Part shown: positions 1 to 64,000 of the stretch, in pieces
How the letters are laid out: every line of letters starts with the position of its first letter
How positions within the stretch are numbered: position 1 is the first letter of the stretch
Source: an uncultured bacterium
GTDB taxonomy: Bacteria; Omnitrophota; Omnitrophia; Omnitrophales; Abzuiibacteriaceae
Direction of reading: 5' to 3'
DNA length: 64,000 nt
NCBI GenBank assembly: GCA_964387845.1
Contig: CAYLXA010000009.1
Coordinates: 42,098 to 106,097, forward strand
Program-made: the position numbers and the translations under genes
Notes under the pieces: model-generated
Told to the model about the DNA's origin: nothing
The model's input: the letters and a program-made list of their open reading frames with translations, nothing else
Databases searched by the model: none

Positions 1-3000
1 CGTTCAGATAATCGCGTGCAAGCTTAAAATATTCGTTCTTAAAGCCCTGAAACCGCTCAAGCCAATCTGTTTGCTCAGGATCTATTTTTGAAAGCGCAAG
101 TTCGGTGGTTCTTTCCGCGTGATCAACAAGCTGAGTAATCAACGCTCGCATATCTTCAAGACTATAGGCCGTTGCGGTCTTTGAAGCTTTACTGTGTCCG
201 GCATTAGTATCTTGCGTTCCGGATTTGATTCGCCTAATTATCACAGCCGCCGCCAATCCAAGAACTCCGATAACACCGACGGCTACCTGCCCAAAACTAA
301 TCTCCGAAAAATAACCCTCAAAAGTTTCTTTCAAGCCGACGGACCGGACAATTGGCCCAAAAGCAAAAACCAGGACGCCGGCGGCAACAAACGCGCTTAT
401 CGCGAGCCACTTCGTCCGGCCGGTTAAGCTTTCAAGCGAATCCGTCCTTAATTCCGAGCGGCTACCGTAGTCGGGCCGGCTGTAAAATTGGCTCCCTTTT
501 TGATGGACCGTAAATCCAATCGAATGAATGAGTTGAACCGCTTCGCGCCGGTTAATGGCATATCCGAGATTGCTTGCTAATAAAATCACCTTATCAACAG
601 TGACTCGGCGAATATTTTTCAATTCATCTAAAACCTTTATGAAAAGATCATTCGAATTTTTCTGAGCACGTAATTCGGAGCGCGATAATTGCTCAACCGT
701 TTCCCGAACAAATTGCGGAACTTCGCCGGTTGCACGCAACAGTTCTTTTCCAACTAACGTCCGGCGATGAAAATCAGATATCGGACGGTCACTGATGGCA
801 TCAGTAAGAGCTTTAAAAAGGTTCGGATCATTTTGTTTAAGAACCTCTAAAGATTGCGCATCAACTTGCTGACGCAATTCCGAACGGTTCAGAACGGCAT
901 TGAGGACATCACGTAAATCGGAAACGGCTTGGTCGAGATTTTCGAAGTCAATTTCTTGATCAGACCCGGCGATTTTCAATTTGGAGCCGTTCACTTCACC
1001 CTTCAGTCCGATATGCCTCAAGTTGGCTTCGACCGTCCGAGCCGTCACTTCGGGATTAAAACTCGCCACTGGCGCCAAAAATTCTTTGTCACCCGCTCTC
1101 ACCTGAATTTTCCACTCCGAACCGAAGCCGGAAATCAATTCTACTTGCAATTCCGAACGTACGGATTCATTGGCCGCTTTGACAATACCCGTAAATTCAT
1201 CGGCTTTGAGACTGGCGCCGCCGATTAAGCCACCGTCAATGTTCTTCTTTGCGACCAGCGAAGCCGCATTCTTTGGATTCATACTGCCGCCGTATTGAAT
1301 ACGCAATTTGGAAGCAACATCTTCGCCGTAAATGGAGAGAACTAGAGCGCGAATATAACGCTGGACCTCATCAGCCTGTTCGGGTGTTGCGGTTTTCCCA
1401 GTTCCGATGGCCCACACCGGCTCATAGGCAATTACGACATTCGCCATTTGTTCGGCCGTTACATCTTTCAAACCTTCGAGGATTTGTTTTTCAATCACGC
1501 CAAATGTTTTGAACGCTTCACGCTCTTCCAGTAATTCACCAATCGCCAAAATCGGCTTTAAACCATTTTTGAGCGCGATTTTGACTTTGTCGTTGACGAC
1601 CGGATCAGACTCAGTCAGCCGATGATCAGCCGCTTTCTTTAAATTTCCGTGACGCCTTTCTGAGTGGCCGATAATGACATATTGAACACCCAAATCTTTT
1701 AACTGAGCATAGGATATCTGGCTCGTTTGAGCGCCCGGTTCTTCAGCAGACAGATCTTGAGCACCCAACGTAAGCTGCTTGCTACCCGGATAGATTGTGG
1801 TTTCTCTTAATCTTTTTATTTCTCTGACAACTTCATCAATATGAACAAAAGAAGGTGCGATAATAATTTCCGGGTCATTTTCCAATTGAGTATTTCCGAG
1901 GCTTACGACAATTTGCTCTGTCAAAACTTGAGCACTTATTTTATCGTTCACTGCCATCTTCCAATTGCCGCCGATGATTGGGGTGCGCTTCGCATTTTCC
2001 GCCCGCGCAAGCGCTTCGGAATCGATTTTAAGTTTTTCAATTGCTCTCTGCGCCTGAAATGAATTCCAATCATTCATGATTTCATCAAACTTTTGACGAA
2101 GCTTGGGATGCAGCCGCTCATACCGAGTCTTACCGTGAACAACCCCCTTCTCTTCAAACAGCCATTGCCGCCAACGGATTGCTTCTTTGGTAAACCACTC
2201 TAAATCCTGCTCGCTGACATCAAGCAACTTAGCTAGCGCCTCGTCCGTCATGTCAAGGCCTTCTCTACGAAACCCGTCAACTGTCGGCGTAAAACCAATT
2301 AGCATGGGCCATTTCTTAGCGTTTTTGGTTCCTCTCGGATCTTTTACGCGCTCTGATGACCATATATCACGCCGCACATTTTCCCTGAAACCGGGAAATT
2401 CCGGTTTTCCATCCGGGCCTTCTTTGAAAACGTTGTGAGTGATAAAAATAACCTCTTTCGGCTGATTCTCGAAAAATTCAAACATGTTGTTTGTGTGCGC
2501 AATTTCGTCTCCCGCTTCAAAATCACCGTTCGCAAATGGACTGGGGGTCAATGCGCCCACCGTTCCGGCTGCCGCAGCCGTCGCGGCGCTGATCATCATC
2601 AAACCATACAGAATACCAGTGGCAGTATCCGGTGCCTGTCTTAAGAAAAATCCGCCTTTCGGAAGTTTAACGCCCCATTCAACCACTTGGAAAGAAACCG
2701 GCTTGCCCCAATTTTCCGGCAAGAAATCTTTTGCATTATCCGGAATGGATACCGTAAAACGGCTGTTCGGATGTGCCCATTGAAGCGCAGCCGCATAAAT
2801 TTTCATCAGTGATTCAGCAACGTCTTCATTGATATGCGGAGAAAGTTTAATCAACCGCGATTTAGCTTCTTTTTTGTTGATTTTTTCGAGATCAAACTCC
2901 TCCAAAATCGCACGAATCGTATCGGATTTGTCCGAAAGCCAGAATTTTTCCAAATCCTTCACAGGAACAGCCTTGAGCGCAATGTCAATCCGTTTCGGGT

Positions 3001-6000
3001 CGGTCGATGACATTCCGTTCCAAACATACCAGTTTGGCTGGCCGATCGGTTTTGGCTTTCCGTCCTCTTCCAATCCTTCCCACCATTGTTCGACAACCGT
3101 GTCTGTTTCGGGGTCTAATCGGTAAGCACCGTTCGTAAAAATCGTTTTGCTGCCGGGCCCAATCATTTTCATGATGCGCGGATTGCTCTTATTGTTGGTC
3201 CCGACCAAAACGCCAAATGAACCCAGTTCGGGACTTTCTGCTTTTGGCCATCCATCTTCCGAAATCAACTCAGCCATATTAAGATCTCTAATAGGCGTAA
3301 TATAAGTTGGGTCTATGGGCTGCCCGCCTTCATCAAACAATTTGATGCCTGCCTGACCTTGAATCCAAGCAATGTCATCTCCATGAAATTCCACTTCCCA
3401 GTCTTCTTTCAAAGCATCGGGCACTTCAACAAACGCAGAATTGGTTTTTCCGACCGCGCTCGGGTAAGCGCCGAGAATACCGATCCGCTCGCCGGTCTTT
3501 TTGTTTATTAACACTTTGATCAGCATGTGTTCGGCAAGAAAATTCTTTTTCCGGAGCGCATCGTAGTTGGCTTGGCGAAGCGCTTCAAACTTCTTGCCGA
3601 AAAGCGCATTGCCGCCATATTCGGAGCCATAAGACAAAATTAACGCTTCATGCGCAACAAGAGCAAAGTAGCGGTTATCAATGGGATTTTCCTTTCGTTC
3701 GCGCTCAGCAGCTAACTTGTCCAGATCACCCGTCACATGAATGCCGCGCTCAAAAACGTATCCTTCTTTGATGGCATCCAGTGCTAATTTTCCGATTGCG
3801 ATTTTTCCTACTCGAGCCATTTTAATCATGTTGAGAGCAACGTAACGGCTATCGGTCAGCTGAATGCCGACCCGCCTTACTCCAGAATCAGGATCCGACA
3901 TCAAGTATGCAATTTTGTACATCTTCTTGCCCTTGTAGCCATCAGCCTTCATTAAATCTAAAATGGTTTGTTTCTTGCCCTCAGGGCCATCCGCCATCGC
4001 CCAATTATTGGAAGGGCCTTTGTCGTTGGAATCGTTGGTAAGCACCATCGTGCGGTTCGCTGTTCTCGCAACATCCTTCGGATGGGAGTGAGCGACATAT
4101 CTTCCGTCATTTGTTTTAAAATAGCGTCGGGATGTTTTCCCCCACTCAACTTGTTCTTCCTGGAGGCGATCTTCATCGGAAACGTCAACCCATTCCGATT
4201 CTCCCGCCCCGACAAGCTCGTGGGCATAATCAACAAATTCATGAACCGACTGAGGAACTCCTTTGAAATCATCCTCGCTTAAGTTAATCCGCAGTTCGCT
4301 GCGAGAAAGTGAAGGAATTTCACGGTCGCGGTACAAATCCAAAACATCAGACGGTTCCAATCCAAATCTTGTTATAAGAGCTGAGGCAAGCGTTCCGGGA
4401 TTCGCTTGGAGATGTTCTCTCGCTTCATTAAGCGCTCTTTCGCGCATTTCAGCTTCATATGCAGCAGTATCGCTTCCGCGGCCTCTTTGCGCATGACGAA
4501 CGGCTCTGAGTTCGCTGCGAGTCGTTAGAAGCTGATCGATAACTTCAATGGCGCTTGCAACCGTTTGAATTTTTTCAGCTTCTTCATCTGGAATTCTAAT
4601 ATCAAAGTCACCCTCTAGTGACACAACGAATTCGACAGTTTTCAACGAATCCCAATTCTCTATTAAATCTTCAAATCGAACATCATCATCAATGGGAATA
4701 TCTGATTCCAAACCGCTGATCTCTCTAAGTCGCCAAATAACTTGCCGCTGAATGTCACCGATGCTGAATATGCTTGCGCCGGCTGTGTCACCAGTGCGAA
4801 GTTCGCTCTGTTTAGCAGCGAGAGCATTGCTCGGCTCTGTGCTTTTTGCCCGCCGAAGAGAGAGACCATGCCTGTCAAGCGCGGCTGTGATTTCTTGAAT
4901 ATTCTCGACTGAAAAACGGGCTTGCCTGAGATCAGTCGCACTCATTTGGGTTAAGACGTTGACAGTCGTAACACCCTTAGTTCTTAACAGGCCAGCGAGT
5001 TTGACGGGCAAGTTTAATTGTGAAAAACGGATGCTTTGCGCAGCATTACCCCGAAGCTCCGAACGCGCAGCGGCTTTGATTGCTTCTTCCAAGAGCGCAA
5101 TGTGCTCATTGATAACGATAAACTCTGTGACTTGGAAATCCTGATCCTCCGGACTGAGCGTGGCTAAATTTTCATGCAGATAACTGACCAATTCGGCAAA
5201 CTTTGATCTCATAACTTGAAGCATTTCCTTCAGCTCTTCGGCGGAAAACCGGCTCAAATACTCTTTGTAAACGGCTTTCCGGTCAGAGGATTCAACCTGC
5301 GATTGCAACTGCGCAATCCGCATCTCTACGTTCCGGGCCAGATCTGCTGCAAAAGATTCCGGAGAAATCGGCTTATTTTCAAAAAGCACGGCTTCCATAA
5401 GCCCGCTCGGGCCTTCTTTTGTTTCCACCGTTCTTGCGTCGGCTACGACCTGATTAGAGTCCGCATGCTCAAAACCTCTCAACTGGATACCGTTCCGGAG
5501 ACTGACGCCGATCCATCCTCCACGGCCGCCGAAACGCTCGCCCATTCCATGATCCGTAAAAATAATGCGGGAATCAATTTGAAAACCACCGATCACGCCA
5601 CGTTTCTCGGCGTTTAGTTTGGTCGCAAATTCATGAAACGGCAGATGCCCGGTAAACAAACGGTTAAACCCGTTGACTTCGGCGAGTCTTCGCGCACCAA
5701 ACTTATTAATAGCAGCCGCCACATTCGGCACCTTGATCTCGGTCGTGTTGTCGGCATACCAGCTGTTTACCAAATTGAGCGCTTCATAAATTTCAGAAAG
5801 CGACGGGTTTGAGCGTATGTCGTGCGCAACAATGTCCAAGCCTTGCCAAACCGATGGATGTTCTTTGCTGCCTTTTCCTCGATATTCAATTTTCTTAGAC
5901 GGATCATCCTTGCTTCTGTAGGTGAAATAAAATTCACCTGTGCTCATATCCACCGGCAAAAACGCGTGCATATAAATATTTTGATAAGCATCGCGCTGAT

Positions 6001-8644
6001 ACAAATGAAACTGCGCTTTGAAGAAATCAGCTATCCGGTCAAGCGTGTGATTTTCCAGATAATTGGCCGAAGTCACTTTTGCATCGGCCGGCAAGTTTTC
6101 GTTCAACTCCTTGATAACCGCTGTTCCCCAATCCTTATGAAAGACCCAGTCTTTCGCCCACCACTCAGGTGACGTATAATTCTGCCGGTTAACGGCTTCG
6201 AAAACTTTTGCCCAGTCTTTGCCTTGATCCACAAACGATTGGAGGTCTTTCTTGAGTTCGGGAAGAATATCTTCGGACATCATCCGGATCGCTTCACGCC
6301 ACGCCTGATTGGACGGCAGTTCGGCATCAAAACCCTGTGCGGCTTCAATCGATGCATAAGCCTTTCTAAATCCCTCCAGCAAATCTTCCCACCAAGGAAT
6401 CGAAACGGTGCCGACCGCGCGGACTCCGGTGTAAATATCCACCAAATACCAGCCTCGGAACTGATTCCACAACCGGATCTGCTCGGCATCACCGTTCAAA
6501 CTGGCAGAAACTTGCTTGTAAAGACCGCTGCCTTCAACGCGTTTCTTGCGTTTTTCATCAGTCCATGCGCCGTTTACTTTAATTTCAAGCGTATCCCAAA
6601 ATTCTTTTTGCCGCTTTTCATGGAATGCGGTAAATTCGGCGAGATGTTCCGCCCACCAAGTTTTGGCTTTGGCTTCGGGAATTTCTTTCCGGTAGCGATC
6701 CGCGATTGCTTCTGCTTCCCGGTCACCGTAAAAATTATAGCCTTCGTAAAACGGCAAATGAAAACCCTGCAAATTCATAAACATCCACAAATCATGATTG
6801 CCCGGTATAAAATCAGACAGTCCCGCATCAATTAATTCTGCGGAACGATGAAATACTTTCACGCCGTAAGGCCCGCGATCCATCAAGTCGCCTAAATTAT
6901 GAAGGTAAATCTTGCGCCGCAAATCATCAAACGTAACGCCATGAACGGCCAGCTGGTCTTGAAGTGCTTTACTCGGATTCAATTTAAAATCTGCCGGCAG
7001 TTGACCGGGCAAAACTTGGTTGATTGCATCAACGATCAGTGCGTCAAAACGATCGATCGTTCCGTGCTGGTCCGAAATAACGGCTGCAATGGGAAAATCT
7101 CTAGACTCAGAGGGTTTTTCAAGCTGCGAAAGCAAATCAAATAGCAATTTCAGCTCTTCCTTTGACGGCATATAGGTAGTCGAAATGCTCTTTTCTCTCA
7201 GTTCAGAGCGGTTCTTACGATTGCTATTGTGATTGAGCTCAAAAATACGGTTAATCTGACCTGCAACAGTTGCAAGGTCACCCCGCACAGGCCATTCAAC
7301 TGTGACTAAGGTATCCCGCTCAACAATCGGTATCACGGAACTTCTGTGATCGCCTTTGGCTAATTGCACGCCACGAGTTTGAAGAAGAGTTGCTAAAGCG
7401 TGAGCGCTGCCTGCAAACTGAGGTTCCGCATGACCTGGAAAATAAACATCCAATCCTTTCTTCTTTAAATTTGGGATCACATGAACAGGCGCTTGATTAG
7501 AATTGACAAGGCCTGAAACTGGTAATTGGGCCGGTTGGCCAAGAGGATCGCTTGAATCGGCAACAGGAAAAGGACTATTCTTTGTCTTGGTTCTCTTTCT
7601 AAGAGCTTTTTTGCGGGTACTTGCTTCAGTTACCGAACCGCTGGCATGAGCAATCACTTCTCCGTCTTTATTATCGCGCTTCACTTCATAAAAAAGTACA
7701 TTTGTGCCGCCTTTCCGCTCAACTTTAAAAATTTGTAAGCGTATTTTCTTTCCGCGAGGGCCCACAAAGAAAACTGAATTGCGGGCGCGATTTAAGGCAT
7801 AATCTGAAATTGCTGCTTTAATTTCATCTATATACTGCTTCATATCGGCGGTTTCGGTGATGAAACTCGAAAATTCAAATTTCTGGATCTGCTGAGCCCG
7901 GAGTTCAGAGCGCAGCAGTTCGAGTGCGGTTTCGCGGGCTTCGGAATCTTGAGGGAACGCAAAGATGGTGTCCACCAAAACCAATTTTCCGTTTCGGATA
8001 TATTCCATAAAAGAATCGATTTCAGGCCCCGGGAAAACTCCTTTGTGTTCACCCAGCATGTGAGAAATGTGATGATTTTGCGAAACGCTCTTTAAACCAT
8101 TGCCGACATGGAAATGCAGGTGAGGCACTGTGATTTCCGTTCCACCGTTTACTCTCACTTTCAATTCTTTGCCCTGCCTAAAAAAGACCGTTAATTTTTT
8201 ACTGTCATCTGAACTTTCTATCGATGACACGCCGCCATACAAGAGAGCATCTTTTAATTGGGCAGACAAATTATCCGGCCATGCAATGGTTTGGAAATCA
8301 AGGGATCCCTCGCCCAAAAGGCCTCTGTGTTCTGTGGTTTGCGCTACAATTAATAGAAGCTTGTCCGCCAATTGATCCGCAAGCTGTTGGCTGAGCGGTT
8401 TATTCGGATCCAAAAACAACACTTGCCTGAGTTCGGAACGGAAAGAAGGATATTGCGCTGCAAATTGACGGAGTTCGGAAGCGGCTTTGCTCCAGACAGC
8501 GGCTAAATTGCGGACCGTAGTGGTGCCGGGCTTCGGCGCGAAAATAGTTTGCGGAATGTCCGAATATGCCATCGAACTCGAGAATGTAAACGCAAACAAT
8601 GTTGCGCTTGCCGTCATTTTGATCAGTTTATGTTTTAGATTCAT
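1..8644 (-). CDS. Giant mosaic polyprotein A. N-terminus at 8644; the gene continues past the left window edge, so it is C-terminally truncated by the window. At least 2880 codons in the window.
   Basis: ATG at 8642..8644 (revcomp of cat). Hand translation gives MNLKHKLIKMTASATLFAFTFSSSMAYSDIPQ... and stays stop-free down to position 2 in frame 2 mod 3. It contains, in order: a HIT-like HLHFHVGNG motif (~8100..8150), FBPase class 3, an RpoA alpha-CTD-like segment, an ACP-like segment, GTP-PEPCK, TIM and two C-terminal TM helices. It is absent from the ORF track only because no stop lies within the window. No obvious SD upstream. Confidence 0.75.
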   Translation of the reverse strand, partial: MNLKHKLIKMTASATLFAFTFSSSMAYSDIPQTIFAPKPGTTTVRNLAAVWSKAASELRQFAAQYPSFRSELRQVLFLDPNKPLSQQLADQLADKLLLIVAQTTEHRGLLGEGSLDFQTIAWPDNLSAQLKDALLYGGVSSIESSDDSKKLTVFFRQGKELKVRVNGGTEITVPHLHFHVGNGLKSVSQNHHISHMLGEHKGVFPGPEIDSFMEYIRNGKLVLVDTIFAFPQDSEARETALELLRSELRAQQIQKFEFSSFITETADMKQYIDEIKAAISDYALNRARNSVFFVGPRGKKIRLQIFKVERKGGTNVLFYEVKRDNKDGEVIAHASGSVTEASTRKKALRKRTKTKNSPFPVADSSDPLGQPAQLPVSGLVNSNQAPVHVIPNLKKKGLDVYFPGHAEPQFAGSAHALATLLQTRGVQLAKGDHRSSVIPIVERDTLVTVEWPVRGDLATVAGQINRIFELNHNSNRKNRSELREKSISTTYMPSKEELKLLFDLLSQLEKPSESRDFPIAAVISDQHGTIDRFDALIVDAINQVLPGQLPADFKLNPSKALQDQLAVHGVTFDDLRRKIYLHNLGDLMDRGPYGVKVFHRSAELIDAGLSDFIPGNHDLWMFMNLQGFHLPFYEGYNFYGDREAEAIADRYRKEIPEAKAKTWWAEHLAEFTAFHEKRQKEFWDTLEIKVNGAWTDEKRKKRVEGSGLYKQVSASLNGDAEQIRLWNQFRGWYLVDIYTGVRAVGTVSIPWWEDLLEGFRKAYASIEAAQGFDAELPSNQAWREAIRMMSEDILPELKKDLQSFVDQGKDWAKVFEAVNRQNYTSPEWWAKDWVFHKDWGTAVIKELNENLPADAKVTSANYLENHTLDRIADFFKAQFHLYQRDAYQNIYMHAFLPVDMSTGEFYFTYRSKDDPSKKIEYRGKGSKEHPSVWQGLDIVAHDIRSNPSLSEIYEALNLVNSWYADNTTEIKVPNVAAAINKFGARRLAEVNGFNRLFTGHLPFHEFATKLNAEKRGVIGGFQIDSRIIFTDHGMGERFGGRGGWIGVSLRNGIQLRGFEHADSNQVVADARTVETKEGPSGLMEAVLFENKPISPESFAADLARNVEMRIAQLQSQVESSDRKAVYKEYLSRFSAEELKEMLQVMRSKFAELVSYLHENLATLSPEDQDFQVTEFIVINEHIALLEEAIKAAARSELRGNAAQSIRFSQLNLPVKLAGLLRTKGVTTVNVLTQMSATDLRQARFSVENIQEITAALDRHGLSLRRAKSTEPSNALAAKQSELRTGDTAGASIFSIGDIQRQVIWRLREISGLESDIPIDDDVRFEDLIENWDSLKTVEFVVSLEGDFDIRIPDEEAEKIQTVASAIEVIDQLLTTRSELRAVRHAQRGRGSDTAAYEAEMRERALNEAREHLQANPGTLASALITRFGLEPSDVLDLYRDREIPSLSRSELRINLSEDDFKGVPQSVHEFVDYAHELVGAGESEWVDVSDEDRLQEEQVEWGKTSRRYFKTNDGRYVAHSHPKDVARTANRTMVLTNDSNDKGPSNNWAMADGPEGKKQTILDLMKADGYKGKKMYKIAYLMSDPDSGVRRVGIQLTDSRYVALNMIKMARVGKIAIGKLALDAIKEGYVFERGIHVTGDLDKLAAERERKENPIDNRYFALVAHEALILSYGSEYGGNALFGKKFEALRQANYDALRKKNFLAEHMLIKVLINKKTGERIGILGAYPSAVGKTNSAFVEVPDALKEDWEVEFHGDDIAWIQGQAGIKLFDEGGQPIDPTYITPIRDLNMAELISEDGWPKAESPELGSFGVLVGTNNKSNPRIMKMIGPGSKTIFTNGAYRLDPETDTVVEQWWEGLEEDGKPKPIGQPNWYVWNGMSSTDPKRIDIALKAVPVKDLEKFWLSDKSDTIRAILEEFDLEKINKKEAKSRLIKLSPHINEDVAESLMKIYAAALQWAHPNSRFTVSIPDNAKDFLPENWGKPVSFQVVEWGVKLPKGGFFLRQAPDTATGILYGLMMISAATAAAAGTVGALTPSPFANGDFEAGDEIAHTNNMFEFFENQPKEVIFITHNVFKEGPDGKPEFPGFRENVRRDIWSSERVKDPRGTKNAKKWPMLIGFTPTVDGFRREGLDMTDEALAKLLDVSEQDLEWFTKEAIRWRQWLFEEKGVVHGKTRYERLHPKLRQKFDEIMNDWNSFQAQRAIEKLKIDSEALARAENAKRTPIIGGNWKMAVNDKISAQVLTEQIVVSLGNTQLENDPEIIIAPSFVHIDEVVREIKRLRETTIYPGSKQLTLGAQDLSAEEPGAQTSQISYAQLKDLGVQYVIIGHSERRHGNLKKAADHRLTESDPVVNDKVKIALKNGLKPILAIGELLEEREAFKTFGVIEKQILEGLKDVTAEQMANVVIAYEPVWAIGTGKTATPEQADEVQRYIRALVLSIYGEDVASKLRIQYGGSMNPKNAASLVAKKNIDGGLIGGASLKADEFTGIVKAANESVRSELQVELISGFGSEWKIQVRAGDKEFLAPVASFNPEVTARTVEANLRHIGLKGEVNGSKLKIAGSDQEIDFENLDQAVSDLRDVLNAVLNRSELRQQVDAQSLEVLKQNDPNLFKALTDAISDRPISDFHRRTLVGKELLRATGEVPQFVRETVEQLSRSELRAQKNSNDLFIKVLDELKNIRRVTVDKVILLASNLGYAINRREAVQLIHSIGFTVHQKGSQFYSRPDYGSRSELRTDSLESLTGRTKWLAISAFVAAGVLVFAFGPIVRSVGLKETFEGYFSEISFGQVAVGVIGVLGLAAAVIIRRIKSGTQDTNAGHSKASKTATAYSLEDMRALITQLVDHAERTTELALSKIDPEQTDWLERFQGFKNEYFKLARDYLN
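190..430 (-). other. Two predicted TM helices near the window-edge end of A.
   Basis: WLAISAFVAAGVLVFAFGPIV and VAVGVIGVLGLAAAVIIRRI, preceded by SRSELRTDSLESL. Confidence 0.5.
1200..1995 (-). other. Module in A: triosephosphate isomerase.
   Basis: PIIGGNWKM (~1951..1981), IIGHSERRH, AYEPVWAIGTGKTATPEQA, YGGSMNPKNA (~1262..1295). Catalytic Asn, Lys, His and Glu are all present. It directly follows PEPCK with no RSELR between them. Confidence 0.9.
2030..4288 (-). other. Module in A: GTP-dependent phosphoenolpyruvate carboxykinase (PckG type).
   Basis: VARTANRTMV, then LAEHMLIKVLINKKTGERIGILGAYPSAVGKTNSAF (kinase-1a, compare FPSACGKTN), then EFHGDDIAWIQ. Preceded by RSELR at 4289..4303. Confidence 0.8.
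4289..4303 (-). other. Example RSELR site in A (codons CGC AGC GAA CTG CGG).
   Basis: Plus strand ccgcagttcgctgcg. Reads ...LSRSELRINLSEDDF at the N-terminal boundary of the PEPCK module. In frame with A. Confidence 0.9.
4540..4700 (-). other. Module in A: acyl-carrier-protein-like domain retaining the DSL phosphopantetheine-attachment serine.
   Basis: ENWDSLKTVEFVVSLEGDFDIRIPDEEAEKIQTVASAIEVIDQL. The ACP signature DSL-x-x-VE-L-x-x-x-L-E-x-x-F-x-x-x-I-P-D-E-E-A is present. Flanked by KQSELR and TTRSELRA. Confidence 0.6.
4870..5045 (-). other. Module in A: RNA polymerase alpha C-terminal-domain-like helix-hairpin-helix segment.
   Basis: FSQLNLPVKLAGLLRTKGVTTVNVLTQMSATDLRQARFSVENIQEI resembles the RpoA alpha-CTD (LELSVRSANCLK...GKKSLTEI). 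Confidence 0.35.
5070..7190 (-). other. Module in A: fructose-1,6-bisphosphatase class 3 (Bacillus Fbp type, metallophosphoesterase fold).
   Basis: Motif LGDLMDRGPYGVKVFHRS encoded at ~6868..6895. FIPGNHDLWM follows downstream. The block is about 700 aa. It is bounded by RSELR at ~7196..7210 and ~5052..5066. Confidence 0.55.
8534..8644 (-). other. Leader of A: Sec-like signal or leader peptide of the conserved family.
   Basis: MNLKHKLIKMTASATLFAFTFSSSMAYSDIPQTIFAPKPG. First RSELR at about residue 67. Confidence 0.6.
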
Positions 8645-8651
8645 GTTTTTA

Positions 8652-8679
8652 GTGATAAGTGATAAGTGGTAAGTGGTAA
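8652..8679. repeat. Four tandem heptamers in the 75-nt B-A spacer: GTGATAA x2 then GTGGTAA x2.
   Basis: Read directly: agtgataagtgataagtggtaagtggtaag. On the coding (minus) strand this is CTTACCA CTTACCA CTTATCA CTTATCA, ending about 10 nt before the A start codon. Confidence 0.7.
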
Positions 8680-8702
8680 GCAACTTAAAACTTACCACTT
8701 AC
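8669..8702. promoter_or_regulatory. Perfect 12-bp inverted repeat with a 10-nt loop between the stop of B and the start of A.
   Basis: gtaagtggtaag (8669..8680), loop caacttaaaa, cttaccacttac (8691..8702). The left arm overlaps the heptamer repeats. No U-tract follows on the transcribed strand, so it is not a canonical intrinsic terminator. Candidate RNA processing or regulatory stem, or a protein-binding site. Confidence 0.5.
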
Positions 8703-8719
8703 AACTTACGACTGAAAAA

Positions 8720-11700
8720 TTATGCGGCGCGTCCCAATTCGATAACGTTACGCAGTTCCGATCTTAAAGATTCCGCAATTTGAGTAATACCAAACGCATT
8801 AAACAGCGCCTTGACTTCGCTCCGGCCGACAAACACAACCTGGCTTGCATAACGCTTCAGCATTTCGGCTGACGTTGCGTCACTTTCTTTTGAAGCAATA
8901 ATCCTGAAATTCTTGGCACCCAATTTCCGAAGTTCTGAGCGCGCCTGGACAAAATCGCGCACAATCACAAAACGGTCTGAGTTTACATCCGCAACCGCGG
9001 CCCGGATGGCAGTTTCGCTGGCCGGATCAAGCGCAATGAGCGCCGTCGGATCGGCCGAATTTTCTAAAATAATCGGAAGTGCCCATAAGACATCCTCGTT
9101 AATCAAAAGGCCTTCTGTCAGAATATTACCGACTGCCGTTTCTACCCCGGCGCCATCCTGCGCTTGCATAAATTGACGAATAGCCGCTTGAGGTTCTTCG
9201 CTTCTGGCACGGGTAAACTGCCTCCGGCCTGCTTCGACTTTCGACCTGATTCGTGTAGTAACGGCCGCAGGAATCATGGAAGACGTATCCAACGAGCCAA
9301 ACGCAGAGCTCGGAACCGCAGTCAATCGCAATTCGGAACGGGTTTCTAGTTTCTGGTTTTTAGTTTCTGGTTTAAACTTGAAACTAGAGACTAGAGACTC
9401 GAAACTTTCCTTACGAAGTTCGGAACGCTCCCACTTACCCGTCTTTTCAAGCGTGTGCTGCGCAATTGCGTGTTTAGTTTTAATCAAAGACCCCAGATCA
9501 AGTTCAAATTCCGAGGATGTTAAAGTATATGTACCCGAAAATCTGGATTCCAATTGCTGGATGCGTTCCACACCTTCCAGAACCAAAACTTTTGTCATGT
9601 TCAACTCATGATCAGACTCAAGCCCGAGATCGATACGATGTTGGGTCCTGTTCACAACCGAAACGAGCGCAAAAAGTTCCGAGACCATTTTCCCGAATGC
9701 CATAAAATAGCTTTGAACTTCTTTCTTATCTTTGATGGCTTTTGCCCCGCCAAACCGTTCTATAAGTTCTTCGCCGGCTTTTTCAACCAAAGCTGATACG
9801 TTCCAAACAATTTCCCAATCACGCTGAAGCGGGCTTTGGTCTGGAATATCCCAGCCTTGCAGCAATTGACGGTCATTCTTCCACACTTCGGATTCCAAAT
9901 ATTTGAGTACTGCCGATGCAATAACTTGCGAATAAAGGATTTCGTTGGCGCCTTCAAAAATCGTCATGACACGGGCATCCGCGTTAGTACGGGCGACTTG
10001 TTCTTCAACCATAAACCCCGCACCGCCGCGTTTTTGAACCGCTTCACTTGTCAAACGGTTCAGAACTTCAGAGCCCCACGCCTTCGCGGCCGCAGCTTCA
10101 AGCCCTGGTTCCGAAACACCGCCGTCAAAAAGCCCGGCAAGTGAATAGCTAATAGACTCAAGCGCATAGGTGTAAGCTTCCATGTCTGCAAGCGTTTCCT
10201 GAACAGCGCCCCAATTGGCGAGCTGCGTACCGAACTGTATGCGATCGAGCGACCAATTTAAAGTTCTTTCAAATGAACGGAGCGCACCGCCCCAGCTTCC
10301 GGCTGCGACCGCCGTACGGCCGTGATTGAGAATCGACATGCCGATTTTATTGCCGTCGCCCAATTGGCCGAGCAGATTTTCCTTCGGAACCCGCGCATTC
10401 TCAAAATACACATCGACAGTCGAAGAACCATGAAGGCCTGTTTTGTGGTAGTCGTTGCTGATGGAAATGCCTGCCGCTTTGCGTGCTTCCGCATCCTTCG
10501 GGAATTCAACGATAAAAACACTCTTCTCGTTTTCACCCGTCATCGCAAATACGGTCATAACATCCATGAAACGGCCGTTTGTGATAAACGCTTTTTCGCC
10601 GGTAATTTCATAATATTCTTCACCGGTCGTTTCATCTTTTTTGAGCACCGCTTTGGTTTTTAAAACCGATTCGCGGTTTAAGCTGTCTGAACCATGCGCG
10701 GTTTCAGTCAACGCGTAAGCGCCGATCCATTCGCCGGTCGCGAGTTTCGGCAGGTATTTCCGCTTTTGCTCTTCCGTTCCGAATTTCACAATCGGAAGCG
10801 TTCCGACACCGCCATGAACACGAACGAGAGAACCCACCGACGGATTGGCATACCACGCCCACATATCTGCCAGTGTTTTCATAATCTTTTTAAAGTTACC
10901 CAACCCGTATTCTTCGGGAACTGACATCCCCAGCAAGCCCATCTCTCCTGCCTGCTGCAAAATGCCGCCCTCATCCTCAACTTTGACAGCGCCGCTATCA
11001 ATCTTTTCGCTTTCCGGAACTACCGCGCTCTTGAAGAAATTGGCGATGGCTTCATTCATTGCATTGATTTCTTCATGACCGGCTAAATCTTCCGGAAATT
11101 GGAGCGTGCCTTCGGCCACATTGGCGCGGCCATATAATAGGAAGTCGCCGGATTTGGGCGTACTTTCGGCGAACGGTACCAGTGCTTTGTCATTCTGAGG
11201 CGCAGCCGAAGAATCTACGGTCGCAGATCCTTCGCTTCGCTCAGGATGACCGGCTTTTGCCTTATCCAGCACTTCTTTTTCCATCGCGTCCATCATTTTC
11301 AGAGTATTGGCGCGAATCAAAAGAGCGTTCTTTCCATTTCTTGCTTCATAGGTAACGGGAACGATCGGCAGTTTTTCACGCGTGACTTTGATTTTGTCAG
11401 CCGCGGGAGCAATAGCGCGGATGTCAATCACATCGCCCGGACGGATGTCATGATTAAAAGTAGCCAGATCGGTCACATTCAGTAATAAATGACCGGGAAC
11501 GGCTTCCGCAGACATCCTGGCCGCTACTTTAATGGCTGCAAGAATATTGACAAGTCTCGGATCATTTGATTCGGCAATCACGCGTACACCGTTTAAATAA
11601 TCTTCCGTAACCGTTACGGGCAGAAGGCCGCTTGGATTTTCATTTGGCGATGACGTATCTTGAATGCGCGGGCTTGCAGAATCCGTAAAATCAAATATCT

Positions 11701-14700
11701 GCTTCGGAACCGAGTGCGTAACACCTTCGGACCATGCTTTCGCCTGATCGATTTGCGATTGGGTGGGTTTTGAAGTATCAAACGGCTCATCGGCCGGCCT
11801 TGGTTTCATATTGGCAACGATTTCTGCCACCACTTTCCCGGCTTGATTAACAACCTGAATCTTAAGCTTCGCGACACCATTTTCAGAAATACTCATGACT
11901 TCAATGACCGGTGTCACCACGTCGTCAAACTTCACGGGCGCTGAAAATTTCGCGCTTTCTACCGCACTACCCTCATCTCCGATGCCGATAAATTCATACC
12001 CGGGAAGCTCTTCCTGGGTACGGGCCAGCATTTTAGAAACCGTCAGAAGGCCATGTGCAACCAGAGCGCCAAATTTGGACGCTTCCGCGTATTCTTTGAG
12101 TAAGTGGAAACGGTTGCGGTCGCCTTCCATCGCGAAGAGCTTGACCATCCACTCGCGCATGATGAGCGCGTTTCCGAGAATCTTTTGGCCGGCGAATACG
12201 GAAAGTGCGTTGTCTTCCGTGCGCCCGCCCGGACGAAGCGCTAAGAGAAGTCTTGCGCGCGCCTTTGTATAACGTTCTTTTTCGGCATCGCTCAAAATAC
12301 CAGGGATTTTCATGGCGCGTTCCATTTGGATAAACGGAATGCGCGCGGATGCAGCATCTACGATTTCAAGCGCGCCGGTCACAGGATCTTTGAATCCGAC
12401 AGCGCCAAGGCCGCGGTCTTGATCGGCAACGGCGTAATCTTCGATAATCGCAAGGTCGCGCTCAGTTGAATTTTTCCATGCTTTTGCGTACGCTTTGCCT
12501 GCATCACTCTTGAGCCATTCTTTCTTGGCCGCTTTGCCTTCATCCGTTTTCAAATCAAATACGGGCATCGCACCGACCGTGTCAGCGCGTTGCGGACTTA
12601 ACAAGCGGTTAATTTCATCAACTTGATTGGCTTTTGCAAGTTTTCCCGCGAAACCCCAATTGGCGACACGTTCCGCTTCATGCGTTACATTTTCATCACT
12701 GGAATAACCATCGATCGCGTCAATTTTTGAATATGCCGTGAGAGCAATAAAAAGTGAGTGATAATAATTGTAACCTTTCGTTGTCGGATCATCTTCGGCC
12801 TCATGAACCATATTGCCGTCAACATCGAAAATCGCGGCCGTTACGCGGCGGCTTGCACGCATGATCGACTGCGTTTCCGATTCCTCAAACGCTTTTGCTT
12901 CTTGTTCGATTGCTTTAGGGTCAGAAATGCTGGGTACAATTTCAAACCCTCCCGTGAGATATCTATAATCATGTTCAAACTCGGATAGAAAACCGTCTAG
13001 CTCTCTGATTTCTTTTGCGCTTTGTGTGTTTTGATACACAATACCCGTAACAGAGGATGCGAGTAATGGGAAAATATCCTTAAGTCTTTCGATTGGATTT
13101 GACTTTGCAGTTTCAATCCAAATAATCTTTTCATGCTCGCCCGGGAGCATCAATCCTTTAAGTTTTTGTATAGAATCCTTGAAAGAACCGTCTTGCCACC
13201 ACGAAGCCGGTGCGGAATCTAAATTGATTTTAATGATATCCACCTCTGAATTCATTGCTATATTCAGAGCTTCATAGTCATTTACGTCAACACTTACGAT
13301 TGATCGTGCCAATGACACATCGCGCGGAACGAAAACTTCGGGCGGAAGAATAGGTTTGCTGTCGGCTGCCATTTTGTCGAGATCGGCCAGTTTTATTTCG
13401 GGTAATTTTTTGTAATCGTAATCCGGATGTTTGCGGATGACAGGCGGAAATTGGCCGAGGAATGGCTCCATTCCCTTCAAGTGGTTCGGATGAACGCTCC
13501 ACTTGCGGTTCATGCCGATCTTGATAAATTTTTCTGTGTCGGCTGTGGTCGGCTCAACTTCAAGTTTCACGGTAATGCCGGTACCCGCCACTTTTCCGGT
13601 TTTCTTTCCGGCTTCAACGATATCGAGAAGCGCTGAGCGCATATACGGAAATTGCTCATGCTGCACTTCATTTTTCCCGCCGGTTGCGGCTGTGTAATCG
13701 ACAACGCCAAGCTGTGCTTCTTCTACTTCCGGAGCAATTGATAAAATCCGTTCAGCGTTCAAAGTTCCACCGGGAAGTTCTGTGAGCACAAATACTTTAT
13801 GAGAACCGACGGGGCGATTGACCCATTTTTGTTCGGCTTGAATCGCACGCAGATTGGCAACACCGATGCGGACATCCTGCGGGCCGAATACTTTCGGCAT
13901 ATAAATACCGTCTATCAAATGGCCGATGGCGCGAAAGACGATGGAATAATCGCCCGCGGACCACTTGGTGCGCAGATTGTTCGGACGGAACAGAATCATC
14001 TGGTCTTTATGGAAACGCGCTTCTTCTTTTAATTGGAAGCGTCTATTGCGCGAATGAATCTCATCCCACTCGTCTTCTGACAACATCCGGTAATCCGAAT
14101 AATCGGTGTCATCCGGCAATTCAATAAGATATTTGTCGATCGGATCTTTTTCGTCGTTGGCCTGCAAAGCATTCTTTTTCAAGAAATCAACTTGCTCTTG
14201 TGTGAGGATTTCGCCCTTGAACAACCGGATCAATTGAATAATGACTTCGCGCGCAAGTTCCTTGCGGATGGTCGCTACGGCATCTTCCAAATCTAATAGA
14301 AGAATCGGAGCCTTCATGCCCGCGCGTGCGGCAAGCAGCATGAATTTCCAGTTATCACCGGGAAACACATTTTGGACTTCGCGCGGCATGTACTCCCACG
14401 CAAGCCGTGCGGCAACTTCATCAGCCGTCACATCGGGCTTCACGACTTTCCAATTTTCGTAGCGGTAATTGAGGTCTTTCACGGCATGAGCTTCATCATT
14501 GCCAAACGCGGTCAGCAATGCCTGCTTCACTTCCGCATTCGTCACTTGATCGAGCGAAATTTCCCGTAATTCGGAACGGACAAACTCGGGGCTCTTCAAT
14601 CTGTTGCGGTCAATTTTTTGAAGGTCGCCGGTGCGCGGAAGTGAGGAAACAATCACAACCCGCTTGGGTGCTTTGTAATGGGCAAGTGACTCTTTTGCGG

Positions 14701-17700
14701 ATTCAATAATCTCTTCTTCCCTGCCTTTTAATGCTCCGAACCAGGCTTCGGTGACAAAAGCAACCACCACTTCATCAAAATGGCCGACCAATTCGGCAAA
14801 GTCATCATCGGAAATAACGCCGGCCTCGCCGTGAACAACCTGATCAAAATAAGCAGGATCGTTGATTCCGACGACTGCAACTTCATTGACACCCTGAAAA
14901 TTAGAAATTACCTTTTCCACTTCGCCCGGATTTACATTTTGGCTGCCGGTGATAATGACGTTTTTCGTACGGCCGGTGATGGTCACGTAACCTTCGGAAT
15001 CTATTGTCGCCAAATCACCCGTACGGACCCACGTCAGGCCGATTTTTTGAGTTAAAGCCTCTTTAGTCGCTTTCGGATCATTCCAATATTCCCTCATCAC
15101 TTGCGGAGCCGAAACAATAAGCTCGCCTTCCTGACTGCCTGCAATGATGTCCCAAGTTCCCGGCTTCACAACACGCGCCACAACATCACGGTTTGGCTTT
15201 CCAACCGTTCCGGGTTTTTCGGCGTTAATCGGGTTCGTGATGGTGCTGGTGGCTTCGGTTAATCCGTAACCTTCGATCAAGCGCGCGCCGGTTGCTTCTT
15301 CAAACGCACCTTTTACTTTTCCGAGAGCGGAACCGCGGCTTAGACCGATCAAGCCCGGAAATTTCCGGCCTGATTGCGCCAGCGAATGGAAAATTGCGGG
15401 AACCGCAAACAACAACTTCGCGTTTGATTCGGCCAGCGTTTGCGCCAAGCCGTCTACAAATGATGCGGAAGTTTGATTATAAGGAAGGCGGGGCGCGAGA
15501 ATAATCGGCCGGCCTTGAAGCATGCTCGCAAACACCACATGCGTTCCGTAAGTTTTCGGCTGTAAAGGAATCACGGCCGGTCCCGGCTCAACATCCTTCA
15601 GCCAATCCTGATATTGTCCGAGCGTCGCTGCAATATTCGCATGCGTCTGTGCCACAATTTTCGGAGTCCCCGAAGTTCCGGTCGATGGTGAAAGCTGCGC
15701 AATATTTTTTTCATAAACCGGCCTTCTGGAAGGAGCGCCGTTCGTGGGCGTATTAAAAATGTCATCGAGCACTTTCGCGGTTCCGTGGCGTAGTCTATGT
15801 TCGCCCAAATCAGAAACATAAATCCTTAAATTCGGGAATTCCTGAACAATATTTCTCAAATCATCTTTGCGGTAATAGTCAGTCAAAATCACCAACGCTT
15901 TTGCGCCGGTTTCTTTGAGATGGCGGACGATATCACTGCGGTTCCACAAAGTTTCAAACGGAACACGGACGGCGCCTGCCCGCCAAATCCCGAGGTCGAC
16001 GGCAAGATCATAGGCCGAATTCGGCATCATGACGGCCACGCGGTCGCCTTTTTCAATTCCCGACCGAATGAGCTCTGCGCTGAACCGGCCGGCCCATTGG
16101 CCGAGCTGTTCGTATGTTATAGATTGATTTTCCATCGGAACCACGGCAGAAGCGCTTCTGGCCAGCCGGATGGTTTGCTTCGGATATTTTTCTATCGCAT
16201 CGTCAATCATTCGCACAATGTGGTAATTGCGTGCTTCAATTTCCGATGTCACCTGCGCTCGCATTGATATAGTTGCGTGATCAGGTACCATTGGCGATGG
16301 ATTTAAATCGAGGTCTTCCATATTAACCGGCTGCGGCGCATCCGAGACCCACTCTAAGAGCGAGCGCGGAATTGTGACGGAGTAGCGATCCGCAACTTCT
16401 TGAACCAGCGACAGGACACCTGCGGCGCCGATCTCGGTCATTTGCTTAAAAATGCCTTTTTCCCATTTGAACGCGAGCCGGACGGCAACGTCGATGCCCT
16501 CTTTGGCTTCTTCGGGGCTTTCAACATCCAGAATGGCATTTTCATCGATCAACTGCCATGCCACCAAAAATACGCCGCCCAAAATAAAATCACGGACCGC
16601 GCCCACAACATTATTCGGAAGCGTTTCGCCCGCGGAAAACTCAACTCTTCGGGCTTCATTAAATTGAGATTCAAAATCAAGCAAAGACGGAGAGGGCGCA
16701 TAAAATTGATCCGGATACGCGCTGTGCAGAATTCTTTGAGAGTTTGCCACAATGTCAGGCGCAATGTACTTCGCGACAAGCTCTGCCGCTCCTTGTGCGG
16801 CGCCGAGCGCCATTTTGAATGCTTCGTCAATGGTCGCGAAATTCACGTTTTCCATATTAACGCCGATGCCGCCCAAAATGGTTGCCGGAGCGCCTTCATC
16901 CGCGATCCGAAGCGCGTGATTGAGCACGGGAATAATCAAACGGCTTGTCACAAACCCCGGCTGGCTTTTTACGACAATGGCGGTTTTTCCGACCGTACGC
17001 ACGAACATTTTTGCGCGCTCGACGGTTTCCGGCGAAGTTTCTCTTCCAACCACAATTTCGACCAATTCATTCACGTGCGCAGGAAGCTGAAAATGAATGC
17101 CGATCACATATTGTTTCCGCTCGGCACTGACCGCTTCGGCAAGCTCTTCAATCGGAATCGTCGTGGTGTTGGTGGCTAAAATCGCACCTTCTTTCGCCAG
17201 CTTATCCAATTGCCTAAAGAGCGCCTGTTTCACGGCTTTGTCTTCAACCGCAGCTTCTATAATGATACCTTTTGAAGCCACTGCTTCCGGCAAGCTGGTG
17301 CCATAATCCAACAAGTTATCGAGCTGGCCGAGCTGGGCTTCCGATAATTTTCCATTTTCATGGGCTTTTCTAAAGCTATCTTGCAAGGTTTTCTGTGCCT
17401 TTTGAATCATTTCCGGTGAAATATCATAAAGCGACGTCCATAATTCGCCGTTCTGTGCGGCGACTTGCGCAATCCGCGATCCCATCTTCCCCGCGCCCAA
17501 TACTGCCACATAATTATCTTCATGACGCGAGCGCAACTCGGAGCGCGGCATTTGGACGAGCTCGGTGAGGACTTTCTTGCCGCCCTGAATGGAAACAAGC
17601 GTGAAGAAAACGGTCGTGCCGTTTGCTCCGGGGCGCGGCGCTTGGTCGACTAATATGATTCCGGAAGTTTTGCTTTTGGCGGCTTCAACGATGTCTGCCG

Positions 17701-20700
17701 CGGCAGCTTCGATATTGGGCGTCCAGATTTCAACCTGCTGGATACCTTCGCCGAATTTGGCAATATGTTTTGTAATCGTATTCCGCGGGCTATCAGGCGT
17801 ATCCGTTAAAATATCAAGGATTCTGGGCGATCCATCAGCCCCGCCGACGGTGATTTCGAACTCATTAACGCCGACACCTGTCGGAACATCGGAAAGCGGA
17901 TGATCTTGCTCGCCCCACAACACACGGATTTTGGCAAAATTTTCGGCCGATACGGCAAGCCCCGCCGAAGCAGCGCTGGAGTGGCCGATTGCGGGCAAGA
18001 GGTCTCTTTCCACGGGAACGGAATGATTGTAAATAACCGGATTTTGGCGGACAACATCAATCAATTGGTCGCCCGCAATCGCAAAAATCCGCGCTGCATA
18101 CTCTCTGATCTTGGGATCATCTGACACCAAGTCTGCGGTTGTGACGACTCGTGTTTTTGAAAACGGTTCGCGGGCATCGCGAACGAGCGGCTCGGGCTGC
18201 GGATTTGGTCCCTCACGAAACGCTGTGACCCCCACAAGCGGCGTAAGGCCGGCAACAATTTTTGCGGTTTTCATGTCTGCTGCGCGTGTAATATCAGAAG
18301 CTGAAACGGGCACATCCTGCAGCAAGAACTTCCTGGTTGCATCAATCAATTGGCTGGTTAACTCTTCAATCACGAAGGAACCGCCCAAGGGGTCACGAAC
18401 GCCCTCAAGGCCGGCTTCATATTCCAGTACGGCGACCGTGTCTTTGGCAAGCTGTTCCGCCCACGCACTCCAGCGGGTACGAATACCGAACGGAAGGTCA
18501 AACGGACGAACTTCGATTTTCTGGGCCCCGCCCAATTTCGCGGCGAATGCCTGAAGGGCACCGCGGGCGATGTTATTCCATGATTTTTCGGTTACAAGAG
18601 ATGAAGCATCCGTGCGGGCAATGATGCGAAGCTGTTGGGCTTCGGTGTCTTCGATGCCCTTCTCTTTCAGTAACGTTGCCCACAATTCCCGAGCTACACG
18701 GAATTTTGCCACATTTTCAAGAAATTGGTTTCCTGCATTTAATCGAAAAACAACTGACCGTGCGCGCTCGGTTTGTATTTTTGAGTCATCGGCTGCGAAA
18801 ACAAATTCAAGCGCTTTGTGCAGTGACCACGCCAATTCTTGCGCTGCCGTTACTCCGGTCTCACCGAGTTCAAAACCATTGACCACATAACTATTAGCCG
18901 CATCCTCGATTTCACGATTAATTCCGCCGGTGTAAGGAAATTGTGCCGACTCCGGCTGATTAAATGACGGTTCCGGAACAGAAGCCAATTGCGCTGATTG
19001 TTCGGTCAAGTAATTCCGAAGTTTTTCATTGAAAAGCGGTACAAACTCGCCTTCCCACGGCGTTTCACGGTCCGCAACGCCGAAAACATTTTTCAAACGT
19101 TCCGTAATTTCACCGATAGTCGCATAAGCTTCGACCGCTTCGATGATGGACGGCATCAGGTTGGTTGATTCGGACTTAGCGGCGGCTTCAACCGCGTCTA
19201 ACTTTTCCGCAACCAGCGTGTTATCTCTTTCTGATTTTAATTCTTCAAGCGCTTCGATTTGCTTGGTACGGAATGTATCGCCTTTCGAATCAACGCTGAA
19301 AATTTTAACCGGCGGCGCCAACTTGTCGCCTTCGGTTTCTATATTCACACCGACTACCTTTTTTGTTCCGCTGTCAATGGCCTTGGTTTCCTCATAGGCA
19401 TGTTGAAGCACGCGCTCATTTAAGTCGCTTAATACTTTGGTTAAATCGCTTTGCTTTACATATTCACCGAGCATGGACCAAACCTGGCGCTCGATACGGT
19501 CCGTCAATGTTTCCACATAACTGTTCTTGGCGCCGCCCAAAGGATCAATAAATTCGGTGATTCCGGTTTCATTCAAAACAATATTGCCGGTATCAAGAGA
19601 AATGGCCTGGCTTTCCGCCGTCGGGATAGCAATCGCCTCATCAAACGAAGTGGTATTAAATCCCTGAGCGCCGGTAAATACCGCTGTGACGGTCCGAATC
19701 GCATCACGGACAATATTGACATGCGGCTTATGAGCGCGTAAGTCGGTTCCGCCCGTGTAAGCCTGGACGCGCCAATGCATCGCGCGCGGATCTTGAACGC
19801 CGAAACCCTCCTTCATGATCTGCGCCCAAATGCGGCGCCCGGCACGGTATTTCGCGACTTCCTCAAGCGAATTCATTTTCACGTTCATGAAGAAGGAGAC
19901 CTGCTTGGCAACCTCTTCAACATTTTGGCCGGCTTCCTGCGCCACGGTTAAATATTCGATTCCGGAAACGAACGCGGAAACCAGTTCTTCAACAGCCGTC
20001 GCGCCGGCTTCACGCGCGTGATAACCGGTCACGCTAATAGTATTGAAATAAGGGACAGCGTCTTTAGCAAAAGCAAAAATATCGCGAATCAGCCGCAAAG
20101 AAGGCTTAAGCGGGAAAATAAATGTGTCGCGGCGGCCCACAGCCATTTCTTTAATAATATCGTTCTGAACTGTTCCGCGGAGTTCTTTTACATCCACGCC
20201 GGCTTTTTTCGCGGCCGCGATGAACATGGCAAGCAAAATAGAGGCAGGTGCGTTGATTGTTTTAGAAACACCGATTCGTTTCGCGGTCAAGAGCTTCATC
20301 ACTTCAGGCGTAAACAACGCTTCATAATCTTTTAATGAAGCAACCGAAATTCCGGCTTTGCCCACTTCCCCGAGTGTTAATTCGTTTGTCGGATCCAATC
20401 CTAGCTGTGTCGGGAGGTCAAACGCGGTGCTCAAGCCTGTAGCCCCTGCTTCAATTTGCTTCAAGAAAAGTTCTCGAGTTTCATCAGCAGTGCCAAAACC
20501 GGAATACTTTCGATTAACCGGAAGCCTGCCGCCAAAACGTCCGACATACATCGACGGATGAATGCCGCGCGTAAACGGATATTGTCCGGCTTGGCCAAGC
20601 ACGCCCAGCGCGATATGCAGCTCGCTCCTGTTCGCCGGCCGTCCGCTCATTTCAATGACTTGCGCAACCCACTCCGCAGGCGCGCCTACCGGTCCGCTAA

Positions 20701-23700
20701 CCGCCGCTTTGGCAGCAACCGCACCGACTCGTTCTTCAGGGGTCGGCTCTTGTGTCCCGGCGTCAAAATCGTATCCCTCTAACCACGCATCCGCATCAAA
20801 TCCCGAAGAAGCAGCGCGAAGCTCGCTGCGGATTCCGCGTACTTCTCTAAATTTCTGTTCGCTTTCTGCCGTAATCTCATCAACCGACCGAAGCAAACGT
20901 TTATTAAATTCTTCCGCTGTCATTTCTTGAATCTCTTTCAGTGCGATCGCAATATCTTGATCCTGCTGCTTCTTTTGCAAACGTTCGGTTAGCCGTTTGA
21001 TCAGAAACGCGCGAAATTCACGATGCTTCATGTTTGTCACATCTTCATCACCGATCGTGAGTAAAATTTGTCTGTATCGGATTCCCATGGACGGATCCAA
21101 CGCGAGCGCGGTGAAATGATTAAGCATTTCCTGGGATACATCGCCCATTTCACGGAGGACGGCTTCTTTGTTAGCATCGCCAACCGTAATCGGACCCGTT
21201 GTGCCGATCAGCCCGGCCGCGTCGCTGCCAGATGTGCCTTCAAGTAATTCTTCTGCCGTATAAGGCGCCTTGGCTTCTTCAACCGGGAAAACCCATTCGC
21301 CTGCGGCGCGCTCTGCTTGAAGGCGCTGCATTTCCGCGGTAAGGTGCGATTCAAAACTTGCAACCGAAACATCTAGAAGCTTCTCATAAGCGGCATTAAT
21401 TTTCTCGCCTTCTGCTTCGTTTTCTTTCGCGACTCTCTGGTAACGCTCCTGCATTTGTGTTTTGATTTCATCCAAAATTTCAGCCGGAGATTTATTTTCG
21501 ATATTAATTTCGGGAACAGTTTTTAGAATTTCGATGTAAACATCGCCGCGTGCCGGATCAGCCGCACGCGCAATCGCATAAGCTTCCGCCACCGCAAAAA
21601 TATCCGGAAGCCTATTTTCTATTCGCTCAAATAATTCATCTGTGTCCGGCTCAAGGCCCAAAGCTTCCTGCACGGCGGCAGAATCTGAATGAGCAATGGC
21701 CTGCCACGCTTCAAAAACAGCGGACGACAATTTATCTTCCGCCGGGGTTCTGGGCTCGTAGGCCGCGTAAGGATCGTAAACGATCCCCTGCTCTTTGGCG
21801 GTTTCAATCACTCGAAGCGCAAGTTTTATATTCCGGACCTGGTCACGGTGAACCTGTTTTTCATAAGCTTCGGCGATGGTTTTAATACCGCCTTCTTGAA
21901 CACCGGCCAAAATATTATTCTTGCCCGTTCCTTGTGATTCAACGGCCTTGGGCAAATCTGGCCACGAGAAAAGTTTTGCCGGAGGCGGAATAATTTCGCC
22001 GCGCATGATCCAGTCAACCACGGCAGATGCCTCAGAGCCTGACGCGTAATGCGAGCCCAGCATGACTTTGCGGCTTAGTAAAATGGAAACTTGCGTCATC
22101 CAGGTATTCGCCGCGTGATAACGAAGCGATAGCTTGGAAGTATCGTTCGGATAAATAATTTGAGAGAAGAAACCAACAAATGTGAGCGGGTTTAGAATTT
22201 GTTCACCGTCTTCACCATCCCACAGTACCACCGACACATCCGGGCCGAATGGGGTTCCGTCTTTTCGCTTTCCAAAAACTTCGCCCAGAGCCTCGCCAAA
22301 AGGCAGAACAACGGAAGTCTGATAAGCACTGAACGCTTTCTGCCGTTTTTCGAATTCACTATTTTCATCAGCGGTTGACGTGTCAGAAAGCACCTGCGGA
22401 GGGTCGGGCATCCGCTGAAAATACCGCCCGGCGCTTTCGGCAGACGCGTTTAGCTGCGCCTGAACTTTACTTAGAATTTCACGCACAACTTCTTCGGATT
22501 GGCCGAGTTCTGAAATGAATTTTTTATTTTCTAGAATGTTGCCAAAATTTCCTGATTTCACCTCATCAAAAATTGATTTACCGAATGAAAGCGGAATAAT
22601 GCTCTTCATTTTTTTGTCTTTGATTCCGCGTTCTTTTAAAACAACTTCGAATGCTTGGCGCAAACCGACCACATTTTGAACATGATCAAGGCGTAAAATT
22701 CCGTCCGGCACTTTACGGCCAAATTTTGTACGTTCGTCTAATAAACCCCAGTTCCGAATGACGGCTTCTTCAGCTTGATCGCGGGCAACTACAACAACTG
22801 TCGCGCGGTTTTTCTTTGCCTCAATCACAGATTCTTTTGCACGTTCATCGGACCCTGCGACCATGACTCGGCGCATTCTGGGAACGCGGTAACGATTACT
22901 GCGTAAATTTTTAGCACGGGCAAACATCACCGAAATTGGCGCATCATCACGCGTTCCGAAATGCTCGTGAGCAAAACCTGTGGCTCCGGCTCCGAAAAAT
23001 GCGGCTTGGCCGCCCATGTCATTCGGATCTTTTGGATCGCCTTCGCGAAGTGCTGCAAAATGTAATCCCGCCATCTTTTGGCCGGAAGAAAACAGCGCCT
23101 TATTCGGGCGTGCTCCGGGACGCCCAAGACGTTCCATTGCCTTGTCTACTGCAGCCACATAACTAGCTTCATCGGAAATGGATGTACGATAAATAACTTC
23201 GTCCGCGCCATAAACTTTTCTTGCCACTTCTTCATTTTGTGCACTTGAAACGGTTGTAATGACTTGAGCGCCTCGAAATTTTGCAAGCTGAGTTGCCGGT
23301 CCACCCGTACCGCCCGCGCCGCCCTCATTGAGAAGGACTTGATCCTTTTTAACACCAAGCACGTTTAGCGCGTGTTCAACCGTTGGATAAACAAGACCAA
23401 CAGGCCCTAACTGTTCAAAATCGTAGGCGCCGTCTTCTACCCGGACAACTTCGATGGCGCTCAAAACGGTTTCCTGTCCAAAACTGCCTTCAAAAGCATT
23501 TTTAGCTTCATACGCCAAAATGCGGAAACTTCGGTGCGCTTGCGCGCTTCCGCCGAATGCGTCCAGAACCAAAAGATCATGGGTTCCGCTGAGCATAATC
23601 ACCATATCGCCGACTTTGAGCGCATTCTGCTGGGACGCCAACGACCCGACTTCGGTAACGATCATGAGGCCGGCACTGCCGAGCACGGTTCCTAATTCTT

Positions 23701-25876
23701 TATGAAAACGCGCGATATCAATCGGAAAATCGCGAGTTGCCCATACGCCATTGGCGTTGATGTCGGCAAGGATGGTCCGCAAACGGACTTGATGCGGCTC
23801 AACTGGTTGAACGGAAATAATACCTTCTTCAAATACTTGGGTCGCAGGGCCCTTCCGGCCGCGCGGTTTTACCCACACCCTTTGATAAGCTTGTTTTTCA
23901 AAAGAACCGTCAGGAAGTTTTTCGGGCAATCTGCCGATGCGAAGCTGTTTCAGTAAATTAGACGGCGCATACTCGTCGCCTTCTAATCTTGATAATAGGT
24001 CAAGCTGATCAACGATATCCTCAATACCATGCCGAAGCGCCCAGCCAAACGGCCCGGAGGTGACAACGCCCATTTTTTCGCCGATTTTCCGGTAATTGGC
24101 ATCTTCGCGGGTAATCGCAAAAATACCGTCGTCAAACCGGATACCTTCTCCGATTTTTGTCGGAAAGTAAGTGCCCCACCGCATCGCTGTTTCAACATCG
24201 GCAAGCGTCGCGGTTCCGTCATCCACGGCCCTGGCGGCTTCGTTGACCATGACATAAAGCAGCCGGTTGGGATCAAAACTGCTGACATCTTCGTCGTATT
24301 TAATTTTCCAGCCTTTTTCTTGATTCCAAGTGTTGAAAAGCGAAATGGCTTCCGCATCATCCTCGGGCTTTCCTTTCGGATATTGATAAAAACCCTTGGC
24401 TGATTTGCGTCCGAGGCGTCCCTCCTCCGAAAGCGCTTGCACGATCGGATCCGGGCTGAAATATGAATTCAAGCCGTGATGCAGACTTTCCATGATGGAA
24501 TCGTTGGTATCGTGGCCGATCGTGTCCATCAAATCAAACGGATCCATCGGCATACCGAATTCTTTCGCAGCAGCTACAATTTGCTTAAAAGATGCCTGGC
24601 CCGTGCGCAGCAAACGAAGCGCTTCATTAAAATAGGCATAAAGGACGCGATTGACGATGTAGCCGTTGTTGTCTTTGACAACAACCGCGACTTTGTTCAT
24701 TTGCTTGGCGTAGGTTTTGGCAAGCTTGACAACATTTGAATCTGTGTGAGCAGTCGGCGCAATTTCAACCAACTTCATGAGCGGTACAGGATTAAACGGA
24801 TGAAAGCCGATAACCCGCTTCTTCCATGCGTCCGGCAAATCGGTAATCAAATCGCTCACCCGCAAAGATGAAGTAGTGGTGCCGATCATGCGGAGCGAAA
24901 CCGGCTTGCCCGCTGCCGCGCGCCTTTCAGCCTCCTCAACAACGGCCTTGAAAAGTGCTTTTTTGAAACTGGGGTCTTCGCTGATGGATTCAATCAAGAT
25001 TTCGGGGTCATCTGCGAGGAGCTCTGCTACGTGCTCTTGAATGGTTTCGCCCGTAAAAGTATGCAGGTTTGCTTTCCACGCATCGACTTGGGCGGTCTTT
25101 TCATGTGTTTTTTCGCTGATTTGTGCGTCAATTGCGGCCGCATCGGCTCCCTGCTCGGTTTTTTTCTTCTTCAGCGCTTTAATACCGGTCGATATTTCGG
25201 CGGCAGAATCCAGGGCGGCAACAATACTGTCTTTCCGGTTGGGATCAATCGCTTCATGCATTCGGTCGCGGTGGCGCGTGGCAATACCGACTTGAATACC
25301 GGATGTTAACGAATTAACCGCAACTCCCTTTCCTATAATACCGGCGCCGAAGACCGCTACACGCGATACCGAATGCGGAACATCATTGCGGAGTTCAGAC
25401 CGTACGATCGCGGTGTATGCGAATGCAACTTGCATCGGTGCGGGAATCACAAGCAATGAGTTGTTAATTGACTGGCGAATCGCCGATACGGCTCGCGCCG
25501 CAAAATTAGAAATGGAAGAGACAAGATCAAAAGAAGCGCCTGATGAGCGTACGCTTTCAGTCGCTGCAGAAACTTGATTGCCTGATGCCGGCGTTGTGTC
25601 GAGACCAGTTACAATGCTCGCATTAGGATTCAATTCCTCGTCAACGCGGGCTCTGCTGGTTTTTGCCGCCAGGCCAAGCAAGTCGCGGACTTCAGCTGAA
25701 ACACTTCCTGCGTTTTCGGCTGCTCTAGGCGGAATCGTGTCGTTTTGCTGGCTGACAGACGGAAAAATGTAAGAAACTTCGGAATAAGCGATCGTATTGG
25801 TAAATGAAAATGTGAGGACAAGGACTGCTGAAATAATTTTTTGAACTGATTTTGCCGGCGAATTTTTCATTTTCAT
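8720..25876 (-). CDS. Giant mosaic polyprotein B, 5718 aa, built from acyl-CoA metabolism modules.
   Basis: ORF-track ORF. ATG at 25874..25876, TAA at 8720..8722. A 17.2-kb stop-free frame, which is impossible by chance. N-terminus MKMKNSPAKSVQKIISAVLVLTFSFTNTIAYSE is a Sec-like leader. A-rich upstream region without a classical SD. Confidence 0.85.
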   Translation of the reverse strand: MKMKNSPAKSVQKIISAVLVLTFSFTNTIAYSEVSYIFPSVSQQNDTIPPRAAENAGSVSAEVRDLLGLAAKTSRARVDEELNPNASIVTGLDTTPASGNQVSAATESVRSSGASFDLVSSISNFAARAVSAIRQSINNSLLVIPAPMQVAFAYTAIVRSELRNDVPHSVSRVAVFGAGIIGKGVAVNSLTSGIQVGIATRHRDRMHEAIDPNRKDSIVAALDSAAEISTGIKALKKKKTEQGADAAAIDAQISEKTHEKTAQVDAWKANLHTFTGETIQEHVAELLADDPEILIESISEDPSFKKALFKAVVEEAERRAAAGKPVSLRMIGTTTSSLRVSDLITDLPDAWKKRVIGFHPFNPVPLMKLVEIAPTAHTDSNVVKLAKTYAKQMNKVAVVVKDNNGYIVNRVLYAYFNEALRLLRTGQASFKQIVAAAKEFGMPMDPFDLMDTIGHDTNDSIMESLHHGLNSYFSPDPIVQALSEEGRLGRKSAKGFYQYPKGKPEDDAEAISLFNTWNQEKGWKIKYDEDVSSFDPNRLLYVMVNEAARAVDDGTATLADVETAMRWGTYFPTKIGEGIRFDDGIFAITREDANYRKIGEKMGVVTSGPFGWALRHGIEDIVDQLDLLSRLEGDEYAPSNLLKQLRIGRLPEKLPDGSFEKQAYQRVWVKPRGRKGPATQVFEEGIISVQPVEPHQVRLRTILADINANGVWATRDFPIDIARFHKELGTVLGSAGLMIVTEVGSLASQQNALKVGDMVIMLSGTHDLLVLDAFGGSAQAHRSFRILAYEAKNAFEGSFGQETVLSAIEVVRVEDGAYDFEQLGPVGLVYPTVEHALNVLGVKKDQVLLNEGGAGGTGGPATQLAKFRGAQVITTVSSAQNEEVARKVYGADEVIYRTSISDEASYVAAVDKAMERLGRPGARPNKALFSSGQKMAGLHFAALREGDPKDPNDMGGQAAFFGAGATGFAHEHFGTRDDAPISVMFARAKNLRSNRYRVPRMRRVMVAGSDERAKESVIEAKKNRATVVVVARDQAEEAVIRNWGLLDERTKFGRKVPDGILRLDHVQNVVGLRQAFEVVLKERGIKDKKMKSIIPLSFGKSIFDEVKSGNFGNILENKKFISELGQSEEVVREILSKVQAQLNASAESAGRYFQRMPDPPQVLSDTSTADENSEFEKRQKAFSAYQTSVVLPFGEALGEVFGKRKDGTPFGPDVSVVLWDGEDGEQILNPLTFVGFFSQIIYPNDTSKLSLRYHAANTWMTQVSILLSRKVMLGSHYASGSEASAVVDWIMRGEIIPPPAKLFSWPDLPKAVESQGTGKNNILAGVQEGGIKTIAEAYEKQVHRDQVRNIKLALRVIETAKEQGIVYDPYAAYEPRTPAEDKLSSAVFEAWQAIAHSDSAAVQEALGLEPDTDELFERIENRLPDIFAVAEAYAIARAADPARGDVYIEILKTVPEINIENKSPAEILDEIKTQMQERYQRVAKENEAEGEKINAAYEKLLDVSVASFESHLTAEMQRLQAERAAGEWVFPVEEAKAPYTAEELLEGTSGSDAAGLIGTTGPITVGDANKEAVLREMGDVSQEMLNHFTALALDPSMGIRYRQILLTIGDEDVTNMKHREFRAFLIKRLTERLQKKQQDQDIAIALKEIQEMTAEEFNKRLLRSVDEITAESEQKFREVRGIRSELRAASSGFDADAWLEGYDFDAGTQEPTPEERVGAVAAKAAVSGPVGAPAEWVAQVIEMSGRPANRSELHIALGVLGQAGQYPFTRGIHPSMYVGRFGGRLPVNRKYSGFGTADETRELFLKQIEAGATGLSTAFDLPTQLGLDPTNELTLGEVGKAGISVASLKDYEALFTPEVMKLLTAKRIGVSKTINAPASILLAMFIAAAKKAGVDVKELRGTVQNDIIKEMAVGRRDTFIFPLKPSLRLIRDIFAFAKDAVPYFNTISVTGYHAREAGATAVEELVSAFVSGIEYLTVAQEAGQNVEEVAKQVSFFMNVKMNSLEEVAKYRAGRRIWAQIMKEGFGVQDPRAMHWRVQAYTGGTDLRAHKPHVNIVRDAIRTVTAVFTGAQGFNTTSFDEAIAIPTAESQAISLDTGNIVLNETGITEFIDPLGGAKNSYVETLTDRIERQVWSMLGEYVKQSDLTKVLSDLNERVLQHAYEETKAIDSGTKKVVGVNIETEGDKLAPPVKIFSVDSKGDTFRTKQIEALEELKSERDNTLVAEKLDAVEAAAKSESTNLMPSIIEAVEAYATIGEITERLKNVFGVADRETPWEGEFVPLFNEKLRNYLTEQSAQLASVPEPSFNQPESAQFPYTGGINREIEDAANSYVVNGFELGETGVTAAQELAWSLHKALEFVFAADDSKIQTERARSVVFRLNAGNQFLENVAKFRVARELWATLLKEKGIEDTEAQQLRIIARTDASSLVTEKSWNNIARGALQAFAAKLGGAQKIEVRPFDLPFGIRTRWSAWAEQLAKDTVAVLEYEAGLEGVRDPLGGSFVIEELTSQLIDATRKFLLQDVPVSASDITRAADMKTAKIVAGLTPLVGVTAFREGPNPQPEPLVRDAREPFSKTRVVTTADLVSDDPKIREYAARIFAIAGDQLIDVVRQNPVIYNHSVPVERDLLPAIGHSSAASAGLAVSAENFAKIRVLWGEQDHPLSDVPTGVGVNEFEITVGGADGSPRILDILTDTPDSPRNTITKHIAKFGEGIQQVEIWTPNIEAAAADIVEAAKSKTSGIILVDQAPRPGANGTTVFFTLVSIQGGKKVLTELVQMPRSELRSRHEDNYVAVLGAGKMGSRIAQVAAQNGELWTSLYDISPEMIQKAQKTLQDSFRKAHENGKLSEAQLGQLDNLLDYGTSLPEAVASKGIIIEAAVEDKAVKQALFRQLDKLAKEGAILATNTTTIPIEELAEAVSAERKQYVIGIHFQLPAHVNELVEIVVGRETSPETVERAKMFVRTVGKTAIVVKSQPGFVTSRLIIPVLNHALRIADEGAPATILGGIGVNMENVNFATIDEAFKMALGAAQGAAELVAKYIAPDIVANSQRILHSAYPDQFYAPSPSLLDFESQFNEARRVEFSAGETLPNNVVGAVRDFILGGVFLVAWQLIDENAILDVESPEEAKEGIDVAVRLAFKWEKGIFKQMTEIGAAGVLSLVQEVADRYSVTIPRSLLEWVSDAPQPVNMEDLDLNPSPMVPDHATISMRAQVTSEIEARNYHIVRMIDDAIEKYPKQTIRLARSASAVVPMENQSITYEQLGQWAGRFSAELIRSGIEKGDRVAVMMPNSAYDLAVDLGIWRAGAVRVPFETLWNRSDIVRHLKETGAKALVILTDYYRKDDLRNIVQEFPNLRIYVSDLGEHRLRHGTAKVLDDIFNTPTNGAPSRRPVYEKNIAQLSPSTGTSGTPKIVAQTHANIAATLGQYQDWLKDVEPGPAVIPLQPKTYGTHVVFASMLQGRPIILAPRLPYNQTSASFVDGLAQTLAESNAKLLFAVPAIFHSLAQSGRKFPGLIGLSRGSALGKVKGAFEEATGARLIEGYGLTEATSTITNPINAEKPGTVGKPNRDVVARVVKPGTWDIIAGSQEGELIVSAPQVMREYWNDPKATKEALTQKIGLTWVRTGDLATIDSEGYVTITGRTKNVIITGSQNVNPGEVEKVISNFQGVNEVAVVGINDPAYFDQVVHGEAGVISDDDFAELVGHFDEVVVAFVTEAWFGALKGREEEIIESAKESLAHYKAPKRVVIVSSLPRTGDLQKIDRNRLKSPEFVRSELREISLDQVTNAEVKQALLTAFGNDEAHAVKDLNYRYENWKVVKPDVTADEVAARLAWEYMPREVQNVFPGDNWKFMLLAARAGMKAPILLLDLEDAVATIRKELAREVIIQLIRLFKGEILTQEQVDFLKKNALQANDEKDPIDKYLIELPDDTDYSDYRMLSEDEWDEIHSRNRRFQLKEEARFHKDQMILFRPNNLRTKWSAGDYSIVFRAIGHLIDGIYMPKVFGPQDVRIGVANLRAIQAEQKWVNRPVGSHKVFVLTELPGGTLNAERILSIAPEVEEAQLGVVDYTAATGGKNEVQHEQFPYMRSALLDIVEAGKKTGKVAGTGITVKLEVEPTTADTEKFIKIGMNRKWSVHPNHLKGMEPFLGQFPPVIRKHPDYDYKKLPEIKLADLDKMAADSKPILPPEVFVPRDVSLARSIVSVDVNDYEALNIAMNSEVDIIKINLDSAPASWWQDGSFKDSIQKLKGLMLPGEHEKIIWIETAKSNPIERLKDIFPLLASSVTGIVYQNTQSAKEIRELDGFLSEFEHDYRYLTGGFEIVPSISDPKAIEQEAKAFEESETQSIMRASRRVTAAIFDVDGNMVHEAEDDPTTKGYNYYHSLFIALTAYSKIDAIDGYSSDENVTHEAERVANWGFAGKLAKANQVDEINRLLSPQRADTVGAMPVFDLKTDEGKAAKKEWLKSDAGKAYAKAWKNSTERDLAIIEDYAVADQDRGLGAVGFKDPVTGALEIVDAASARIPFIQMERAMKIPGILSDAEKERYTKARARLLLALRPGGRTEDNALSVFAGQKILGNALIMREWMVKLFAMEGDRNRFHLLKEYAEASKFGALVAHGLLTVSKMLARTQEELPGYEFIGIGDEGSAVESAKFSAPVKFDDVVTPVIEVMSISENGVAKLKIQVVNQAGKVVAEIVANMKPRPADEPFDTSKPTQSQIDQAKAWSEGVTHSVPKQIFDFTDSASPRIQDTSSPNENPSGLLPVTVTEDYLNGVRVIAESNDPRLVNILAAIKVAARMSAEAVPGHLLLNVTDLATFNHDIRPGDVIDIRAIAPAADKIKVTREKLPIVPVTYEARNGKNALLIRANTLKMMDAMEKEVLDKAKAGHPERSEGSATVDSSAAPQNDKALVPFAESTPKSGDFLLYGRANVAEGTLQFPEDLAGHEEINAMNEAIANFFKSAVVPESEKIDSGAVKVEDEGGILQQAGEMGLLGMSVPEEYGLGNFKKIMKTLADMWAWYANPSVGSLVRVHGGVGTLPIVKFGTEEQKRKYLPKLATGEWIGAYALTETAHGSDSLNRESVLKTKAVLKKDETTGEEYYEITGEKAFITNGRFMDVMTVFAMTGENEKSVFIVEFPKDAEARKAAGISISNDYHKTGLHGSSTVDVYFENARVPKENLLGQLGDGNKIGMSILNHGRTAVAAGSWGGALRSFERTLNWSLDRIQFGTQLANWGAVQETLADMEAYTYALESISYSLAGLFDGGVSEPGLEAAAAKAWGSEVLNRLTSEAVQKRGGAGFMVEEQVARTNADARVMTIFEGANEILYSQVIASAVLKYLESEVWKNDRQLLQGWDIPDQSPLQRDWEIVWNVSALVEKAGEELIERFGGAKAIKDKKEVQSYFMAFGKMVSELFALVSVVNRTQHRIDLGLESDHELNMTKVLVLEGVERIQQLESRFSGTYTLTSSEFELDLGSLIKTKHAIAQHTLEKTGKWERSELRKESFESLVSSFKFKPETKNQKLETRSELRLTAVPSSAFGSLDTSSMIPAAVTTRIRSKVEAGRRQFTRARSEEPQAAIRQFMQAQDGAGVETAVGNILTEGLLINEDVLWALPIILENSADPTALIALDPASETAIRAAVADVNSDRFVIVRDFVQARSELRKLGAKNFRIIASKESDATSAEMLKRYASQVVFVGRSEVKALFNAFGITQIAESLRSELRNVIELGRAA
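8750..8764 (-). other. Example RSELR site in B (codons AGA TCG GAA CTG CGT).
   Basis: Plus strand acgcagttccgatct. Reads ...ESLRSELRNVIELGRAA*. In frame (2 mod 3). Confidence 0.9.
8927..8941 (-). other. Example RSELR site in B (codons CGC TCA GAA CTT CGG).
   Basis: Plus strand ccgaagttctgagcg. Reads QARSELRKLGAK. The codons differ from the 8750 site while the peptide is identical. Confidence 0.9.
9341..9410. repeat. Low-complexity direct and inverted repeat patch inside B.
   Basis: ggtttctagtttctggtttttagtttctggtttaaacttgaaactagagactagagactcgaaac. gtttctggttt x2 and its partial complement aaactagagac x2. Encodes SFKFKPETKNQKLETRSELR. Confidence 0.5.
9900..11100 (-). other. Module in B: acyl-CoA dehydrogenase.
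   Basis: EMGLLGMSVPEEYGLG (~10922..10970), WIGAYALTETAHGSDSLN, KAFITNG, QLANWGAVQETLADME, GGAGFMVEEQVARTNADARVMTIFEGANEI. Confidence 0.85.
11800..12200 (-). other. Module in B: MaoC-like (R)-specific enoyl-CoA hydratase hot-dog domain. A second hot-dog-like segment lies at ~11200..11700.
   Basis: KFGALVAHGLLTVSKMLARTQEELPGYEFIGIGDEGSAVESAKFSAPVKFDDVVTPVIEVMS, encoded at ~11885..12085. Confidence 0.65.
13300..14420 (-). other. Module in B: HpcH/HpaI-CitE-like CoA-ester lyase (citrate lyase beta/malyl-CoA lyase family).
   Basis: GMKAPILLLDLEDAVA (~14285..14320), which matches the DLEDAV signature. C-terminal part ERILSIAPEVEEAQLGVVDYTAATGGKNEVQ. Contains an unusually long insertion. Confidence 0.55.
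14590..16260 (-). other. Module in B: AMP-dependent synthetase/ligase (acyl-CoA synthetase).
   Basis: SPSTGTSGTPKIVAQTHANI (~15640..15700), GYGLTEATSTITNP, WVRTGDLATIDSEGYVTITGRTKNVI, PRTGDLQKIDRNRLK. Followed by VRSELREISL. Confidence 0.85.
16400..17515 (-). other. Module in B: 3-hydroxyacyl-CoA dehydrogenase, copy 2.
   Basis: YVAVLGAGKMGSRIAQVAAQNG (~17468..17510), IGIHFQLPAHVNELVEIV, FVTSRLIIPVLNHALRI. Preceded by PRSELRSRHED. Confidence 0.85.
18300..20590 (-). other. Module in B: B12-dependent acyl-CoA mutase family (methylmalonyl-CoA mutase-like). Catalytic barrel plus a second inactive-type barrel.
   Basis: AGQYPFTRGIHPSMYVGR (~20532..20585), GFGTADETRELFLKQIEAGATGLSTAFDLPTQLG, ISVTGYHAREAGATAVEEL. 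A second barrel reads NSYVVNGFELGETGVTAAQELAWSLHKALEF. No DxHxxG B12-binding domain is seen in B. Confidence 0.8.
22900..23900 (-). other. Module in B: MDR-superfamily NAD(P)H oxidoreductase (enoyl or crotonyl-CoA reductase/quinone reductase-like).
   Basis: VWVKPRGRKGPATQVFEEGIISVQPVEPHQVRLRTILADINANGVW (~23837..23880) and cofactor loop EGGAGGTGGPATQLAKFRGAQVITTV (~23296..23330). Confidence 0.65.
23960..25370 (-). other. Module in B: 3-hydroxyacyl-CoA dehydrogenase, copy 1 (NAD-binding domain plus tandem C-terminal domains, FadB/Hbd-like).
   Basis: AVFGAGIIGKG (~25325..25358), FHPFNPVPLMKLVEIAPTAHT, NGYIVNRVLYAYFNEALRLL. A second C-terminal-domain repeat follows (LYVMVNEAARAVDDG). Confidence 0.85.
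25768..25876 (-). other. Leader of B: conserved Sec-like leader.
   Basis: MKMKNSPAKSVQKIISAVLVLTFSFTNTIAYSEVSYIF. Basic n-region, hydrophobic h-region, then A-Y-S before the acidic residue. Confidence 0.6.
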
Positions 25877-26049
25877 AGTTTTTCTTTTCCGTTATCTGAC
25901 TTTTTTAAAGTTTTGACTTAAAGAGCCAAAGCTCCCCCGAGTAATAAGACTGGGATTTATTGTCGGGTGGATTTATTTGTAGAACCGCAACTGAAAGTCA
26001 TGGGTATTACGGAAGTTCTTCCTTTCAATCAGATTTTTACGACAAGCAC

Positions 26050-26078
26050 AAGGTAACATACAGCTTAAACCAAGTCAA
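26050..26078 (-). promoter_or_regulatory. Candidate promoter for B in the 271-nt C-B spacer.
   Basis: On the minus strand: TTGACT (plus strand 26073..26078), 17 nt, then TGt-TACCTT (extended -10-like, plus strand 26050..26058). Weak -10. Confidence 0.2.
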
Positions 26079-26147
26079 ATTTTTTTTAAGATATTAGGTA
26101 GTTTTTTACATCTATAAGGGCTTATTTACCGAATATATAGTATAAAA

Positions 26148-29100
26148 CTACGCTGCCCGAGTCATGCTATTGTACAACTGCTTAGTCCTACTCATCTTAT
26201 CTGCAAGCGCAACAGTGCTAAATTTCACCTTCAAATCTTCTAATGCCTGCTGTGTCAAAATGACAATCCGAATCTGCTTAAGAAACGGGCTTACATCCTC
26301 CCGCACAACTTCGATTTCCCGGGACGAACCTTCCAAAGTTAGGTAGCCGACATCAAAGATTTTTCTTAATGTAAAGCGGCGGGCGGCATCCTTTGCGGAG
26401 CCGACGATCATGATTTTTCCGGAAGCCGGCAGCAGTTGGTTTAAACGATAAAGTAAATCTTTATCCTTCTCATCCCGAGTAATAACCGAAAAAGTCACCT
26501 GGTCACCAAACGCTTTTAAAAATGGGACCGCAAACGCCGAAAGCCCTTCATCAAAGAAGAGGCTGGGCGGAATAATAATACCTTGTGCGGCAGTGCTCTT
26601 TGGCGCCGAGCTCACCGCAGAGTCATTTCCCGTAAAGACTTTCCAAGACGCGGAAACTGCCTCTTCGTTTTTGGTCAACTCATCCGGCGAAACTTGATCG
26701 GCAATGGTTACAAATTCATCCGAATCATTTTCCAAAGCTTCCGGGCGAGTCTCTAAACTCTCAAAGAAATCTGAGCGAAGCTCCGATCTTTCTGCCGGTT
26801 TGGACGGCTTTGGCTTAAAAGCTTCAACCTCCTGATTGTTTTGGATAATCAAATCACGGCCCGCATCCGGATTGAGGCCTGCCACAAATTCGTTAAAGAG
26901 CATCTGGCTTGTTTGATGCGTCAAATCGCTTGATTCACGGCGGATGATCCGGTCGCGGCGAACTTTGTCATCGGTTTCAACTAAAACTTGAATATCCGGA
27001 ACGACGGACAACTCGGGCTTCGCCCTTGATAGAAGTAAATCCCCGAAAACACCAGCTACTAACACGATCTTCTTTCCGGATAATGCCTGCTTTAAATCCT
27101 TCTTAAAACGATTCACGTAAACATAATCGATCCATGTTTTATCCGCATCAGGCACAAACAGAAATCCGTCTTCATCCACGATACGCTGATCTTCCGGCAC
27201 GGTCGGAGGAAGATAGTCATCACTTTCGATATACTGAATATCCTCTGGAAGAACGCCGGCAGTCCCTTGCTTTGTGATGATTTGTGAAAAAGTACTTTGG
27301 CCGCTGCCTGACAGGCCCGCAATCCGGACCACAACCGGATCTCCTGGTTTTTCCGAAAGTTTGGCCCGTATGAGACCTTGTAGTTGAATAAGCCCTTTTT
27401 GAAGGCCGCTTGTGAGCAACTGTTCGGTAAGGGTATCTTCAAACTTCCTAAGTTCCGAACGCTTAGCCCGAGATGGCTCGATGGTTGATTCGAAAATTTC
27501 CCCATTTTCTCTATAGTAGCCAAGATTTCGAAAGCGCCAGTAACGCTGGTTGCGGATTTCGTCCGGGGATAATTTGGACAGAGCTTCTAAATTAACGCGG
27601 ATTCTTTCAACCATCTTTTGAACCGCGGCATTGTGGTCTAGGTGAGCGCCGCCTGCCGGCTCTTCAACAATTTCATCCACGATTTTAAGCTCTTTCAAAC
27701 GTTCCGGTGTCAACGCCAATGAATCGGCAAGTAAAGCCACGTGTTCTGGATCATAATCCCGGAAAATAATTTTGGAAGCCGATTCGGGAGCAATCACGGA
27801 ATAATAGGCGTTCTCTTGAATCAAGACCCGGTTGCCGAGCGCAAGCGCCATCGCGCCGCCTGAGCCGCCTTCGCCCGTAATCACAATAATCACGGGCACC
27901 GTCAGATTGGCAAATGTAAGCAGGTTGAGCGCCACTTCTTTGGCAATTCCGTTATTTTCACCTTCCGGCCCCGAAAAACCGCCCGGTAAATCTAAAAAGG
28001 TAATCACGGGGAGGCCGTTTGCTTCCGCGTGCTTCAGCAGCTGGCGTGAAAATTGGTAACCGCCATGGAGCGGCATTGCAGAATGCAGCCGTCCCTGTTC
28101 CCACTGGTAAAGGTACGAACCTGTCTCGTTCTCCGGGTATTTTTTCCTTTCGACTTTACCAGCTTGGCCTTTTTGTGTACCGATCACTACCACTTCTTTT
28201 CCATGATCCATGCGAACCACGCCGCCCACCACTGCCGGGTCTTTTTGATTGGGCCATACCGTAAACCGGCCTAACGCATTCATATATTCCATGACACGCG
28301 GCCTAAATTGGTCTTTTCCATTAATACGGGCTAACTTGACTACTTCAATCGCTGCGCGGCCGTTTTGTTTGGGTGTAAAATCATTGGGAATTTTTGGCAA
28401 TGCTACTGCCGGAACGGCTCGATACTTTCCGCGCAATTCTTGATCGCGGCCCGTTTGATAAAACCTTTCGATCAGGACAGATAAACGGGCTTTTTGGTCT
28501 TTCCGATGCAGAATTCCGTCAATTAAAAGCCCCTCGAACCAAATTTTTGAGTTCTGAAAATCGGCTCCCAGTAAATGAGCGGTTTTTTCGGTAATTCTTA
28601 AAAATTCCCGGGTCACCCGCTCGCCGGCAAATCCGATCCGGGCTTCGGGTTCTGCAAACAGCAAATCGCCCTGGTTAGAGAAACTGACGGCAGGGCCGGC
28701 AAGCGTGGGATCTGCCATCAATGAAATATAAAGGCCGCCTTCCCGTTTGTATTTGGCAATCGCAACGCTGACTTTGCCCAGCTGCATCATTGAAGTATTG
28801 CCTTCTAAAATGCGTGCGCCGCCTGACTGCGACACAATCACGAGCGGCAGACCTTCTTCATTGGCGCGTTCAACTAATCTCGCGATTTTCTCGCCCATGA
28901 CGGAACCAAAAGTTCCGGCAATAAAATAATATTCTAAAACGGCAATCGCTACTTTGCGGCCATTGATATAGCCAACGCCGGTCACGATGGCGTCCTTTTC
29001 TTTCATGCGCTCCTGATTTTCGGCGATGTCTTCCGCATAAGTTTTCTTGCCTTTAAAATTCAGAAAATCCACGGGTTCGAGGCCAGCATTCATTTCTTCA

Positions 29101-32100
29101 AACGGCTGATCTTTGTCTAAAAGCATGGCGAGCCTTTTTCGGGCCGGCAAATAATGATGCTTGTGGCAAAGCGGGCAAACGCCGTGGTTGGCGTGAAGCG
29201 CTTCCTCGTAAATCGAATCAGGATCATCAAAGGCATCTCTGCTTTTTGGAAACTTTGGATCATGTTTGGATTTCAAAATAGCGGATTCGAGTTTTGCTAA
29301 ATAATTGGTATCAAATTCACCGTTGATAAAACTCGGCATGACAGCCAGCTGCTTATATAGAAGGAGGGTTGTTTTGATGGGCGTTCCGTTTAACTGACCC
29401 TTGATCTCAAATTGATCCAGCGCTTCCTTTAACCGCTCAATAGCTTCGGTTCGGGTTTTTGCCCGGATGGTGAGCGTGGCAAGGCTCGAACTTCTGCTGA
29501 TATGAATCTTATCTCCCTCCTTGATATGAAGTTGGATGTCCACGCCATTCCCGGCAGGAGGCAAGGCTATCTTTTCAATAACCGCTTCCGGATATTTTGA
29601 AAAATCATGGGCGAAATCCTCGGCAAAAACCGACAGTTTGATCGTGTGATCCTGTGATTTGATATCCGGCTGCAATTTTATATCCGGAAGAGATTGTCCG
29701 CCCGCAATTGCGATCTGAAGCTGAATCAAATCAACGGGTTTTCCATCCTGATTGACAAATTCTCGGTTATCGATATTTCGGTTGATATCCAGAAAATAAA
29801 TTTCGCCGGATTGGGTCATCAGAAATTCCATTGTGCCAACGGTCTGATACATCAAGCCGTCTTTGCGCAAACCGGCCAGGATTGTCCGGACAGCGGACCT
29901 GATTTCCTCATCTTTATCCTGCGACATCAAGGCAGGCGGGGTTTCCTCGATTAATTTTTGATAACGGCGCTGAATAGTACCGTCCTGAAACGGCCAAATC
30001 GAGACATTGCCGAACTGGTCGGCTGCAAACTGAACTTCAATGTGCCGCACCTCCGGAACCAGCTTTTCTATGAAAAGGCCGTCATGCCTGAAATGATAAA
30101 CAGCGTTGCGTGCCAATTCGTTAAATATGCGCCGCATTTCATCTTGGTTTTGTACAAGGCCCAAAAGCCGGTCAACACCGCCAACCGCGGATTTCACCAA
30201 AACCGGATACCCCAGCTCGCCTGCCGCCCGGATTGCCTCCAAAGGCCCATCGACGGTAAATTCCGAGGACGGCGGCACTTTGATTCCATATCGCTGAATA
30301 CGCTCTTTAATGGTTTCCGGATTCTTGCCTTCGGACTTAAGAGGATGAATCCGTACCGCGCTGACGGTTTGATGATCGGGGCCGATAACTCTGATATTTG
30401 CTTCTTTTGCGGCACTGATCAATTCCGGTGTTTCCGACAAAACACCAAATCCCGGATGAATGACATCCGCCTTGGCCTGCTTGGCGGCATCTAAAATTCC
30501 GCGGATATTGAATGCCTTGTTCTGGATCCTGGTAATTTGTATTTTTTCATCCGCCAGGCTTAAAACTTTCTTCTGTGCGTCCAAATCGGTATACAAAATA
30601 ACGGTTTTAATGCCCATGGCTTTTGCTGCTTTAATCACGCGTTCTGCTAAGCGATCCACGAATGCGATGACCATTGTCCGAATTTCTAAAGATTTAACGC
30701 TTTTTGCGGCTCTTAACTCGCTCCGGGATCCTGTTTTTCCGGGTTTTGCTTTCAAAAACAGCCAATCCATTAAGAAATGATCTTTTTCATGTCCCTTGAG
30801 CACGCCTTTAAAAGCGCGTGTAATGATTTCTTTTCGGATTGTTTGAATTTCAGCTTCTGATCCGATCACTTCCGGCAAAATCGCCTCCGCCAAGGGAGCT
30901 GCTGTGAAAAACTGGATAAGATCTTGGCGGGTTGTTTGAACGGGGTCAAATTTTAGGGTTTCGACCGAAAGTCCGGCTGATTCTAAAGCCTTCGTATAAA
31001 ATTCAAGCGGGCGGTGAGCGGGAAAAACCTTTTGAAATTGGCCCGCATGGCCGTTCGTGGTCAAGTTCCGGTGATTGCTGTATTGGCCATCTGAACTCAG
31101 AATCTCAAGCGCCCTCGCGCGGACCTGGATCAATAGGTTTTCAAAACCTTCTACGCCAATTTCGCGGTCATTTCTTAAAATGCCGGGTGTTGATAACACA
31201 AGTTTACCATCCGGATGAAGTGTTTTGGCAATTCCCTCAAAGACATGCGCAATCTGGTTGACAGCAACCGTATGAATCAGATTAGGCGCATACACGAGAT
31301 CTATCAAACCTCTGGAAGCAGGGCCGAGTGCCTCGAAAATATTTTGATGCCCATTTCCCTCGGTTAATTTCTCAAGGAGATAGACGCGTAAATTGGGATA
31401 TAAGTCCTTCGGAAGAAGTTTGATTAGGTGACGCAAAAATGATTTTGATATATCCGCTGCAATCACTTGCGCATTGATACCGGCAAGTTTCAATAGACGC
31501 GCGGTCCCATTCCCGGTTCCTGCGCCGAGATGAACAATTTTTTGAATCCCGGGCATGCCCTCTTGGCGTTTAAGGCCCGCGATCCTTTCTGTTTTATCCA
31601 GCGACAATTGATACATGTCGGTTTCGGTCGATCGGAAAAATTCCCTCGCTGCTTGTGATGGTTCCTTTCCATCTCCTTGCCACGGCGGATTGAATAAATT
31701 GCGCAGTTCAGATTTAACGCTCTGAATCAAGCCCTGCCGGCCGTCTTTTGAATCAGCTAGTATTTGAATATATTCCAGTGCTTGATGCAGTTCTCCGGTG
31801 TGATGACTAGGATCGAAAATCTGATCAACGCCCAAATATTTTAGATAAGGGCCTTCATCTTCAGTGATGCCGCCTACAATTACTTTGATCCGATCTTTGG
31901 CGCCGTATTGATCCAATTCATTCATTAAATCGCGTACAAAATGAAGCCGCGCACCCGAAAGGCTTGAAATTCCAATGATGTCGGCGTTTTCATCAACTGC
32001 GGCACGTGCAATCATGGCAGGTGTTTGACGAAGCCCCGCATAAATGACTTCGAGCCCGGCATTTTTAAACGCGGCGGAAACCAAATTGATGCCGCGGTCA

Positions 32101-35100
32101 TGGCCGTCTAAGCCCGGTTTTGCCATTAAAATGCGGACGGGCACTTTGCTTTCGATTTTCCGGATCGGCGCTTGCCGGCTCGTTTTAGACGGAAATACGC
32201 TCTTTTTAAAATCACCAAATACGCCGCGCACGGCATCCATCATTTCACCGACGGTTGCTTCCGCGAGCGCGGCTTTAATAAAGTAAGGCATCACATTTTC
32301 ATTCTCTTCAGCTGCTTTTGTAATCTCGGCCAAGGCTTTCCGTACTTTTTCATTGTCGCGTGTTTGTTTCAGTTTTTCTAAATTACCCAAAACTTCGGCG
32401 CGGCGTTCCTCGTAAGATCCCATCCGCTCACGCAGCATTTCTTCGGTAATGTCAACTTTTTCCGCTTTTTCTTCCCTTACCCCTTGCCCCTTGCCCTTTA
32501 ATCCTTGTTTGGTGAGTCTTTCTTCCCGCAGCATTCCTTTTTTGGTCACTTCATCCTGAATGGCGTCGCGCATGTACTGCTCGACCGCTTCCTGGCCTTC
32601 GGTTTCATTTAATTGAATCAAAAATTGAATCAGCGCCGCGGCTTGATTGATAATTTCATCCGTGTATTTTTCAAGCAAATAACTGCCGCCGTTCGGATCC
32701 ACTTGCTTGTCTGCGATTTGCTTTAAAATTTCATGGCTTCTCAGCGCGACTTTTGCGGCATGTTCGGATGGCAGGCGCCTGTTCTCATCGTAACTATCCA
32801 AATGAAGCGTTTGCGTGCCGCCGTCAACCGCAACCAGGCCTTCCGCCAAAATGCGGGCGATATTGGCCGGCTCATCCACCCCTTCCGGATCTCCTTTTAA
32901 AGGAACGCCTGAAGTCTGTGTGTGTACCCGGAACATCAGCGCTTTATTTTTATTTTCATCGCGTGCTTTCAAAATATGGCGGGCAATAATAGCCCACAGT
33001 TCGCGCGCAGCGCGGAACTTGGCGGTTTCGTAGGTTTTGGTTTCGCCGGTTTCGTCCATCAAAAGCGAATCAAAGAAAAATGAAAATTGCTCGAGCACCT
33101 GATTCACGGTCACTTGGCTTCCCGGGCGCTGATTTTTGAAGAAATTCTGCGCATACAAAATCGCGTTCATCAGCGTAAACGCAACTTCCTGAACGGCCGA
33201 TGAGCCGGCTTCGCGCATGTGATAACCGCTGATTGAAATCGTGTTGAACCTCGAACCTGCGAAATACTCGAACATATCGTTTGCGAGACGCATGGAGCCC
33301 TTCGCTGAAATACCGTAATTGTTGCGCGTGGTTCTTTCTTTGTTGTTGTCGTTTTGGACAGTGCCGCGGAGTGTTTTCTTGGCGAGTTCGATTGCTTCGG
33401 CTTCTGACAAACTGCTGTCTTTCTGCATGAGCCGTTTCGTGCCGAGTGCGATATACATCGCCAAAATCGGCCCTGCGGATGCGTTGATCGTCATCGAAGT
33501 GGAAACTTCGCCGTCTGTGATGTCGATTCCGTCAAAAATGGTTTCCATGTCGCGGATCGAATCGACCGGTGCGCCCTCGGTTCCGATGTTGTAAATCGCG
33601 CGCGGGTCATCGGAATCAATGCCGACTTGCGTCGCGTTCTGAAACGCCAGACTGAATGCTTTGAATCCTCTTTCTAAAAACAGGCGGAATCTTTCGTTGG
33701 TTTCACGTGCCGTGCTGTAACCCGCATACTGCCGCGGCGTGACAGATTTGTAAGTCGCAAATGCGCCCCGGCGGAACGGATATTGGCCCGGCACCTGAAC
33801 GGCCGGTACATCGCCGAAATCAAAAATGCGCGGCACCGGCTGCGCTTCGTTGGGGTCTAAAAGCCCGATGCTGTAGATCGATTCGCCGCGCTCACGGAGG
33901 AACTTGGACATTTCATGATCGGGATCCTCGGGTTCAATGAATTCAATAACACCTAGGTTTTCCGGCAGTTCCAAGACCGCTATTTTTAGTTTTGCATCTT
34001 TATCTTCATATATAGGAAGGCCGAATGACGCCGCGCTGGAAACAGGAATCATGATGCTGACGCGTTCTTTGGCAATACTTTTTAACCTGTCGTCCTGAAG
34101 CCAGCTCTCCCTGGCTTTCTGAATCATGGGCTCCGCAATTTTTGAAATTTCTCCGGCAATCACCTTTTGATGGTGTGTCTCCCGGAGGATTTGCACCAAA
34201 TACGGAACCGATTGCTGAACGGTGATAAGCTCTTTCTCGGCAAGTTTTCTTTTAGTGGTCGGTTTTGTTTTTTGATTCAAATGAGCCAAATGCGCCGATA
34301 TCCGGAGTAAAAGTTCTGAAAATCCTTTTTGTTTTTCGCCGGTTGAAACGGTTTGAACCGCAAGCGGCTGCCATCCGTCTTCACGCGCAGGCTGTGTTGA
34401 AAGACCGGCTTCGAGGTCGTGAATGGCGACAAACGCGCGTTCCGTGTCCGCCTGGTTTAATACCGCAATATCGGGCGTTTCCATGGAACCTGCTTTCATG
34501 GTCTGAATTTCACCCAGATAAGCGGGACTTAAAGTCAAAAGAAGCGTGTCGGAAACTTTCCTGATTTCATCCTGAGTTTGGCCGGCGCCTTCGGTTTCGA
34601 TCAAAACAACATCCACGCCCATGTGGTCCATTAATTTGGCAACTTCATCCGTCGTTTTGGCAATGCCGCCTTGGCCGTCGCGCAAACTGACGCTTCGGAT
34701 CATGACGCCCGTGTCATCCGCCAAATTACCCATGCGGTACCGGTCTACGAGAAATGCCCCGCCCGAAGAGTCTGATGACGGGTCTACGCTGACGATTCCA
34801 ACCCGAAGACCCGTTCGCCTGATTTCGCCGGCAAGGTTTGCGATAAATGAACTTTTACCGACTCCGGGCGGCCCCGTGATTCCGATCCGGTAAGAATTGC
34901 GCGGCAGTTTTTGAATTTCAGAAACAACAACCGGCCGGATTTCTTCACCGGTACTTTCCATAAAAGTCATGAGCCGCGCAGCGGCGCGATGATCGCCTTG
35001 CTTGACCAAATTTAACAACTGACGGGTTTCCCACCAGATCAGCGGCATTGTGATACCGGATTTTCCGGAAGCGGCAATAACCCTTCTTTTAGCCGAAAAC

Positions 35101-38100
35101 TTTTCGAGATAATCCGCTAAATTTTTCTCATCCAAAATCCTGCCGGCAGGTTTATTTTCAAAAACCTGATAAATTACATCACCGTCAGATTGGCCGCCAT
35201 AAACAACAACTGCGCGGTCTTTCAAACTCGAAACTTCATGCGCAAGGAGGCCCTTCAGCTGCATGTCTTCTTCTGATTGGGGATCCAAATACACGATATC
35301 CGCATCTTCATCAATCGCGGCGCGCGCGATATGACGCGCTGCTTCCGGATTTTCCGATGTTTCCCGGACATAAATCACTTCGAAACCCTTTGAGCGGAAA
35401 AACTCCGCGGCAGCTAATGAACGATTTTTATCTCCAAGTTCCACGACCAGCGCGCGCCCTTTCGCCAATTTAAATTCCGAAGCAGGGCCCGCTGCCGGCT
35501 TGGAATGTACTTTTAAAAATTCTCCGTGCCGGCTGACGGCATCAATGAGTTCCGAAATTCCTTTGCCTTCGCCCTCAATCGCGACCGTTTCAATCACAGG
35601 CGGCATCCATTCGTCTTTCGCTTGAGGTTTTTGGAAAACGCGCTTTGCAATTTCCGCCGTTTCGCGGGCACCTTTTCGGTCGGCTTTATTGACAACCAGC
35701 ACATCCGCAACGGTCAAGTAGCTGTCCTTGCTGAGCGTTAAAATATCGCCTGACTCGGGCGGAATCGCAGCCACCATGGTATCCGTAATTTTCCGGATTT
35801 CTTTTTGGGATTGGCCGACACCTTCGGTTTCGATGAAAACAAAATCCTTTGGAGTTCCGGAATCAACTCCGTAAATATCAAACACTTTTGCGACTTGTTC
35901 GGTTGTTTTTGCAATGCCGCCAACGCCGCCGCGCGTCGCCATGCTCCTGTAAAATACATTTTCATCCGTCAGCAGTTCGCGGGAAAGCCGCATTCTGTCC
36001 GCCAAAATTGCGCCGCCCGTAACGGGGCTTGTGGGATCAATCGCGATCGCCGCAATGCGTTTTCCCTGCCGCCTGTATTGTACGATCATGTCTTCGACCA
36101 GCGTGCTTTTGCCCACACCGACCGCGCCTGTGACGCCGATTCGGCGCGGTTTTTGCTCGATATGAATGGCGTCCAATTTTTGATGAATCAATTCCGCAAC
36201 TTCACCGCCGTTTTCAATGAATGAAATCAACTCACCGGCTGCATGGTCATCGCCCGCGCGGACTTTTGAAATGAGCGTATCCACTTCGGCGTTTCGAAGT
36301 TCGGAACGCGAAGTCAAGGTTTGTGCCGCCAACCGGGCAAGCTTTTGGCTGTCCTCGCGGCGGCCACGTGACCCGACCCAAACCGCGATTCCGACCGGAA
36401 TCATAACAAAAAACATTGAAGTTCCAAGCGCATAAAACAGGCCGATTACTTTTTTCTGGAACAAAAAGTCTTCGTATGCATCCCCTAAGATTAGCTGCTG
36501 AAGATTTTCACCGTTTGCAAATAGAAATTCGGGCCTTTCGCTCAACACGGTATCGCGAAGGCGCATGACGTCCATGCTCGCATCATTGCGGACGATTAAA
36601 TAAGCGAAGTCGCGCCCGTCTGTTCCTGCTTGGATATCAATGCGGATAATTTTGTCGTTGATGTCCGGTAAAGATTTAATGCTCGAAAAGGAAAGGGCTT
36701 CTTTTATCCTGTCCTGCAAATACGCATTGTTGCCGAATTTTCCGCCCAATTGATCGTTGATCACAATCGGCAAGTCGGTACCTTTCGCTTCTTTAAGCGC
36801 ACGCTCGGCGGCGCGGACCGGATCCATATACCAAAAATAGGCCGCACTTGAGATCGGAAGCACAACAACCATCGCGATGAGGAACGACAGCAGTTTGTGC
36901 TTCGAAATCCAGCGCGGATATTGGCGGTACCAAACTCTCTGCTTTTTATCGATTCTATGAACCTTGCGCAGATAATCGAGAACCTTCGCCTCAAATAAAG
37001 AATATTTCTTCGGTAAATTTAGGTCAGTTGGCTGAGTTTGATCAGTCACCTTGCTTGTAACGTAACCGCTTGGTTTCAGAAAACCTTTTTCCCTAAGGTG
37101 GTTATAAATTTTCTCGGATTCCGTTTCGTTAAGCCAGGTTAAAGTGGGGCCATCGGACAAATAGGTAATTGCCGATCGGCTGGCGGCATCATCGTTATCC
37201 GGCGTTAGGTTGGCAAAATCACCGGCATGAACTCTTGCCCGCAGCTCTGAGCGCGAAGAATCTGCTTCTTTGTTCCTCGGTTTTGGTTTTAAAGAACTGA
37301 CGATACTTAGAGTTTCCAGTTCCTTCATGACATTGACGGTAAAAATAACGGAAACAGCGACTGTGATCATGGCGCCCGCAGTTAAAAGAGTAGGCACAGC
37401 AATCCACCAAGGCAATATTTGACCATCTAAAAGCGGATTCTTGGACTTGTCTCCCGTTCTCAACTCCGACCTGGCTTCCCTTTGAAGGAAAGTCGTTAAG
37501 CTCATCATAGCGGGCAGGCCCGATTCAGGCTTCGGAAATGGTTTAGCATCCCTCGTACGCACACCGGAAAGAGCCGCAATTAAGCGATACTCGGTATAAG
37601 GCATGATGGTTTGTGAAATCCAATGGGTGCCCCAATAAGCGGAGGCCGGCACTTGAGCGGCTTTGTTAACTGCCGTCACCGGATCATCTGAAGACAAGAA
37701 AACATCAGGGTCGGCGGTATGAAGTTCAAGCAAAATTAAGCCGTGATTAATATATTTTTCCCAGCGCTGGAAAAATTTGATAAGGTCGGCCGCCGCTACA
37801 ACCGCGGGCACTAATTTTCCTTTATCAGAATAGGAAGTCCTGAATCGTGTAGCGATTAACTCGCTCAAGTCATCAAGATTTTCAGGCAAGGGCTGTATGT
37901 TAAGAATGCTCTGAAGAAGCGCTCTGTCTGTTTTCAAGACAGCTTCTTTAAGAATCTCTCTTGCTTCGTCTATACTTTTAATTTTCAGCTTTCTTTCGTG
38001 AGGCAAAACCATCTGCATATGCAGAAGATCCCGGGCGCCGACCGGGCGGTTCATCCGCAATTCGCGGTCATAAATAACCATACGCCTGTCCGCCATGCTC

Positions 38101-39689
38101 TTCTTAATTGCTTCGTCATACTCTTCCGGGTTTGTAACATCGCCGAACAACACATCCGTGACGATACCTTCGGTATTTTCAAATGCTTTTAACGTGTTTG
38201 CTTCTCTTAGGCGGGATTTTTCGTTGTAGTCAGCAGCAATTACAACCAACGGATGTTCCTTGAGATGTTTGCCGCGCAAAGTGTTCTGAATAATGTGATC
38301 GACTGTTAATTTTAAAAGATGCCCGTCGCCTGCGCCCATATCCGCAATTCCGGCAGGCTGGGCTTCAATAGGCGCGTTAAAAATCCGGTCAACCCGCGCA
38401 ATAATATCTTGGATATAAGCTTTATGCGCAAAGCTGCTGCCCCAGATATCCATCACGCGGTCAATGTGGCCGTCCCGGTCAATACCAAGCGGATCCGGAT
38501 TTCCAAAAAGCATTTGGTCTAAAACTTTGTAGGATTTTAAATAGGATGTCGTAACGCCATAGCTGCCCACTTTCTTCATAAACGACAGCCCTTTGGGTGT
38601 GAGGCGGACTAGATGACGCTGATGCGGCTGCCGCTCGGCCAGACTATGTATTGCCAACAGGTCGAATGCTGCGTCTATAAAACCGCGCTGAAAGCTTTCG
38701 GAAATGAGCCCAATATCAAAACTATTGTTTTGAGCTTCTAATTGATTAAAGATTGATTCTCCGACTTGGACAATTTCGCCGTCAACATCGCGATAAACAG
38801 GCATACCGAGCGCCACCATCGTTGCGCTCATGATGATACCGTCGATTTGAGTCCGTACTTCCTCAATTACCCTGCCCACTACCCTTGAATCATGGTGCCT
38901 GAATATAGGACTGGATGAGCTTGGCAAACTCCATCCACGCGCACTTTGTTCAACCAATGCCTTATACTGCTTAAGTTCCACGTAGCGCCCGTCTTGGCTT
39001 GGTTGATGAAAATATTCATGAAGCCTTACAACGTCCGCGATTCCTTTAACCGGTGTTTCTAAATAGCCGGCATTTGCAAGCAATGCCGCAATCTGCCCTT
39101 TTTCCGTTAGTGAAAAAACGGTCTGCTGGTCAATGCCCCACATCCTAACCCACCCCTGCAGGGCAAGCGTCCGCATCGCTCCGTAAATGTTGCCTGCATT
39201 AAATTTTTCTCCATACGATGCAAACCTTGACTCTAAACTGGCTAAACTTAAGGATTCAGGCTGTGTCCAAGACCCGAATTGATAGAAAACACCCGCTTTA
39301 GATAAATAATGAAGTATGGGAATTGTCATAAGGCCGTTAATGTGCTGGAAGATCAGCGACCGAACTTCGCTTTCGGATACAGGGCCGATATTGGATCTTA
39401 ATTCCGACCTGGGATTAAAAAGCGTTTTGACAAACTGGACGGTGATATCCGCGAGCGAATGCTGCTCTAAGATTTTTTCTTCCGGAAGATCAAGTTCTTT
39501 TCTGAGTTCGGAACGGAATGCGGGCACCATATCCGCCGATTCCGGACGCAGCGTAGAATTATATTTCAGCGCCGAGGTCAGGTAAGGAATGTCGGAATAA
39601 GCGATAGAACTTGTAAATGAAAACGAAACTACAAGCAGTGCAGAAATTAACTTAAGAAAATAATTTTGTTTCATCTTATCCCTTACCAC
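26148..39689 (-). CDS. Giant mosaic polyprotein C, 4513 aa, built from methylmalonyl/propionyl-CoA modules. The likely true start is the ATG at 39672..39674.
   Basis: ORF-track start is GTG at 39687..39689. The in-frame ATG 5 codons downstream (39672..39674) is preceded by AAGGGA (plus strand 39679..39684) at SD distance, and lies 2 nt after the TAA of ORF X (GGT AAG GGA TAA g ATG). This indicates translational coupling. The leader from the ATG reads [28 protein letters not shown]. Confidence 0.85.
   Translation of the reverse strand: [4513 protein letters not shown]
26151..26700 (-). other. C-terminal conserved region of C.
   Basis: ...[34 protein letters not shown]...[30 protein letters not shown]...[11 protein letters not shown]. 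The FDEGL block is also found in E. Confidence 0.4.
26775..26789 (-). other. Example RSELR site in C (codons AGA TCG GAG CTT CGC).
   Basis: Plus strand gcgaagctccgatct. Reads [15 protein letters not shown]. Confidence 0.9.
26800..27380 (-). other. Module in C: P-loop nucleoside/sugar kinase-like (uridine kinase/PRK family).
   Basis: [22 protein letters not shown] (~27300..27345), [17 protein letters not shown]. Preceded by [12 protein letters not shown] and followed by [11 protein letters not shown] (26775..26789). Confidence 0.45.
27560..28330 (-). other. Module in C: carboxyltransferase alpha (AccA-like).
   Basis: [72 protein letters not shown] (~27855..27890), [14 protein letters not shown]. 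No biotinyl-carrier (AMKM) domain was seen in C. Confidence 0.85.
28340..29230 (-). other. Module in C: acetyl/propionyl-CoA carboxyltransferase beta (AccD-like) with a partially degenerate zinc ribbon.
   Basis: [22 protein letters not shown] (~29155..29200, only one CxxC pair), [60 protein letters not shown]. Confidence 0.85.
29260..30700 (-). other. Module in C: biotin carboxylase (ATP-grasp) with BC C-terminal domain. The glycine-rich ATP loop is partly degenerate.
   Basis: [11 protein letters not shown]..., [27 protein letters not shown] (~30185..30260; canonical KASAGGGGKGM), [33 protein letters not shown]. C-terminal domain [14 protein letters not shown]...FDTNYL. Confidence 0.65.
30950..31650 (-). 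other. Module in C: SAM-dependent methyltransferase-like, copy 2.
   Basis: [21 protein letters not shown] (~31495..31540). Confidence 0.5.
31790..33830 (-). other. Module in C: B12-dependent acyl-CoA mutase (methylmalonyl-CoA mutase family), catalytic barrel plus canonical B12-binding domain.
   Basis: [27 protein letters not shown] (~33740..33810), [20 protein letters not shown], and the B12 domain [34 protein letters not shown] (~32090..32190, DxHxxG present). Confidence 0.85.
33850..34060 (-). other. Module in C: glyoxalase/VOC-fold segment, methylmalonyl-CoA epimerase-like.
   Basis: [64 protein letters not shown]. Confidence 0.35.
34000..35050 (-). other. Module in C: MeaB/ArgK-family GTPase, copy 2.
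   Basis: [76 protein letters not shown] (~34860..34905). Confidence 0.8.
35250..36230 (-). other. Module in C: MeaB/ArgK-family G3E GTPase (mutase chaperone), copy 1. Followed by a Rossmann B12-binding-like domain that lacks DxHxxG.
   Basis: [77 protein letters not shown] (P-loop at ~36110..36160). Preceded by [12 protein letters not shown]. Confidence 0.8.
37800..38500 (-). other. Module in C: SAM-dependent methyltransferase-like, copy 1.
   Basis: [24 protein letters not shown] (motif I, ~38300..38370). Confidence 0.5.
39590..39689 (-). other. Leader of C: conserved Sec-like leader.
   Basis: (MVRDK)[35 protein letters not shown]. First RSELR at about residue 58. Confidence 0.6.
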
Positions 39690-41250
39690 TGCTTTCGTCA
39701 GATTCCCCTTTAATGTACCAGCGGCCGTTTTCCCATTTTTCCGTGAGCATGCGGCGGTAAAGTTCGGGGCCTTGGCTGAGGCCGACAGTCGGCGCGATTA
39801 CGACAACGTTAAAGCCAATCCGGTTCAGTTTTCGGATAAGGCGTTCTTTATGGAAACCGCCCGCGATTAAAACGGATTCGGGTTCCCGGTCAGCTTTGAT
39901 TTTCTCCGTGAGATTTTCCACGAGCGCCTGGTCGCGCATGTTGGCGATGCGGTAAAAAGATTGAAATTCATCGAGTGTTTCATCCAGTTTCGCCAAATTA
40001 GACGGTAACGAAATATTTTTTCCCTGCCCGCCGGCCTGCGCATTGAGAAAATTTTTCCATCCTGCGATTTTGAAGCGGTCGCGCTCGTCCATGAAAACCT
40101 GATACTGCTCAGGGACGAGCTCCAATTTGACAAGCGATTCCAGAATCACGAGATCGTTTGACATCCGGTAAACCCGCTTCCCTTCCGGTGTTTCCAAAAA
40201 TGCGTCTGCAATACGGTCTGTGAGCTTTGCTTTTTCATCGAAAAACGCGAGCGAATCAATCTGATCCTGCTTCCTCAAATACGGAATAGCGCCTTTGACG
40301 GACGGATACTTATTGGTATCGATCGAATTTTTTTCGGCAAGTTCGATTAATTTTTCGTAAAAATCGGCGCGCTTATTGGCGTCTTTCTCAACGCCGTGTT
40401 CCGTATCCAAAACCGCGCGCAGTTCTTTGGCATCGACGCGGCGCTGCATCTCACGGACCAATTGTGTGCGCTCGTAATCGACTTTTTCGAAATCGGCGGT
40501 AGATTCCAATTTAATCAAACTGGAAAGCACTTCGACGTTCGGATAATCCGAAATCGAGATATTTTTCTTAGCGGCGAACTGAAAAAGAAGTTTGGCTTCC
40601 TGGTGCAGGTTGTGTTTGGCTGTAAAATCCTCAAGCTGGGTTTCAAATTCTAAAAATTCCTTCGGATAGAGACCGGGCTTGACGGCATTCACCGCAATCC
40701 TGACCTGTTTGAGCTGGTCTAGCATGTTCTGCATGAGCGGCTCAACTTTGGTAAATGCAATCAGGTTTTCGTCATACAAAACCTGGCTTTCGATTCCCCA
40801 CAAGAGCAACGGATAGTCTTCCGTGAAGTTTAAATATTCTTCTCCCGAAATTTTGCCTTCGCGCATCAGTTTGGTGCCGATTTCAACGCGTTTCTCCTTA
40901 GGGCCCACGCGGTATTCCGACAAACTCACATCGCCGATTCCGCCTTCGACCAAAACAAGCCGGATGTCGCGCGCTTTGTGGAGCGACTCGATGATTTTTG
41001 CCATCGCTTTTTGAGCTTCAAAATTAACGTGTGCGTCTAGGATATAAAAGATATTGAAAGGCTTTGAGCCCGGATGGTATTCCGAAATGCGGCCGGTTTC
41101 TTCGGGAATCTTAATCTGCGCGATATCGGCAGGAAGCGACACTTTGGAGCTTGCTGAGTAAAGTTCAGGGGCGCCTAAAAAACTCAGGGAAGCTATCAGA
41201 GCTAGGCAAATTGCGGTTGTGCGAAAACGTGGAGTGAAAACCATATGCAA
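39676..41250 (-). CDS. ORF X, 524 aa. Signal-peptide protein with a tentative Tiki/TraB/GumN-superfamily hydrolase-like pattern. Candidate processing enzyme.
   Basis: Start is TTG at 41248..41250, 9 nt from the GGGAGG SD at 41260..41265. An alternative ATG lies at 41242..41244. Signal peptide MVFTPRFRTTAICLALIASLSFLGAPELYSAS. The N-terminal motif IFYILDAHV and C-terminal motif VLIAGGFHKERLIRKLNRIGFNVVVI resemble the two conserved blocks of TraB/GumN (hh-Y-L-G-T-H ... V-G-A-G-H-L ... G-Y-x-V). The match is weak. It has no RSELR motif. The stop is TAA at 39676..39678. Confidence 0.8.
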   Translation of the reverse strand: MHMVFTPRFRTTAICLALIASLSFLGAPELYSASSKVSLPADIAQIKIPEETGRISEYHPGSKPFNIFYILDAHVNFEAQKAMAKIIESLHKARDIRLVLVEGGIGDVSLSEYRVGPKEKRVEIGTKLMREGKISGEEYLNFTEDYPLLLWGIESQVLYDENLIAFTKVEPLMQNMLDQLKQVRIAVNAVKPGLYPKEFLEFETQLEDFTAKHNLHQEAKLLFQFAAKKNISISDYPNVEVLSSLIKLESTADFEKVDYERTQLVREMQRRVDAKELRAVLDTEHGVEKDANKRADFYEKLIELAEKNSIDTNKYPSVKGAIPYLRKQDQIDSLAFFDEKAKLTDRIADAFLETPEGKRVYRMSNDLVILESLVKLELVPEQYQVFMDERDRFKIAGWKNFLNAQAGGQGKNISLPSNLAKLDETLDEFQSFYRIANMRDQALVENLTEKIKADREPESVLIAGGFHKERLIRKLNRIGFNVVVIAPTVGLSQGPELYRRMLTEKWENGRWYIKGESDESSGKG

Positions 41251-41288
41251 TCAGCCCTACCTCCCTATTTAATTCTGATTCGTACGAT

Positions 41289-44200
41289 TTACGCCGAACG
41301 GAGCGTCCGCAATTCGCTGCGAAGCTGAATACTCAATTGCTCAACAATATCCCGGATGCCGAGCGCCCGATAAAGCGCGCTGACATCTTCGCGCGACACA
41401 TACTCGACAAGACTTTTGTAACGTTCGCCGAGACGCTCAAAAAATGCTTTTTCGCGCTTAGAAGCAAGAATGCGTGTTTTATTAGCACCTTTTTCGATTA
41501 ATTGCCGGCGCGCATCCGGATAACTTCTTGAAAATACCACATGATCGATTGAAATACCCTGAAGCACGTCCCGGATAGCGGCTTCACCGGTGCTGTCAAC
41601 CACAAATGCAATCCGGTCGACCTTCGGAACGATAAAACGAAGCGCCCACAAAAGCTCCTGGCCCTTTTCCGTTCTTTCGCTTTCGGCCAGCACAAGATCT
41701 TGAGTCAAAATCGTGCCAAGAACTTGATCGGATTGAGAAGGCGCAAAATAATCAAAGAAACGGATGGTGCTCGTGGGGTCATCATAATTGGGAAACCGCA
41801 GGTTTTCAACCGCTGCGTAGACAAACCCGCCAAGCTCTGTGCGCGCATTCCGATCAACCATATCGCCGAGCGTCGCAAAATCATCAACAACAGCACTTGA
41901 TGCCCTCAATTCAGATCGAATGCCGGATTTTTCACTGGTTGCGGCCAATTGAGATTCCGCGGATGGCCCTACGTTCCTCCGAACCACAATCTTTGAAATT
42001 AAATCCCTAATTCCGGAATCTGTTCTTTGATACGTACTCAAATTCGGTAATTTCAAACCTAAAGCCCCGGACAAACTTTTGAGCGTCGGGTGCTTAATTT
42101 TACCTTGAACCATTGATTGGAGCGCGACGCGAAGTCTGTCCCTTGTGGGGGCTGGTTTAGTTTCCATTTGGTCTTTCGAATTTCTGAGCGAACCTTCAGT
42201 GACAGCCCATTGTATGACTGCTTCAATAGCGGGATCGGACTTCCGATAGTTAACTAAAGTATCATAGGCGACATCCGCCTCAGCCGCTAACTCAGTTAAA
42301 GTTGTTTGCAGCCTACCTTCTTGGCCTAAGCGTTTCACCGTATCCAATATTCTGTCGCGGACAGACATCTTCGGAGTTTCTGTTTCTTCGCGCAACTCGG
42401 AACGGCCGGATTGTCGCGATCGGAAAGCCCGGATTCCTTCCATGAGCTGAGTGCCGGTGACAGCTATCGCTTCACTTGCACCGGAGCCACCCTGAATTTC
42501 TCGCTCAACATCTTTTATCTCCAGTGTATCAATGAACGCTGGGACCGTCTGATTATCAATATTCGATCCCGATGATTTCACATAATCGGCAAACAAACGG
42601 TCGATAGCAGAATTCACTTGGTCAGGAGTTGCCTCTGTCGCCCTTAATTCACTGCGCGGCTCCTGAATCCCGTCTGTATCAGAATCAGCCTGGCCGCTTT
42701 GCTCGGCTGTTTGAGCAACCGTAACGAAGTAGAAGGTCCCGCGTTTTGAAACACGGGCGCTTGGCACTGCGCCGGCTTCGGCTTGTTTCGGCATTGTTAG
42801 ATTGATTCGGTTTATCAGCCACTCCAAAGTAAGAAGATTGGAAACACGCTGATCTCCGTCACGATAGAGTTCGGCAATCAAGTAAGTTTGCCCCTCCACT
42901 TTCTCGGAAATTGCAATTTTGTAAGAATAAGGCTCGATCAGAAAAACACGCTGCTTTCTGCCCACATACTTGATTGCAATATGAAATGGGCCGCTTAATT
43001 CAACTGCTTTCCGGCCAAGTTTAAAATCAGATCTTTGCTTCGACAATTTAATAGGAACAACCCACAGCGCCGCCCAAAGGCCGGCTCCCAGCGCTGCGAA
43101 GCCGTACTGAGAAACAATATAAAAAAAGTCACTCGCGATGCTGACCGAACCTCCCAAATTATTTCTGAGCTCTGAACGCGAGGCAACTACCTCTGCATCT
43201 TCGGGGCCTAGATAAATTGTGTTTAAAATATCCTCGGGAATCAAAGCAACAATTTGTTTTGCAATAACGGCCGGAGCCCGAATGGCTGCCGATAAAGTAA
43301 AATTCGATATTTCAATGATCAGCGTTTCGTTGGCAATATCAAATTTAAAATTGACTATATCTTCATCTGGATCGGGATGTAATTTGATCTCAATGCGCGG
43401 AAGTATATCGAGATTACGGTGTGCACGGCCAAAAGCTGATATTAAATGTGAACGCAAATACTCTTGCGGAGTCACTTTCGCCTCTTTTGAAGCTGCTGAA
43501 GAGAAAGGTGTATTTGTCCGGTTTGCGAATGCCGAAAATCCTCGCTTGATTACTAAAGTGACTAACGAAATGACACCAGCGAATAAACCGCCGGCAATAT
43601 ATTGAGAACCGGCATACACCAAATCAGAATATTCGGATGCACGAAGTTCGGATTTCTCGGCGCTGCCGGCTTGCGTTTCCAATTCGGCAAGTAACTTTTC
43701 GGCTTCCCTATCAGCTTCGGCGCTCTTTTTAAAAAGCGACAGGAAGAGATATATGAGAAAAGTAGAAATAAAACTGACACCGATTGCTACCTGCATCGGC
43801 TTTGAAGGGTCATGCGAAAGCCATTTGGTTAGCTGGTAAACAACAAACCCCGAAATAGCAGACGCGCCGGCAGAAATCGCCAACCTTACCAGTGAATTAC
43901 GTAGTTCGGAACGGTGAGCATCATCCGAACTGGATTTTGGAGTTGAATTTTGATCTTTAATTTCACGAACAAAAAGTCGGAAGAAAATGCTCAACAGTAC
44001 ATTACCAATCCACAATCTGAATTTACGGGTTGAACTTTGGTCTGTGACTGAACTGCCTGCTACCGCGGCACTCATAAGGTCAAATTCATCGTCATTGTCA
44101 TTGGCAACCTGAGATCCGCTCGTTTGATTTGTCGCTTGTGGTTTTAAACGCCAATACGCAAGAAGCGTCAAGCCAATAATCGTTCCCACCACAATTAACC

Positions 44201-47200
44201 CAACCCAACCTGCAGCGGCTCCTGTCAGAATTTTTAACGGCAGGTTCAATTCCGACCACGCGCTGCGTAGTTCGGAACGATGAGTAGTAACGGGGACGGT
44301 AGACCCCACAACGCCAAGAAGATCGAAACGTGCGCTGCTGTCCACGCGCTGGTCTGCTTTTGTGATTAAATCAAAAAGAGACTGCAAAGCTTGTTTCTGA
44401 TTTTCGTCGCGGACTTGCGCAAAAGCAAGCTGCAAAGCAGCTTCGGCATGGCTAAGCTGGCCTTTATTGAAAATCACGGCGGCCTGACGGACTAAAGATT
44501 CTAAATCGACAATTTCCGTAGGAAGCGGGGCAAATGGAAGCGATTCAAAAAATTTCCGGCTCTCACGGTCAGCAAAAGCTTGAGGCGTAATGCCTTCCGC
44601 TTTGGCGCTTTGCAAAATAACTCTCGTGCGGTGTTGGATTAAAGCCGCGATAGAACTATCGGAAGAATCATGCCCCAAATGGCCGTCAACTCCGGTGACG
44701 CCACCGGCATTGGAAATATAATCCGGAACCGGTGTAATGCCCGCTGCTTTCAGCTCTTCCGCATCTTTCACCTTATCATAAAGCACATTATTCGTAGACC
44801 CGACAACGCCCTTTACTCCGGCAAACATTAACTCTTTTGCAGCATCCGCATTAATCACAGGCCCTCGGGCTGCCGGCACAAAAATATCGACATGATCAAC
44901 GCCCAGCCGGTTAAAATCATCTTTGAAATGCTTTGCCGGATTAAAAATCTTGGTTGTATAACCGCCGCCGGTTTTCGGTTCTTCCAAAAAGTGAAAGAAA
45001 CGGTTTTGGTCAGCGTAAGTTTTAAGCGCCGGATGATCTTCGAAAAGTTTATCGATCCTTCCCTGGCTTACATCCGAAGCGATGACAACGCCGCCTTCAT
45101 CCAAAATGGGCTGAATGACTTCGCTGCCGACACCACCCACGCCTTGAACTGTGAAAACTTTTCCCGCGATTTCGGGATTATCGGGAAAAATTTCTGATAA
45201 TAAACCTTTTAATGAAGCAATGATCCCAACGCCGGTCGGATGAGTCGGGACTTTGCTGTTTCCGGTTTCATCCGAATAAGGCACGATTGAAGTCGGCGCA
45301 AATTTAAACAGCAGTTCGGCGTCCCGGACCGAAATATTCATGTCTTGTCCCGTTAAAACACCGCCGCCGATTAAATTTCCTATTTTCTCAACTGCTTTAG
45401 CGTAACTTTCAAGAATCGCATCGCGTTCGGGAGACTGAACCGCCGGATTAACCTTGTGGCTTCGGATAGCCGATTTGGAGCCGCCGATTTTTAAACCATT
45501 AATACCGGCACCTGCATTTTTAAAACTCATTTCCTGAGAAAGTTCAAGAGCATCAATCAACGCATCGACATCGCTTTGATAGCTCAAAATTCGCGTGCCG
45601 CCGGTAGCGCGCCACTGCCCGTTTAGGACACGGCCTTTGCTCTGAATTTGGGTAAGCCGGTGAATGGCAACATAAGCGGTATAACCCAAGATCGGGTTGT
45701 CAATTTGAAATACGGCGTAATGCCGGTCCCAATGCTCACGGATCTGATCGACTGCTTCCGGAAAAGCCGCCATGAAATCACTCAAATTGCGCAATGCGTG
45801 GATTTCGGTGCCATCCGGCATCACCATTCCGTCAAGGCGCTTTGGGTCCAACCGGTTGGCTTCGATATCGTATAAACGCAAATCGGCCACAACAGCTTTG
45901 GCCTGCCCCACAACCGATTCGCCCTGCGAATGATAAAGCCCGATTTCAATCCGCTCAAAAATGCCGATTAACTGTTCAAAGGATTCCGCGAGAGATAAAA
46001 GTGTTTGCGCAGTGGGCGTACCGACAATATTAAATTTTTTTCTGGTTGAAAAATCTCTTAATACGGCAGCGAAACTCTGAAACTGGAAATTTAAGATTTG
46101 GACAGTCTTAAGATTGATTAATCCTGCATCAAGTACAACTTGAATATCGGTTTTGATTTTATTAAAAATCGGAGCGCGCACAACATCGCCCGCTACATCT
46201 CTTTCACTTTGTGTTGCCGCCGTTTCTTCCAGTTTCTGCGAACTGCTCTGAATTAACTGGACGCTTTCCAAAATAAGCCCCAGAACTTCACGAACATCCT
46301 TCTGCCGCAGCTCGGACTTTGCCAAATGGCTTGGCAAAGCCGAAGCAGTCCCGCGCAGTTCAGCGCGGGGCAGCTCGGCCGTTGATTTCGCCTCGGAGCG
46401 GGAAAGTTCTTCGAGAATAGAATCGGGTTGATTTGGATCGAGTATTTCCTTTAATTTTGCCAAAGCGATACTTCTATCTGAAAAATCTTTAACAGCCTGT
46501 ATCAATTCTGACAGCGCCTTGCCTGTAGGACTCGTCGGCGCTTCAGCACGAGTCCGATGTTTGTCATAGCGTAGCGAATCTACTAAAAGAAACGCTTCGT
46601 GGGCTTTGCCGTGAAGCTGCTTCCACCGATGGTATGTATTGGGCATATTTCGTTGGAAGCCTGCTAAATCTGACTCCAGTTGCTCAAATATTGATTGGGC
46701 TTGAATAAGGCTGCTGTGAATAAATCTTATATCCTTTTCGGTTTGATGAAATTCCGGAGCGCTTGGGTTGATCATGACCAAGACAGGAGGAAATTTTTGT
46801 TTCACTTTCTGAACCATAGGAATAAGTTGAGTTAAAATTTCTTCAAGAGTCGCGCGCAGCTCGGAGCGCGAATTCTTGAAAGCGTTGTTTCGGACGCCGG
46901 ATTGATACTTGAAAGAGGTGTAAACATAAGTAATCGCAGCACCAATAAGCCCTGCGCCTACGCCGATCAGAATATACAGCGGCGTTGATTCAATGCCGTA
47001 TCCAATACCGAGGATCGGAACGCTTACCGCGCCGGCGATGCCACCTGTAAAAAGACCGATAACCACGGAGTGAAGCACGCGCTCCCCTCGTGACATGTCT
47101 TTCAAAATACTGAATGACCTCGCCCGCAGCTCGGACTTTGCCAAATGGCTTGGCAAAACCGAAGCAGCCCCGCGCAGTTCAGCGCGGGGCAGCTCGGCCC

Positions 47201-49076
47201 TGTGAAGACGCTCCGTATCCACAGGTCTCTCGAGTTGTGGTTCCGAAGGAACTTTACGAACCTCGGAACGGCTATGCAATAATGGTAGTTTCGACAAAGG
47301 CGTACCTGCATTGCTATCGAGAAACTCTTGAACGAGCTTAGAAACTGTTTCCGCTTTTGCGTTTTCTGCTTTAACAGTAATAAGCCATGTTGGATAACTA
47401 TCCGCCCAAATAAACTGAAGGTCTTGATATTTCAAAAACCGTCGTGTTCCATAATAAGAATCGATAATTTCAACACCATTTTCATTTTGAGAAACAACCA
47501 CGCCTTGAATGTCGTCACTCTCCTTAATTTTTGCGTGCAGAAAATACCAATAACCCTTTACTCCAGGCTTATTATTCCCAAGATGAAAATGCATCCGATC
47601 CCAAAGATTCATCCAATCCTGGATACCTTCCACAACTTCAATAATTTCAATTTTCTTAGCTTTCTGTTTGGACTGCCGCAGCTCGGAGCGGGGCTTTTCG
47701 CCGTCACGCAGACGTGAATGCCGGGCTTGAGTAATGTGCGGCGTATCGTCTTCCACGGGCTCTTGAATATCCTTAGGATCTGCGCCGTGGCGAAGCTTTT
47801 GAAGATACGTCAAGTCAGCGTCTGCCTGCGGCGGCGTTTGGTCATCTTCCGATGCGTGGCGTAATTCTGAACGTTGGTCAGTTTTAGGTTGCGGTGTTAA
47901 TGTGGGCCACTCCTCCCAAACCCATTTCTTTCTCATACGTTCTTCCGCCGGATAATCAGTTGTACCAATCATGAAATGTGAGCCATGAGGAGAGAGCCAA
48001 TATTCATCCTCTGCACGGCCTTTACCAGAACTTACGGTCAGGACGAAATCTTGGTGTTCGCTAAGAATGGCGGTTACTTTTTCAACAAAAGCTTGTGTCG
48101 TGGCTTCATTCATTAAACGGTATCTCAAATTTGCTACTTCATCGTCAATGAAATCTTCAGAAGGCAATAAACCGCTTAAATTTAAATTTCTCACCTTCTC
48201 TTCAATGCTGTGAATAATTTGATTTTTTCTGATTTCACGCGCACTTAACACAGGAGCAGATTGATACGCCTTGCGCACCATGCGGTAATAAGTAATCGCA
48301 GCGCTAATAAGCCCTGTACCAACGCCGATCAAAACAGATGAGGCGGTCGATTTAATGTTGTATCCAGTGCCGAGAATCGGGACACTCAAAGAACCGACAA
48401 TACCTCCGACAAAAACACCGATGAGCAAGGTATTGGCAATAAGTTCTCCCCGCGACATACCCTTAAAAGCTCTTGCTCGCAATTCAGAACGGGATTCTGA
48501 TCGAGTTTCGATTGAAATTTGAACTTGATCGGTAGAGGCAACTATCACGTTCTCAAGCGCAGGCTTTAAGTCAAAACGGATAACTAACCAATCCGTACTG
48601 ACCGGAATGTTGCTTCCGTTGATTGAGATACCGGAAATACGGACATGGGACCAGGGGTCAAATTTGAGATGCAAACCGGTTTTTTGGCTGACGATATTTA
48701 AAATATCCAAAACGATTGAAGAGAGTTTCTTAGTTCCAATGCGCTGATTGTAAGAATACGGTTCTCCGTTGATGGTAAAATTGATATTCGACAGAGCCCG
48801 TTCGGTTGATTGCTCCGGAAGTCGTAATTCTGATTTTTTACCAAAATCATCCTCCGGAATTTCCAGTTTTGCGGGGATTTCAATGCCTGCTTTACGAAGC
48901 TCAGAACGCACGTTTGAGAACCCAGTGTGCGCTTCCGGATTTGCCCGTATGTGATAAACTTCGGAATTTTTAAGCGCAACAGAAGACGCAAAATCCGTGT
49001 AACCGACGGTACTAGTAAATGTAAAAGTGATGAGGAGTGTGAGCGAAATAATCTTCAAAAATGGCTTGCCGGACAT
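41289..49076 (-). CDS. Giant mosaic polyprotein D, 2595 aa. Contains TM modules, a Glu/Leu/Phe/Val-type dehydrogenase and a TetR-like HTH.
   Basis: ORF-track ORF. ATG at 49074..49076 with AAAGGGA 13 nt upstream. TAA at 41289..41291. Leader MSGKPFLKIISLTLLITFTFTSTVGYTD. It carries the largest number of RSELR-type motifs, about 18. Confidence 0.85.
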   Translation of the reverse strand: MSGKPFLKIISLTLLITFTFTSTVGYTDFASSVALKNSEVYHIRANPEAHTGFSNVRSELRKAGIEIPAKLEIPEDDFGKKSELRLPEQSTERALSNINFTINGEPYSYNQRIGTKKLSSIVLDILNIVSQKTGLHLKFDPWSHVRISGISINGSNIPVSTDWLVIRFDLKPALENVIVASTDQVQISIETRSESRSELRARAFKGMSRGELIANTLLIGVFVGGIVGSLSVPILGTGYNIKSTASSVLIGVGTGLISAAITYYRMVRKAYQSAPVLSAREIRKNQIIHSIEEKVRNLNLSGLLPSEDFIDDEVANLRYRLMNEATTQAFVEKVTAILSEHQDFVLTVSSGKGRAEDEYWLSPHGSHFMIGTTDYPAEERMRKKWVWEEWPTLTPQPKTDQRSELRHASEDDQTPPQADADLTYLQKLRHGADPKDIQEPVEDDTPHITQARHSRLRDGEKPRSELRQSKQKAKKIEIIEVVEGIQDWMNLWDRMHFHLGNNKPGVKGYWYFLHAKIKESDDIQGVVVSQNENGVEIIDSYYGTRRFLKYQDLQFIWADSYPTWLITVKAENAKAETVSKLVQEFLDSNAGTPLSKLPLLHSRSEVRKVPSEPQLERPVDTERLHRAELPRAELRGAASVLPSHLAKSELRARSFSILKDMSRGERVLHSVVIGLFTGGIAGAVSVPILGIGYGIESTPLYILIGVGAGLIGAAITYVYTSFKYQSGVRNNAFKNSRSELRATLEEILTQLIPMVQKVKQKFPPVLVMINPSAPEFHQTEKDIRFIHSSLIQAQSIFEQLESDLAGFQRNMPNTYHRWKQLHGKAHEAFLLVDSLRYDKHRTRAEAPTSPTGKALSELIQAVKDFSDRSIALAKLKEILDPNQPDSILEELSRSEAKSTAELPRAELRGTASALPSHLAKSELRQKDVREVLGLILESVQLIQSSSQKLEETAATQSERDVAGDVVRAPIFNKIKTDIQVVLDAGLINLKTVQILNFQFQSFAAVLRDFSTRKKFNIVGTPTAQTLLSLAESFEQLIGIFERIEIGLYHSQGESVVGQAKAVVADLRLYDIEANRLDPKRLDGMVMPDGTEIHALRNLSDFMAAFPEAVDQIREHWDRHYAVFQIDNPILGYTAYVAIHRLTQIQSKGRVLNGQWRATGGTRILSYQSDVDALIDALELSQEMSFKNAGAGINGLKIGGSKSAIRSHKVNPAVQSPERDAILESYAKAVEKIGNLIGGGVLTGQDMNISVRDAELLFKFAPTSIVPYSDETGNSKVPTHPTGVGIIASLKGLLSEIFPDNPEIAGKVFTVQGVGGVGSEVIQPILDEGGVVIASDVSQGRIDKLFEDHPALKTYADQNRFFHFLEEPKTGGGYTTKIFNPAKHFKDDFNRLGVDHVDIFVPAARGPVINADAAKELMFAGVKGVVGSTNNVLYDKVKDAEELKAAGITPVPDYISNAGGVTGVDGHLGHDSSDSSIAALIQHRTRVILQSAKAEGITPQAFADRESRKFFESLPFAPLPTEIVDLESLVRQAAVIFNKGQLSHAEAALQLAFAQVRDENQKQALQSLFDLITKADQRVDSSARFDLLGVVGSTVPVTTHRSELRSAWSELNLPLKILTGAAAGWVGLIVVGTIIGLTLLAYWRLKPQATNQTSGSQVANDNDDEFDLMSAAVAGSSVTDQSSTRKFRLWIGNVLLSIFFRLFVREIKDQNSTPKSSSDDAHRSELRNSLVRLAISAGASAISGFVVYQLTKWLSHDPSKPMQVAIGVSFISTFLIYLFLSLFKKSAEADREAEKLLAELETQAGSAEKSELRASEYSDLVYAGSQYIAGGLFAGVISLVTLVIKRGFSAFANRTNTPFSSAASKEAKVTPQEYLRSHLISAFGRAHRNLDILPRIEIKLHPDPDEDIVNFKFDIANETLIIEISNFTLSAAIRAPAVIAKQIVALIPEDILNTIYLGPEDAEVVASRSELRNNLGGSVSIASDFFYIVSQYGFAALGAGLWAALWVVPIKLSKQRSDFKLGRKAVELSGPFHIAIKYVGRKQRVFLIEPYSYKIAISEKVEGQTYLIAELYRDGDQRVSNLLTLEWLINRINLTMPKQAEAGAVPSARVSKRGTFYFVTVAQTAEQSGQADSDTDGIQEPRSELRATEATPDQVNSAIDRLFADYVKSSGSNIDNQTVPAFIDTLEIKDVEREIQGGSGASEAIAVTGTQLMEGIRAFRSRQSGRSELREETETPKMSVRDRILDTVKRLGQEGRLQTTLTELAAEADVAYDTLVNYRKSDPAIEAVIQWAVTEGSLRNSKDQMETKPAPTRDRLRVALQSMVQGKIKHPTLKSLSGALGLKLPNLSTYQRTDSGIRDLISKIVVRRNVGPSAESQLAATSEKSGIRSELRASSAVVDDFATLGDMVDRNARTELGGFVYAAVENLRFPNYDDPTSTIRFFDYFAPSQSDQVLGTILTQDLVLAESERTEKGQELLWALRFIVPKVDRIAFVVDSTGEAAIRDVLQGISIDHVVFSRSYPDARRQLIEKGANKTRILASKREKAFFERLGERYKSLVEYVSREDVSALYRALGIRDIVEQLSIQLRSELRTLRSA
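41292..41800 (-). other. C-terminal conserved region of D.
   Basis: ...LVLAESERTEKGQELLWALRFIVPKVDRIAFVVDSTGEAAIRDVLQGISIDHVVFSRS...QLRSELRTLRSA*. Confidence 0.4.
41904..41918 (-). other. Example RSELR site in D (codons CGA TCT GAA TTG AGG).
   Basis: Plus strand cctcaattcagatcg. Reads GIRSELRASSAVVDDF. Confidence 0.9.
42200..42375 (-). other. Module in D: TetR-family-like N-terminal HTH DNA-binding segment.
   Basis: MSVRDRILDTVKRLGQEGRLQTTLTELAAEADVAYDTLVNYRKSDPAIEAVIQ fits the TetR helix-turn-helix pattern (G..TT..IA..AGV..G.LY.HF.SKE). Confidence 0.45.
44650..45700 (-). other. Module in D: Glu/Leu/Phe/Val-type amino-acid dehydrogenase family.
   Basis: MSFKNAGAGINGLKIGGSKSAIRSHKV (~45425..45540, GGxK catalytic-Lys loop), VQGVGGVGSEVIQ (NAD loop), DIFVPAARG, AAGITPVPDYISNAGGV (~44700..44750). 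Confidence 0.7.
46324..46400. repeat. Copy 2 of a 77-nt near-identical direct repeat inside D.
   Basis: ccgcagctcggactttgccaaatggcttggcaaagccgaagcagtcccgcgcagttcagcgcggggcagctcggcc. Differs from copy 1 at 2 positions. Encodes ELPRAELRGTASALPSHLAKSELRQ. Confidence 0.8.
46930..47080 (-). other. Duplicated TM module in D, copy 2.
   Basis: VVIGLFTGGIAGAVSVPILGIGYGIESTPLYILIGVGAGLIGAAITYVY, preceded by KSELRARSFSILKDMSRGE. About 55% identical to copy 1. Confidence 0.55.
47123..47198. repeat. Copy 1 of the 77-nt direct repeat inside D. Contains a GC palindrome, 8-bp arms with a 6-nt spacer, at 47167..47188.
   Basis: cccgcagctcggactttgccaaatggcttggcaaaaccgaagcagccccgcgcagttcagcgcggggcagctcggcc. 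The palindrome is ccccgcgc-agttca-gcgcgggg. Encodes ELPRAELRGAASVLPSHLAKSELRA. Confidence 0.8.
48300..48450 (-). other. Duplicated TM module in D, copy 1 (two glycine-zipper-like helices).
   Basis: LLIGVFVGGIVGSLSVPILGTGYNIKSTASSVLIGVGTGLISAAITYY, preceded by SRSELRARAFKGMSRGE. Confidence 0.55.
48975..49076 (-). other. Leader of D: conserved Sec-like leader.
   Basis: MSGKPFLKIISLTLLITFTFTSTVGYTDFASS. First RSELR at about residue 56. Confidence 0.55.
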
Positions 49077-49251
49077 TATTTGTTGGACATCCCTTTCAAA
49101 ACTGAGATTCTCTTGCCAGACTTTTCCAAAGTTTTAAGCTTCAGAGCCAGAAAAATACAATGGCTGCTTTTGATAATGGATTGATCTTTTCTGCGCCTGA
49201 CTGTGAGTTGGATCATTTTTTCTGCCGAATTTCCTGCCGAAAATTAAGAAA

Positions 49252-49280
49252 ATATTATCATTAGAATACCTTTATTTCAA
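49252..49280 (-). promoter_or_regulatory. Candidate sigma70-like promoter for D in the E-D spacer.
   Basis: On the minus strand: TTGAAA (plus strand 49275..49280), a 17-nt spacer, then TAATAT (plus strand 49252..49257). About 170 nt upstream of the D start codon. The region is AT-rich, so a chance match is possible. Confidence 0.3.
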
Positions 49281-49330
49281 GTATATAAGGTATTTTTTTT
49301 AATATGATAAGATAACTTTGATACCTTTTA

Positions 49331-49345
49331 GTTCTATTATAGAAC
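49331..49345. promoter_or_regulatory. Perfect 7-1-7 palindrome gttctat-t-atagaac, about 20 nt downstream of the E stop.
   Basis: Read directly. Adjacent small hairpin agctt-atca-aagct at 49346..49359. With only a 1-nt centre it cannot form an RNA hairpin loop, so it is a candidate dimeric-regulator operator. Confidence 0.4.
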
Positions 49346-49364
49346 AGCTTATCAAAGCTCTTAA

Positions 49365-52300
49365 TTAGGCGCGCGATAGGACTATTTGGTATGAACGGAT
49401 GAATTGATCGATAGCTTCGACGGCTTTCCCAAGGCGGCCTCGGATACTGCTAATCATATCAGCCGTGAATAAAACAACGCTTGTGAAATAATCACTCAGT
49501 TCACTTCTCACGATTTCTGCCTCATGGCTTGAATCCGTAAAGTAAATGTTAGTCCGGATTCCCTTCGAACGCATGAGTTTGGCTAATTTTTCAGGCGTTG
49601 CGGCATATAAAATTTGTCTATCAATGGGAAGTGATGCATTGAGTTCATCGACAAAGCGAAGTTCGGAACGCGTGGGTGTTACAAATCCGATTCTCACATT
49701 CGACTGAGCTGCAATTTGAACATAATACGGCGCGAGCCCTTCATCGAACACAATGCTCCGCGCAAATACCCAGCCTTGGCTGGTACTATCGTGAATAAGT
49801 TTATCAGCAGCCATGGAGCGGTGAAGCTCGGAACGTAATCCGGGGTTTTGTTGAAGCTGGGTTCCAATGGCCTGATGCGCTTTTGTTAGAGATGAAAGCC
49901 TTGTATCAGTAATATTGAGGGCATCTTCTGCATTTAGCCTTTGGAAATCCGCGCTTGCTGTCCTTGAATTCCGAAGCTCGCTGCGGACTTTCCATGGATT
50001 GGACCTTTCCGGAGGATTTGTATACTTGTTACGTTCTGTTATTACTCGCTCAAGCCCTTCCTTTGCGCTATTGACAGCGGCCGACGCAGAAGCCCATTTG
50101 CTCGGATTAAGTAATTGCGTGCCATCCGGCTCTTCTGCAATTGGTGTTAAATGTTGAAGCTCGGCCCGCCGAAGATCGAGCTCTTTCTCTGCTAATGCGA
50201 CACGCGCATTTAAGATTGCTCCTTTTTGCTTGCTTGCTTCGGCTTCGGTCAATGCCGCCTGCGCTGCATTGAATGCTGCTTCAGCCGCGGCCACTTTGGG
50301 ATGAACTGTTTCAGTGCTTGCTCTTAATTCAGAACGCGATTCAAGAAATTGACGGTATGCTGCCAAGCTGGCAGATTCTGTGCGCGTATTGCCGTCTTTA
50401 ACAGTATCACCGGAAATATGCGCAAGCTGCTCACGCTCAAGCCAATCAAACACGATGCCGCCGGTTGAGATGTACCGATTCTTTACGCTTTCCGATTCTA
50501 ACGTTTCGCCGCCTTCGGTCCTGACGCGGACTTCATAGGAAGCAACAAAGGTCGGGTCGTTGGATGAAGCGCGAATCACGAAGCGCCCCGCCTCTTTCCC
50601 GGCTTCGTCTTTGAAGCGGATATCCGCAAACCGGTAAAGGCCGTCTTCGCCCTTGAAAGTTATGACTTCCCGGACTTTAAAAATACCGGCCGGCGATAAA
50701 AATTCTTTTTCTTTTGAGAATTCTTGAATTGCTTTTTCAACCGTCAGGTCACGGCCGAGCGCAATAATTTTCGGATTGGGTGTTGCTGTATCGCTATATT
50801 GATACCCCGTATCGTTGCGCGGATCTCCTGCCAATTTTTGCAAAAGCGACGCCTGAAACGGCGGTTGAAACCGCGTTGATTGTTTATAGGGTTTTGCATA
50901 ATGCTCGAATGCCGCTTCAAACGGAAATGGATTTTGTGTTTTGTGTTCTTGGGCGTATTGAGCAACTTGAATAACCGAAAGCACTGCCACTGCAATCGGA
51001 TTTTCGTATTCGCCGGTCACATCGAGCCACGCATGACCGGAGCGCTCGCTCAACATGGGGATACTGTAACCTTTCCCTTTTAATTCTTTGGCTTTTGCCT
51101 TCAAAAACGGGTAGCCGGAATCGGTTATAAATGTTTCAATTCCGTTTTCCCCGGCTGCATCTGCAACACCCAAAGTCGAAAGCACATCACTAATCACCGC
51201 CACATGCTCGGAGGAACGTGAATGATAACCGCCTCGATTAACCAAAAATGGGATGAGGATGGCCATTAAATTATCCGGCGGGAGCACAAGGAAACTGCCG
51301 TCCTTTCTCTTAATCACAATTGCTCCGCGATCGCCGTCCAAATCAAACGCGAGGCCGATATCAATATTTTCATCAGACATTTTGGTTCTTAATTCTTCAA
51401 GATTGGCCATAATAGACGGATCCGCTTTGTGCATTCCCGTAATCGACTGAACATCGCCGTTAATTAAAACGGCTTCGGCGCCCAAATTTTTGAATACAGC
51501 TTCCGCCAAATATCCGCTTGGTGTGTGGGCACCGTCAATCGCAATCCTAAGCCCTTCAAAGGGCTTTTGAAACATAACATACCCTGCGATCCGCTGCTCC
51601 CAATCTGATAATACTTTTTCCGGGAAATCACTCTTTCTCAATTGATCAGCCAAATTAAAAAGATTCGCCGCGCTACCTCCGATACCGGCAACTCGGCCAA
51701 CCAGCGTCGTTATGCGGACAGTATTAACATCTACGTTCAGCGCCCGGATATAACCTGACCTTTCGCCGGCATCGTGCACCATCCATCCGTAATCAGCCAT
51801 GTACTTTTGGACCATCGGAAGCGACACTGCTTTGATTTCTTGTGTCGTCAGACTCGCCAAGCGGCCTTCTTCGTCCTGTATGCTGACTTTTGCGCCGCGA
51901 ATTTCATCCGTGCTGGCCACATGGCTCGACGTCAGCAAAACACTGACGAGCGGCTGTATCTCGCGCACCGCCCAAGAATAAGAAGTTGCAGCATTCGGGC
52001 CGTCTTCTGCCGTATATACCACATCCAAACCTGCATATAAAAATCCTGCGGTCAAAGCTTCGACAAGTTCGGGTTCGATTTTGCGTGCATCGCGCGCAAT
52101 GACAACCGTTTCATTTTTAGAACCCGATTTCTTTGCCTTTTCAAACGCCATCCGTGCCCACGTAAGACCCCACAAAAACCAAAGCTTCGGCGACGGCGCA
52201 TGTTCTTTGTCTCGTGAACGGTAATCATAATCGCGCGCCATGAGTTTCACGAGCGTTTCATCTGCTTCGGTTGCCTTCATACGAATATATTTGGAGATCA

Positions 52301-55300
52301 GCTTCGTCGCATCCATCTCGGAAAGCCGTCTTAATTCGCTCCGTGCGGCAATTTCATTGCGCAAAGCTGAAAATGCACTGGATATTTTCTCGTTCAATTC
52401 CGAGACTTGCGCTGCGGTTCCGGCCGAAATCATTTCGGCCAGCTTTCCTTCCGCCTGAGAAGCGGCGGAACCTTGAAACTGCGACTGCAGCGACTGCCAT
52501 TTTTCCTGAATTTCCCTGGAACGTGCGTGGAGCTGCGTGGAAAGTTCTGAAAGCTCTTTCAAATTTTTTGATTCGATTTTTGTTTTCGCGGCAAGCTTGA
52601 CAATTTCCTGGAGTTTTTCCTCCCAATACCGGAAACCAAACAGCCATAATTTCCCGCTTTGAACTTTCAACGCCGCATCCAAATCACTCATTGCTTCGAT
52701 CGCCGCGCTAAACTCCGCATAAAACCGTTCGGCCGGATAAGGCGTAGCAGCAACTTCATGAAATGCGGCAGCGAACGGCTTTGCAACATTGTCCACCAAA
52801 GTTTTCAAGGCGGCTTCTTTTGCTTTTATGTCGGATTTGTCGCTATTGAGAGTTTTGCGTGCCGAAGGAAGCTCTGAAGACCTGACTGTATCGGTAACAA
52901 ATATCTGGACAGCGTCATTTTCAACCAAATCTCCCAAAACCTGCAGTTGCGGCATTGAGTGAGACTGGGCCGTATAAATACCCGTCAAAATATTTAACAA
53001 TTCTTTATCTTGGGCATCTTTCCAATCGACTGATAAGTTTGAAACAGAAATAGGCGTTTTGCCAATATGCCTAAATTTGCTGGTGATAAAAATTTTAATT
53101 TGGCTTTCGCTGATTTCAGGAGCTATTTTGTCAAATTCACCCGCACCAAAAGCTTGTTTAACAACAGCGGCCAAAACCTGCTTCAATGTATTCCGGCCAC
53201 CAACCTCCAATTTAAATTGCCGGACATTTCCGCGTATGTTGAGATTGATCACGAAATAAACCTTAGCACTTCCCTCGCCAAGCTTGGGTTGATTGGGCTG
53301 GATTACCGTTGTGCCGGCGGCAGGCTCTGAAGCATCCGGTTTAAAAGGTGATTCAAGCGTTACCGAATCTGCGCTTGGCGCTTTTACGGAAACTGAAATA
53401 ACGAACTTGGTCAAGCTGGCTTTAACAGGTTTGAGAGCCGGGCTGGCAGCAAATTCAACATCAGTCAAGACCGGTTTTGGCGCAGGTTTCTTGACTTCTT
53501 CTTTCTTATTTCCTTTAGCATCGTGATCGGCCTTGCGGGCTTCTTCAACTTCAACTTGCGGGACACTTCTTACCGCCTGAATGAATACAACACCGTGCAA
53601 AGACTGAAATTCTTCCAATGCCTCAATCATCGCCTCATCCCATTTCTCGGGGCGCACACCTTTCGCTAATTGATTCAGGAAATAAAGCCGGCCTTGATTG
53701 ACAGCATGAAGCTCTGAAATCGCATCCCAAATTTCGCCGATTTCTTTGACAACCTCCGGTGTAATCCTGATTTTACTGTCGGTCAACTTCTTTGCGATAT
53801 CATCCCTGAGCGCTTTTTCTTCGCGCAATTCCGAACGTCTTTCTTTTTTTGGCATCAAACTTAATTGGGGCAGCGAATCCCAAACCCAAACGGGAGCGTA
53901 AACATCTTCCTTCCACTCGTAAGTTCCTTGCAATCCCTCAATTGTATCCACCACATGGCTTTCTTCATGACCAGCACCAGGCTCCACGATTAGATCAAAA
54001 TCTTCGTGTGTTTCTAGAATTTTTACAGCCATGTCGATGAAATGCGGTTCATTGGCAAGATTTATATAGGTATCCCGAACTGCTTGCTGGGTGGCTGTTA
54101 TCAAATGCTGTTCTTTTAATTTCTGTTGAATCAGCTTGATTGTAATATTCCGCTTCAATTTATTGATCGCCCCTTTAACAACCGGCCTGTTGTCAAATAA
54201 AGTAACAAACTCGGGTCTCTGCTCTGTAATAGGACGTGATTCCATGTGACTGCCACCATACGGAGCCAAACCATGCTTTGCCTCGTAGCCATCTTGCTCA
54301 GGCCAAACTTCAACGTTTTCAAATTCGCCTGTTTCTACTGTTATCAAAGTTTCTACACGCCTGAAATCATCTTTTAGCTTCTCCAAATGCGGCAAAGCAC
54401 GGTCATCTTCAAGATGCCCCAAAGCAATAACCGCAAGCCGGCGAGTTTCTGGATCATGTGAAGACAGGTTTTGGATTAAAACGTCATAAATAGAATCAAT
54501 TTTTCTAATTACTATTTCAATCTCTTTTGAATTCCTACTATTCGCTAACCTATTAATCAATTGCAGTATGCTCCTCAATTGATCCAGCGAATACTGATTA
54601 ATCGCCTTCGGCAACCCCCACTTTAATAAGTTTGACACGTCTACTTTCTTATAAACCAATGTGTTGACTAACATATCGATCGCTTGCTTGATTGATTTTC
54701 GCTCCAAATCTTCAAACCTCCGAAGCGCGGTACGCACAGATGACCATGAGCCTATAGTTTGCCAAAAAGCGGTCCAAGTTAATTTACTCGCCCTTAATTC
54801 AGACCTCGCAAGAATTTCGAGAACCGCAGCACCGCTATCAAGATCAGCTGCTTGCAGAATTTGGTCGCCCGTAAATGGTGCTTTGCCTGCGTCTTTGGCA
54901 TAATGCACCAAATATTCGAAACCCGCTTGGCGCGCACCTTCGAATGCATCCGGGTCGTTATCAATCAAAACCGTGTTCCGGGCGTCTTCGCCTATCACAG
55001 ACCTGAATCGTTCCAGAACCTTATCGAAAAATTCGGGGGCTTTGCCTTTCTTCATGCCCAATTCGGATGAGAGGATCACCAGCCGGGGATCAAACAAATT
55101 TCCGTAGTGCTTCTTCAAAAACCGAAGTAAATGTTCTTTGCCTGCCAATTCGAAATTCACCACCACGCCGATATGGACGCCGTTATCTTTGATGGCCAAA
55201 AGTTTCTCGATCACTTGCTTGATGGCGGGATTTTCCGGACGCTCTCCGAAAAAAATGTCTTTAAATTCATCCTCGCTGAGCCCTTTAAATCCGTCCTTTT

Positions 55301-58300
55301 GCGATAAAAATTCACGAATTGACTCAAACCAGGGGTAAAAAGCGTCAGGATCCGTGTAAAGCGCTTCGCGAATAGGGTCATCTTTATGCGGAACGAGCAA
55401 ATTTTTTAACTTATTAAAGTCATCTCCGCTCAGATCTTCCTTCCGTAAGCCGGATTTGACAATCAATCCTTTGGCGACTAACTCGGCAAATGCGGGACTG
55501 CGTTCGTCCGCCAAAACACCGCCAAAATCGATAAACATGGCGTTTGAATCAAGTGCATTCCTGAGTTCAGAGCGGGCTTGGGCGGCTTTTCTAAATGCAG
55601 AACGTAAAACTTGAGCATGGTAGATATCATCGGTCAATCGAAGAAAAACACCTTCACCGCCCTGATCTTTTCGATTATTAACCAATGCTCCAAATGAAGC
55701 TTCGGCGAACATGTCCCGGACCATGTGAGGGCTCACGTTATGAAGATAGCCTTTCGCAAATCCGATAGCCGGAAGGCCTTTGGATTCTTTTCCTTGCTCG
55801 GGTACAAAGGAAACAAAAAATGGTAAAAATTTATCGGGGTTCGCCAAAACCTGCTGATAGCTGATATGCTGATCTCCCGTCCCCTGAATGACCCATTCGA
55901 TCCCGAAATCGACTAAATATTTTTTCAAATTAACAAACTTATCCCCGTCTAAATAAATAAATGGGACAAACTTCCGGCCGCTTTGGTCCGCATAATCCAT
56001 CGCCTTTTTAATAAGATTCGAAAGACGGTCGGTATTCTGCCAAGAAATTCCTTCTTCTAAAGAAATGCTTGCTCGAAACGCCTGTCCGCCAAATACCGGG
56101 TTTACACTGAGCTCTTTGGCCTTTTGCTGCGTCAGCGCGAATTCATGTTCAACTGCATCCGCCATCTGCAAATCTTGAAGCCAAGATTCCAAAAGTTTTT
56201 TGCCTAATTCCACATAAGGCTGCCGGGTATATAAATTTTCCTGTACAATTTTTGTTGCAGGATTATCCAAATCATTTAAATTAACATCGTTAACGGAAAA
56301 ACCTTTCTCCTTCAAAGCGCGGGCAATCAAGCGGTTTCCAACGACGGTTGTAGCAGTATAAAAAATGGAAAATAATTTTCCGATTTGATCGGCGATAAAT
56401 TGTTTATCAGCTTTTTTAATTTTGGATGATTGCCCAAGATTCAATTCATCGATATCAAAGACGTTAAAACCCACGGGAGGCATTTGAATATCGGCCAAAT
56501 TAATTACCAAGCGGTTTGGCTGCTTAAAAAAGCGTCTCCATTGCGGCTGTTTTTGCCAATCTCTTTCGCGGATGGCAACCAAATTTGCGAAACCTTTTTG
56601 CCAAATGCTTTCGTTGAAGTTTTGCTCCACTGATTTTGCAAACCAGAAAAGATGATTCGGAACTATCAGTGCCACATCAGAAATTTCATCGTTCAAAATC
56701 CGGTTTCCAATTTCTTCTCCGCTGTTTCCACCACGCTTAATGGCTGAATTTCTACCGATCCAATATTCCAAAGGATTTAATCGATGGTAAGCCAGAAATG
56801 TCATCATGTGCAGATCGCCCGTCCAGCGTCCGCCGACATTGTCGAACATGGCGCCGAATCCGGGCGCATCGTCGCCCAAAACTTTATCAAGGCCGGAATT
56901 TCGGATAAATGCGGAAAGCCGGCTTTCAGCCGGGCGATCGGTGGTTTCAAAAAACATATTGCCTAGGACGGTCGCGAAAATTTCTTTTACTTTTGCTTCA
57001 CCCATCACGCCATTCATCTTTTTAGCGATAATTTGAATAAGGCTTGATTTGCGAAATCTAACTTCATCAATCTTGAAGAGATCGCGAGCAGAACGTTCTT
57101 TGCCATCAACAAAATTAATGTCGTGAAGCGTGTTAAAAACCGTATCGGCAAACTTTTGGATGTCCGGGTGCGCTTTTGCATCACTCATGAAATCCGGTTC
57201 TAAATTTGTTTTTTCTTGGGCAACTTTTTTCAAAAGAACATAAAAAATTTCTGAGAAAATCATCATCGTTTCATCGGTAGATCCCGACTTTGAACTCGGT
57301 ATTACGGCAATCTGATCCCAGCTGATTTGTTTTTCATCCACAATATTTTCCAAGGCTTTCTCGTAATCTTTTCCAAGCTCATATTCACCAAGAATATCTC
57401 CGCTTGCGGGATCCACAACTTGAAACACGTCCGCGATACCTTGAAACGGCGTATGCTGGCCGCCGATTCCGGTTTTAATGATAAGTTTGATTGGTTTTCC
57501 AAGACGCTCTTCACGTTTGATGAAAAATTTTTTCAATCGGTTGACACCATCTACAAATTCTTGCTGGCCCGTGCGGCCGGTCTCGGGATTTACGTCTTCG
57601 CTATAATAACCTTGGGTTCCTTTTACAGCAAATGAGCCGTGAATGGCAGCGCCTTCCGGAACTCCATAACCATCTTGATCATAGCCACCCTTCAAAAATC
57701 GAGCGGCCATTTCCGCATTGCCCTTGGCATCGAGCGGCGTGGTCAACTTCTCCGCTAGAATTTTCGCTTCTGCCGTTTCAGCCGCAATTGCTTCCGTATC
57801 CATTTTTCTTAATTCAGAGCGGGAATCTGGCAGATGGGAATTATCTTTTGTCGAATGATTTCGCCTCAACCAGCTAACAATATCAGGCCACAAAAGAATA
57901 CCAAAAATGCCGCCGACGGAAAAAACAAGAAGCCCTGCGATTGCAAGCCAATTGGGCTCATGCAGTTCCGAACGGGATACAAAATAAACTTCATTGCCGG
58001 TTTGTGCTGAGCTAAAAACATTCCCAACCCGCTTTTCGTTTTCAAAAACAGGCGTTCCGTGCGCATCCGGAACCACTTCGAACTGCTTGCCGGCTGAGTT
58101 TTTGAAAACGACGATGTAATTTTTATAAATCGCCTTCCAGTCGCCAAAAACCGGTGTCCATTCGGACGTGATCCGGATTTTTCCGGTATCAATAGATTTC
58201 CGGCTCGTCGTTGGATGCCTAAAACTCGGGCTCATTTCCGGTGCAATAGCTTCCGGTGCTGGGCGTCTCGGGCGCCGCTTCTCGATTTCCTGCGGCGTCA

Positions 58301-61300
58301 AAAGGCGCGGCTGCGTGCCTTCCAGAGCCGTAACATCATGCTGATAAGGTTTATAGACAATATAAAAAGGGATGCTTCCTAACAGAACGACGCCGAGCGC
58401 AATTCTGAGAACGCTCATTTTCCGCGCGCGTGTCCAGAACGGCTTGCGCCCAGTTTCTGCTCTTAATTCCGAGCGGCTGAAAATGCCCGGCGTTACAAGC
58501 TCCGCTTCGCGGTTGTAGCGAAGCAGATCGGCCGCCAGGATTTTGTTGCCTTCGTAAGTTTCCAGCGTCACCCACAATTCATTGTCTGTTACGGGCCTTC
58601 CCAAAGCCTTTTCCATGGCCGCACGCGCTTCGTCAACCTCAGCTGGCGATTTCGTCCAATTTTTGGTAGATAGGAAGCGCATGCCTGCAAGATGAGGAAT
58701 TCTTTCTTCCCATGAAAGTTTTAAATACTCTTCGATCGGAAGATTCCGGACCCCTTTAACACCAACAGCCGCAATTTTCATATCAGGGCCTGCAACACCC
58801 GTTGACTGCCACATGTTGGTTTCGGCTTTCACCACAACCGCATTGCCTGACTTAGCCGGCTTGGCATCTAAAATGCGCGGGAACTTCCGGCGGCCGCGCT
58901 CGGCAATGGCTTCACGCTCGGCCGGTGTTGCCCCGCGCAGTTCTTCGATGAATTCCCTGTCCGCTTGACCATCCTGTTTATAAAGGCCTATCACATAGCG
59001 CGGCGTAAAAAATGCGACGGCATCGTTAAACCAATAAGAATCAGTGGGCTTTACAACATCACGGTTTGCAACCTGCTTTTTAACTTCTTCATCGGCGCTG
59101 GAAACAATGTCGTTGGTGATATTGATATTCGGGTCTTCGGCAAGCTGATGAGCGCCGTTGTCTTCCATAATGATTAAGCTGCCGCCTTTTTGTCCGGGCG
59201 CGCGCGGCGAAACTTCCGGCTGGAAATCGAGCTCGCGATCGAGGAAAAGCCCCAGGGTTCTCAGCCAAACTTTGTCAAATTTGGATGCGTAATTGTCCAC
59301 ATTCTTGACGAAGGCCCACTTTACACCGGCGTCAACCATACGCAAAAGCTCGCCGCTTACAATCATTTGATGAAAATACTCGCCGTGCCCCAAAGGATCC
59401 CGCTCGCCTTCAAAAACAACAGCGTTTGTGTCACCGCTCGCTAATTTTTCCTTTACTTCATTAGATCTTGCGAGCGCCGCTTGAAAAGTTTCATCAGATG
59501 TGAATTTGCTGCGCATTTTTTCCACTTTTTCCGGTTTTTCAACAAACTTGGCGCCGAGCGGCTGATGGAAAAATCCGACTTGTTCGTTGTGCAGGCCGTA
59601 ATGACGATTTTTTCCGAGCATTTCGTCGTGTTCCGGCCGGTATTCATCATTCGAAAGAAATCCGATTAGATTTTCCCACACCTTTGTGACCGGCATTCCG
59701 GCATTCCTTACCTCTTCAGCAACCGCACGGAAAAGCCGGGAAAGATTTTCGCCGAACTCACCGAAATAGGTTGTCACCTTTCCATCGCTTGTGCGCCCGA
59801 TAGGCACAGCCGCTTTTGATAAAATTTCGCCGTCTACGTCCATAGCCAGCACTTCTTCGGGCGCTTCTTTGGTGTTCATGCGTGAGCTTGCGCCCGCAAC
59901 CAGCATCGAAATATAGCCTTCGCCTCTATCCAGTGACTTGACGGCGATAGCTTCAAGCCGCAGGGCTTCCTGCGGGTCAATTTCTGTAATATCAAACACA
60001 TCTTCTTTGCGGCTCGCGCGGAACGGACGCGAAATCGGTGTAGTTGCCAATTCCCCCCGCCAATAAGCCAATCCGGTCTCAACTTCGCTTCTTAACTCCG
60101 AGCGTGAAGCTTCAAAACGGCTCAAATCAAGCGAGCCGGTGGCGAGAGCCGCCGCCGCTCCTCCCGCATCTTTGGATTTCTTGAATGTGCCCTCAACGAT
60201 GAAAGAAAGCGCCCCGAGATTTCCGGTATTTTGAACCGTCAGCTTGGGATGGCCATTCGTCAGTCTAATGTCACGAATATCGCTCAGCGTTACTTCCAGC
60301 TTACTATCTATTCGATCCGGCTTGAGCAGAGTGTCCTGAGTCGCGGTAGAACGCAAAGCATTCCGCACCGCACTTTTAATGGCTTGAGACAAACTCTTTT
60401 TTGTAAACTCCCGCTTTCGGCCTTCATCAGCTAAGGTCAATTCCGTGATTTTAACTGCAGATTCGTCCTCTGCTTTTTCTGATTGCCTGAGCTCTGCACG
60501 AGATTTAGCAGCAATTACTTTTACATTAATGAGAACGTTACGCGGCAGTGTGTTGATGGAAACGGTTGTCCGTGCCGGTTGGTCGCTTTCGGGTGGAAAG
60601 GTTGTTTTCCATATGGAGTTATACTCCGGAAAATCTCTTGCCATATCCGAAAGAGATACTCGCACCGCTAAGATGTTTTCCCACGAGGACCCCTCTTTTT
60701 CTAGCTGGGTCCGGATATTTTGAATGGCCGCTTGAACCTGCGCCCCGATTCCTTCCGCTCTGATCTCGCCATTGTCATTCTCAGGACCTACGGCCTCTAA
60801 AACAACAAGCTCGGCGGGTAATGACTCCGGCACTTTGGCAATTGCATTAACTTCAAATGCGATCGGCGTCGGCAGCGCAACGACTTCGATAATCGTGTGC
60901 TTGGGTTCATGGCCGACTTGTTTGAAATGCTCTGCCCAAACACGTTCAAATATCGCGCGCTCATCATCGTTATAATCTGTGAGAAACACTTCCATTTCCG
61001 TAATTGCCTTCCATGTAACACCCGCTGCTTCCAGAATAAATTCAACATTGGCAAAGGTTGAACGCATTTGGGTTGCAATATCACGTGAAAGAACTTTGCC
61101 TTTGTCATCTTGATGAACGCCTGGAATTCGGTCTGAACCAAGCTTGCGAGGGCCAACACCTGAAAGAAAAAGATGATCTTGAAACCGTCTGGCATGAGGG
61201 TATGCCCCAACTGCTTTCGGGGCGCGATCGCTATTGATTGCTTCGCCAATCCGCGGTTCAGCGCGACGAGGTTTTTCTCGATCTCTTATTCGCAATCTTT

Positions 61301-63677
61301 CATTCAAATCTTCATGGATTGACTTGTATCTTCTTTCCAATTTTCTCACTTCACTACCTGCCATATCCACTGCATGGGCTTGATGAGGATCGCGAAAAGG
61401 TCCATCACTTGCTTGCACCGTCATCAACCAATTCGCTCTTGCATTATTAAGTTGTCGTTCAACTTGAAACAGTTCTGCTTGAAGCTCAGCTATGCGATCG
61501 CTGCGCAGCTCGGCTCTGGCTTTGGTTGAAGGAGAAAACGAGAGAATGGGAGAATAATATATATTATTTAAACTTAATAAATAATTGATAAATAATAAAT
61601 ATTGTGGTAAGCTAGCGGCCGTAATGAAATCGAATGGCTTATTAACCGAATCGAAGCGTGACTTTATCCAGCGGTTTATGCTTAACCTGCTTTGCATTAT
61701 TGCTGCATCCGCCCTGGCTAGCAATTTCTTTACAGCAATGCCATTGGGTGTTAGGATTTGTCTTGGCAGTGGCGCTTTAGTTGCTCTTGTGATCGGATTT
61801 TTTATCAAATAAGGAGGAAATAACAATGTTTGGAGCACTGCTTGTACTATCCATGACTTTGATATGCGCTGCCATAATGATCGTTGATTACTATCAACGA
61901 AAGCACCGCCGTCATCACTCCTGATTTTTCCCGTTTCAGCGTTTTCCCGAAGTTCGGAACGGTCAATAGGCACAACTTTTGCCAGGTAATTTCTAGGAGG
62001 AATACGGAATGTGAGCGAATCTTCTATCGTTGGATGTTCAAAAACAAATTGATAATCTTGCCTCATGTTTTTGATTAACCATGCTTCTCTTACAAGCTCT
62101 CTTAGATTTGTGTGGCCCCAATCCAGAAAATGATACACGCCGGGGTCCTGCTTATGGGCATCAGTATATAACTTTATAACTGCTTCAATGGTAAATTGAA
62201 TCCATTCTTCCAGTTCTTGTGGATCTTTCAAACTCGCCGTCAAAGGACGTACAACCTGCCGTAAACTACGTCGTGGGATTCGAATGCCTGCCATATTAAT
62301 CTCGTTCTTCATGCGCCAGACGATAGGTTCAACGTCACGGTTTAGCATCACAAAATAAGTAACAAAACTTCCCACTGCACCGATACCCAATAGGCCTATG
62401 TGCCAGTTTTTCAGTAGAGAATCTGCTACTTCTGAGATTTGACGCAACTCGGAGCGGGATTCTCCAGCGCTAGGCGATTCCGCCAAAATGCGCGGCGGAT
62501 CCGTCTTTCTTTGTGGCGGAAAGTGATAGGCGTTAGGTTGTTTTGATTCACTTAACGTTTGACGCTTATCACTTAACGCTAGATTCGGAAGCCCGAGAAG
62601 CTCCCGAAATTCGGAGCGTTGAGCAGCTTTTACGAGTTCATAGCTACCGGCAAAAACAAAGCCAAGCGCGATAAACACAGAGGCTTTTGAAGTCGAGCTC
62701 ACATCCGGAATGAAGCTGTTCAGTATTTTGTTTACCAGATAGAGCAACATTGCAAATGGTATTGCAAGAACCATCGTCTCAAGGTCACTTCTTCTAAAAG
62801 CGCCGCCAGCGCTCCTAATTTTCCTCGTTTTAGTGCCTTCCCGAAGCCCAGACCTATCCTCAGACAAAATAGTTTGACTACCAGCTTCTTGCCCTGCCGG
62901 AACAACCAACACCTTTTGATATACCGTCGAAACGCTCCAGCCGCCTGTGCTCTCTTCCTGCAGTTCCAGTTTGTAACCTTGGTTCTTAAGCGCCCAGGCT
63001 TGCTCTAAAATCTCGCTGAGATAATGCTCTAACCCGTAAAAATTTCTAGAAAAGAAAGGCCCTCTTTTCTCTGCATGTAAAAGTACGTCGAGCTCAACTA
63101 GAAATTCGGTTACAAATTCATCAAACGCAAATTCGTTTGCTGACGGTTCGCTCTGCATTTTATTTTTGATAAACTCGGCCCCTTTTTGAACAACGAATCT
63201 GGGCAGGCGGCGGGATCTTCCATAATCATACAAACTTTTGTCTAGCCTATTTTCAATATTTCTGAGACGGCTAGCTTTACTCTTCGCCATCGCCAAGGCA
63301 ACGAGCACTGTAAATGCGCCTGACGCAAAAGCAGCCATCAGCATGAAGACCGAAACATCCGAAACGCGTAACTCGGAGCGGGATTTATCAATTGCGGAGT
63401 GCGAAGTGTCAAATGCGGATTGATCGCTTCCATTCCGCATTCCCTGCCTAGCCGGCAGGCGGGCGAAATCCGCATTCCGCACTGGAAGCCCGAGAAGCTC
63501 GCGGAGTTCAGAACGGCCTACAATGGAGGCGGCTAATTTCTTGGGAGTAACGGTGTTTAAACTTTTAAATGCGGAAATAACGGACGGTGCATCCGAGTAA
63601 GCAACGGAATTGGTAAAAGAAAAAGCAAGGACGAGCGTTAATGCGAGAGATTTTGTGAGAAATCGATTGAATTTCAC
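49365..63677 (-). CDS. Giant mosaic polyprotein E, 4770 aa, built from hexose-phosphate and UDP-sugar metabolism modules.
   Basis: ORF-track ORF. GTG start at 63675..63677 with AAAGAGG about 10 nt upstream. TAA at 49365..49367. Leader (M)KFNRFLTKSLALTLVLAFSFTNSVAYSD. Confidence 0.85.
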   Translation of the reverse strand: MKFNRFLTKSLALTLVLAFSFTNSVAYSDAPSVISAFKSLNTVTPKKLAASIVGRSELRELLGLPVRNADFARLPARQGMRNGSDQSAFDTSHSAIDKSRSELRVSDVSVFMLMAAFASGAFTVLVALAMAKSKASRLRNIENRLDKSLYDYGRSRRLPRFVVQKGAEFIKNKMQSEPSANEFAFDEFVTEFLVELDVLLHAEKRGPFFSRNFYGLEHYLSEILEQAWALKNQGYKLELQEESTGGWSVSTVYQKVLVVPAGQEAGSQTILSEDRSGLREGTKTRKIRSAGGAFRRSDLETMVLAIPFAMLLYLVNKILNSFIPDVSSTSKASVFIALGFVFAGSYELVKAAQRSEFRELLGLPNLALSDKRQTLSESKQPNAYHFPPQRKTDPPRILAESPSAGESRSELRQISEVADSLLKNWHIGLLGIGAVGSFVTYFVMLNRDVEPIVWRMKNEINMAGIRIPRRSLRQVVRPLTASLKDPQELEEWIQFTIEAVIKLYTDAHKQDPGVYHFLDWGHTNLRELVREAWLIKNMRQDYQFVFEHPTIEDSLTFRIPPRNYLAKVVPIDRSELRENAETGKIRSDDGGAFVDSNQRSLWQRISKSWIVQAVLQTLLFPPYLIKNPITRATKAPLPRQILTPNGIAVKKLLARADAAIMQSRLSINRWIKSRFDSVNKPFDFITAASLPQYLLFINYLLSLNNIYYSPILSFSPSTKARAELRSDRIAELQAELFQVERQLNNARANWLMTVQASDGPFRDPHQAHAVDMAGSEVRKLERRYKSIHEDLNERLRIRDREKPRRAEPRIGEAINSDRAPKAVGAYPHARRFQDHLFLSGVGPRKLGSDRIPGVHQDDKGKVLSRDIATQMRSTFANVEFILEAAGVTWKAITEMEVFLTDYNDDERAIFERVWAEHFKQVGHEPKHTIIEVVALPTPIAFEVNAIAKVPESLPAELVVLEAVGPENDNGEIRAEGIGAQVQAAIQNIRTQLEKEGSSWENILAVRVSLSDMARDFPEYNSIWKTTFPPESDQPARTTVSINTLPRNVLINVKVIAAKSRAELRQSEKAEDESAVKITELTLADEGRKREFTKKSLSQAIKSAVRNALRSTATQDTLLKPDRIDSKLEVTLSDIRDIRLTNGHPKLTVQNTGNLGALSFIVEGTFKKSKDAGGAAAALATGSLDLSRFEASRSELRSEVETGLAYWRGELATTPISRPFRASRKEDVFDITEIDPQEALRLEAIAVKSLDRGEGYISMLVAGASSRMNTKEAPEEVLAMDVDGEILSKAAVPIGRTSDGKVTTYFGEFGENLSRLFRAVAEEVRNAGMPVTKVWENLIGFLSNDEYRPEHDEMLGKNRHYGLHNEQVGFFHQPLGAKFVEKPEKVEKMRSKFTSDETFQAALARSNEVKEKLASGDTNAVVFEGERDPLGHGEYFHQMIVSGELLRMVDAGVKWAFVKNVDNYASKFDKVWLRTLGLFLDRELDFQPEVSPRAPGQKGGSLIIMEDNGAHQLAEDPNINITNDIVSSADEEVKKQVANRDVVKPTDSYWFNDAVAFFTPRYVIGLYKQDGQADREFIEELRGATPAEREAIAERGRRKFPRILDAKPAKSGNAVVVKAETNMWQSTGVAGPDMKIAAVGVKGVRNLPIEEYLKLSWEERIPHLAGMRFLSTKNWTKSPAEVDEARAAMEKALGRPVTDNELWVTLETYEGNKILAADLLRYNREAELVTPGIFSRSELRAETGRKPFWTRARKMSVLRIALGVVLLGSIPFYIVYKPYQHDVTALEGTQPRLLTPQEIEKRRPRRPAPEAIAPEMSPSFRHPTTSRKSIDTGKIRITSEWTPVFGDWKAIYKNYIVVFKNSAGKQFEVVPDAHGTPVFENEKRVGNVFSSAQTGNEVYFVSRSELHEPNWLAIAGLLVFSVGGIFGILLWPDIVSWLRRNHSTKDNSHLPDSRSELRKMDTEAIAAETAEAKILAEKLTTPLDAKGNAEMAARFLKGGYDQDGYGVPEGAAIHGSFAVKGTQGYYSEDVNPETGRTGQQEFVDGVNRLKKFFIKREERLGKPIKLIIKTGIGGQHTPFQGIADVFQVVDPASGDILGEYELGKDYEKALENIVDEKQISWDQIAVIPSSKSGSTDETMMIFSEIFYVLLKKVAQEKTNLEPDFMSDAKAHPDIQKFADTVFNTLHDINFVDGKERSARDLFKIDEVRFRKSSLIQIIAKKMNGVMGEAKVKEIFATVLGNMFFETTDRPAESRLSAFIRNSGLDKVLGDDAPGFGAMFDNVGGRWTGDLHMMTFLAYHRLNPLEYWIGRNSAIKRGGNSGEEIGNRILNDEISDVALIVPNHLFWFAKSVEQNFNESIWQKGFANLVAIRERDWQKQPQWRRFFKQPNRLVINLADIQMPPVGFNVFDIDELNLGQSSKIKKADKQFIADQIGKLFSIFYTATTVVGNRLIARALKEKGFSVNDVNLNDLDNPATKIVQENLYTRQPYVELGKKLLESWLQDLQMADAVEHEFALTQQKAKELSVNPVFGGQAFRASISLEEGISWQNTDRLSNLIKKAMDYADQSGRKFVPFIYLDGDKFVNLKKYLVDFGIEWVIQGTGDQHISYQQVLANPDKFLPFFVSFVPEQGKESKGLPAIGFAKGYLHNVSPHMVRDMFAEASFGALVNNRKDQGGEGVFLRLTDDIYHAQVLRSAFRKAAQARSELRNALDSNAMFIDFGGVLADERSPAFAELVAKGLIVKSGLRKEDLSGDDFNKLKNLLVPHKDDPIREALYTDPDAFYPWFESIREFLSQKDGFKGLSEDEFKDIFFGERPENPAIKQVIEKLLAIKDNGVHIGVVVNFELAGKEHLLRFLKKHYGNLFDPRLVILSSELGMKKGKAPEFFDKVLERFRSVIGEDARNTVLIDNDPDAFEGARQAGFEYLVHYAKDAGKAPFTGDQILQAADLDSGAAVLEILARSELRASKLTWTAFWQTIGSWSSVRTALRRFEDLERKSIKQAIDMLVNTLVYKKVDVSNLLKWGLPKAINQYSLDQLRSILQLINRLANSRNSKEIEIVIRKIDSIYDVLIQNLSSHDPETRRLAVIALGHLEDDRALPHLEKLKDDFRRVETLITVETGEFENVEVWPEQDGYEAKHGLAPYGGSHMESRPITEQRPEFVTLFDNRPVVKGAINKLKRNITIKLIQQKLKEQHLITATQQAVRDTYINLANEPHFIDMAVKILETHEDFDLIVEPGAGHEESHVVDTIEGLQGTYEWKEDVYAPVWVWDSLPQLSLMPKKERRSELREEKALRDDIAKKLTDSKIRITPEVVKEIGEIWDAISELHAVNQGRLYFLNQLAKGVRPEKWDEAMIEALEEFQSLHGVVFIQAVRSVPQVEVEEARKADHDAKGNKKEEVKKPAPKPVLTDVEFAASPALKPVKASLTKFVISVSVKAPSADSVTLESPFKPDASEPAAGTTVIQPNQPKLGEGSAKVYFVINLNIRGNVRQFKLEVGGRNTLKQVLAAVVKQAFGAGEFDKIAPEISESQIKIFITSKFRHIGKTPISVSNLSVDWKDAQDKELLNILTGIYTAQSHSMPQLQVLGDLVENDAVQIFVTDTVRSSELPSARKTLNSDKSDIKAKEAALKTLVDNVAKPFAAAFHEVAATPYPAERFYAEFSAAIEAMSDLDAALKVQSGKLWLFGFRYWEEKLQEIVKLAAKTKIESKNLKELSELSTQLHARSREIQEKWQSLQSQFQGSAASQAEGKLAEMISAGTAAQVSELNEKISSAFSALRNEIAARSELRRLSEMDATKLISKYIRMKATEADETLVKLMARDYDYRSRDKEHAPSPKLWFLWGLTWARMAFEKAKKSGSKNETVVIARDARKIEPELVEALTAGFLYAGLDVVYTAEDGPNAATSYSWAVREIQPLVSVLLTSSHVASTDEIRGAKVSIQDEEGRLASLTTQEIKAVSLPMVQKYMADYGWMVHDAGERSGYIRALNVDVNTVRITTLVGRVAGIGGSAANLFNLADQLRKSDFPEKVLSDWEQRIAGYVMFQKPFEGLRIAIDGAHTPSGYLAEAVFKNLGAEAVLINGDVQSITGMHKADPSIMANLEELRTKMSDENIDIGLAFDLDGDRGAIVIKRKDGSFLVLPPDNLMAILIPFLVNRGGYHSRSSEHVAVISDVLSTLGVADAAGENGIETFITDSGYPFLKAKAKELKGKGYSIPMLSERSGHAWLDVTGEYENPIAVAVLSVIQVAQYAQEHKTQNPFPFEAAFEHYAKPYKQSTRFQPPFQASLLQKLAGDPRNDTGYQYSDTATPNPKIIALGRDLTVEKAIQEFSKEKEFLSPAGIFKVREVITFKGEDGLYRFADIRFKDEAGKEAGRFVIRASSNDPTFVASYEVRVRTEGGETLESESVKNRYISTGGIVFDWLEREQLAHISGDTVKDGNTRTESASLAAYRQFLESRSELRASTETVHPKVAAAEAAFNAAQAALTEAEASKQKGAILNARVALAEKELDLRRAELQHLTPIAEEPDGTQLLNPSKWASASAAVNSAKEGLERVITERNKYTNPPERSNPWKVRSELRNSRTASADFQRLNAEDALNITDTRLSSLTKAHQAIGTQLQQNPGLRSELHRSMAADKLIHDSTSQGWVFARSIVFDEGLAPYYVQIAAQSNVRIGFVTPTRSELRFVDELNASLPIDRQILYAATPEKLAKLMRSKGIRTNIYFTDSSHEAEIVRSELSDYFTSVVLFTADMISSIRGRLGKAVEAIDQFIRSYQIVLSRA
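49368..50430 (-). other. C-terminal coiled-coil plus conserved C-terminal region of E, with at least five RSELR-type sites.
   Basis: ...KVRSELRNSRTASADF...GLRSELHRS...SIVFDEGLAPYYVQIAAQSNVRIGFVTPTRSELRFVDELNASLPIDRQILYAATPEKLAKLMRSKGIRTNIYFTDSSHEAEIVRSELSDYF...QIVLSRA*. Confidence 0.4.
50430..52120 (-). other. Module in E: alpha-D-phosphohexomutase (phosphoglucomutase/phosphomannomutase).
   Basis: ETVVIARDARKIEPELVEALTAGFLYAGLDVVYTAEDGPNA (~52085..52110), LLTSSHVAST (the phosphoserine-loop position), IAIDGAHTPSGY, GLAFDLDGDRGAIV (~51325..51350), PMLSERSGHAWL. Confidence 0.85.
54380..54480 (-). other. HEAT/PBS-lyase-like repeat in E.
   Basis: SHDPETRRLAVIALGHLEDDRALPHLEKLKDD. Confidence 0.35.
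54870..55560 (-). other. Module in E: HAD-superfamily phosphatase/hydrolase.
   Basis: MFIDFGGVLADERS (the DxG/D motif I-like FDxxGVL, ~55510..55550), HIGVVVNFELAGKEH, VLIDNDPDAFEGARQAGFEYL. Confidence 0.55.
55900..57750 (-). other. Module in E: glucose-6-phosphate isomerase family (SIS domains), divergent.
   Basis: KLIIKTGIGGQHTPFQGIADVFQ (~57420..57480), AVIPSSKSGSTDETMMIF (~57270..57310, the SKSGTT-ET signature), FDNVGGRWTGDLHMMTF (~56820..56860, GGR[YF]S-like). Confidence 0.7.
58700..59990 (-). other. Module in E: UDPGP-family nucleotide-sugar pyrophosphorylase-like (UTP-glucose-1-phosphate uridylyltransferase type).
   Basis: ISMLVAGASSRMNT (~59880..59930, compare L-N-G-G-L-G-T-x-M-G) and YFHQMIVSGELLRMVDAGVKWAFVKNVDNYASKFD (~59285..59330, compare NIDNLGA). 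Confidence 0.5.
60470..61240 (-). other. Modules in E: two tandem RidA/YjgF (endoribonuclease L-PSP) family domains.
   Basis: Copy 1: RAPKAVGAYPHARRFQDHLFLSGVGPRKLGSDRIPG...EMEVFLTD...HTIIEVVALPTPIAFEVNAIAKV (~60840..61240). Copy 2: ELVVLEAVGPENDNGEIRAEGIGAQVQAAIQNIRTQLEKEGSSWENILAVRVSLSD...TTVSINTLPRNVLINVKVIAA (~60470..60830). Confidence 0.75.
61561..61625. other. A 65-nt island of more than 85% AT inside the E coding frame that stays open in frame.
   Basis: gaataatatatattatttaaacttaataaataattgataaataataaatattgtggtaagc encodes SLPQYLLFINYLLSLNNIYYS. Contains -10-like TATAAT/TAATAT strings on both strands. Confidence 0.5.
61900..63150 (-). other. Internally duplicated module of unknown function in E (two copies, each ending ...TGKIRS-x-GGAF), plus TM helices.
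   Basis: Copy a: EFVTEFLVELDVLLHAEKRGPFFSRNFYGLEHYLSEILEQAWALKNQGYKLEL...TKTRKIRSAGGAFRRSD. Copy b: LEEWIQFTIEAVIKLYTDAHKQDPGVYHFLDWGHTNLRELVREAWLIKNMRQDYQFVFE...ETGKIRSDDGGAFVDSN. A third degenerate echo sits near 58300. Confidence 0.45.
63366..63380 (-). other. Example RSELR site in E (codons CGC TCC GAG TTA CGC).
   Basis: Plus strand gcgtaactcggagcg. Reads KSRSELRVSDVSV. Confidence 0.9.
63570..63677 (-). other. Leader of E: conserved Sec-like leader.
   Basis: (M)KFNRFLTKSLALTLVLAFSFTNSVAYSDAPSVISAF. First RSELR at about residue 56 (GRSELRELLGLP). Confidence 0.6.
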
Positions 63678-64000
63678 AGCCTTAGCGCCTCTTTCAGCAA
63701 ATTTTTGCCATTCATAAAAGCGCTGAGGCAGTCATGATTACCACATAGGAACGTTTTGAAACTCTTTATCAAAATCATGAACCCGGCTTCGCTCCCTTTG
63801 ATCGCGCAATTGCGGTTAAACCGCTGAGCGAAAGAGTAACATGCGGCTTTAGCTGAGTCAATAGATAAAGAAGTATATTAGGTTGTAATGTTTTTATATT
63901 GGGTACTAGTTGGTACTAATTGGTAAGATTAATAGATGGGGCGACAGCAAAAGTTCAATAAGCAAGTGCACCACTTGGAGTTAAAATAGTCGGGTATTAA

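Follow-up and report, generated by a model that had tools for sequence, protein, structure and literature searches.

The window analysed here, a 64,000-nt stretch of DNA from an uncultivated Omnitrophota bacterium, carries five giant stop-free frames, all on the minus strand, at positions 2-8698 (2899 codons, truncated where the window begins), 8723-25891 (5723 codons), 26151-39797 (4549 codons), 41292-49133 (2614 codons) and 49368-63731 (4788 codons). These sizes agree with the 8.6-, 17.2-, 13.5-, 7.8- and 14.3-kb frames first reported by an initial annotation of this DNA, and all five genes are real; the array nevertheless comprises six genes, as the 522-aa ORF C had been overlooked. Once it is counted, the intergenic gaps, in the order A, B, ORF C, D, E, F (Table 1), measure 288, 44, 1, 271 and 75 nt, instead of the 38 to 288 nt originally given between five genes. 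The giants range individually from 2595 to 5718 aa and amount together to about 20.5 kaa. On the plus strand, the sole frame of at least 250 codons is antisense (273 codons).

The possibility of an assembly chimera or artefact had been raised at the outset. This is not so: 16.6 kb of the window are identical to a Logan contig from run SRR15237813, which is an independent assembly, and the same architecture was found again in related Omnitrophota contigs from other metagenomes; since the frames recur in both, they are no assembly artefact. Giant co-directional ORFs with AMP-binding and PP-binding matches first pointed to an NRPS or PKS, but neither KS, AT, KR nor condensation domains were found, and the one AMP-binding match and the one weak PP-binding match lie in different proteins, so that a megasynthase was rejected. 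With frames of 17 kb devoid of stop codons, it is highly improbable that the array is chimeric, synthetic or made of decayed pseudogenes, or that a PKS/NRPS-type megasynthase has been misread as housekeeping enzymes. An exact pattern taken from the window was not found among GTDB representative genomes, and the look-up of polyprotein A returned only a 16.8-kb contig, without additional upstream DNA. Scans for tRNAs and Rfam families gave no match; a search of three gaps for promoters and terminators revealed no terminator in any of them and was otherwise uninformative.

Table 1. Genes, modules and sequence signals of the array, with positions in the window
Feature	Position	Strand	Description
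Polyprotein A	49365..63677	-	4770 aa, GTG start; leader; 15 [RK]SE[LF]R sites; 0 Cys
A, leader	63585..63677	-	K/R-rich start, hydrophobic core, FSFTNSVAYSD
A, first junction	63501-63515	-	extended form RSELRELLGLP; ~25 aa past the leader
A, RidA x2	60834-61226	-	
A, UDPGP-like	58473-60089	-	
A, HEAT	54366-54494	-	
A, PGM/PMM I-III	51015-52154	-	
A, C-terminal domain (CTD)	49368-49985	-	
Polyprotein B	41289..49076	-	2595 aa; leader; 16 motif sites; 0 Cys
B, GDH (ELFV)	44694-45608	-	
B, 1-2-TM modules		-	several, motif-bounded
B, CTD	41292-41918	-	
ORF C	39676..41244	-	522 aa; between the 13.5-kb and 7.8-kb genes; same direction as the giants
Polyprotein D	26148..39674	-	4508 aa from ATG, 1 nt beyond the ORF C stop; 2 Cys
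D, AprA-like methyltransferase	37530-39362	-	
D, MeaB x2 + MCM + B12-binding	31809-36152	-	
D, methyltransferase	31200-31538	-	
D, example junction ([RK]SELR)	30711..30725	-	D aa 2989-2993; 9 residues before the first biotin carboxylase profile position
D, biotin carboxylase + carboxyltransferase	27519-30683	-	
D, P-loop kinase-like	26925-27323	-	
D, CTD	26151-26789	-	
Polyprotein E	8720..25876	-	5718 aa; 0 Cys
E, 3HCDH	24380-25201	-	
E, ADH_zinc_N		-	
E, MCM	19079-20593	-	
E, 3HCDH + AMP-binding acyl-CoA synthetase	14627-17509	-	
E, HpcH/HpaI lyase + MaoC + acyl-CoA dehydrogenase	9917-14047	-	
E, CTD	8723-9340	-	
Polyprotein F	2..8644	-	>2881 aa, C-terminus missing beyond the window start; leader; 0 Cys
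F, Metallophos	6749-7084	-	
F, ACP-like PP-binding	4544-4720	-	
F, PEPCK	2198-4240	-	in one cassette with TIM
F, TIM	1175-1981	-	in one cassette with PEPCK, followed by a TM pair
Equivalent leaders	48996-49076, 39588-39674, 25778-25876, 8558-8644	-	

Module content of the giants

Pfam recognizes in the giants a triosephosphate isomerase (TIM), a PEPCK, two methylmalonyl-CoA mutases (MCM), MeaB, acetyl-CoA carboxylase, 3-hydroxyacyl-CoA and acyl-CoA dehydrogenases, GDH and PGM. In total, about 30 domains correspond to about 17 enzymes and cover about 40% of the 20.5 kaa (a tally of the matched stretches), where at least 40 individually complete enzymes had been announced. Metabolic enzymes are indeed chained in real giant genes, but the expression “built from complete housekeeping enzymes” was an overstatement: one recognizable enzyme (GDH) is found in the 2595 aa of B and four in the 4770 aa of A, the rest consisting of small transmembrane pieces or matchless stretches. 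Each ORF carries distinct enzyme families, none dominating by copy number, with 17 families in D, more than 10 in E, and a sparse content in A and B. NCBIfam gave no match on the unmatched modules. As an observation, the initial annotation is partly confirmed; as an interpretation, it is partly supported. Neither Pfam nor NCBIfam revealed a peptidase domain within the polyproteins, a point that counts against processing.

The catalytic residues, previously described as largely intact, are so in TIM, the single enzyme checked, in which the position aligned to the Cys of T. maritima TIM is an Ala. Judging from these residues and from the cysteines retained family-wide (see below), the chained enzymes look functional, and the retention of catalytic residues and of catalytically needed Cys is a further argument against decayed genes. 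When metagenomes were scanned with the TIM cassette, only ordinary TIMs came up, at 50% identity at most; the scan was uninformative on stand-alone copies. A hydropathy scan placed TM-like segments between modules and some enzymes “outside”.

Junction motif, termini and cysteine content

The giants are punctuated by 59 copies of [RK]SELR, of which 51 are exact RSELR against 0.036 expected from composition; individual proteins carry 8-14 RSELR, compared with at most 2-3 in shuffles. The codons used are mixed (all six for R, TCN and AGY for S, all six for L), which indicates selection at the protein level and rules out a nucleotide-level signal or recoding. Motif sites bracket whole enzymes, and homology to relatives starts and stops exactly there, in both partners; at the example junction of Table 1, this is the exact point where homology to the relative L003:11941-19305 resumes. 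The pentapeptide is invariant and its flanks are unconstrained. The array has the short conserved junction sites expected of a polyprotein, all 59 lying at module and homology boundaries. Literature searches on RSELR, on polyproteins in Omnitrophota and on fused glycolytic enzymes in Omnitrophica yielded no relevant paper.

All five giants begin with a K/R-rich start and a hydrophobic core of 12-15 residues, followed by ..FSFT.S.AYSD, as seen by eye and by alignment; these N-termini are signal-peptide-like. With its A-Y-S|D end, the leader resembles the n-h-c organization and AxA-type cleavage site of a Sec signal peptide. Judged by eye, signals of the class III (prepilin), Tat, lipoprotein and sortase types fit neither the leader nor the C-terminus. 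At the other end, a HAD-like CTD of about 205 aa begins at RSELR and was located in A, B, D and E (F is cut by the window). In 14 of the 14 family members, the motif lies 179-213 aa from the C-terminus, and R, E, L and R of this motif form the only invariant columns of their CTD alignment. The CTD model has a pLDDT below 50 over residues 4-10, a stretch at the N-terminal edge of the module that overlaps the motif (itself residues 2-6). The combination of a Rossmannoid fold and the catalytic motif I DxD, by which HAD superfamily members are recognized, is absent from the CTD; NCBIfam gave no match on it, the representative library yielded 11 matches only, and a search of 5.8 billion proteins with the CTD alignment gave none, probably owing to the word-candidate filter. 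RSELR-like copies also occur within the folded CTD, at helix starts, which is odd for a pure cleavage site.

The giants could also remain uncleaved, as membrane-tethered mega-enzymes (a covalent metabolon) anchored by their N-terminal helix and internal TM segments, a proposal that we consider rather doubtful; RSELR would then act, with similarly low probability, as a structural hinge or as a short linear docking motif, whose partner might be, for instance, ORF C, a scaffold or the CTD. The TM-like segments between modules are in line with it, as is the fact that Omnitrophota giants have been published as membrane-anchored architectures, and the RSELR-like copies at helix N-termini in the CTD would suit a binding or helix-capping element. 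Moreover, PEPCK-TIM, BC-CT (biotin carboxylase and carboxyltransferase) and others have no motif between them and, since several enzymes are fused in this way, fusion as such is tolerated. One has to consider, on the other side, that strict invariance over five residues, next to flanks free to vary, is usual for sites recognized by enzymes and not for linkers, and that the motif stands ahead of every CTD and behind every leader. Obligate oligomers would, in addition, need to assemble inside 5-kaa chains: TIM is a dimer, GDH a hexamer, ACAD a tetramer and RidA a trimer.

Cysteine is nearly absent from the giants, with 2 residues in 20.5 kaa (about 0.01%, against about 0.4-1.3% in neighbouring ordinary genes), both in D as a CxxC just upstream of the carboxyltransferase. 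The whole family, 18 proteins with about 41 kaa, has six: the pair in ICL KKCGH, the CxxC before the carboxyltransferase, one in the leader of L006:6212-9892 and one in P0041; family-wide, signal peptides and catalytic or zinc sites are the only places where Cys is retained. Each giant ORF has 0-2 Cys codons in frame compared with 65-326 in the other two frames; codons missing in frame yet common out of frame point to protein-level selection, and this contrast also argues against a non-gene origin. A genome-wide loss of Cys was rejected, as Cys persists in ORF C, at catalytic sites and in the ordinary genes nearby, and out-of-frame Cys codons are common. Such depletion is typical of proteins that are translocated unfolded or reside outside the cytoplasm. 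The near-absolute purge of Cys from enzymes is a separate puzzle, that of where and how the giants fold, and it makes the cassettes a natural collection of Cys-free enzyme designs.

Leader and cysteine content together raise the question of export. The giants may be a multi-enzyme cargo, Sec-exported and perhaps injected into a host or prey, and processed outside the producer's cytoplasm; we regard this as unlikely. The site of enzyme action would then be the periplasm, the cell surface or a host, which seems to us an unlikely proposition too; being an issue of location, it can be combined with cleavage. The signal-peptide-like N-termini of all the giants and of ORF C and the low Cys content agree with export, as do the extracellular predictions for glycolytic domains and the predatory or epibiotic lifestyle put forward by West-Roberts et al. 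(bioRxiv 10.1101/2023.11.21.568195). The enzymes, however, depend on ATP/GTP, NAD(H), FAD, biotin, B12 and CoA esters; a periplasm does not offer these, and they point to a cytoplasm-like site; exporting housekeeping enzymes brings no evident benefit, the cell itself would be deprived of these steps were these the sole copies, and no secretion-system gene lies within the window.

ORF C, a linked Tiki-like hydrolase

ORF C has an N-terminal signal or anchor helix, a single Cys and no RSELR. It shares the alpha/beta fold of the Tiki/EreA/ChaN/TraB superfamily, with RRSP among its fold matches, and the residues H72, E100, R437 and H465 are invariant. At the sequence level, no family model matched ORF C above threshold and NCBIfam gave no match; PF04187 is a weak hit in its family: of 35 members, 17 match it, the best with an E of 2.7e-4 and 18.9 bits for a cut-off of 27.7. 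Tiki, ChaN, HopBA1 and RRSP act outside the cytoplasm or as effectors, another point in line with an exported cargo. In 43 of 58 Omnitrophota loci, ORF C homologues are fused to, or stand directly before, an ORF of at least 800 aa and, in other lineages, an ORF C-like hydrolase is the N-terminal module of such giants. The few homologues named in their source belong to Candidatus Omnitrophica/Omnitrophota, and the 80 GTDB loci listed, out of 462 confirmed, are mostly Omnitrophota, some being labelled as Planctomycetia MAGs.

We consider ORF C as a candidate processing enzyme of the giants. Since the Tiki superfamily also includes haem-binding proteins and esterases, ORF C is not necessarily a protease. 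The relative P0042 carries a different kind of module, CPBP-like, with EExxxR..HxxxN.

Proposed processing model and known systems

On balance, we read the window as an operon-like array coding for five giant precursor proteins, probably cleaved, and one 522-aa hydrolase. The “polyprotein expression strategy” suggested at first receives strong new support from the invariant junction pentapeptide, the conserved leader and CTD and the adjoining Tiki-superfamily hydrolase, and processing of the precursors at RSELR is the reading to which we incline, with some reserve. Each giant consists of a Sec-like leader, a chain of cassettes (gluconeogenesis, methylmalonyl-CoA and acyl-CoA enzymes, small membrane modules and modules of unknown nature) and the terminal HAD-like domain. 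A cut at or just after [RK]SELR would release enzymes whose N-termini begin 7-16 residues ahead of the canonical fold, some cassettes remaining multi-enzyme (MeaB-MCM-B12, BC-CT, PEPCK-TIM). A single transcript and a single translation event would fix the stoichiometry, and the cassette format would allow modules to move between genes. The ORF C hydrolase may be the protease, akin to a viral leader protease where it forms the N-terminal module of a giant.

No coherent topology results from a Sec-like leader on cytoplasmic enzymes that depend on cofactors, a point that counts against the processing model. The full combination, in which this Omnitrophota lineage would produce much of its central carbon and acyl-CoA metabolism as Sec-exported Cys-free polyproteins that would be cut at RSELR by a Tiki-like protease outside the cytoplasm and would sustain ATP-, CoA- and B12-dependent metabolism in an extracytoplasmic compartment or an attached host, is quite improbable; if true, the bacterium would outsource or inject metabolic enzymes as cassettes.

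Viral polyproteins (picorna-, poty-, flavi- and alphaviruses) are likewise encoded by one long ORF, with short conserved sites and variable flanks between units; they have a dedicated protease and a fixed stoichiometry, the counterpart here being the candidate protease, N-terminal in other Omnitrophota lineages. The present array differs by its cellular genome, its metabolic cargo and the Tiki/EreA fold, neither chymotrypsin- nor papain-like, of its candidate protease. If cleavage is real, cells would have an equivalent of viral polyprotein expression that serves housekeeping metabolism.

MARTX toxins of Vibrio (3.5-5 kaa) are bacterial proteins whose cassettes are interchangeable, shuffled among strains and freed by site-specific cuts in the inter-domain linkers, and their effector RRSP is a Tiki-superfamily protease. 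The giants resemble them in being bacterial multi-kaa proteins with interchangeable cassettes; in contrast to MARTX, no RTX repeats or cysteine protease domain were found, a Sec-like leader stands at the N-terminus instead of a T1SS signal at the C-terminus, and the cargo is made of housekeeping enzymes, not toxins. Natural fusions such as IcmF, the Chloroflexus propionyl-CoA synthase, AROM, CAD and FAS also join consecutive steps without a motif, as occurs inside our cassettes (MeaB+MCM+B12 as in IcmF, BC+CT, 3HCDH+acyl-CoA synthetase); they combine 2-8 activities of one pathway and, unlike the giants, are not punctuated, leader-bearing or cysteine-free.

The closest systems are found in the same phylum. 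The initial annotation held that no known bacterial locus was comparable; Omnitrophota giants with TIM, PGI, FBPase, PGM, FBA and PPDK domains are, in fact, already described in two preprints, as “Archaeovorins” by West-Roberts et al. [quoted passage not shown] Our proteins are similarly encoded by Omnitrophota, with many enzyme domains (TIM, PGM and others) tiling one ORF and a signal peptide and/or TM helices. With 2.6-5.7 kaa, they fall short of the cut-offs applied by Nielsen & Lui for their catalogue (at least 10 kaa) and by West-Roberts et al. for a “giant” (at least 30 kaa). Their cargo of methylmalonyl-CoA/acyl-CoA and gluconeogenic enzymes is different, and the Archaeovorin hallmarks GT5/GT1, SecA-DEAD and C39/S8 peptidases were not found, HEAT being represented by one weak HEAT_2 match. 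Post-translational cleavage was already suspected for the published giants, for which West-Roberts et al. stated that the cleavage points were unknown, a gap that blocked their analysis (bioRxiv 10.1101/2023.11.21.568195). The junction motif, the cysteine depletion, the shared leader and CTD and the Tiki-like partner appear in the text of neither preprint, and that of Nielsen & Lui makes no relevant mention of cleavage; new here are, thus, the RSELR punctuation, the cysteine purge, the shared termini and the Tiki-superfamily partner. Omnitrophota giants being catalogued already, their handling in the cell is the gap that the locus addresses with a testable grammar (leader, pentapeptide-delimited cassettes, terminal domain, linked Tiki-like hydrolase), and the motif offers a simple rule to split dark giants into units before their structures are predicted.

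In relatives, large leader-bearing proteins contain PGK+PGM, enolase, PPDK, HMGL, ACC, MeaB+MCM and ICL+TIM+GDH+malate synthase, and one stretch of the array, wD 1123-2654, stands in another genome as a gene of its own (P0040) with leader, cassette and CTD, an instance of cassette relocation. Many Omnitrophota giants have no repeated pentapeptide at all, so punctuation is not general. Giants of other lineages carry repeated pentapeptides of their own (GARLA x6, GARMA x7, ARFTE x4), a hint of co-evolution between protease and site.

Six co-directional genes and their enzyme content

The initial annotation had described five giant co-directional frames; all five are present, and a sixth gene among them, the 522-aa ORF C, had been overlooked. 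The gaps between the six genes measure 288, 44, 1, 271 and 75 nt; the three intergenic gaps that were scanned showed no terminator-like site, and a scan of the window returned neither tRNA genes nor Rfam families. The sequence is not an assembly artefact, since a Logan contig of run SRR15237813 is identical to it over 16.6 kb, a second contig of that run carries A, and the window proteins are also recorded from a 106-kb NCBI contig. A PKS/NRPS, which was the initial guess from the ORF sizes, was ruled out by the Pfam content, and we regard artefact or PKS as a highly improbable explanation. GC content stays within 42-52% with no foreign-looking island, and GC skew is negative in nearly all 2-kb bins, with a monotonic cumulative fall to -2.19 (window 1-64000), which fits minus-strand transcription of the entire window. 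The sole plus-strand frame of at least 250 codons in the window (273 codons, 16358-17176, antisense to E) is probably a by-product of codon composition.

Genes of the window with their Pfam modules, motif-bounded blocks shared with relatives (BLASTP; residues, D counted from its ATG) and giants upstream of ORF C-like genes
Feature	Coordinates	Strand	Length	Modules or match
F	stop-free frame 2-8698	-	>2881 aa, cut by window start	Metallophos; ACP-like domain; PEPCK + TIM
E	stop-free frame 8723-25891	-	5718 aa	3HCDH; ADH-like domain; methylmalonyl-CoA mutase; 3HCDH + AMP-forming acyl-CoA synthetase; HpcH/HpaI lyase + MaoC hydratase + acyl-CoA dehydrogenase
D	stop-free frame 26151-39797	-	4508 aa	AprA-like methyltransferase; MeaB x2 + mutase + B12-binding (IcmF-like); a methyltransferase; biotin carboxylase + carboxyltransferase; P-loop kinase-like domain
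ORF C	frame 39679-41250, gene 39676-41244	-	522 aa
B	stop-free frame 41292-49133	-	2595 aa	glutamate dehydrogenase, no other
A	stop-free frame 49368-63731	-	4770 aa	RidA x2; UDPGP-like module; one HEAT match; phosphoglucomutase
Block in D	89-735			L003:11941-19305 at 462-1101
Block in D	2984-4072			L003:11941-19305 at 1101-2244
Block in D	1123-2654			P0040 at 98-1707
Block in A	1192-1735			L006:344-5971 at 86-623
Upstream giants	L040:1-9696, L078:1-9762, L016:1-9318, L034:1-9774, L081:1-9747		>3 kaa

The claim of 40 complete proteins has to be scaled down: Pfam recognises about 17 enzymes, which cover about 40% of the 20.5 kaa of giant sequence (hand tally of matched stretches), the rest being small modules with one or two TM segments or sequence without a Pfam/NCBIfam match. 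The TIM module of F aligns to solved TIMs with E = 3e-56 and keeps the NWK, GHSERR and EPVWAIGTG motifs and the YGGS and GGASL loops intact. Internal duplications are seen in B, where two TM-hairpin modules (B 201-406 and B 652-741) are 57% identical and a longer context, S(V/A)LPSHLAKSELR, is shared by two junctions (window 46854-47138 and 46305-46319; aa 647 and 920).

Nor is the locus without precedent, as had been asserted. Omnitrophota “Archaeovorins” carry TIM, PGI, FBPase, PGM, FBA and PPDK domains, with cleavage suggested and the cut points stated to be unknown (West-Roberts et al. 2023, bioRxiv 10.1101/2023.11.21.568195), and a “multi-enzyme metabolic cluster” class with signal-peptide-plus-TM topology has been described (Nielsen & Lui 2026, bioRxiv 10.64898/2026.06.07.730766). 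Neither of the two reports the junction motif, the cysteine pattern, the shared leader and C-terminal domain or the Tiki-like partner (ORF C) set out below, and our literature search for Omnitrophota together with “polyprotein” returned nothing. Compared with the catalogued Omnitrophota giants, the window proteins fall below the size thresholds and lack most hallmark domains.

A pentapeptide at cassette boundaries

The pentapeptide [RK]SELR occurs 59 times in the five giants. Of these copies, 51 are exact RSELR, for which composition predicts 0.036; each giant has 8-14 of them, and no 5-mer exceeds 2-3 in shuffled sequences. Every synonymous codon family is in use at the motif, so that the level under selection is the peptide, not the DNA or RNA; the flanks are unconstrained, with small residues slightly favoured at -1 and +1. 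Motif sites enclose whole enzymes: in D, one lies 9 residues ahead of the first biotin carboxylase profile position and the following one 20 residues past the carboxyltransferase end. Blocks homologous to relatives have both ends at a motif, in the window protein and its partner alike, and at the aligned junctions similarity ends at the pentapeptide on one side and goes on past the other side.

The motif-delimited stretches of one or more enzymes, here called cassettes, are relocated between the relatives and the window. In a relative, the methyltransferase and biotin carboxylase/carboxyltransferase cassettes stand side by side and MeaB/mutase forms a gene of its own with leader, cassette and C-terminal domain, whereas in D four cassettes lie between the former two; cassettes are, thus, units of evolutionary shuffling. 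How many genes they are distributed over is fluid, which also accounts for the 0.9-2.7-kaa versions seen in relatives.

Every giant starts with a signal-peptide-like leader (K/R-rich start, hydrophobic core, then ..FSFT.S.AYSD), followed about 25 aa later by an extended first motif, (R)SELRxLLGLP, and closes with a domain of about 205 aa (CTD). All 14 family members compared, drawn from several genomes, have a motif 179-213 aa before the C-terminus; the R, E, L and R of this motif are the sole invariant columns of the CTD alignment, and the final residue is Ala in 13 of the 14. Some family members are minimal: in P0041 (283 aa), a signal peptide and a short spacer lead directly to RSELR and the CTD, which therefore probably has an independent function, and P0046 (530 aa) begins MKHKTLRSELR without a leader. 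Two neighbouring genes, L006:344-5971 (UDPGP + GDH) and L006:6212-9892 (enolase), have identical final ~200 aa including the entire CTD, which suggests that this domain was recently duplicated or gene-converted. L003:2247-4835 (leader, no CTD) and L003:4878-9863 (CTD, no leader), 42 nt apart, look like the two parts of a single polyprotein that a stop or frameshift has divided, or that is somehow read through.

Putative processing and cysteine depletion

On these sequence patterns, we lean, with modest confidence, towards the giants being polyprotein precursors that are cleaved at [RK]SELR or immediately behind it. This reading is favoured because the motif is invariant with free flanks, follows every leader and precedes every CTD, coincides exactly with cassette boundaries and varies among lineages as expected under site-protease co-evolution; because the motif-overlapping N-terminal edge of the CTD is disordered (in a single model); and because several cargo enzymes are oligomers. 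Enzymes released in this way would have N-termini close to the native ones and a short tail at the C-terminus; the small membrane proteins and the CTD would also be set free. Counting against cleavage, no recognised peptidase domain is present in the giants, and RSELR-like copies occur within the folded CTD. A membrane-tethered metabolon, in which the giants stay uncleaved and RSELR serves for docking or as a hinge, strikes us as rather doubtful. Export is suggested by the leader and the purge of cysteine, a cytoplasm by the cofactors that the cargo enzymes need, and simple hydropathy gives an inconsistent topology; exported or injected cargo, which is compatible with cleavage, is in our view unlikely. 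The apparent working comes closest to viral polyproteins and MARTX toxins, whose modular, shuffled cassettes are set free by site-specific processing; in the window locus such release is putative.

As for the processing enzyme, ORF C is tentatively the best candidate. An alternative lead comes from P0042 of another genome, in which an embedded multi-TM module (~120-420) shows EExxxR and HxxxN motifs, which are typical of CPBP (CAAX/Abi) intramembrane proteases; the window holds no such module.

The five giants contain 2 Cys in 20.5 kaa, against 65-326 Cys codons per giant ORF in the two other frames, and ordinary neighbours in related loci (FtsH, an AsmA-like protein, QRPTase, a lipoprotein and bAvd) have normal Cys and no motif. 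Eighteen family members (~41 kaa) hold six Cys altogether: a pair belongs to the KKCGH motif of the isocitrate lyase in P0047; another pair forms the CxxC directly upstream of the carboxyltransferase in D (GVCPLCHKHH), the counterpart of the VCPKCDHH zinc ribbon in AccD; and the leader of L006:6212-9892 and P0041 contribute one each. The TIM module has Ala (ILAIGE) where the aligned T. maritima TIM has Cys (ILCVGE), the widely conserved Cys126. The enzymes are thus under purifying selection, with Cys allowed solely where indispensable.

The ORF C family and giants of other lineages

No family model matches ORF C above threshold; together with 35 homologues, it shares invariant H72 (..QDAH), E100 (VEGG), R437 and H465 (AGGFH), and its model (pLDDT 87) shows an alpha/beta core with a helix at the N-terminus and a large insert of helices. 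Members occur throughout the phylum: GTDB genomes contain at least 462 confirmed loci, most of the 80 listed being labelled Omnitrophota. Where the flank was sufficient, the ORF C-like module is N-terminal in a longer ORF (18 loci) or directly precedes an ORF of at least 800 aa (25), that is, 43 of 58 loci.

Some giants at these loci are also Cys-poor, with other over-represented pentapeptides: SGARLAE six times in L084 (0 Cys), GARMA seven times in L063, G[AS]R[ALM]A eight times in L089 and ARFTE four times in L014. Many further giants have no repeated 5-mer, so punctuation is confined to certain lineages. Normal Cys and no RSELR are found in P0048, a multi-enzyme giant of 3384 aa from Candidatus Omnitrophica that includes GDH among its content; its many repeated Ser-rich stretches (14 “SSP” matches by count, several (S)SSP[VAI] by eye) are a different kind of repeated short motif. 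Many Omnitrophota genomes carry a second giant ORF upstream of the ORF C-like gene; in these ORFs Cys is normal or high (0.8-1.9%) and no pentapeptide is repeated, and two giant-gene classes therefore flank the ORF C-like hydrolase. The relative closest to the window, with an ORF C 86% identical, has a 118-aa bAvd/23S_rRNA_IVP gene (L003:11613-11969; also in L002, L004 and L005) that separates its ORF C homologue from the polyprotein that follows. The window lacks this gene, which is of the accessory type known from diversity-generating retroelements.

What the first reader, a model, noticed from the sequence alone, without database searches (positions are those of the whole stretch)
1..8644. 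Polyprotein A strings gluconeogenic enzymes together with an ACP-like and an RNA-polymerase alpha-CTD-like domain
Within one frame, in order: a HIT-like histidine triad (HLHFHV, ~8100..8150), FBPase class 3, an alpha-CTD-like HhH, an ACP with the DSL serine intact, GTP-PEPCK and TIM, then TM helices. TIM follows PEPCK with no RSELR between them, which is a rare unpunctuated junction. Mixing catalytic enzymes with a carrier protein and a DNA-binding or RNAP-interaction domain in a leader-bearing chain has no precedent I know of.
Basis: partly seen in the sequence, partly recalled or inferred. Interest (0 to 1): 0.55.

Follow-up and report, generated by a model that had tools for sequence, protein, structure and literature searches.

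The report
Punctuated multi-enzyme polyprotein of an Omnitrophota bacterium
This is the first 2,881 residues of one of five back-to-back giant bacterial genes that string complete enzymes together behind an export-type leader, separated by the peptide RSELR, which could be the unknown cutting site of the giant proteins of Omnitrophota.

Summary
The open frame is real. It runs on the minus strand from the ATG at 8644 off the left edge of the window, 2,881 codons with no stop.

- **Well supported:** GTP-PEPCK, a TIM with its catalytic residues intact, and an ACP with its DSL serine.
- **Weak but consistent:** the alpha-CTD-like domain, which scores below Pfam's cut-off.
- **Not established:** the "class 3 FBPase". 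It is a metallophosphoesterase only distantly related to that family, and its free-standing homologues carry their own signal peptides.
- **Unsupported:** the HIT call rests on the HLHFHV motif alone.

The PEPCK-TIM junction does lack RSELR, but unpunctuated junctions are not rare here. At least five other modules in the window hold two or more enzymes.

The broader picture matters more. A, B, C, E and F share a homologous Sec-type leader, and B, C, E and F share a C-terminal domain of about 135 residues. They carry 51 RSELR motifs where 0.04 are expected. The codons vary freely, no motif lies inside a Pfam match, and in relatives the motif abuts native protein termini.

Relatives are Omnitrophota, including Ca. 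Abzuiibacterium. Multi-enzyme giant ORFs in this phylum are already published, but I found no description of the punctuation, leader and C-terminal domain. My best reading is a polyprotein cut at RSELR. Cleavage and cellular location are inferred, not shown.

The parts
8561..8644 (-). Start codon (ATG 8644-8642) and a 28-residue Sec-type leader, MNLKHKLIKMTASATLFAFTFSSSMAYS, with a likely signal-peptidase I site AYS|D.
   Evidence: The leader is homologous to those of B, C, E and F (BLASTP E 1e-4 to 1e-8) and to leaders in relatives.
8426..8482 (-). First punctuation pair, ASELR (8468-8482) and RSELR (8426-8440), enclosing the 9-residue peptide QFAAQYPSF.
7913..8425 (-). Module m2, 171 aa, an orphan. 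It contains HLHFHV (8105-8122). The HIT assignment is unsupported.
7211..7897 (-). Module m3, 229 aa, an orphan with no family and no homologues found.
5066..7195 (-). Module m4, 710 aa: a calcineurin-like metallophosphoesterase with metal-ligand motifs intact (SDQHG, GDLMDRG at 6872-6892, GNHD at 6791-6802, H410, GH517, D548). It is a distant relative of class 3 FBPase, and its substrate is unknown.
4811..5050 (-). Module m5, 80 aa: a helix-hairpin-helix domain resembling the RNA polymerase alpha C-terminal domain.
4520..4795 (-). Module m6, 92 aa: an acyl carrier protein with its DSL serine at 4643-4651.
4304..4504 (-). Module m7, 67 aa, an orphan.
2054..4288 (-). Divergent GTP-PEPCK, the first part of module m8. 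It keeps the P-loop GAYPSAVGKTN (3440-3472), YGGNALFGKK, GDDIAW and HPNSRF. GGRR is replaced by GVKL, and there are two insertions.
1979..2053 (-). PEPCK-TIM linker of 25 aa without RSELR. RAENAKR (1985-2005) aligns with the RSELR that follows PEPCK in relative P0011, so it may be a decayed site.
1160..1978 (-). Triosephosphate isomerase, the second part of module m8, with catalytic K, H and E motifs intact. It is followed by RSELQ (1145-1159).
461..1144 (-). Three small orphan modules: m9 (887-1144), m10 (683-871) and m11 (461-667). Each is bounded by RSELR. m11 has a faint S4-like hit.
2..445 (-). Module m12, with a hairpin of two TM-like helices (347-409 and 236-295). The chain continues beyond the window.

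Best explanation
Region 1-8644 encodes the first 2,881 residues of a modular polyprotein of an Omnitrophota bacterium related to Ca. Abzuiibacterium. It is one of five tandem same-strand genes of this kind in the window: F, E, C, B and A. A sixth gene, D, lies between E and C and is not a polyprotein.

**Architecture.** Each chain starts with a homologous Sec-type leader. It then carries cassettes that are complete, formerly independent proteins. The cassettes are joined by short linkers bearing the pentapeptide RSELR. B, C, E and F end in a shared C-terminal domain of about 135 residues; A's end is off-window.

**Proposed mechanism.** RSELR is most likely the recognition site of a dedicated trans-acting endopeptidase that cuts after the second Arg. 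Cutting would release about a dozen products from A:
- two orphan proteins;
- an exported-type metallophosphatase;
- an alpha-CTD-like domain;
- an ACP;
- a bifunctional PEPCK-TIM enzyme;
- several small proteins;
- a membrane-anchored remainder.

The grouping of modules looks like operon-style co-expression of shuffled cassettes rather than a designed gluconeogenic assembly line.

**Shown:** the ORFs, the motif statistics, the module identities, conservation of boundaries across lineages, and cassette shuffling.
**Inferred:** the cleavage itself, the protease, and where the products end up. By the leader, the predicted location is outside the cytoplasmic membrane, which is hard to reconcile with PEPCK and ACP.
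For: **The motif is not chance and is selected as a peptide**
- RSELR occurs 51 times in the polyprotein frames against 0.036 expected, and 0 times in the other four frames.
- 58 of the 59 motif copies (51 RSELR plus 8 one-residue variants) use different 15-mers, with all synonymous codon families in use. Selection is therefore on the peptide, not the DNA or RNA.
- 0 of 51 sites lie inside a Pfam-matched stretch, although such stretches cover 30% of residues (P about 1e-8).

**The motif abuts native protein termini**
- TIM's profile ends 5 residues before RSELQ, and PEPCK_N profile position 1 lies 16 residues after RSELR.
- In relative P0113, CsrA profile position 1, the native Met, directly follows RSEAR.
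- In L002, PanB starts 2 residues after RSEMR. The m4 homologue there is flanked by RSESR and RSEIR just as m4 is flanked by RSELR in A.

**Related lineages keep the architecture and vary the motif**
- Variants are [SAQ]ELR in Ca. Abzuiibacterium, R[SA]ELR in L043 and RSExR in UBA2337.

**Cassettes shuffle at the motif**
- Window polyprotein C equals two separate L043 polyproteins, with the MeaB-MCM cassette inserted between them. The breakpoints fall at the punctuation.

**Shared ends**
- Leaders and C-terminal domains are shared.

**The question is open in the literature**
- West-Roberts et al. state that cleavage points of these giant proteins are unknown.
Against: - No cleavage product, proteomic evidence or protease was observed.
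- No peptidase family was detected in the window at E<=0.001. The only lead is ORF D, with a weak Tiki/ChaN hit at E 0.0016.
- A Sec leader followed by about 2,700 residues without a TM helix predicts export. PEPCK (needs GTP), ACP (needs phosphopantetheinylation) and, in relative P0113, CsrA are cytoplasmic functions.
- Many enzyme-enzyme junctions lack the motif, so cleavage would not separate every enzyme.
- Several sites sit in helix-like contexts rather than obviously flexible linkers.
Confidence: 0.5

Rival explanations
1. The chain is an uncleaved scaffold. It stays intact as a membrane-tethered 'metabolon on a string', and RSELR is a structural linker or a docking motif for a partner protein rather than a cleavage site.
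For: - TM hairpins are interspersed in all the chains.
- Published work reads Omnitrophota giants as membrane-anchored assemblies.
- Many enzyme pairs are already fused without the motif.
- Some motifs lie in helical contexts.
Against: - A pure linker needs no invariant pentapeptide kept by purifying selection across all synonymous codons.
- Pairs of motifs enclose peptides of 5-30 residues that cannot be domains.
- The motif directly abuts the retained initiator Met of CsrA in P0113.
- Lineage-specific motif variants resemble co-evolution of a protease and its site.
Confidence: 0.25
2. The chains are secreted cargo. The N-terminal Sec leader plus the conserved C-terminal domain mark them for export, formally like type IX secretion cargo. 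The enzymes would then act in the periplasm or cell coat, or inside a host or prey cell. This is compatible with cleavage and concerns location only.
For: - All five chains have a conserved leader with an AYS|D-type site.
- B, C, E and F share a conserved C-terminal domain ending in small residues.
- The free-standing m4 homologues are themselves signal-peptide proteins.
- The literature proposes an extracellular coat and a predatory lifestyle.
Against: - PEPCK, TIM, ACP, methylmalonyl-CoA mutase and acyl-CoA enzymes need nucleotides and CoA that are not available outside a cell.
- No secretion-system genes lie in the window.
- The fold and role of the C-terminal domain are unknown.
Confidence: 0.3
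3. One reading: A is a purpose-built gluconeogenic assembly of FBPase, PEPCK and TIM, with carrier and regulatory domains.
For: - PEPCK and TIM are fused without punctuation and TIM is catalytically intact.
- m4 shares overall architecture with class 3 FBPase.
Against: - m4 fails the FBPase_2 model and its family is exported.
- PEPCK and TIM do not catalyse consecutive steps.
- In syntenic L043 they lie in different polyproteins with enoyl-CoA hydratase, SDR and AMP-binding enzymes, and the TIM-like module there has lost its catalytic residues.
- In P0011, PEPCK is followed by RSELR and not by TIM.
Confidence: 0.12
4. Artefact: the long frames result from misassembly, an unusual genetic code or decayed pseudogenes.
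For: None beyond the unusual length.
Against: - About 20,500 codons contain no in-frame TAA, TAG or TGA, while 2,374 such triplets occur across all three frames of the coding strand.
- Catalytic motifs are intact.
- E and F are recovered identically from an NCBI contig, and F also from an independent Logan assembly.
- Orthologous polyproteins occur in several MAGs.
Confidence: 0.02

Closest known systems
Multi-enzyme giant ORFs of Omnitrophota ('multi-enzyme metabolic clusters', Nielsen & Lui 2026, bioRxiv 10.64898/2026.06.07.730766; 'Archaeovorins', West-Roberts et al. 2023, bioRxiv 10.1101/2023.11.21.568195)
   Same: - Same phylum.
- Many unrelated metabolic Pfam families tile one polypeptide, with a signal peptide and/or TM helices.
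- Post-translational cleavage has been suspected.
   Different: - The chains here are 2.6-5.7 kaa, not 10-147 kaa.
- They have a shared homologous leader, a shared C-terminal domain and a regular pentapeptide punctuation. Those papers mention none of these: 'motif' and 'cleav' give no relevant passage, and cleavage points are stated to be unknown.
Viral polyproteins processed by 3C/NIa/Mpro-type proteases
   Same: Complete functional proteins are joined in one ORF, a short conserved site sits at each junction, and the site varies with lineage.
   Different: This is a cellular genome carrying central-metabolism enzymes. No protease domain was recognised in the chains, each chain has an N-terminal Sec leader, and cleavage is not demonstrated.
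Gingipain/HagA polyproteins of Porphyromonas gingivalis (from my own knowledge, not tested here)
   Same: Bacterial polyproteins with an N-terminal signal peptide and a conserved C-terminal domain, with processing after Arg or Lys at domain borders.
   Different: Those carry protease and adhesin domains and use the Bacteroidota type IX system. Here the cargo is cytoplasmic-type enzymes and the C-terminal domain is unrelated (no Pfam match).
Mitochondrial tandem protein Arg5,6, cut internally by the processing peptidase MPP (PMC8734313, abstract seen)
   Same: Two metabolic enzymes are made as one leader-bearing precursor and separated by an internal cut after translocation.
   Different: That is a eukaryotic organelle case with two enzymes and a presequence-like internal site, not about a dozen modules with a fixed pentapeptide.
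Class 3 fructose-1,6-bisphosphatase (Bacillus Fbp/YydE, Pfam FBPase_2 PF06874)
   Same: - Length of about 650-700 aa.
- A metallophosphoesterase core with large helical insertions.
- It is the only full-length structural match (9a7j_A, E 1e-6).
- 10 of 21 m4-family members give sub-threshold FBPase_2 hits.
   Different: - The module itself gives no FBPase_2 hit.
- Sequence identity is 12% and the TM-score only 0.33-0.35.
- Free-standing family members are secreted, whereas Fbp is cytosolic (from my own knowledge).
- The m4 family is therefore separate and unnamed.
Bifunctional PGK-TIM of Thermotoga (NCBIfam NF010569) and other PEPCK fusions
   Same: - TIM or PEPCK is fused to another central-carbon enzyme.
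- A's TIM hits the PGK/TIM model over the TIM part only.
- PEPCK-aminotransferase and PEPCK-GAPDH fusions are common among the hits.
   Different: None of the 112 hits combines PEPCK with TIM, and the two do not catalyse consecutive steps.

Membership tests
GTP-dependent PEPCK | Pfam PEPCK_N and PEPCK_GTP score above their gathering cut-offs | tested here: met
   146.6 and 156 bits against a cut-off of 23.8.
GTP-dependent PEPCK | Equivalog-level score and full catalytic/nucleotide motif set | tested here: inconclusive
   NCBIfam NF003253 scores 328.5 against a cut-off of 504. The P-loop, YGGNAL.GKK, GDDIAW and HPNSRF are kept. GGRR is replaced by GVKL, SExTAAA by SAATAAA, and WPGF by FPGF, and there are two insertions.
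Triosephosphate isomerase | Family model above cut-off, and catalytic Lys, His and Glu present | tested here: met
   PF00121 scores 258 bits. TIGR00419 scores 149.3 against 130.6. GGNWKM, GHSERR and YEPVWAIGTG are present.
Acyl carrier protein | PP-binding fold match and a conserved DSL serine | tested here: met
   PF00550 scores 24.7 against 20.8 on the isolated module. There are 100 PDB ACP hits, best 1.4e-9, with DSL aligned to the AcpP DSL. TIGR00517 scores 48.4, below its equivalog cut-off of 70.45.
Acyl carrier protein | Phosphopantetheinylation and use by a synthase | not testable with these tools
   No PPTase or fatty-acid synthesis genes lie in the window.
Class 3 FBPase (PF06874) | Match to the FBPase_2 model | tested here: not met
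   The module gives no hit at E<=1. 10 of 21 family members hit below threshold, best E 0.0025.
Class 3 FBPase (PF06874) | Same overall fold | tested here: inconclusive
Class 3 FBPase (PF06874) | Metallophosphoesterase metal ligands | tested here: met
   D42, H44, D103, N133, H134, H410 and H517 are invariant in the 21-sequence family alignment. These define the superfamily, not FBPase.
RNA polymerase alpha C-terminal domain (PF03118) | Match above the gathering cut-off | tested here: not met
   The score is 21.5 bits against 23.8. All weak evidence points the same way: rpoA models at E 0.001-0.004, and 18 of 18 PDB hits are RpoA C-terminal domains.
HIT (histidine triad) proteins | HxHxHxx motif within a HIT fold | tested here: inconclusive
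   The motif HLHFHV is present. There is no Pfam hit or homologue, PDB gives E=4.6, and the model is unusable at pLDDT 37.
Omnitrophota multi-enzyme giant proteins | Omnitrophota lineage, with many distinct enzyme Pfams on one chain bearing a signal peptide or TM helices | tested here: met
   Relatives are Ca. Abzuiibacterium crystallinum and 'Ca. Omnitrophica' MAGs. Pfam tiling is, and the leader and TM helices.
Omnitrophota multi-enzyme giant proteins | Length of at least 10,000 aa, as catalogued in the 2026 preprint | tested here: not met
   The complete chains are 2,595-5,718 aa. A is at least 2,881 aa and incomplete.
Proteolytically processed polyprotein | Conserved short site at junctions of complete proteins | tested here: met
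Proteolytically processed polyprotein | A cognate protease and observed cleavage products | not testable with these tools
   The only lead is ORF D (Tiki/ChaN, E 0.0016), which is 86% conserved in the syntenic relative.

The most novel reading that the evidence does not exclude
A clade of Omnitrophota makes much of its central metabolism as Sec-leader-bearing polyproteins. A dedicated protease, possibly the conserved Tiki-like ORF D, cuts them at a lineage-specific pentapeptide (RSELR here; RSExR and [SAQ]ELR elsewhere). That would be a virus-like expression strategy in a cellular organism. It would also supply the missing cleavage code for the giant proteins of this phylum.
Probability: 0.35. 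Interest if true: 0.85.

Novelty: new variant of a known kind. Interest (0 to 1): 0.62.

Why it matters
Giant multi-enzyme ORFs of Omnitrophota have been reported, but nobody knows whether they work as one chain or are cut. West-Roberts et al. state that unknown cleavage points blocked their structural analysis.

A pentapeptide that is selected at the peptide level, sits at native protein termini, varies by lineage and marks cassette-shuffling breakpoints gives a concrete, testable cleavage code. It also offers a way to split these proteins in silico.

The finding raises a cell-biology puzzle as well: GTP-, CoA- and B12-dependent enzymes sit behind an export leader. For polyprotein A itself, the result corrects the annotation:
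- PEPCK-TIM is a real bifunctional module.
- ACP is real.
- The 'FBPase' belongs to an unnamed family of exported metallophosphatases.
- The HIT call is unsupported.

Tried and rejected
**Source contig**
- Exact look-up of window protein E, with and without its stop codon, found no position on record, although the sequence is in the collection as P0142.
- A metagenome scan with A's last 381 residues found nothing, so the C-terminal continuation of A was not recovered.

**N-terminal region**
- A homologue search with A's first 478 residues returned nothing at E<=0.01.
- Single-sequence AlphaFold of m2 was unusable (pLDDT 37).

**Structure comparison**
- The afdb50 fold library was unavailable.

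**Literature**
- Searches for 'RSELR', for Omnitrophota with polyprotein or cleavage site, and for Abzuiibacterium found nothing relevant.

**Other searches**
- Rfam found nothing in the window.
- Adding whole proteins P0011 and P0113 to the C-terminal-domain alignment misaligned it. I used trimmed sequences instead.

**Hypotheses considered and rejected**
- A nucleotide-level role for the motif: rejected because the codons vary.
- A 2A-like ribosomal skip or self-cleavage: only five residues are conserved and the flanks are unrelated.
- Stop-codon reassignment: all three stops are avoided in frame, and TAA or TAG end the ORFs.
- The top PEPCK hits (P0001, P0004, P0008) are four-fold tandem PEPCKs lacking RSELR (one from a eukaryotic transcriptome set, one annotated Schistocerca, one an unnamed ENA metagenome contig), not relatives of this system.
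Full report
**What is in the sequence**

The window holds six minus-strand ORFs laid head to tail and almost nothing else:
- F, 49365-63677, 4,770 aa
- E, 41289-49076, 2,595 aa
- D, 39676-41250, 524 aa
- C, 26148-39689, 4,513 aa
- B, 8720-25876, 5,718 aa
- A, open from 8698 to the left edge of the window

From there, 2,881 codons run without a stop. All three stop triplets are common on the coding strand taken over all three frames, yet none occurs in frame. B, C, E and F end in TAA or TAG. Misassembly and a variant genetic code therefore do not explain the length.

**The RSELR punctuation**

- RSELR occurs 51 times in the polyprotein frames and never in the other four frames.
- From amino-acid composition, 0.036 occurrences are expected. 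RSELR is by far the commonest 5-mer.
- The 59 copies counted (51 RSELR plus 8 one-residue variants) use 58 different 15-nt sequences. These draw on both Ser codon families, both Leu families and both Arg families. The flanking residues are unrelated. Selection therefore acts on the peptide, not on DNA or RNA.
- None of the 51 sites lies within a Pfam-matched stretch, although such stretches cover 30% of the residues (P about 1e-8).

**Modules of A**

Cutting at the motif gives the following parts:

| Part | Size | Assessment |
|---|---|---|
| Leader | 28 aa | Sec-type signal peptide |
| Peptide between ASELR and RSELR | 9 aa | too short to be a domain |
| m2 | 171 aa | orphan; contains HLHFHV |
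| m3 | 229 aa | orphan |
| m4 | 710 aa | metallophosphoesterase |
| m5 | 80 aa | alpha-CTD-like |
| m6 | 92 aa | ACP |
| m7 | 67 aa | orphan |
| m8 | 1,043 aa | PEPCK + TIM |
| m9-m11 | 63-86 aa each | orphans |
| m12 | 148 aa to the window edge | two TM-like helices; continues off-window |

- **PEPCK and TIM** are unambiguous by Pfam (E 1e-42, 1e-45 and 9e-77).
- **TIM** keeps its catalytic Lys, His and Glu motifs.
- **PEPCK** is divergent. It scores below the NCBIfam equivalog cut-off (328 against 504). It has two insertions, and GGRR is replaced by GVKL. The P-loop, YGGNAL.GKK, GDDIAW and HPNSRF are kept.
- **ACP** is solid. There are 100 PDB hits, all ACPs, and its DSL aligns with the DSL of E. 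coli AcpP.
- **The alpha-CTD-like module** is below Pfam's cut-off (21.5 against 23.8 bits). Every weak hit is an RpoA C-terminal domain.
- **The HIT call** has no support beyond the six-residue motif.

**The 'class 3 FBPase'**

m4 matches only the generic Metallophos model, exactly at the cut-off. Its homologues form a distinct family with no curated name: four are annotated only 'hypothetical protein' and the rest carry no name at all. Most are free-standing proteins of about 670 aa, and the metallophosphoesterase ligands are invariant. Ten of 21 members give sub-threshold FBPase_2 hits, best E 0.0025.

Twelve of the 13 free-standing homologues inspected start with their own Sec signal peptide; the thirteenth, P0114, begins inside the catalytic core. 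One sits in an ordinary gene neighbourhood. I therefore read m4 as an exported-type metallophosphatase that is distantly akin to class 3 FBPase and has an unknown substrate.

**The unpunctuated junction**

PEPCK and TIM are joined by a 25-residue linker without RSELR. This is not exceptional. B has RSELR-bounded modules containing 3HCDH + ADH, 3HCDH + AMP-binding, and HpcH + MaoC + acyl-CoA dehydrogenase. C has MeaB + MCM + B12, and biotin carboxylase + carboxyltransferase.

In relative P0011, PEPCK is followed by RSELR. In the alignment, its EALQRSELRG falls on A's EALARAENAKR, which suggests a decayed site.

**A is one member of a system**

- A, B, C, E and F share a homologous leader...L.L.F[ST]FT.[ST].[AG]Y[ST]|[DE].
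- B, C, E and F share a C-terminal domain of about 135 residues ending in RAA, RSA or SRA.
- A profile of that domain, searched against 1.84 billion representative proteins, found only seven proteins:
  - the window's own C, E and F;
  - P0011;
  - P0144;
  - P0145, which is PIQ85548.1 of Ca. Abzuiibacterium crystallinum (Omnitrophota);
  - one probably spurious RTX protein.
- P0145, P0144 and the gene downstream of P0011 carry the same leader. P0145 and P0144 also carry [SAQT]ELR-type punctuation.

**Syntenic locus L043**

L043 comes from a 525-kb JGI contig. Its gene order is:
1. a PGK+PGM polyprotein
2. a D orthologue
3. bAvd
4. an MT36+ACC polyprotein
5. a MeaB-MCM polyprotein
6. an ECH+SDR+TIM-like polyprotein
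7. a polyprotein with AMP-binding and other enzymes plus PEPCK

The polyproteins read in full there have the same leader, R[SA]ELR punctuation and small-residue C-termini.

Window polyprotein C corresponds to two L043 polyproteins, with the MeaB-MCM cassette inserted between them. The breakpoints fall at the punctuation. The cassettes between motifs are thus the units of evolution, and the pathway composition of a chain is fluid. In L043, PEPCK and the TIM-like module are in different chains, and that TIM-like module has lost its catalytic residues.

**More distant lineages**

The m4 family is embedded in long ORFs in Omnitrophota- and Elusimicrobiota-labelled MAGs.
- In UBA2337 (L002), a 4,600-aa ORF has eight RSExR motifs. 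The m4 homologue is flanked by RSESR and RSEIR. PanB is flanked by RSEMR on both sides and starts 2 residues after the upstream motif.
- In P0113, CsrA's native Met directly follows RSEAR.
- Other MAGs show other recurrent peptides: ARLA seven times, and AAMT four times.

**Interpretation**

An invariant pentapeptide under peptide-level selection sits at native termini. It sometimes occurs in pairs enclosing peptides too short to fold. It varies between lineages and marks cassette boundaries. All of this is what a site for a trans-acting processing protease looks like, as in viral polyproteins.

Cleavage is not shown here, and no protease was identified. ORF D is the only lead:
- It is signal-peptide bearing.
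- It has a weak Tiki/ChaN hit (E 0.0016).
- It is 86% identical to its syntenic orthologue, whereas the aligned polyprotein cassettes are 43-49% identical.

The main unresolved difficulty is location. The leader predicts export of about 2,700 residues, yet PEPCK, ACP and the CoA- and B12-dependent enzymes of B and C are cytoplasmic-type.

**Relation to the literature**

Giant ORFs are a known hallmark of Omnitrophota (PMC10066038). West-Roberts et al. noted glycolytic enzymes in them, suspected cleavage, and said the cleavage points are unknown. Nielsen & Lui catalogued 'multi-enzyme metabolic clusters' in which 94% carry a signal peptide or TM helices. None of these papers mentions a punctuation motif, a shared leader or a shared C-terminal domain. 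Full-text searches for RSELR found nothing relevant.

**Verdict**

- The gluconeogenic reading is weak.
- The claim of no precedent is overstated.
- The chain belongs to a punctuated-polyprotein variant of a known Omnitrophota phenomenon. I found no prior description of that variant, and it makes the question of cleavage testable.

Noticed in passing
window 39676-41250 (-), ORF D: D is the only gene in the window that is not a polyprotein. It is 524 aa with its own signal peptide and a weak Tiki/ChaN-superfamily hit (E 0.0016). Its orthologue in syntenic L043 (393-1961) is 86% identical, while the aligned polyprotein cassettes there are 43-49% identical. D is a candidate processing peptidase or conserved partner.
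   Followed up: partly
window 8645-8719 (-), the gap between B and A: The 75-nt spacer between B's stop and A's start folds into a long near-perfect hairpin (dG -27.8 kcal/mol, z = -8.2). A has no promoter-like region of its own, so it is probably co-transcribed with B.
   Followed up: partly
window 25877-26147, 49077-49364 and 63678-64000 (-): The 270-320-nt regions upstream of B, E and F share an ACCTAATAT(A)CTT element. Those of B and F also share TTGACT-N15-ATGTTAC promoter-like boxes, while E has a looser TTGAAA/TAATAT pair. About 190 nt of untranslated leader follows in each. There is no Rfam match.
   Followed up: partly
window 8723-9172, 26151-26600, 41292-41741 and 49368-49817 (-): B, C, E and F end in a shared domain of about 135 residues with no Pfam match, terminating in RAA, RAA, RSA and SRA. 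In B and E, an RSELR lies just 5-9 residues before the C-terminus. Relatives end in QSA, MSA, GAA or RAA. The domain is very rare, with 7 hits among 1.84 billion representatives.
   Followed up: partly
L043 1-25757 (JGI 3300028648, 525-kb contig): This locus is syntenic with the window, but the same enzyme cassettes are partitioned differently among the polyproteins. Its TIM-like module has lost the catalytic Lys, His and Glu.
   Followed up: partly
L035, L032, L011, L002; P0113: Other Omnitrophota- and Elusimicrobiota-labelled MAGs carry long ORFs with different recurrent short peptides: ARLA seven and four times, AAMT four times, and RSExR eight and five times. This suggests lineage-specific punctuation codes. 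Chance was not rigorously excluded for the 4-mers.
   Followed up: partly
P0113 (Logan contig, 1,122 aa): The RNA-binding regulator CsrA is embedded in a leader-bearing polyprotein directly after RSEAR, next to an m4 homologue. This is another cytoplasmic function behind an export leader.
   Followed up: no
P0001, P0004, P0008: These proteins of about 2,400 aa consist of four tandem GTP-PEPCK copies. P0001 comes from a eukaryotic transcriptome set, P0008 is annotated as a Schistocerca gregaria protein, and P0004 is an unnamed protein on an ENA metagenome contig. They are unrelated to the RSELR system but unusual.
   Followed up: no
window 461-667 (-), module m11: This 69-residue module gives a faint S4 RNA-binding-domain hit (E 0.055). 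With the alpha-CTD-like module, it is the second nucleic-acid-binding-type small module in A.
   Followed up: no
window 26148-39689 (-), polyprotein C: C contains AprA-type N-terminal and MT2-like methyltransferase domains (PF23526, PF23525). They sit next to MeaB-MCM-B12 and an acetyl-CoA-carboxylase-like block.
   Followed up: no

Follow-up and report, generated by a model that had tools for sequence, protein, structure and literature searches.

RSELR, a pentapeptide reiterated at cassette boundaries in giant multi-enzyme ORFs of an Omnitrophota bacterium

Five giant open reading frames (ORFs A to E) from an uncultured bacterium are punctuated by the same pentapeptide, RSELR, and the question that this locus raises is what a short peptide repeated along chains of metabolic enzymes is for. 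The window, which is the whole stretch of DNA analyzed, comprises 64,000 nucleotides (GCA_964387845.1, CAYLXA010000009.1:42098-106097), and all features given below lie on its minus strand. An original prediction, made from the sequence alone, had taken the motif for the delimiter of protease-processed polyproteins.

ORF E (49365..63677, 4770 aa, 14 exact RSELR) consists of a signal-peptide leader, TM-like segments, RidA, UDPGP-like, HEAT and PGM modules and a C-terminal module, and ORF D (41289..49076, 2595 aa, 12 RSELR) joins a leader to TM-like hairpin modules, a Glu/Leu-type dehydrogenase, TPR and the C-terminal module. The 4513 aa of ORF C (26148..39689, likely ATG at 39674, eight RSELR) begin with a leader, an AprA-like methyltransferase and TM-like segments, continue with MeaB, B12 mutase, B12-binding and methyltransferase domains, and end with biotin carboxylase and carboxyltransferase, a P-loop module and the C-terminal module. 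In ORF B (8720..25876, 5718 aa, eight RSELR) the leader is followed by 3-hydroxyacyl-CoA DH, crotonyl-CoA carboxylase/reductase-like and B12 mutase modules, and later by 3HCDH with acyl-CoA synthetase, an HpcH/CitE-like lyase, a MaoC hydratase, an acyl-CoA DH and the C-terminal module. ORF A (2..8644, nine RSELR) is partial, leaves the window at its left end after at least 2881 aa, and holds a leader, metallophosphoesterase-like and ACP-like modules, PEPCK with TIM, and a TM-like hairpin. Between D and C lies a smaller gene, ORF X (39676..41250, 524 aa, likely ATG at 41244), whose stop shares an overlap of 14 nt with the start of C and which, as predicted, has no RSELR.

Read in the standard bacterial code, the giant ORFs are uninterrupted, and Pfam and NCBIfam searches tiled more than 30 distinct enzyme domains along them, the cargo including TIM, PEPCK, B12 mutases with MeaB, biotin carboxylase, acyl-CoA enzymes, GDH and PGM. 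A to E are signal-peptide-led chains of housekeeping enzymes from an Omnitrophota bacterium. Modular PKS/NRPS enzymes were considered and rejected, the ORFs having one weak ACP-like match, one AMP-binding enzyme and the AprA-like methyltransferase only, and no KS, AT, KR or condensation domains. The same proteins combine an export signal with enzymes of cytoplasmic type, a compartment conflict that the prediction had missed.

The conserved leader resembles an ordinary signal peptide of the Sec pathway, complete with its own signal-peptidase site, A-Y-S↓D. In E (63501..63677) it is made up of a signal peptide ending in FSFTNSVAYS↓D, a spacer and the first motif, as RSELRELLGLP. The leaders of D (48894..49076) and C (39501..39689) also run through their first RSELR, that of A (8426..8644) has ASELR and then RSELR, and that of B (25667..25876) holds a degenerate first motif (SAEVR, in SAEVRDLLGL) at the place homologous to the first RSELR of the other ORFs. 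The expectation that the first copy would follow the leader was borne out in A (residue 69, 8426..8440), C (residue 59, 39501..39515), D (residue 57, 48894..48908) and E (residue 55, 63501..63515), but this copy is not required for leader removal because the leader has its own site. The first exact copy of B (residue 159, 25388..25402) comes after a weak hydrophobic segment (140-158) and before a Rossmann start at about residue 171.

Enrichment of RSELR and its selection at the peptide level

A six-frame scan of the window found 51 exact copies of RSELR, every one of them in the two frames that hold the giant ORFs and none in the other four. The prediction had claimed about 65 exact copies, an overstatement by 14, and its counts per ORF (10, 10, 9, 18 and 19 for A to E) are matched only when conservative variants are included, which brings the total to 66 copies with the pattern [RK][SA]E[LF][RHQ] and 68 with a slightly wider one. 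Its six example copies, starting at 4289, 8750, 8927, 26775, 41904 and 63366, were all correctly placed. The comparison with amino-acid composition, chosen beforehand as a test of the motif, gives 0.036 expected copies against the 51 observed; 2000 shuffles gave 0.037 on average and never more than 2. Among pentamers of the form R.E.R, 51 of 60 are RSELR.

The flanks were aligned, as had been proposed, and the five motif positions proved essentially invariant while the flanking residues carry near-zero information. The residue at position -1 is Ser in 15 of 49 copies and Ala in 6 of 49, so that the statement that most copies are preceded by S, R or A was too strong. Strict identity at five positions between uninformative flanks is, we infer, a profile typical of strict protease sites and not of degenerate docking motifs.

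The codons are mixed, as the prediction had said: Ser is written with TCN and AGY, Leu with TTR and CTN, and Arg with all six codons. Usage at positions 3 to 5 is that of the ORFs generally; the Arg at position 1 is skewed to CGY (82% versus 49%, p=3e-4) and the Ser codons are skewed to TCN. The DNA is conserved neither among the copies nor in their flanks. Because synonymous codons from different boxes (TCN/AGY, TTR/CTN) are mixed, selection acts on the peptide and not on DNA or RNA. RSELR is real, enormously enriched and selected at the peptide level.

Position of the motif relative to domains, cassettes and membrane segments

The claim that the motif sits at module boundaries was confirmed. 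Pfam envelopes, which cover 30% of the residues, contain none of the 51 exact copies and none of the 17 variants; random placement put 12.9 motifs in the envelopes on average and at least 1 in each of 20,000 trials. The distances to several neighboring domains are short. From the end of the motif, 8-17 aa lead to profile position 1 or 2 of 3HCDH_N (B residue 2778, 17531..17545, position 2 after 8 aa), Biotin_carb_N (C residue 2989, 30711..30725, 10 aa), AprA_N (C residue 94, 39396..39410, 12 aa) and PEPCK_N (A residue 1448, 4289..4303, position 1 after 17 aa), which puts RSELR closely upstream of enzyme N-termini. On the other side, 9-20 aa separate the motif from the domain that ends the unit before it: the ACP-like domain 9 aa before A residue 1376 (4505..4519), TPR 11 aa before D residue 1600 (44265..44279), AMP-binding_C 17 aa before B residue 3767 (14564..14578), the ACCA domain 20 aa before C residue 4077 (27447..27461) and the methyltransferase 20 aa before C residue 740 (37458..37472).

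Related loci show that the stretches between motifs are exchanged as cassettes. Residues 100-645 of L005_302 match E 1192-1743 with RSELR aligned at either end, the cassette starting exactly at the motif at E residue 1192 (60090..60104; residue 100 of L005_302) and ending at the one at E residue 1735 (58461..58475). L003_11929 fuses C 92-754 straight to C 2988-4068 through a single RSELR; the motif at C residue 94 marks the start of the cassette common to L003, that at C residue 2989 the junction in L003_11929, and that at C residue 1128 (36294..36308) the start of a MeaB-mutase cassette common to L003_19582. RSELR avoids domains and marks the boundaries of cassettes exchanged between species. 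Several motif-free stretches hold more than one enzyme (PEPCK with TIM; 3HCDH with acyl-CoA synthetase; MeaB with mutase, B12-binding domain and methyltransferase), so RSELR does not separate every enzyme.

The six-frame scan also placed copies in A at residues 245 (7898..7912), 479 (7196..7210), 1194 (5051..5065), 2587 (872..886) and 2655 (668..682), in B at 1683 (20816..20830) and 5484 (9413..9427), and in C at 813 (37239..37253). D has further copies at 402 (47859..47873), 463 (47676..47690), 737 (46854..46868), 1722 (43899..43913), 1967 (43164..43178), 2141 (42642..42656) and 2225 (42390..42404), and E at 573 (61947..61961), 1953 (57807..57821), 2702 (55560..55574), 2958 (54792..54806), 3281 (53823..53837), 3779 (52329..52343) and 4448 (50322..50336).

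ORFs B to E each close with a conserved C-terminal module, some 200 aa long, that starts at a motif. That of E (49368..49985) runs from residue 4565 (49971..49985) to LSRA before the stop, that of D (41292..41918) from residue 2387 (41904..41918) to RSELRTLRSA, that of C (26151..26789) from residue 4301 (26775..26789) to TRAA, and that of B (8723..9340) from residue 5513 (9326..9340) to GRAA. Four copies do not lie in linkers but inside this module or about 4-9 residues before the stop: E residue 4670 (49656..49670), aligned with RAELK in the L005 orthologues; B residue 5646 (8927..8941); B residue 5705 (8750..8764), with nine more residues before the stop codon; and D residue 2586 (41307..41321), with five. 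The polyprotein reading of the prediction is partly supported, by domain avoidance and by the cassette boundaries, but not by these few copies, where cutting has no obvious purpose.

The same copies speak for an uncleaved docking motif, to which a partner would bind at each joint of the intact giant protein. The HEAT and TPR modules, the C-terminal module itself, a chaperone, a scaffold or the machinery of secretion or insertion could be such a partner, which would organize how the multi-enzyme chain folds, is transported or assembles. The retention of leader and C-terminal module in every ORF, suggesting that the chain is handled as one entity, and the presence of HEAT and TPR protein-binding repeats among the modules point the same way. 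We nevertheless consider docking rather unlikely. Docking motifs are normally degenerate with two or three fixed positions, whereas RSELR has five in 51 copies and its few variants are conservative; the motif stands just ahead of enzyme N-termini that look native and on the flanks of every cassette exchanged, for which a separator is the simpler account; and the conserved partner gene is a hydrolase, ORF X.

Membrane segments bear on a further alternative, that RSELR is a structural or topogenic linker (a helix, a hinge or a charged juxtamembrane cue) which no specific enzyme recognizes and which would let neighboring cassettes fold independently or help insert the following hydrophobic helix. 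R, E and L favor helices, the residues flanking RSELR are modestly linker-like only, some copies occupy helix positions of the C-terminal module, and 10 of 16 TM-like segments have RSELR 1-30 aa upstream (random mean 2.05). Examples are the segments at A 2746, after residue 2729 (446..460); at D 212, after residue 196 (48477..48491); and at E 108 and 427, after residues 100 (63366..63380) and 408 (62442..62456); those at C 763, D 1616 and E 1755 follow the motifs at C 740, D 1600 and E 1735 given above. Against this, no TM-like segment follows 41 of the 51 copies. A linker or charge cue of a generic kind would tolerate many sequences, and exact identity at five positions is not expected of a purely physical role.

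Other species bear on both the delimiter and the linker. In species with an X of 86% and 63% identity, RSELR ranks first among pentamers, and other Omnitrophota lineages have enriched motifs of their own (RSEAR, RSE[LV]R/RAEVR, R.DGG/K.DGG and xAGLE), each far in excess of shuffles. Both findings count for the delimiter reading. Discrete lineage switches (L to A in RSEAR; R.DGG; xAGLE) point to a co-evolving reader, and we judge the structural linker distinctly improbable. Four lineages (L007, L014, L063 and L083) have an X homologue and giant ORFs and showed no obvious recurrent motif, which counts against a processing site.

Still less probable, to the point that we give it very little weight, is a nascent-chain signal acting on the ribosome, by pausing or by 2A-like peptide-bond skipping, which would yield separate polypeptides or co-translational folding pauses from one ORF with no protease. 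Peptide-level conservation with mixed codons agrees with it, and the mild skew of the first two codons to CGY and TCN might point to an influence on the speed of translation. The alternative motifs R.DGG and xAGLE, however, share no common chemistry, and a conserved and sometimes fused hydrolase is left unexplained; the arrest and skipping peptides known to us are longer and Pro/Gly-rich, and none resembles RSELR. A non-functional origin, whether by chance or composition, as a DNA repeat or mobile-element scar, or from many genes translated as one ORF, is hardly credible and was ruled out by the enrichment, by codon mixing over DNA that is not conserved, by ORFs open in the standard code and by homologous ORFs with the same motif in other species and independent assemblies.

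A sortase or exosortase-type sorting signal, which would stand at the protein's end right ahead of a C-terminal TM helix and basic tail, was also rejected, RSELR being internal and reiterated, mostly with no TM-like segment behind it, and the ORFs ending in soluble modules (...RAA).

ORF X as a candidate processing endopeptidase

Every computational test that we ran supports RSELR as a delimiter between functional units that is selected at the peptide level. Our best explanation, which we believe somewhat more than we doubt, is that RSELR is the recognition site of a dedicated processing endopeptidase, with X as the leading candidate. A to E would be modular precursor polyproteins made of a Sec-type leader, a string of cassettes and the conserved C-terminal module, where cassettes may be single enzymes, fused pairs of enzymes or small membrane modules. 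RSELR would be a strictly specified short linear recognition site at the joints, that is, past the leader, between cassettes and ahead of the C-terminal module. A highly sequence-specific endopeptidase would cut the precursor there into its cassettes, probably after the second Arg (P1 = Arg; P1' mostly Ala, Asn, Ser, Lys or Glu), and the products would be enzymes whose N-termini are close to native and membrane modules that begin with a hydrophobic helix. The motifs upstream of TM-like segments, given above, count for this reading too.

X is the putative cutting enzyme. It is linked to the giant ORFs through synteny and fusion: it adjoins them in the related loci examined, it is fused to their N-terminus in 9 of 82 cases, and in the fusions of some lineages it stands directly behind the signal peptide. 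Its named homologues all belong to Candidatus Omnitrophica/Omnitrophota, and the motif classes described above track the clades of the X tree. X bears a signal peptide and is predicted to be secreted or anchored.

The AF2 model of X (pLDDT 87) gives moderate support to a TIKI/EreA/ChaN/TraB-like hydrolase. Across 35 homologues H72, E100, E152, R437 and H465 never vary, and the model places them at the C-terminal ends of beta-strands. The catalytic set of TIKI-family endopeptidases is 2His/2Glu (PMC6254334), which the invariant His and Glu of the model appear to match. The only Pfam match is PF04187 (ChaN, Cofac_haem_bdg), at 18.9 bits and E 0.0016, below the 27.7 cut-off. NCBIfam models gave no match, a profile search against PDB sequences gave nothing relevant, and a Foldseek search of the model against the PDB gave nothing significant (best E 0.09). 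The TIKI/Ere superfamily includes esterases and a haem-binding protein as well, and we know of no member that cleaves after Arg.

The compartments raise an observation against cleavage by X, namely an export signal on X set against cargo enzymes that need cytoplasmic cofactors. By crude hydropathy, ORF E has single TM-like segments between successive motifs, so that motifs may be exposed on either side of the membrane, where a protease confined to one compartment could not reach them all.

Relation to known giant proteins and polyproteins

Giant multi-enzyme proteins have been described from Omnitrophota as 'Archaeovorins' and 'multi-enzyme metabolic clusters', and the two preprints suspect post-translational cleavage, already note the conflict between predicted export and cytoplasmic-type enzymes, invoke C39 and S8 peptidase domains and state the cleavage points to be unknown (bioRxiv 10.1101/2023.11.21.568195, 10.64898/2026.06.07.730766). 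In ORFs A to E, domain searches found no C39 or S8 domain. Term searches of both preprints turned up neither a reiterated delimiter motif nor a conserved leader and C-terminal module nor an adjacent TIKI-like gene, and our literature search found no paper describing the RSELR motif. The phylum is the same, and so are the long ORFs with signal peptide and/or TM segments along which domains of central metabolism, TIM and PGM among them, are tiled; A to E are shorter, at 2.6-5.7 kaa against 30-147 kaa and a catalogue threshold of at least 10 kaa. By origin, by signal peptides and TM segments and by tiled metabolic Pfam domains, A to E belong with these giant metabolic proteins, at lengths below those of the catalogue.

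The viral polyproteins processed by picornavirus 3C, potyvirus NIa or flavivirus NS2B-NS3 resemble A to E in having many units per ORF, a strict consensus at the boundaries and a protease encoded within or beside the polyprotein, which is here a candidate only. Each of our ORFs has several independent functional units and a short consensus at the unit boundaries, with the exception of the 3-4 copies found within the C-terminal module or closing it. Here, unlike in viruses, the host is a cellular bacterium, the cargo consists of housekeeping enzymes and membrane modules behind Sec-type signal peptides, and the candidate protease would have a TIKI/Ere-like and not a chymotrypsin-like fold.

MARTX toxins are also very large bacterial proteins built of cassettes, shuffled among strains and with processing sites between cassettes, and an internal cysteine protease domain frees their effectors. 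Their processing site is a loose Leu-containing linker and not a strict pentapeptide, and their cargo is toxins, whereas A to E have an N-terminal signal peptide and metabolic cargo. We rejected an identity with MARTX, finding no RTX repeats, C80 cysteine protease domain or type I secretion signature in A to E. The plastid-targeted polyproteins of Euglena and dinoflagellates, like A to E, are signal-bearing precursors, and their units are set apart by reiterated, conserved decapeptide linkers, which are removed after import; unlike A to E they are eukaryotic and contain repeats of the same protein (LHC or the RuBisCO small subunit).

Closer in cargo is the mitochondrial tandem precursor Arg5,6, in which, according to PMC8734313, metabolic enzymes of one pathway share one targeted precursor and are separated after transport by the mitochondrial processing peptidase, which cuts internally. 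That system is eukaryotic, with two enzymes and one presequence-like site, whereas here the sites number in the dozens and the motif is dedicated and strict. In the engineered 'fuse-and-cleave' polyproteins, as PMC6130400 presents them, nif genes are linked by TEV sites, so that many enzymes share an ORF with a strict protease site between them for balanced expression; those constructs are synthetic. If A to E are cut, the giants would yield separate enzymes, as viral polyproteins do, and confirmation of cleavage would make the locus a natural equivalent, in a bacterium, of the 'fuse-and-cleave' polyproteins.

Giant ORFs of the window and the RSELR count

All large ORFs of the window lie on the minus strand. 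They are the giant ORFs E (49365..63677, 4770 aa), D (41289..49076, 2595 aa), C (26148..39689, 4513 aa), B (8720..25876, 5718 aa) and A (starting at 8644 and continuing past the left window end, at least 2881 aa), together with the smaller ORF X (39676..41250, 524 aa), located between C and D. The ORF sizes suggested a PKS/NRPS megasynthase as an initial guess, which the Pfam content of A to E ruled out. Searches of Pfam and NCBIfam describe A to E as tiled housekeeping enzymes: metallophosphoesterase-like, ACP-like, PEPCK and TIM modules in A; two 3-hydroxyacyl-CoA dehydrogenases, an acyl-CoA dehydrogenase, a crotonyl-CoA carboxylase/reductase-like reductase, a B12 acyl-CoA mutase, an acyl-CoA synthetase, a CitE/HpcH-type lyase and a MaoC hydratase in B; an AprA-like methyltransferase, MeaB, a second mutase with its B12 domain, a methyltransferase and a biotin carboxylase with carboxyltransferase in C; a Glu/Leu-type dehydrogenase and TPR in D; and RidA, a UDP-glucose pyrophosphorylase-like unit, HEAT repeats and phosphoglucomutase in E.

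The enzyme set of B and C (8720..39689) resembles an acyl-CoA pathway of the ethylmalonyl-CoA / 3-hydroxypropionate type that depends on B12 and biotin, its members being a Ccr-like reductase, two acyl-CoA mutases with MeaB, a carboxylase, a MaoC hydratase, a CitE/malyl-CoA-lyase-like lyase and an acyl-CoA dehydrogenase. The enzymes of B and C are divergent, since most of the NCBIfam scores fall far under the curated cut-offs. There is an apparent Lys/Ala/Glu-rich insertion (B residues ~190-290, ~25000..25300) within the Rossmann domain of the first 3-hydroxyacyl-CoA dehydrogenase of B, and NCBIfam alignments to this enzyme skip from profile position ~4 to ~77. Two plus-strand ORFs, one of 203 aa (6224..6835) within A and one of 259 aa (16400..17179) within B, are in all likelihood spurious, mere shadows of the giant genes. 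The stretch between the stop of B and the start of A (8645..8704, minus strand) contains an inverted repeat, AAGTGGTAAG...CTTACCACTT, and after it tandem CACTTAT units immediately upstream of the ATG of A. The repeat may serve as a terminator or as a regulatory hairpin; a consensus promoter/terminator scan near the start of ORF A did not call it, and an Rfam scan of the whole window returned no RNA families.

A six-frame scan finds the exact pentapeptide RSELR 51 times, always in the frames of A to E (9, 8, 8, 12 and 14 copies, respectively) and never in X or in the other four frames. The original prediction had the position right for each of its six example copies, and its figure of about 65 exact copies originates in the conservative variants (RAELR, KSELR, RSELH/Q, RSEFR and others), which when included bring the total to 66-68. 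The number expected from composition is 0.036, and 2000 shuffles gave a mean of 0.037 and a maximum of 2. RSELR accounts for 51 of the 60 R.E.R pentamers, and the flanks are nearly devoid of information (Ser ~30% at -1, Ala ~27% at +1). The codons vary as had been predicted, being mixed across families, TCN/AGY and TTR/CTN among them. Codon usage at motif positions 3-5 equals the general usage of the ORFs, the Ser codon is skewed to TCN and the first Arg codon is CGY in 42 of the 51 copies versus 49% elsewhere in the ORFs (p=3e-4), a bias that may be a codon-pair or translation-rate effect. A DNA repeat or mobile-element scar, already discounted in the original prediction, is ruled out by the lack of conservation in both codons and flanks. 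Given the enrichment and the mixed codons, RSELR is real, strongly over-represented and under selection as a peptide.

Motif placement, leader and C-terminal module

The Pfam envelopes hold none of the 51 exact copies and none of the 17 variants, despite covering 30% of the residues; random placement puts a mean of 12.9 in the envelopes and never fewer than 1 in 20,000 trials. Cutting at RSELR in silico gives pieces that closely match enzymes: 3HCDH_N starts at piece residue 8 (profile position 2), Biotin_carb_N at residue 10, AprA_N at residue 12 and PEPCK_N at residue 17 (profile position 1), and the gap from the end of the final domain to the following motif is 16-24 residues. The variants follow the same pattern: RSELQ lies 5 aa past TIM, RSELH lies 12 aa ahead of the B mutase and KSELR lies between the B12 domain and the methyltransferase. 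Some pieces leave several enzymes joined, namely PEPCK+TIM, 3HCDH+synthetase, the BC and CT of the carboxylase, and MeaB+mutase+B12-binding+methyltransferase. In a crude Kyte-Doolittle scan, the motif is found 1-30 aa upstream of 10 of the 16 strongly hydrophobic TM-like segments (random mean 2.05), so that many small pieces start with a hydrophobic helix. The linker-likeness of the motif flanks is only modestly above average.

All five giant ORFs open with a conserved leader resembling a Sec signal peptide (E, 63501..63677; D, 48894..49076; C, 39501..39689; B, 25667..25876; A, 8426..8644; all on the minus strand). It consists of a basic n-region, a short hydrophobic core ...F[ST]FT[NS]S.AY[ST]|[DE] and a spacer, after which comes the first motif in the context [RS][SA]ELRxLLGLP. 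The conservation of this leader exceeds that of an ordinary signal peptide, and leaders of the same type are present in related species, other Omnitrophota lineages having a signal peptide plus [ND]LRP. The shared leader may be a dedicated targeting signal. A leader profile (A2) gave no match among 5.8 billion proteins, being too short a query for a database of that size, and an NCBIfam scan of the leaders and X gave none either.

A paralogous module of ~200 aa, beginning at RSELR, closes every complete giant ORF (B, 8723..9340; C, 26151..26789; D, 41292..41918; E, 49368..49985; all on the minus strand); it was scored in these four, as the end of ORF A falls outside the window. The module belongs to no known family, and an AF2 model of the four paralogues (pLDDT 43) is unusable. 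Its profile (A3) found no match among 5.8 billion proteins and 9 proteins in a representative library of 1.8 billion, 3 of them the window's own ORFs; of the matches, P0040 uses [RH][SA]ELR and P0044 has 5 RSELR in 530 aa. From these searches, the family appears to be rare or very divergent. These four giant ORFs end in ...R[AS]A-stop (also given as ...R-A-A or Q-S-A before the stop), and in lineages with a K.DGG motif the end is conserved as ...YE[DE]T[LV]NKI stop; the conserved C-terminus could be a C-terminal recognition tag.

Related loci, lineage-specific motifs and ORF X

We gathered related loci through homologues of X, of which 35 were detectable, the named ones all from Candidatus Omnitrophica/Omnitrophota; an X of 63% identity is present in MAG PCVY01000066.1. 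Related contigs derive from JGI 3300028648 and 3300025142 and from SRR25730291. RSELR is the commonest pentamer in two related species, one with an X of 86% identity (10 copies in ~5.7 kaa) and one with an X of 63% identity (8 copies in ~5.8 kaa), in each case far above shuffles. Gene order and ORF composition vary among species, and the homology blocks begin and end at the motif. Residues 100-645 of L005_302, an ORF of one related locus, match E 1192-1743 with RSELR aligned at either end. In L003_11929, an ORF of another, the equivalent of C 92-754 abuts that of C 2988-4068 at a single RSELR, and the MeaB-mutase block that lies between them in C is found in a separate ORF (P0039). Blocks bounded in this way make the RSELR-bounded cassette, the stretch between successive motifs, the unit of evolutionary exchange. 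In the 86% species (L002/L003, 11613..11969), a 118-aa gene with bAvd / 23S_rRNA_IVP domains separates X from the giant ORF that follows, and the window has no such gene. Proteins of the bAvd type are accessories of diversity-generating retroelements.

Other lineages have motifs of their own, counted in the giant ORFs adjoining the X homologue of each: RSEAR (7 copies, 0.005 expected), RSE[LV]R/RAEVR (19, 0.08 expected), R.DGG (7, 0.04 expected), K.?DGG (6, 0.26 expected) and xAGLE (6, 0.13 expected), the first copy often following soon after the leader. L081 belongs to the RSEAR lineages, and L040 and L069 to those with R.DGG. Some lineages (L007, L014, L063 and L083) have no clear motif; an RSELR-like motif was sought in L007, a distant high-GC lineage, and none was found, and relatives of L007 show a weaker xGLE(E) recurrence. 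The motif classes follow the clades of a neighbour-joining tree of the X domain, which fits co-evolution and is also predicted by common descent.

In the related loci examined, X itself adjoins giant ORFs. Nine of 82 cases (L052, L058, L060, L080, L081, L083, L084, L085 and L086) have the X domain fused into a giant ORF (1.1-3.9 kaa) directly after its signal peptide, and the local motif comes about 90 residues (L058, L060) or about 100-140 residues (L081, L085) past the X-homologous region. L081 and L085 have a free X plus a fused divergent X paralogue. The genetic link of X to the giant ORFs is strong. In the window, the stop of X and the listed GTG start of ORF C share 14 nt (39676..39689), which suggests translational coupling of X with the downstream polyprotein; the stop of X likewise overlaps the neighbouring giant ORF in L005.

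The 522-aa form of X is P0001, the 524-aa ORF of the window having two residues upstream of the real ATG. X has its own signal peptide or anchor, unlike the leader of A to E. Its sole Pfam match, below threshold, is to the ChaN/Tiki superfamily, which also includes esterases and a haem-binding protein. A confident AF2 model built with the 35 homologues (pLDDT 87) has an alpha/beta core (strands 51-57, 64-70, 96-99, 147-151, 456-462 and 479-485) interrupted by a ~300-residue helical insert. Together with the homologue alignment, the model places the invariant residues H72, E100, E152, R437 and H465 at strand ends. The invariant His and Glu resemble the 2His/2Glu set by which active TIKI-family enzymes, the true endopeptidases Tiki and RRSP included, are defined (PMC6254334). 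A Foldseek search of the model against the PDB gave nothing significant, and an X profile against PDB sequences gave spurious coiled-coil matches only. Three large unannotated cassettes (E 1958-2706, E 3286-3783 and A 484-1198) were searched for hidden proteases by phmmer against PDB sequences, and a weak match to a metallophosphoesterase was the only result.

Proposed processing and its setting

We propose that A to E would be modular precursor polyproteins, in which RSELR would be the recognition site of a dedicated and very specific processing endopeptidase separating the cassettes, with X as the leading candidate for that enzyme. On the sequence evidence, we lean slightly towards cleavage at RSELR; X as the enzyme that cleaves there is a tentative assignment, to which we give about half that weight, and a scissile bond after the second Arg, from the small or polar +1 residues, is only a guess. 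RSELR could also be a binding motif, and four copies, which are within the C-terminal module or 5-9 residues short of the stop codon, suit binding over separating. A protease-site pair is favoured over the alternatives because of the five strict positions, the location just upstream of native-like enzyme N-termini, the sites that follow the leader and precede the C-terminal module, the exchange of cassettes and the lineage-specific switches.

The compartment is the biggest puzzle: the leaders and X have the look of exported proteins, the cargo enzymes require ATP, GTP, CoA, NAD, B12 and biotin, and a fused X shares the fate of its cargo. By crude hydropathy, the first TM-like segment of A is at residue 2746 and the only one of B, a weak one, is at 140-158; E has lone TM-like segments between successive motifs, so that sites could face both sides of the membrane. 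West-Roberts et al. mention the same conflict between export and cytoplasm for the glycolytic domains of their giant proteins. We regard as improbable, taken jointly, a scheme in which Omnitrophota would export blocks of central metabolism (gluconeogenic/glycolytic enzymes and the B12/biotin-dependent acyl-CoA pathway) as Sec-targeted polyproteins, to be diced extracytoplasmically by membrane-tethered, TIKI-family X at a lineage-specific pentapeptide, bound for an extracytoplasmic compartment or, as metabolic 'effectors', for a host or prey cell, with the protease-site pair co-evolving as a private code (RSELR, RSEAR, R.DGG, xAGLE).

Giant multi-enzyme proteins of Omnitrophota and their possible cleavage have been published (bioRxiv 10.1101/2023.11.21.568195; 10.64898/2026.06.07.730766). 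These papers leave unsettled whether the proteins stay one chain or are cut up, and where; one states the cleavage points to be unknown, and term searches of the papers found no description of a reiterated delimiter, a shared leader and C-terminal module or a TIKI-like neighbour. A full-text literature search for RSELR or Omnitrophota cleavage motifs found nothing. The nearest systems by mode of working are viral polyproteins, MARTX toxins, the Arg5,6 precursor, reported as cut by the mitochondrial processing peptidase (PMC8734313), and engineered fuse-and-cleave nif polyproteins, as outlined in PMC6130400. The locus is neither MARTX nor PKS/NRPS, as the defining domains are absent, and we rate it as a putative processed polyprotein in an unexpected setting.

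The strict conserved delimiter and its lineage forms provide the first concrete candidate cut sites for the giant Omnitrophota proteins, and giant ORFs could be divided informatically into units, which could then be annotated and have their structures predicted one by one. They also make the cleavage hypothesis directly testable, with a specific candidate enzyme named. The paradox of export signals on cytoplasm-type enzymes in ultra-small, possibly parasitic bacteria is sharpened. If confirmed, the system could supply a new protease-site pair with five-residue specificity as a tool and would be a natural counterpart to the engineered fuse-and-cleave designs, with a cellular bacterium using the viral polyprotein strategy for its housekeeping metabolism.

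Follow-up and report, generated by a model that had tools for sequence, protein, structure and literature searches.

The spacer between the giant ORFs B and A in the 64-kb stretch of Omnitrophota DNA analysed here (the window) belongs, by its sequence, to a widespread (GTGRTAA)n–loop–(TTAYCAC)n family of palindromes, full-length versions of which carry a PF05635 S23p (four-helix-bundle) gene in the loop. The reading that we favour, at a probability of roughly 45 %, is that the window copy is an ORF-less 'solo' heptamer element which would serve as an RNase III cleavage site and/or a stability hairpin in a B–A co-transcript, by analogy with the S23p-type intervening sequences (IVSs) of 23S rRNA. 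What the initial annotation had seen as an odd regulatory hairpin is thereby given a specific identity that experiments can probe, with RNase III as the candidate enzyme. That annotation had proposed a regulatory or processing structure; among its suggestions an RNase site appears the best supported, through homology, whilst an attenuator finds no support, and the structure is a copy of a repeat family that recurs across many unrelated bacteria rather than a device specific to this locus.

Layout and folding of the B–A spacer

The heptamers, the perfect 12-bp inverted repeat with its 10-nt loop and the 75-nt spacer were all recovered at the positions initially given for them (Table 1). The original description in terms of four heptamers was accurate for the F arm, but it missed the inverse R array, which begins 12 nt beyond the F arm (F..R order), as well as the palindrome with 35-nt arms. 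TRF reported two abutting period-7 arrays in the spacer, of 4.3 copies on the left and 4.7 on the right. On the mRNA the R arm is the 5' arm (GTCGTAA GTTGTAA GTGGTAA, or AGTCGTA AGTTGTA AGTGGTA in the register used below for comparison with locus L127) and starts 7 nt past the stop codon of B, whilst the F arm is the 3' arm (CTTACCA twice, then CTTATCA twice) and ends 7 nt ahead of the ATG of A. B and A are co-directional, and the element as a whole starts 1 nt past the TAA of B. Its 5' half on the mRNA reads UAA-UUUUUC-(AGUCGUA AGUUGUA AGUGGUA AGUUUUA)-loop and its 3' half (CUUACCA CUUACCA CUUAUCA CUUAUCA)-CUAAAAAC-AUG; the outer T-run/A-run of the palindrome puts the stop codon of B and the start codon of A at the stem base, each 1 nt off the outermost pair. 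Facing inner units (GTGGTAA:TTACCAC) pair perfectly and the outer ones contain G·A, A·C and G·G mismatches, the window copy being worn, with four transversion mismatches among the outer units. Direct reading of the sequence shows stop codons in all three frames of the F arm and none in any frame of the R arm.

Table 1. Positions of the ORFs, promoter-like sites and repeat features discussed in the text (strand '.', not strand-specific).
Feature	Position	Strand	Remarks
ORF A	left window end to 8644	-	runs off window, at least 2881 aa
ATG of ORF A	8642..8644	-	signal-peptide-like N-terminus
B–A intercistronic spacer	8645..8719	-	75 nt, nearly all filled by palindrome
Full imperfect palindrome	8646..8718; arms 8646-8680/8684-8718	.	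35-nt arms, 80% complementarity (repeat finder)
F arm, GTGATAA GTGATAA GTGGTAA GTGGTAA	8652..8679	+	4 units, 0 mismatches; GTGATAA x2 at 8652-8665, GTGGTAA x2 at 8666-8679
Perfect 12-bp stem, hairpin core	8669-8680/8691-8702 (8669..8702)	.	10-nt loop
R arm, TTACCAC TTACAAC TTACGAC	8692..8712	+	3 units, each with at most 1 mismatch
TAA stop of ORF B	8720..8722	-	
ORF B	8720-25876	-	5718 aa
Second heptamer palindrome	9342..9405	.	GTTTCTA-type vs TAGAAAC-type units; in frame in ORF B
ACCTWATATMYT sites	26088-26099, 49280-49291, 63872-63883	-	~200 nt upstream of B, E, F
ORF C	26148-39689	-	
ORF D	39676-41250	-	14-nt overlap with C
ORF E	41289-49076	-	
ORF F	49365-63677	-	

Folding the spacer, a check suggested by the initial annotation, gave -28.6 kcal/mol for the mRNA strand (z = -7.0), with 0/200 shuffles as good, and a slightly better -32.5 kcal/mol for the complementary strand (z = -7.0). 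Together with the lack of a sense-strand advantage across the family (see below), this does not point to mRNA rather than DNA as the selected molecule; G·U pairs among the spacer mismatches (1 vs 2) are also without strand bias. The minimum free energy (MFE) fold additionally pairs CAU with AUG. Shuffles of the window gave an expectation of 0.00 for the array pattern, which was found three times, all in the spacer, and the spacer arrays differ by 0 and 2 mismatches from a family pattern that was taken from this spacer itself. No other short-range inverted repeat in the 64 kb is as long as the spacer palindrome or a second palindrome inside ORF B.

The earlier reading of the spacer as neither a canonical terminator nor a promoter holds. 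On both strands the stem is flanked 3' by an A-run and not by a U-run, and no SD precedes A, the 7 nt ahead of its ATG being UAAAAAC; the lack of an SD and, for the transcript, of a U-run had been noted before. A site scan found nothing promoter-like or terminator-like inside the spacer. Over 8300-9700, Rfam gave no rRNA or Rfam hit and only sub-threshold miRNA-hairpin look-alikes, and no match to the array sequences was found in the literature searched. The splice-donor-like GTAAGT was rightly called coincidental, as it is simply the point where GTGGTAA units join, and such units turn up again and again in bacterial contigs with a GC content of 42-71%.

Every long ORF of the window is encoded on the minus strand. 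A promoter-like block, ACCTWATATMYT, is present at just three places in the window, 195-223 nt ahead of the start codons of B, E and F, its pattern having been derived from these same three sites, which renders the shuffle statistic partly circular. B, E and F are each preceded by a long, AT-rich spacer, and the B and E leaders also have a second block in common (TGGCTCT..AAAACTTT..AAAAGTC); ahead of A, no ACCTWATATMYT-like or leader block was found. This arrangement implies that the B, E and F transcripts would carry long 5' leaders and, since the block lies upstream of B, E and F with none before A, we infer the transcription units F, E-D-C and B-A. In a B-A unit the palindrome would be intercistronic within an mRNA of >25 kb. 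A and B are also in frame with each other (stop codon and ATG being 78 nt apart, with two in-frame TAA codons between), probably by coincidence, for which the chance is one in three. The N-terminal 498 aa of A had no relative in species-representative genomes or among 5.8 billion proteins and, as such, no comparative analysis of the spacer was possible.

The giant ORFs around the spacer fuse ordinary enzymes of central metabolism, namely TIM, PEPCK, two methylmalonyl-CoA mutases, MeaB, biotin carboxylase, carboxyltransferase, 3HCDH, ACAD, acyl-CoA ligase, HpcH lyase, MaoC, GDH, PGM, UDPGP and RidA. A conserved signal-peptide-like N-terminus (..FSFTxxxAYSD) is found in A, B, C, E and F, and a common C-terminal domain of ~210 aa in B, C, E and F. 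Between the domains stand 52 copies of an RSE[LV]R peptide, which resembles a signal for the cleavage or sorting of a polyprotein; a nucleotide-level repeat was ruled out, as all synonymous codons are used. A profile of the shared C-terminal domain retrieved nothing by word-indexed search, whilst an exhaustive profile search returned the window's own proteins and four relatives that resemble them in N-terminal signal, RSELR-like motifs and C-terminus. One belongs to Candidatus Abzuiibacterium crystallinum (phylum Omnitrophota) and another, P0124, sits in a related giant-gene cluster, L127; the giant RSELR proteins found relatives only in a few proteins of Omnitrophota. In B, the methylmalonyl-CoA mutase domain had one outlying best match (P0001, 51% identity), encoded on locus L006 beside partly fused homologues of B's other domains, and an exact look-up of protein F returned only a 16.8-kb duplicate contig. 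Nothing relevant to RSELR or to giant bacterial polyproteins was found in the literature searched, and these giant secreted polyproteins merit study of their own.

A heptamer family and its S23p-carrying members

The search for further heptamer arrays that the initial annotation had advised was empty within the 64-kb window, which holds one GTGRTAA copy and one palindrome from another heptamer, and was productive in metagenomes, where a contig scan with three CTTAYCA units as the query identified at least 120 array loci, of 21 to 71% GC. Among the matches listed, none contained RSELR and none placed a family copy inside an ORF. With pairs defined by at most one mismatch per unit and by arrays within 1.2 kb of each other, these matches include, in addition to the window copy, at least 29 (GTGRTAA)n–loop–(TTAYCAC)n pairs, in hosts of 42-71% GC and with loops mostly of 9-100 nt. 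Pair order in the matches listed was 31 F..R vs 2 R..F, both R..F pairs being by-products of adjacent F..R pairs, and the variable fourth position of the heptamer covaried between the arms (A:T 18, G:C 9, G:T 1; Fisher p=1.4e-6).

Neighbouring genes, which rest on crude ORF calls, were callable for 19 pairs, 12 of them co-directional, seven convergent and none divergent. In the pairs listed the upstream ORF usually ends -21 to +5 nt from the F arm, and at four loci it ends 18 nt inside that arm. Downstream starts are often too near the element to leave room for an SD; in some members, e.g. L019 and L113, the start lies 4-10 nt past the R arm without an SD, the context at L019 being 'CACTAAGAATG' as against 'CACTAAAAACATG' in the window. 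When 12 family members were folded, neither strand had an overall advantage, with 6/12 favouring sense. The sole evidence that being transcribed matters is the location of the family, at the 3' ends of genes and never between divergent ones (0/19).

In only three of the ~30 pairs among the matches listed (L127, L019 and L046), a PF05635 gene lies between the arms (E = 1e-33 to 1e-42), which are then separated by ~400 nt; at L029 and L093, PF05635 genes adjoin heptamer arrays. No S23p gene was found anywhere in the 64-kb window. One of these three cassettes is that of L127, the related Omnitrophota giant-gene cluster, where it occupies positions 1961-2400 between homologues of D and C. Its left arm follows the stop codon TGA (TTTC-AGTCGTA AGTCGTA GGTGGTA AGTCGTA), its loop gene encodes 118 aa matching PF05635, '23S rRNA-intervening sequence protein' (E = 4e-41), and its right arm follows that gene (CCTACGA CCTACGA CTTATGA CTTACGA). 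The left arm of L127 is identical to the mRNA-sense left arm of the window at 30/34 positions (88%), and the two have the same beginning, directly 3' of a stop codon. In the MFE fold of L127 the two arms pair around the S23p gene. The D/C junction thus differs between the two clusters by presence or absence, with a cassette in L127 and none in the window, where D and C overlap by 14 nt. As a further observation, the called start of the L127 C homologue lies inside the S23p gene, its N-terminus (..LRPTTYDLRL..) being encoded by the R arm.

For an independent sample of S23p genes, a tblastn search with the L127 protein returned 49 plasmid records, mostly of Nostocales, of which eight were fetched. 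Heptamer arrays flank five or six of these eight S23p genes, mostly in inverted orientation and built from other heptamers (GGGAACA/TGTTCCC, AAAGGGA/TCCCTTT, GAGGGCAGAAGG/CCTTCTGCCCTC and others). Because the plasmid arrays use other heptamers, S23p genes go with the layout and not with a specific heptamer. One plasmid gene, on Pseudanabaena galeata plasmid pPg_01 (L135, 45868-47012), lies between cas6 and cas4 in a CRISPR-Cas locus and is flanked by long direct AAAGCTA/AAAGCCA heptamer arrays.

Candidate roles in the B–A transcript

In Coxiella, the loop of the 23S rRNA IVS encloses an S23p ORF, the terminal stem measures 28 bp and heptameric repeats occur two to three times in tandem (PMC4990558). 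RNase III excises this IVS and makes its 5' cut at the first of the repeats (PMC4990558; Warrier et al. 2016). As the window element is like this IVS in layout, it is a likely RNase III substrate, although cleavage here is argued by analogy with rRNA elements. B and A would be co-transcribed from the promoter region upstream of B, given that neither a promoter-like nor a terminator-like site falls between them and that ACCTWATATMYT stands only upstream of B, E and F. In the B–A RNA the element would fold as an interrupted ~30-bp stem running from the stop codon of B to the start codon of A, most likely to be cut by RNase III in the manner of the S23p-type IVS stems of 23S rRNA; alternatively, or in addition, it could act as a REP-like barrier against 3' exonucleases. 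The B–A message would thereby be split, leaving its halves free to differ in stability, and cleavage would give A a short, G-free, unstructured leader (CUUAUCACUAAAAAC-AUG) for which no SD is needed. Solo copies may have another role than the S23p carriers, or none. If they are processed, this would constitute a general way to set unequal expression within operons, and one especially relevant to transcripts of at least 25 kb, such as B–A.

We consider it rather unlikely that the palindrome is a neutral relic, i.e. a decaying selfish or mutational DNA element (MITE-like, or arising by slippage and template switching) with no role for B or A. Such an origin would fit the degenerate outer stem units, the missing sense-strand folding bias across the family, the cassette present at the D/C junction of L127 but absent from that of the window, and the second palindrome, for which, placed as it is in a coding linker, a role as RNA is difficult to envisage and which folds weakly as mRNA (-19.0 kcal/mol). 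In disagreement with this, however, the heptamer is kept over hosts of 42 to 71% GC, the arms covary and the F..R order is strict (among the matches listed), and 0/19 family members lie between divergent genes; moreover, even a relic stem of ~30 bp would, within an mRNA, be a substrate for a double-strand RNase.

Since stop and start codons lie at the stem base, translational coupling is a reasonable local alternative, if an improbable one. Here the stem would pair the A-run before the AUG of A with the U-run after the UAA of B, and a ribosome ending translation of B would melt it and re-initiate at an AUG without an SD. The single nucleotide separating each codon from the outermost pair, the CAU:AUG pairing in the MFE fold, the absence of an SD and the start codons 4-10 nt past the R arm in other family members are all consistent with such a device. 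Nevertheless, 7/19 family members stand between convergent genes, where coupling is impossible, and in the S23p-carrying members ~400 nt separate the arms.

A transcription terminator for B (possibly bidirectional or factor-dependent), with a promoter of its own for A, is very improbable in spite of a hairpin directly 3' of the stop codon and seven family members between convergent genes, as the stem is AT-rich with no U-run on either strand, the spacer scan found no terminator-like or promoter-like site, the palindrome uses up all 75 nt and the B/E/F promoter-like motif is absent. Equally improbable is a repeated DNA site (operator or iteron) to which a protein of transcription or replication would bind, for although a set of four direct heptamers opposite three to four inverted copies recalls the arrays bound by multimeric proteins, the family avoids divergent (promoter) regions and hugs gene 3' ends, and domain scans of the window ORFs found no DNA-binding regulator gene near the spacer.

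The favoured reading of the spacer as a solo element may extend to the second palindrome, which is translated as SLVSSFKFKPETKNQKL between two RSELR motifs and is placed exactly at the N-terminal boundary of the C-terminal domain of B. It folds to -38.7 kcal/mol on the plus (antisense) strand vs -19.0 on the mRNA, and 5/7 of its mismatches are G·U on the plus strand. Probably this is a second solo element from a different heptamer, which is plausible because the layout, and not a specific heptamer, accompanies S23p genes. Two other ideas were dropped. Integron attC-like cassette borders around the C-terminal domain of B did not hold, as the homologous domain of E is without such flanks. A programmed frameshift or bypass had been raised by GTTTAAAC at the centre of this palindrome and by the frame shared by B and A; the frame is unfit for X_XXY_YYZ, and two TAA codons stand between B and A.

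Locus L006 offers a related observation. At positions 11600-11720 and 12094-12366, within the nearest relative of the mutase domain of B, the ORF crosses a terminator-like hairpin (CCCTCTCC..GGGGAGAGGG TTTTT) into a second mutase-like segment. The read-through also spans R-type heptamers (ACTTACG ACTCACG ACTAACG), and the ORF contains in-frame 8-mer arrays (GACTTACA). The junction looks like a gene fusion by read-through of a former spacer.

A broader and quite speculative scenario, to which we attach a low probability, would treat the heptamer palindromes as arms of a hitherto undescribed, cross-phylum, S23p-borne element that lands at stop codons, with arrays of four to five units binding a pentameric, Avd-like S23p protein. 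In this Omnitrophota lineage such elements would stand where genes once ended and may have contributed to the loss of those boundaries, neighbours being fused into giant RSELR polyproteins when the F arm is lost. Erasure would be possible since all frames of the R arm are free of stop codons, and the scenario is suggested by the palindrome within ORF B at 9342-9405, by the R arm translated at the N-terminus of the L127 C homologue and by the read-through junction in L006.

Comparison with known elements

An intrinsic terminator has a GC-rich stem and a U-run, and the window spacer is without both. Closer in appearance are the TAACTGA heptamer repeats of marine Beggiatoaceae, Cyanobacteria and Bacteroidetes (MacGregor 2015, PMC4679880), arrays of which are almost always direct, with one inverted case in 170 (PMC4679880). 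They share with the window an intergenic array a few nt before an SD-less start codon, stops in all three frames one way with translatability the other, occasional copies in ORF ends and a patchy cross-phylum distribution. The window units differ, however, in sequence (GTGRTAA/TTAYCAC) and in forming opposed arrays, and no S23p link is reported for TAACTGA.

Cyanobacterial STRR, reportedly described by Mazel and co-workers in 1990, are said to be tandem 7-nt intergenic units, some of them forming stem-loops between operon genes. The Nostocales-dominated plasmid sample of S23p genes has heptamer arrays of STRR style; STRR are nonetheless built from other heptamers in direct arrays, and an F..R palindrome with S23p cargo falls outside their definition. 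Nothing linking STRR with S23 was found in the literature searched.

The REP/BIME elements of enterobacteria, dispersed in many copies per genome, are imperfect palindromes in transcribed intergenic regions, rare between divergent genes, that can stabilize upstream operon mRNA; they are non-autonomous, their partner being the RAYT transposase. The present family resembles them in placing a palindrome between co-directional or convergent genes and in having non-autonomous copies with a protein-coding partner. The arms of the window element, in contrast, are heptamer arrays and not a unique REP sequence, and the partner gene is S23p and not RAYT; Pfam scans of the window ORFs found no RAYT (Y1 transposase) domain.

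S23p-type 23S rRNA IVSs are the only studied elements with this layout. Those of Coxiella, Leptospira and others have, like the window element, a long terminal inverted-repeat stem holding tandem heptamers, and are part of a longer host RNA, as the window element is inferred to be. They carry a PF05635 ORF in the loop, as do L127, L019 and L046, whereas the window loop of 10-12 nt has no ORF; they occupy helix 25 or 45 of 23S rRNA, whereas the window element lies between two protein-coding ORFs; and the heptamer is GACAGAT in the IVS vs GTGRTAA in the window. On two defining points, then, the window element falls outside the IVS class, being neither in rRNA nor in possession of an ORF. The comparison nevertheless joins three things that have been treated separately, namely intergenic tandem heptamers, the S23p or 'four helix bundle' family of unknown function and rRNA intervening sequences, and it suggests that IVS-like cassettes also occur inside ordinary operons of many phyla.
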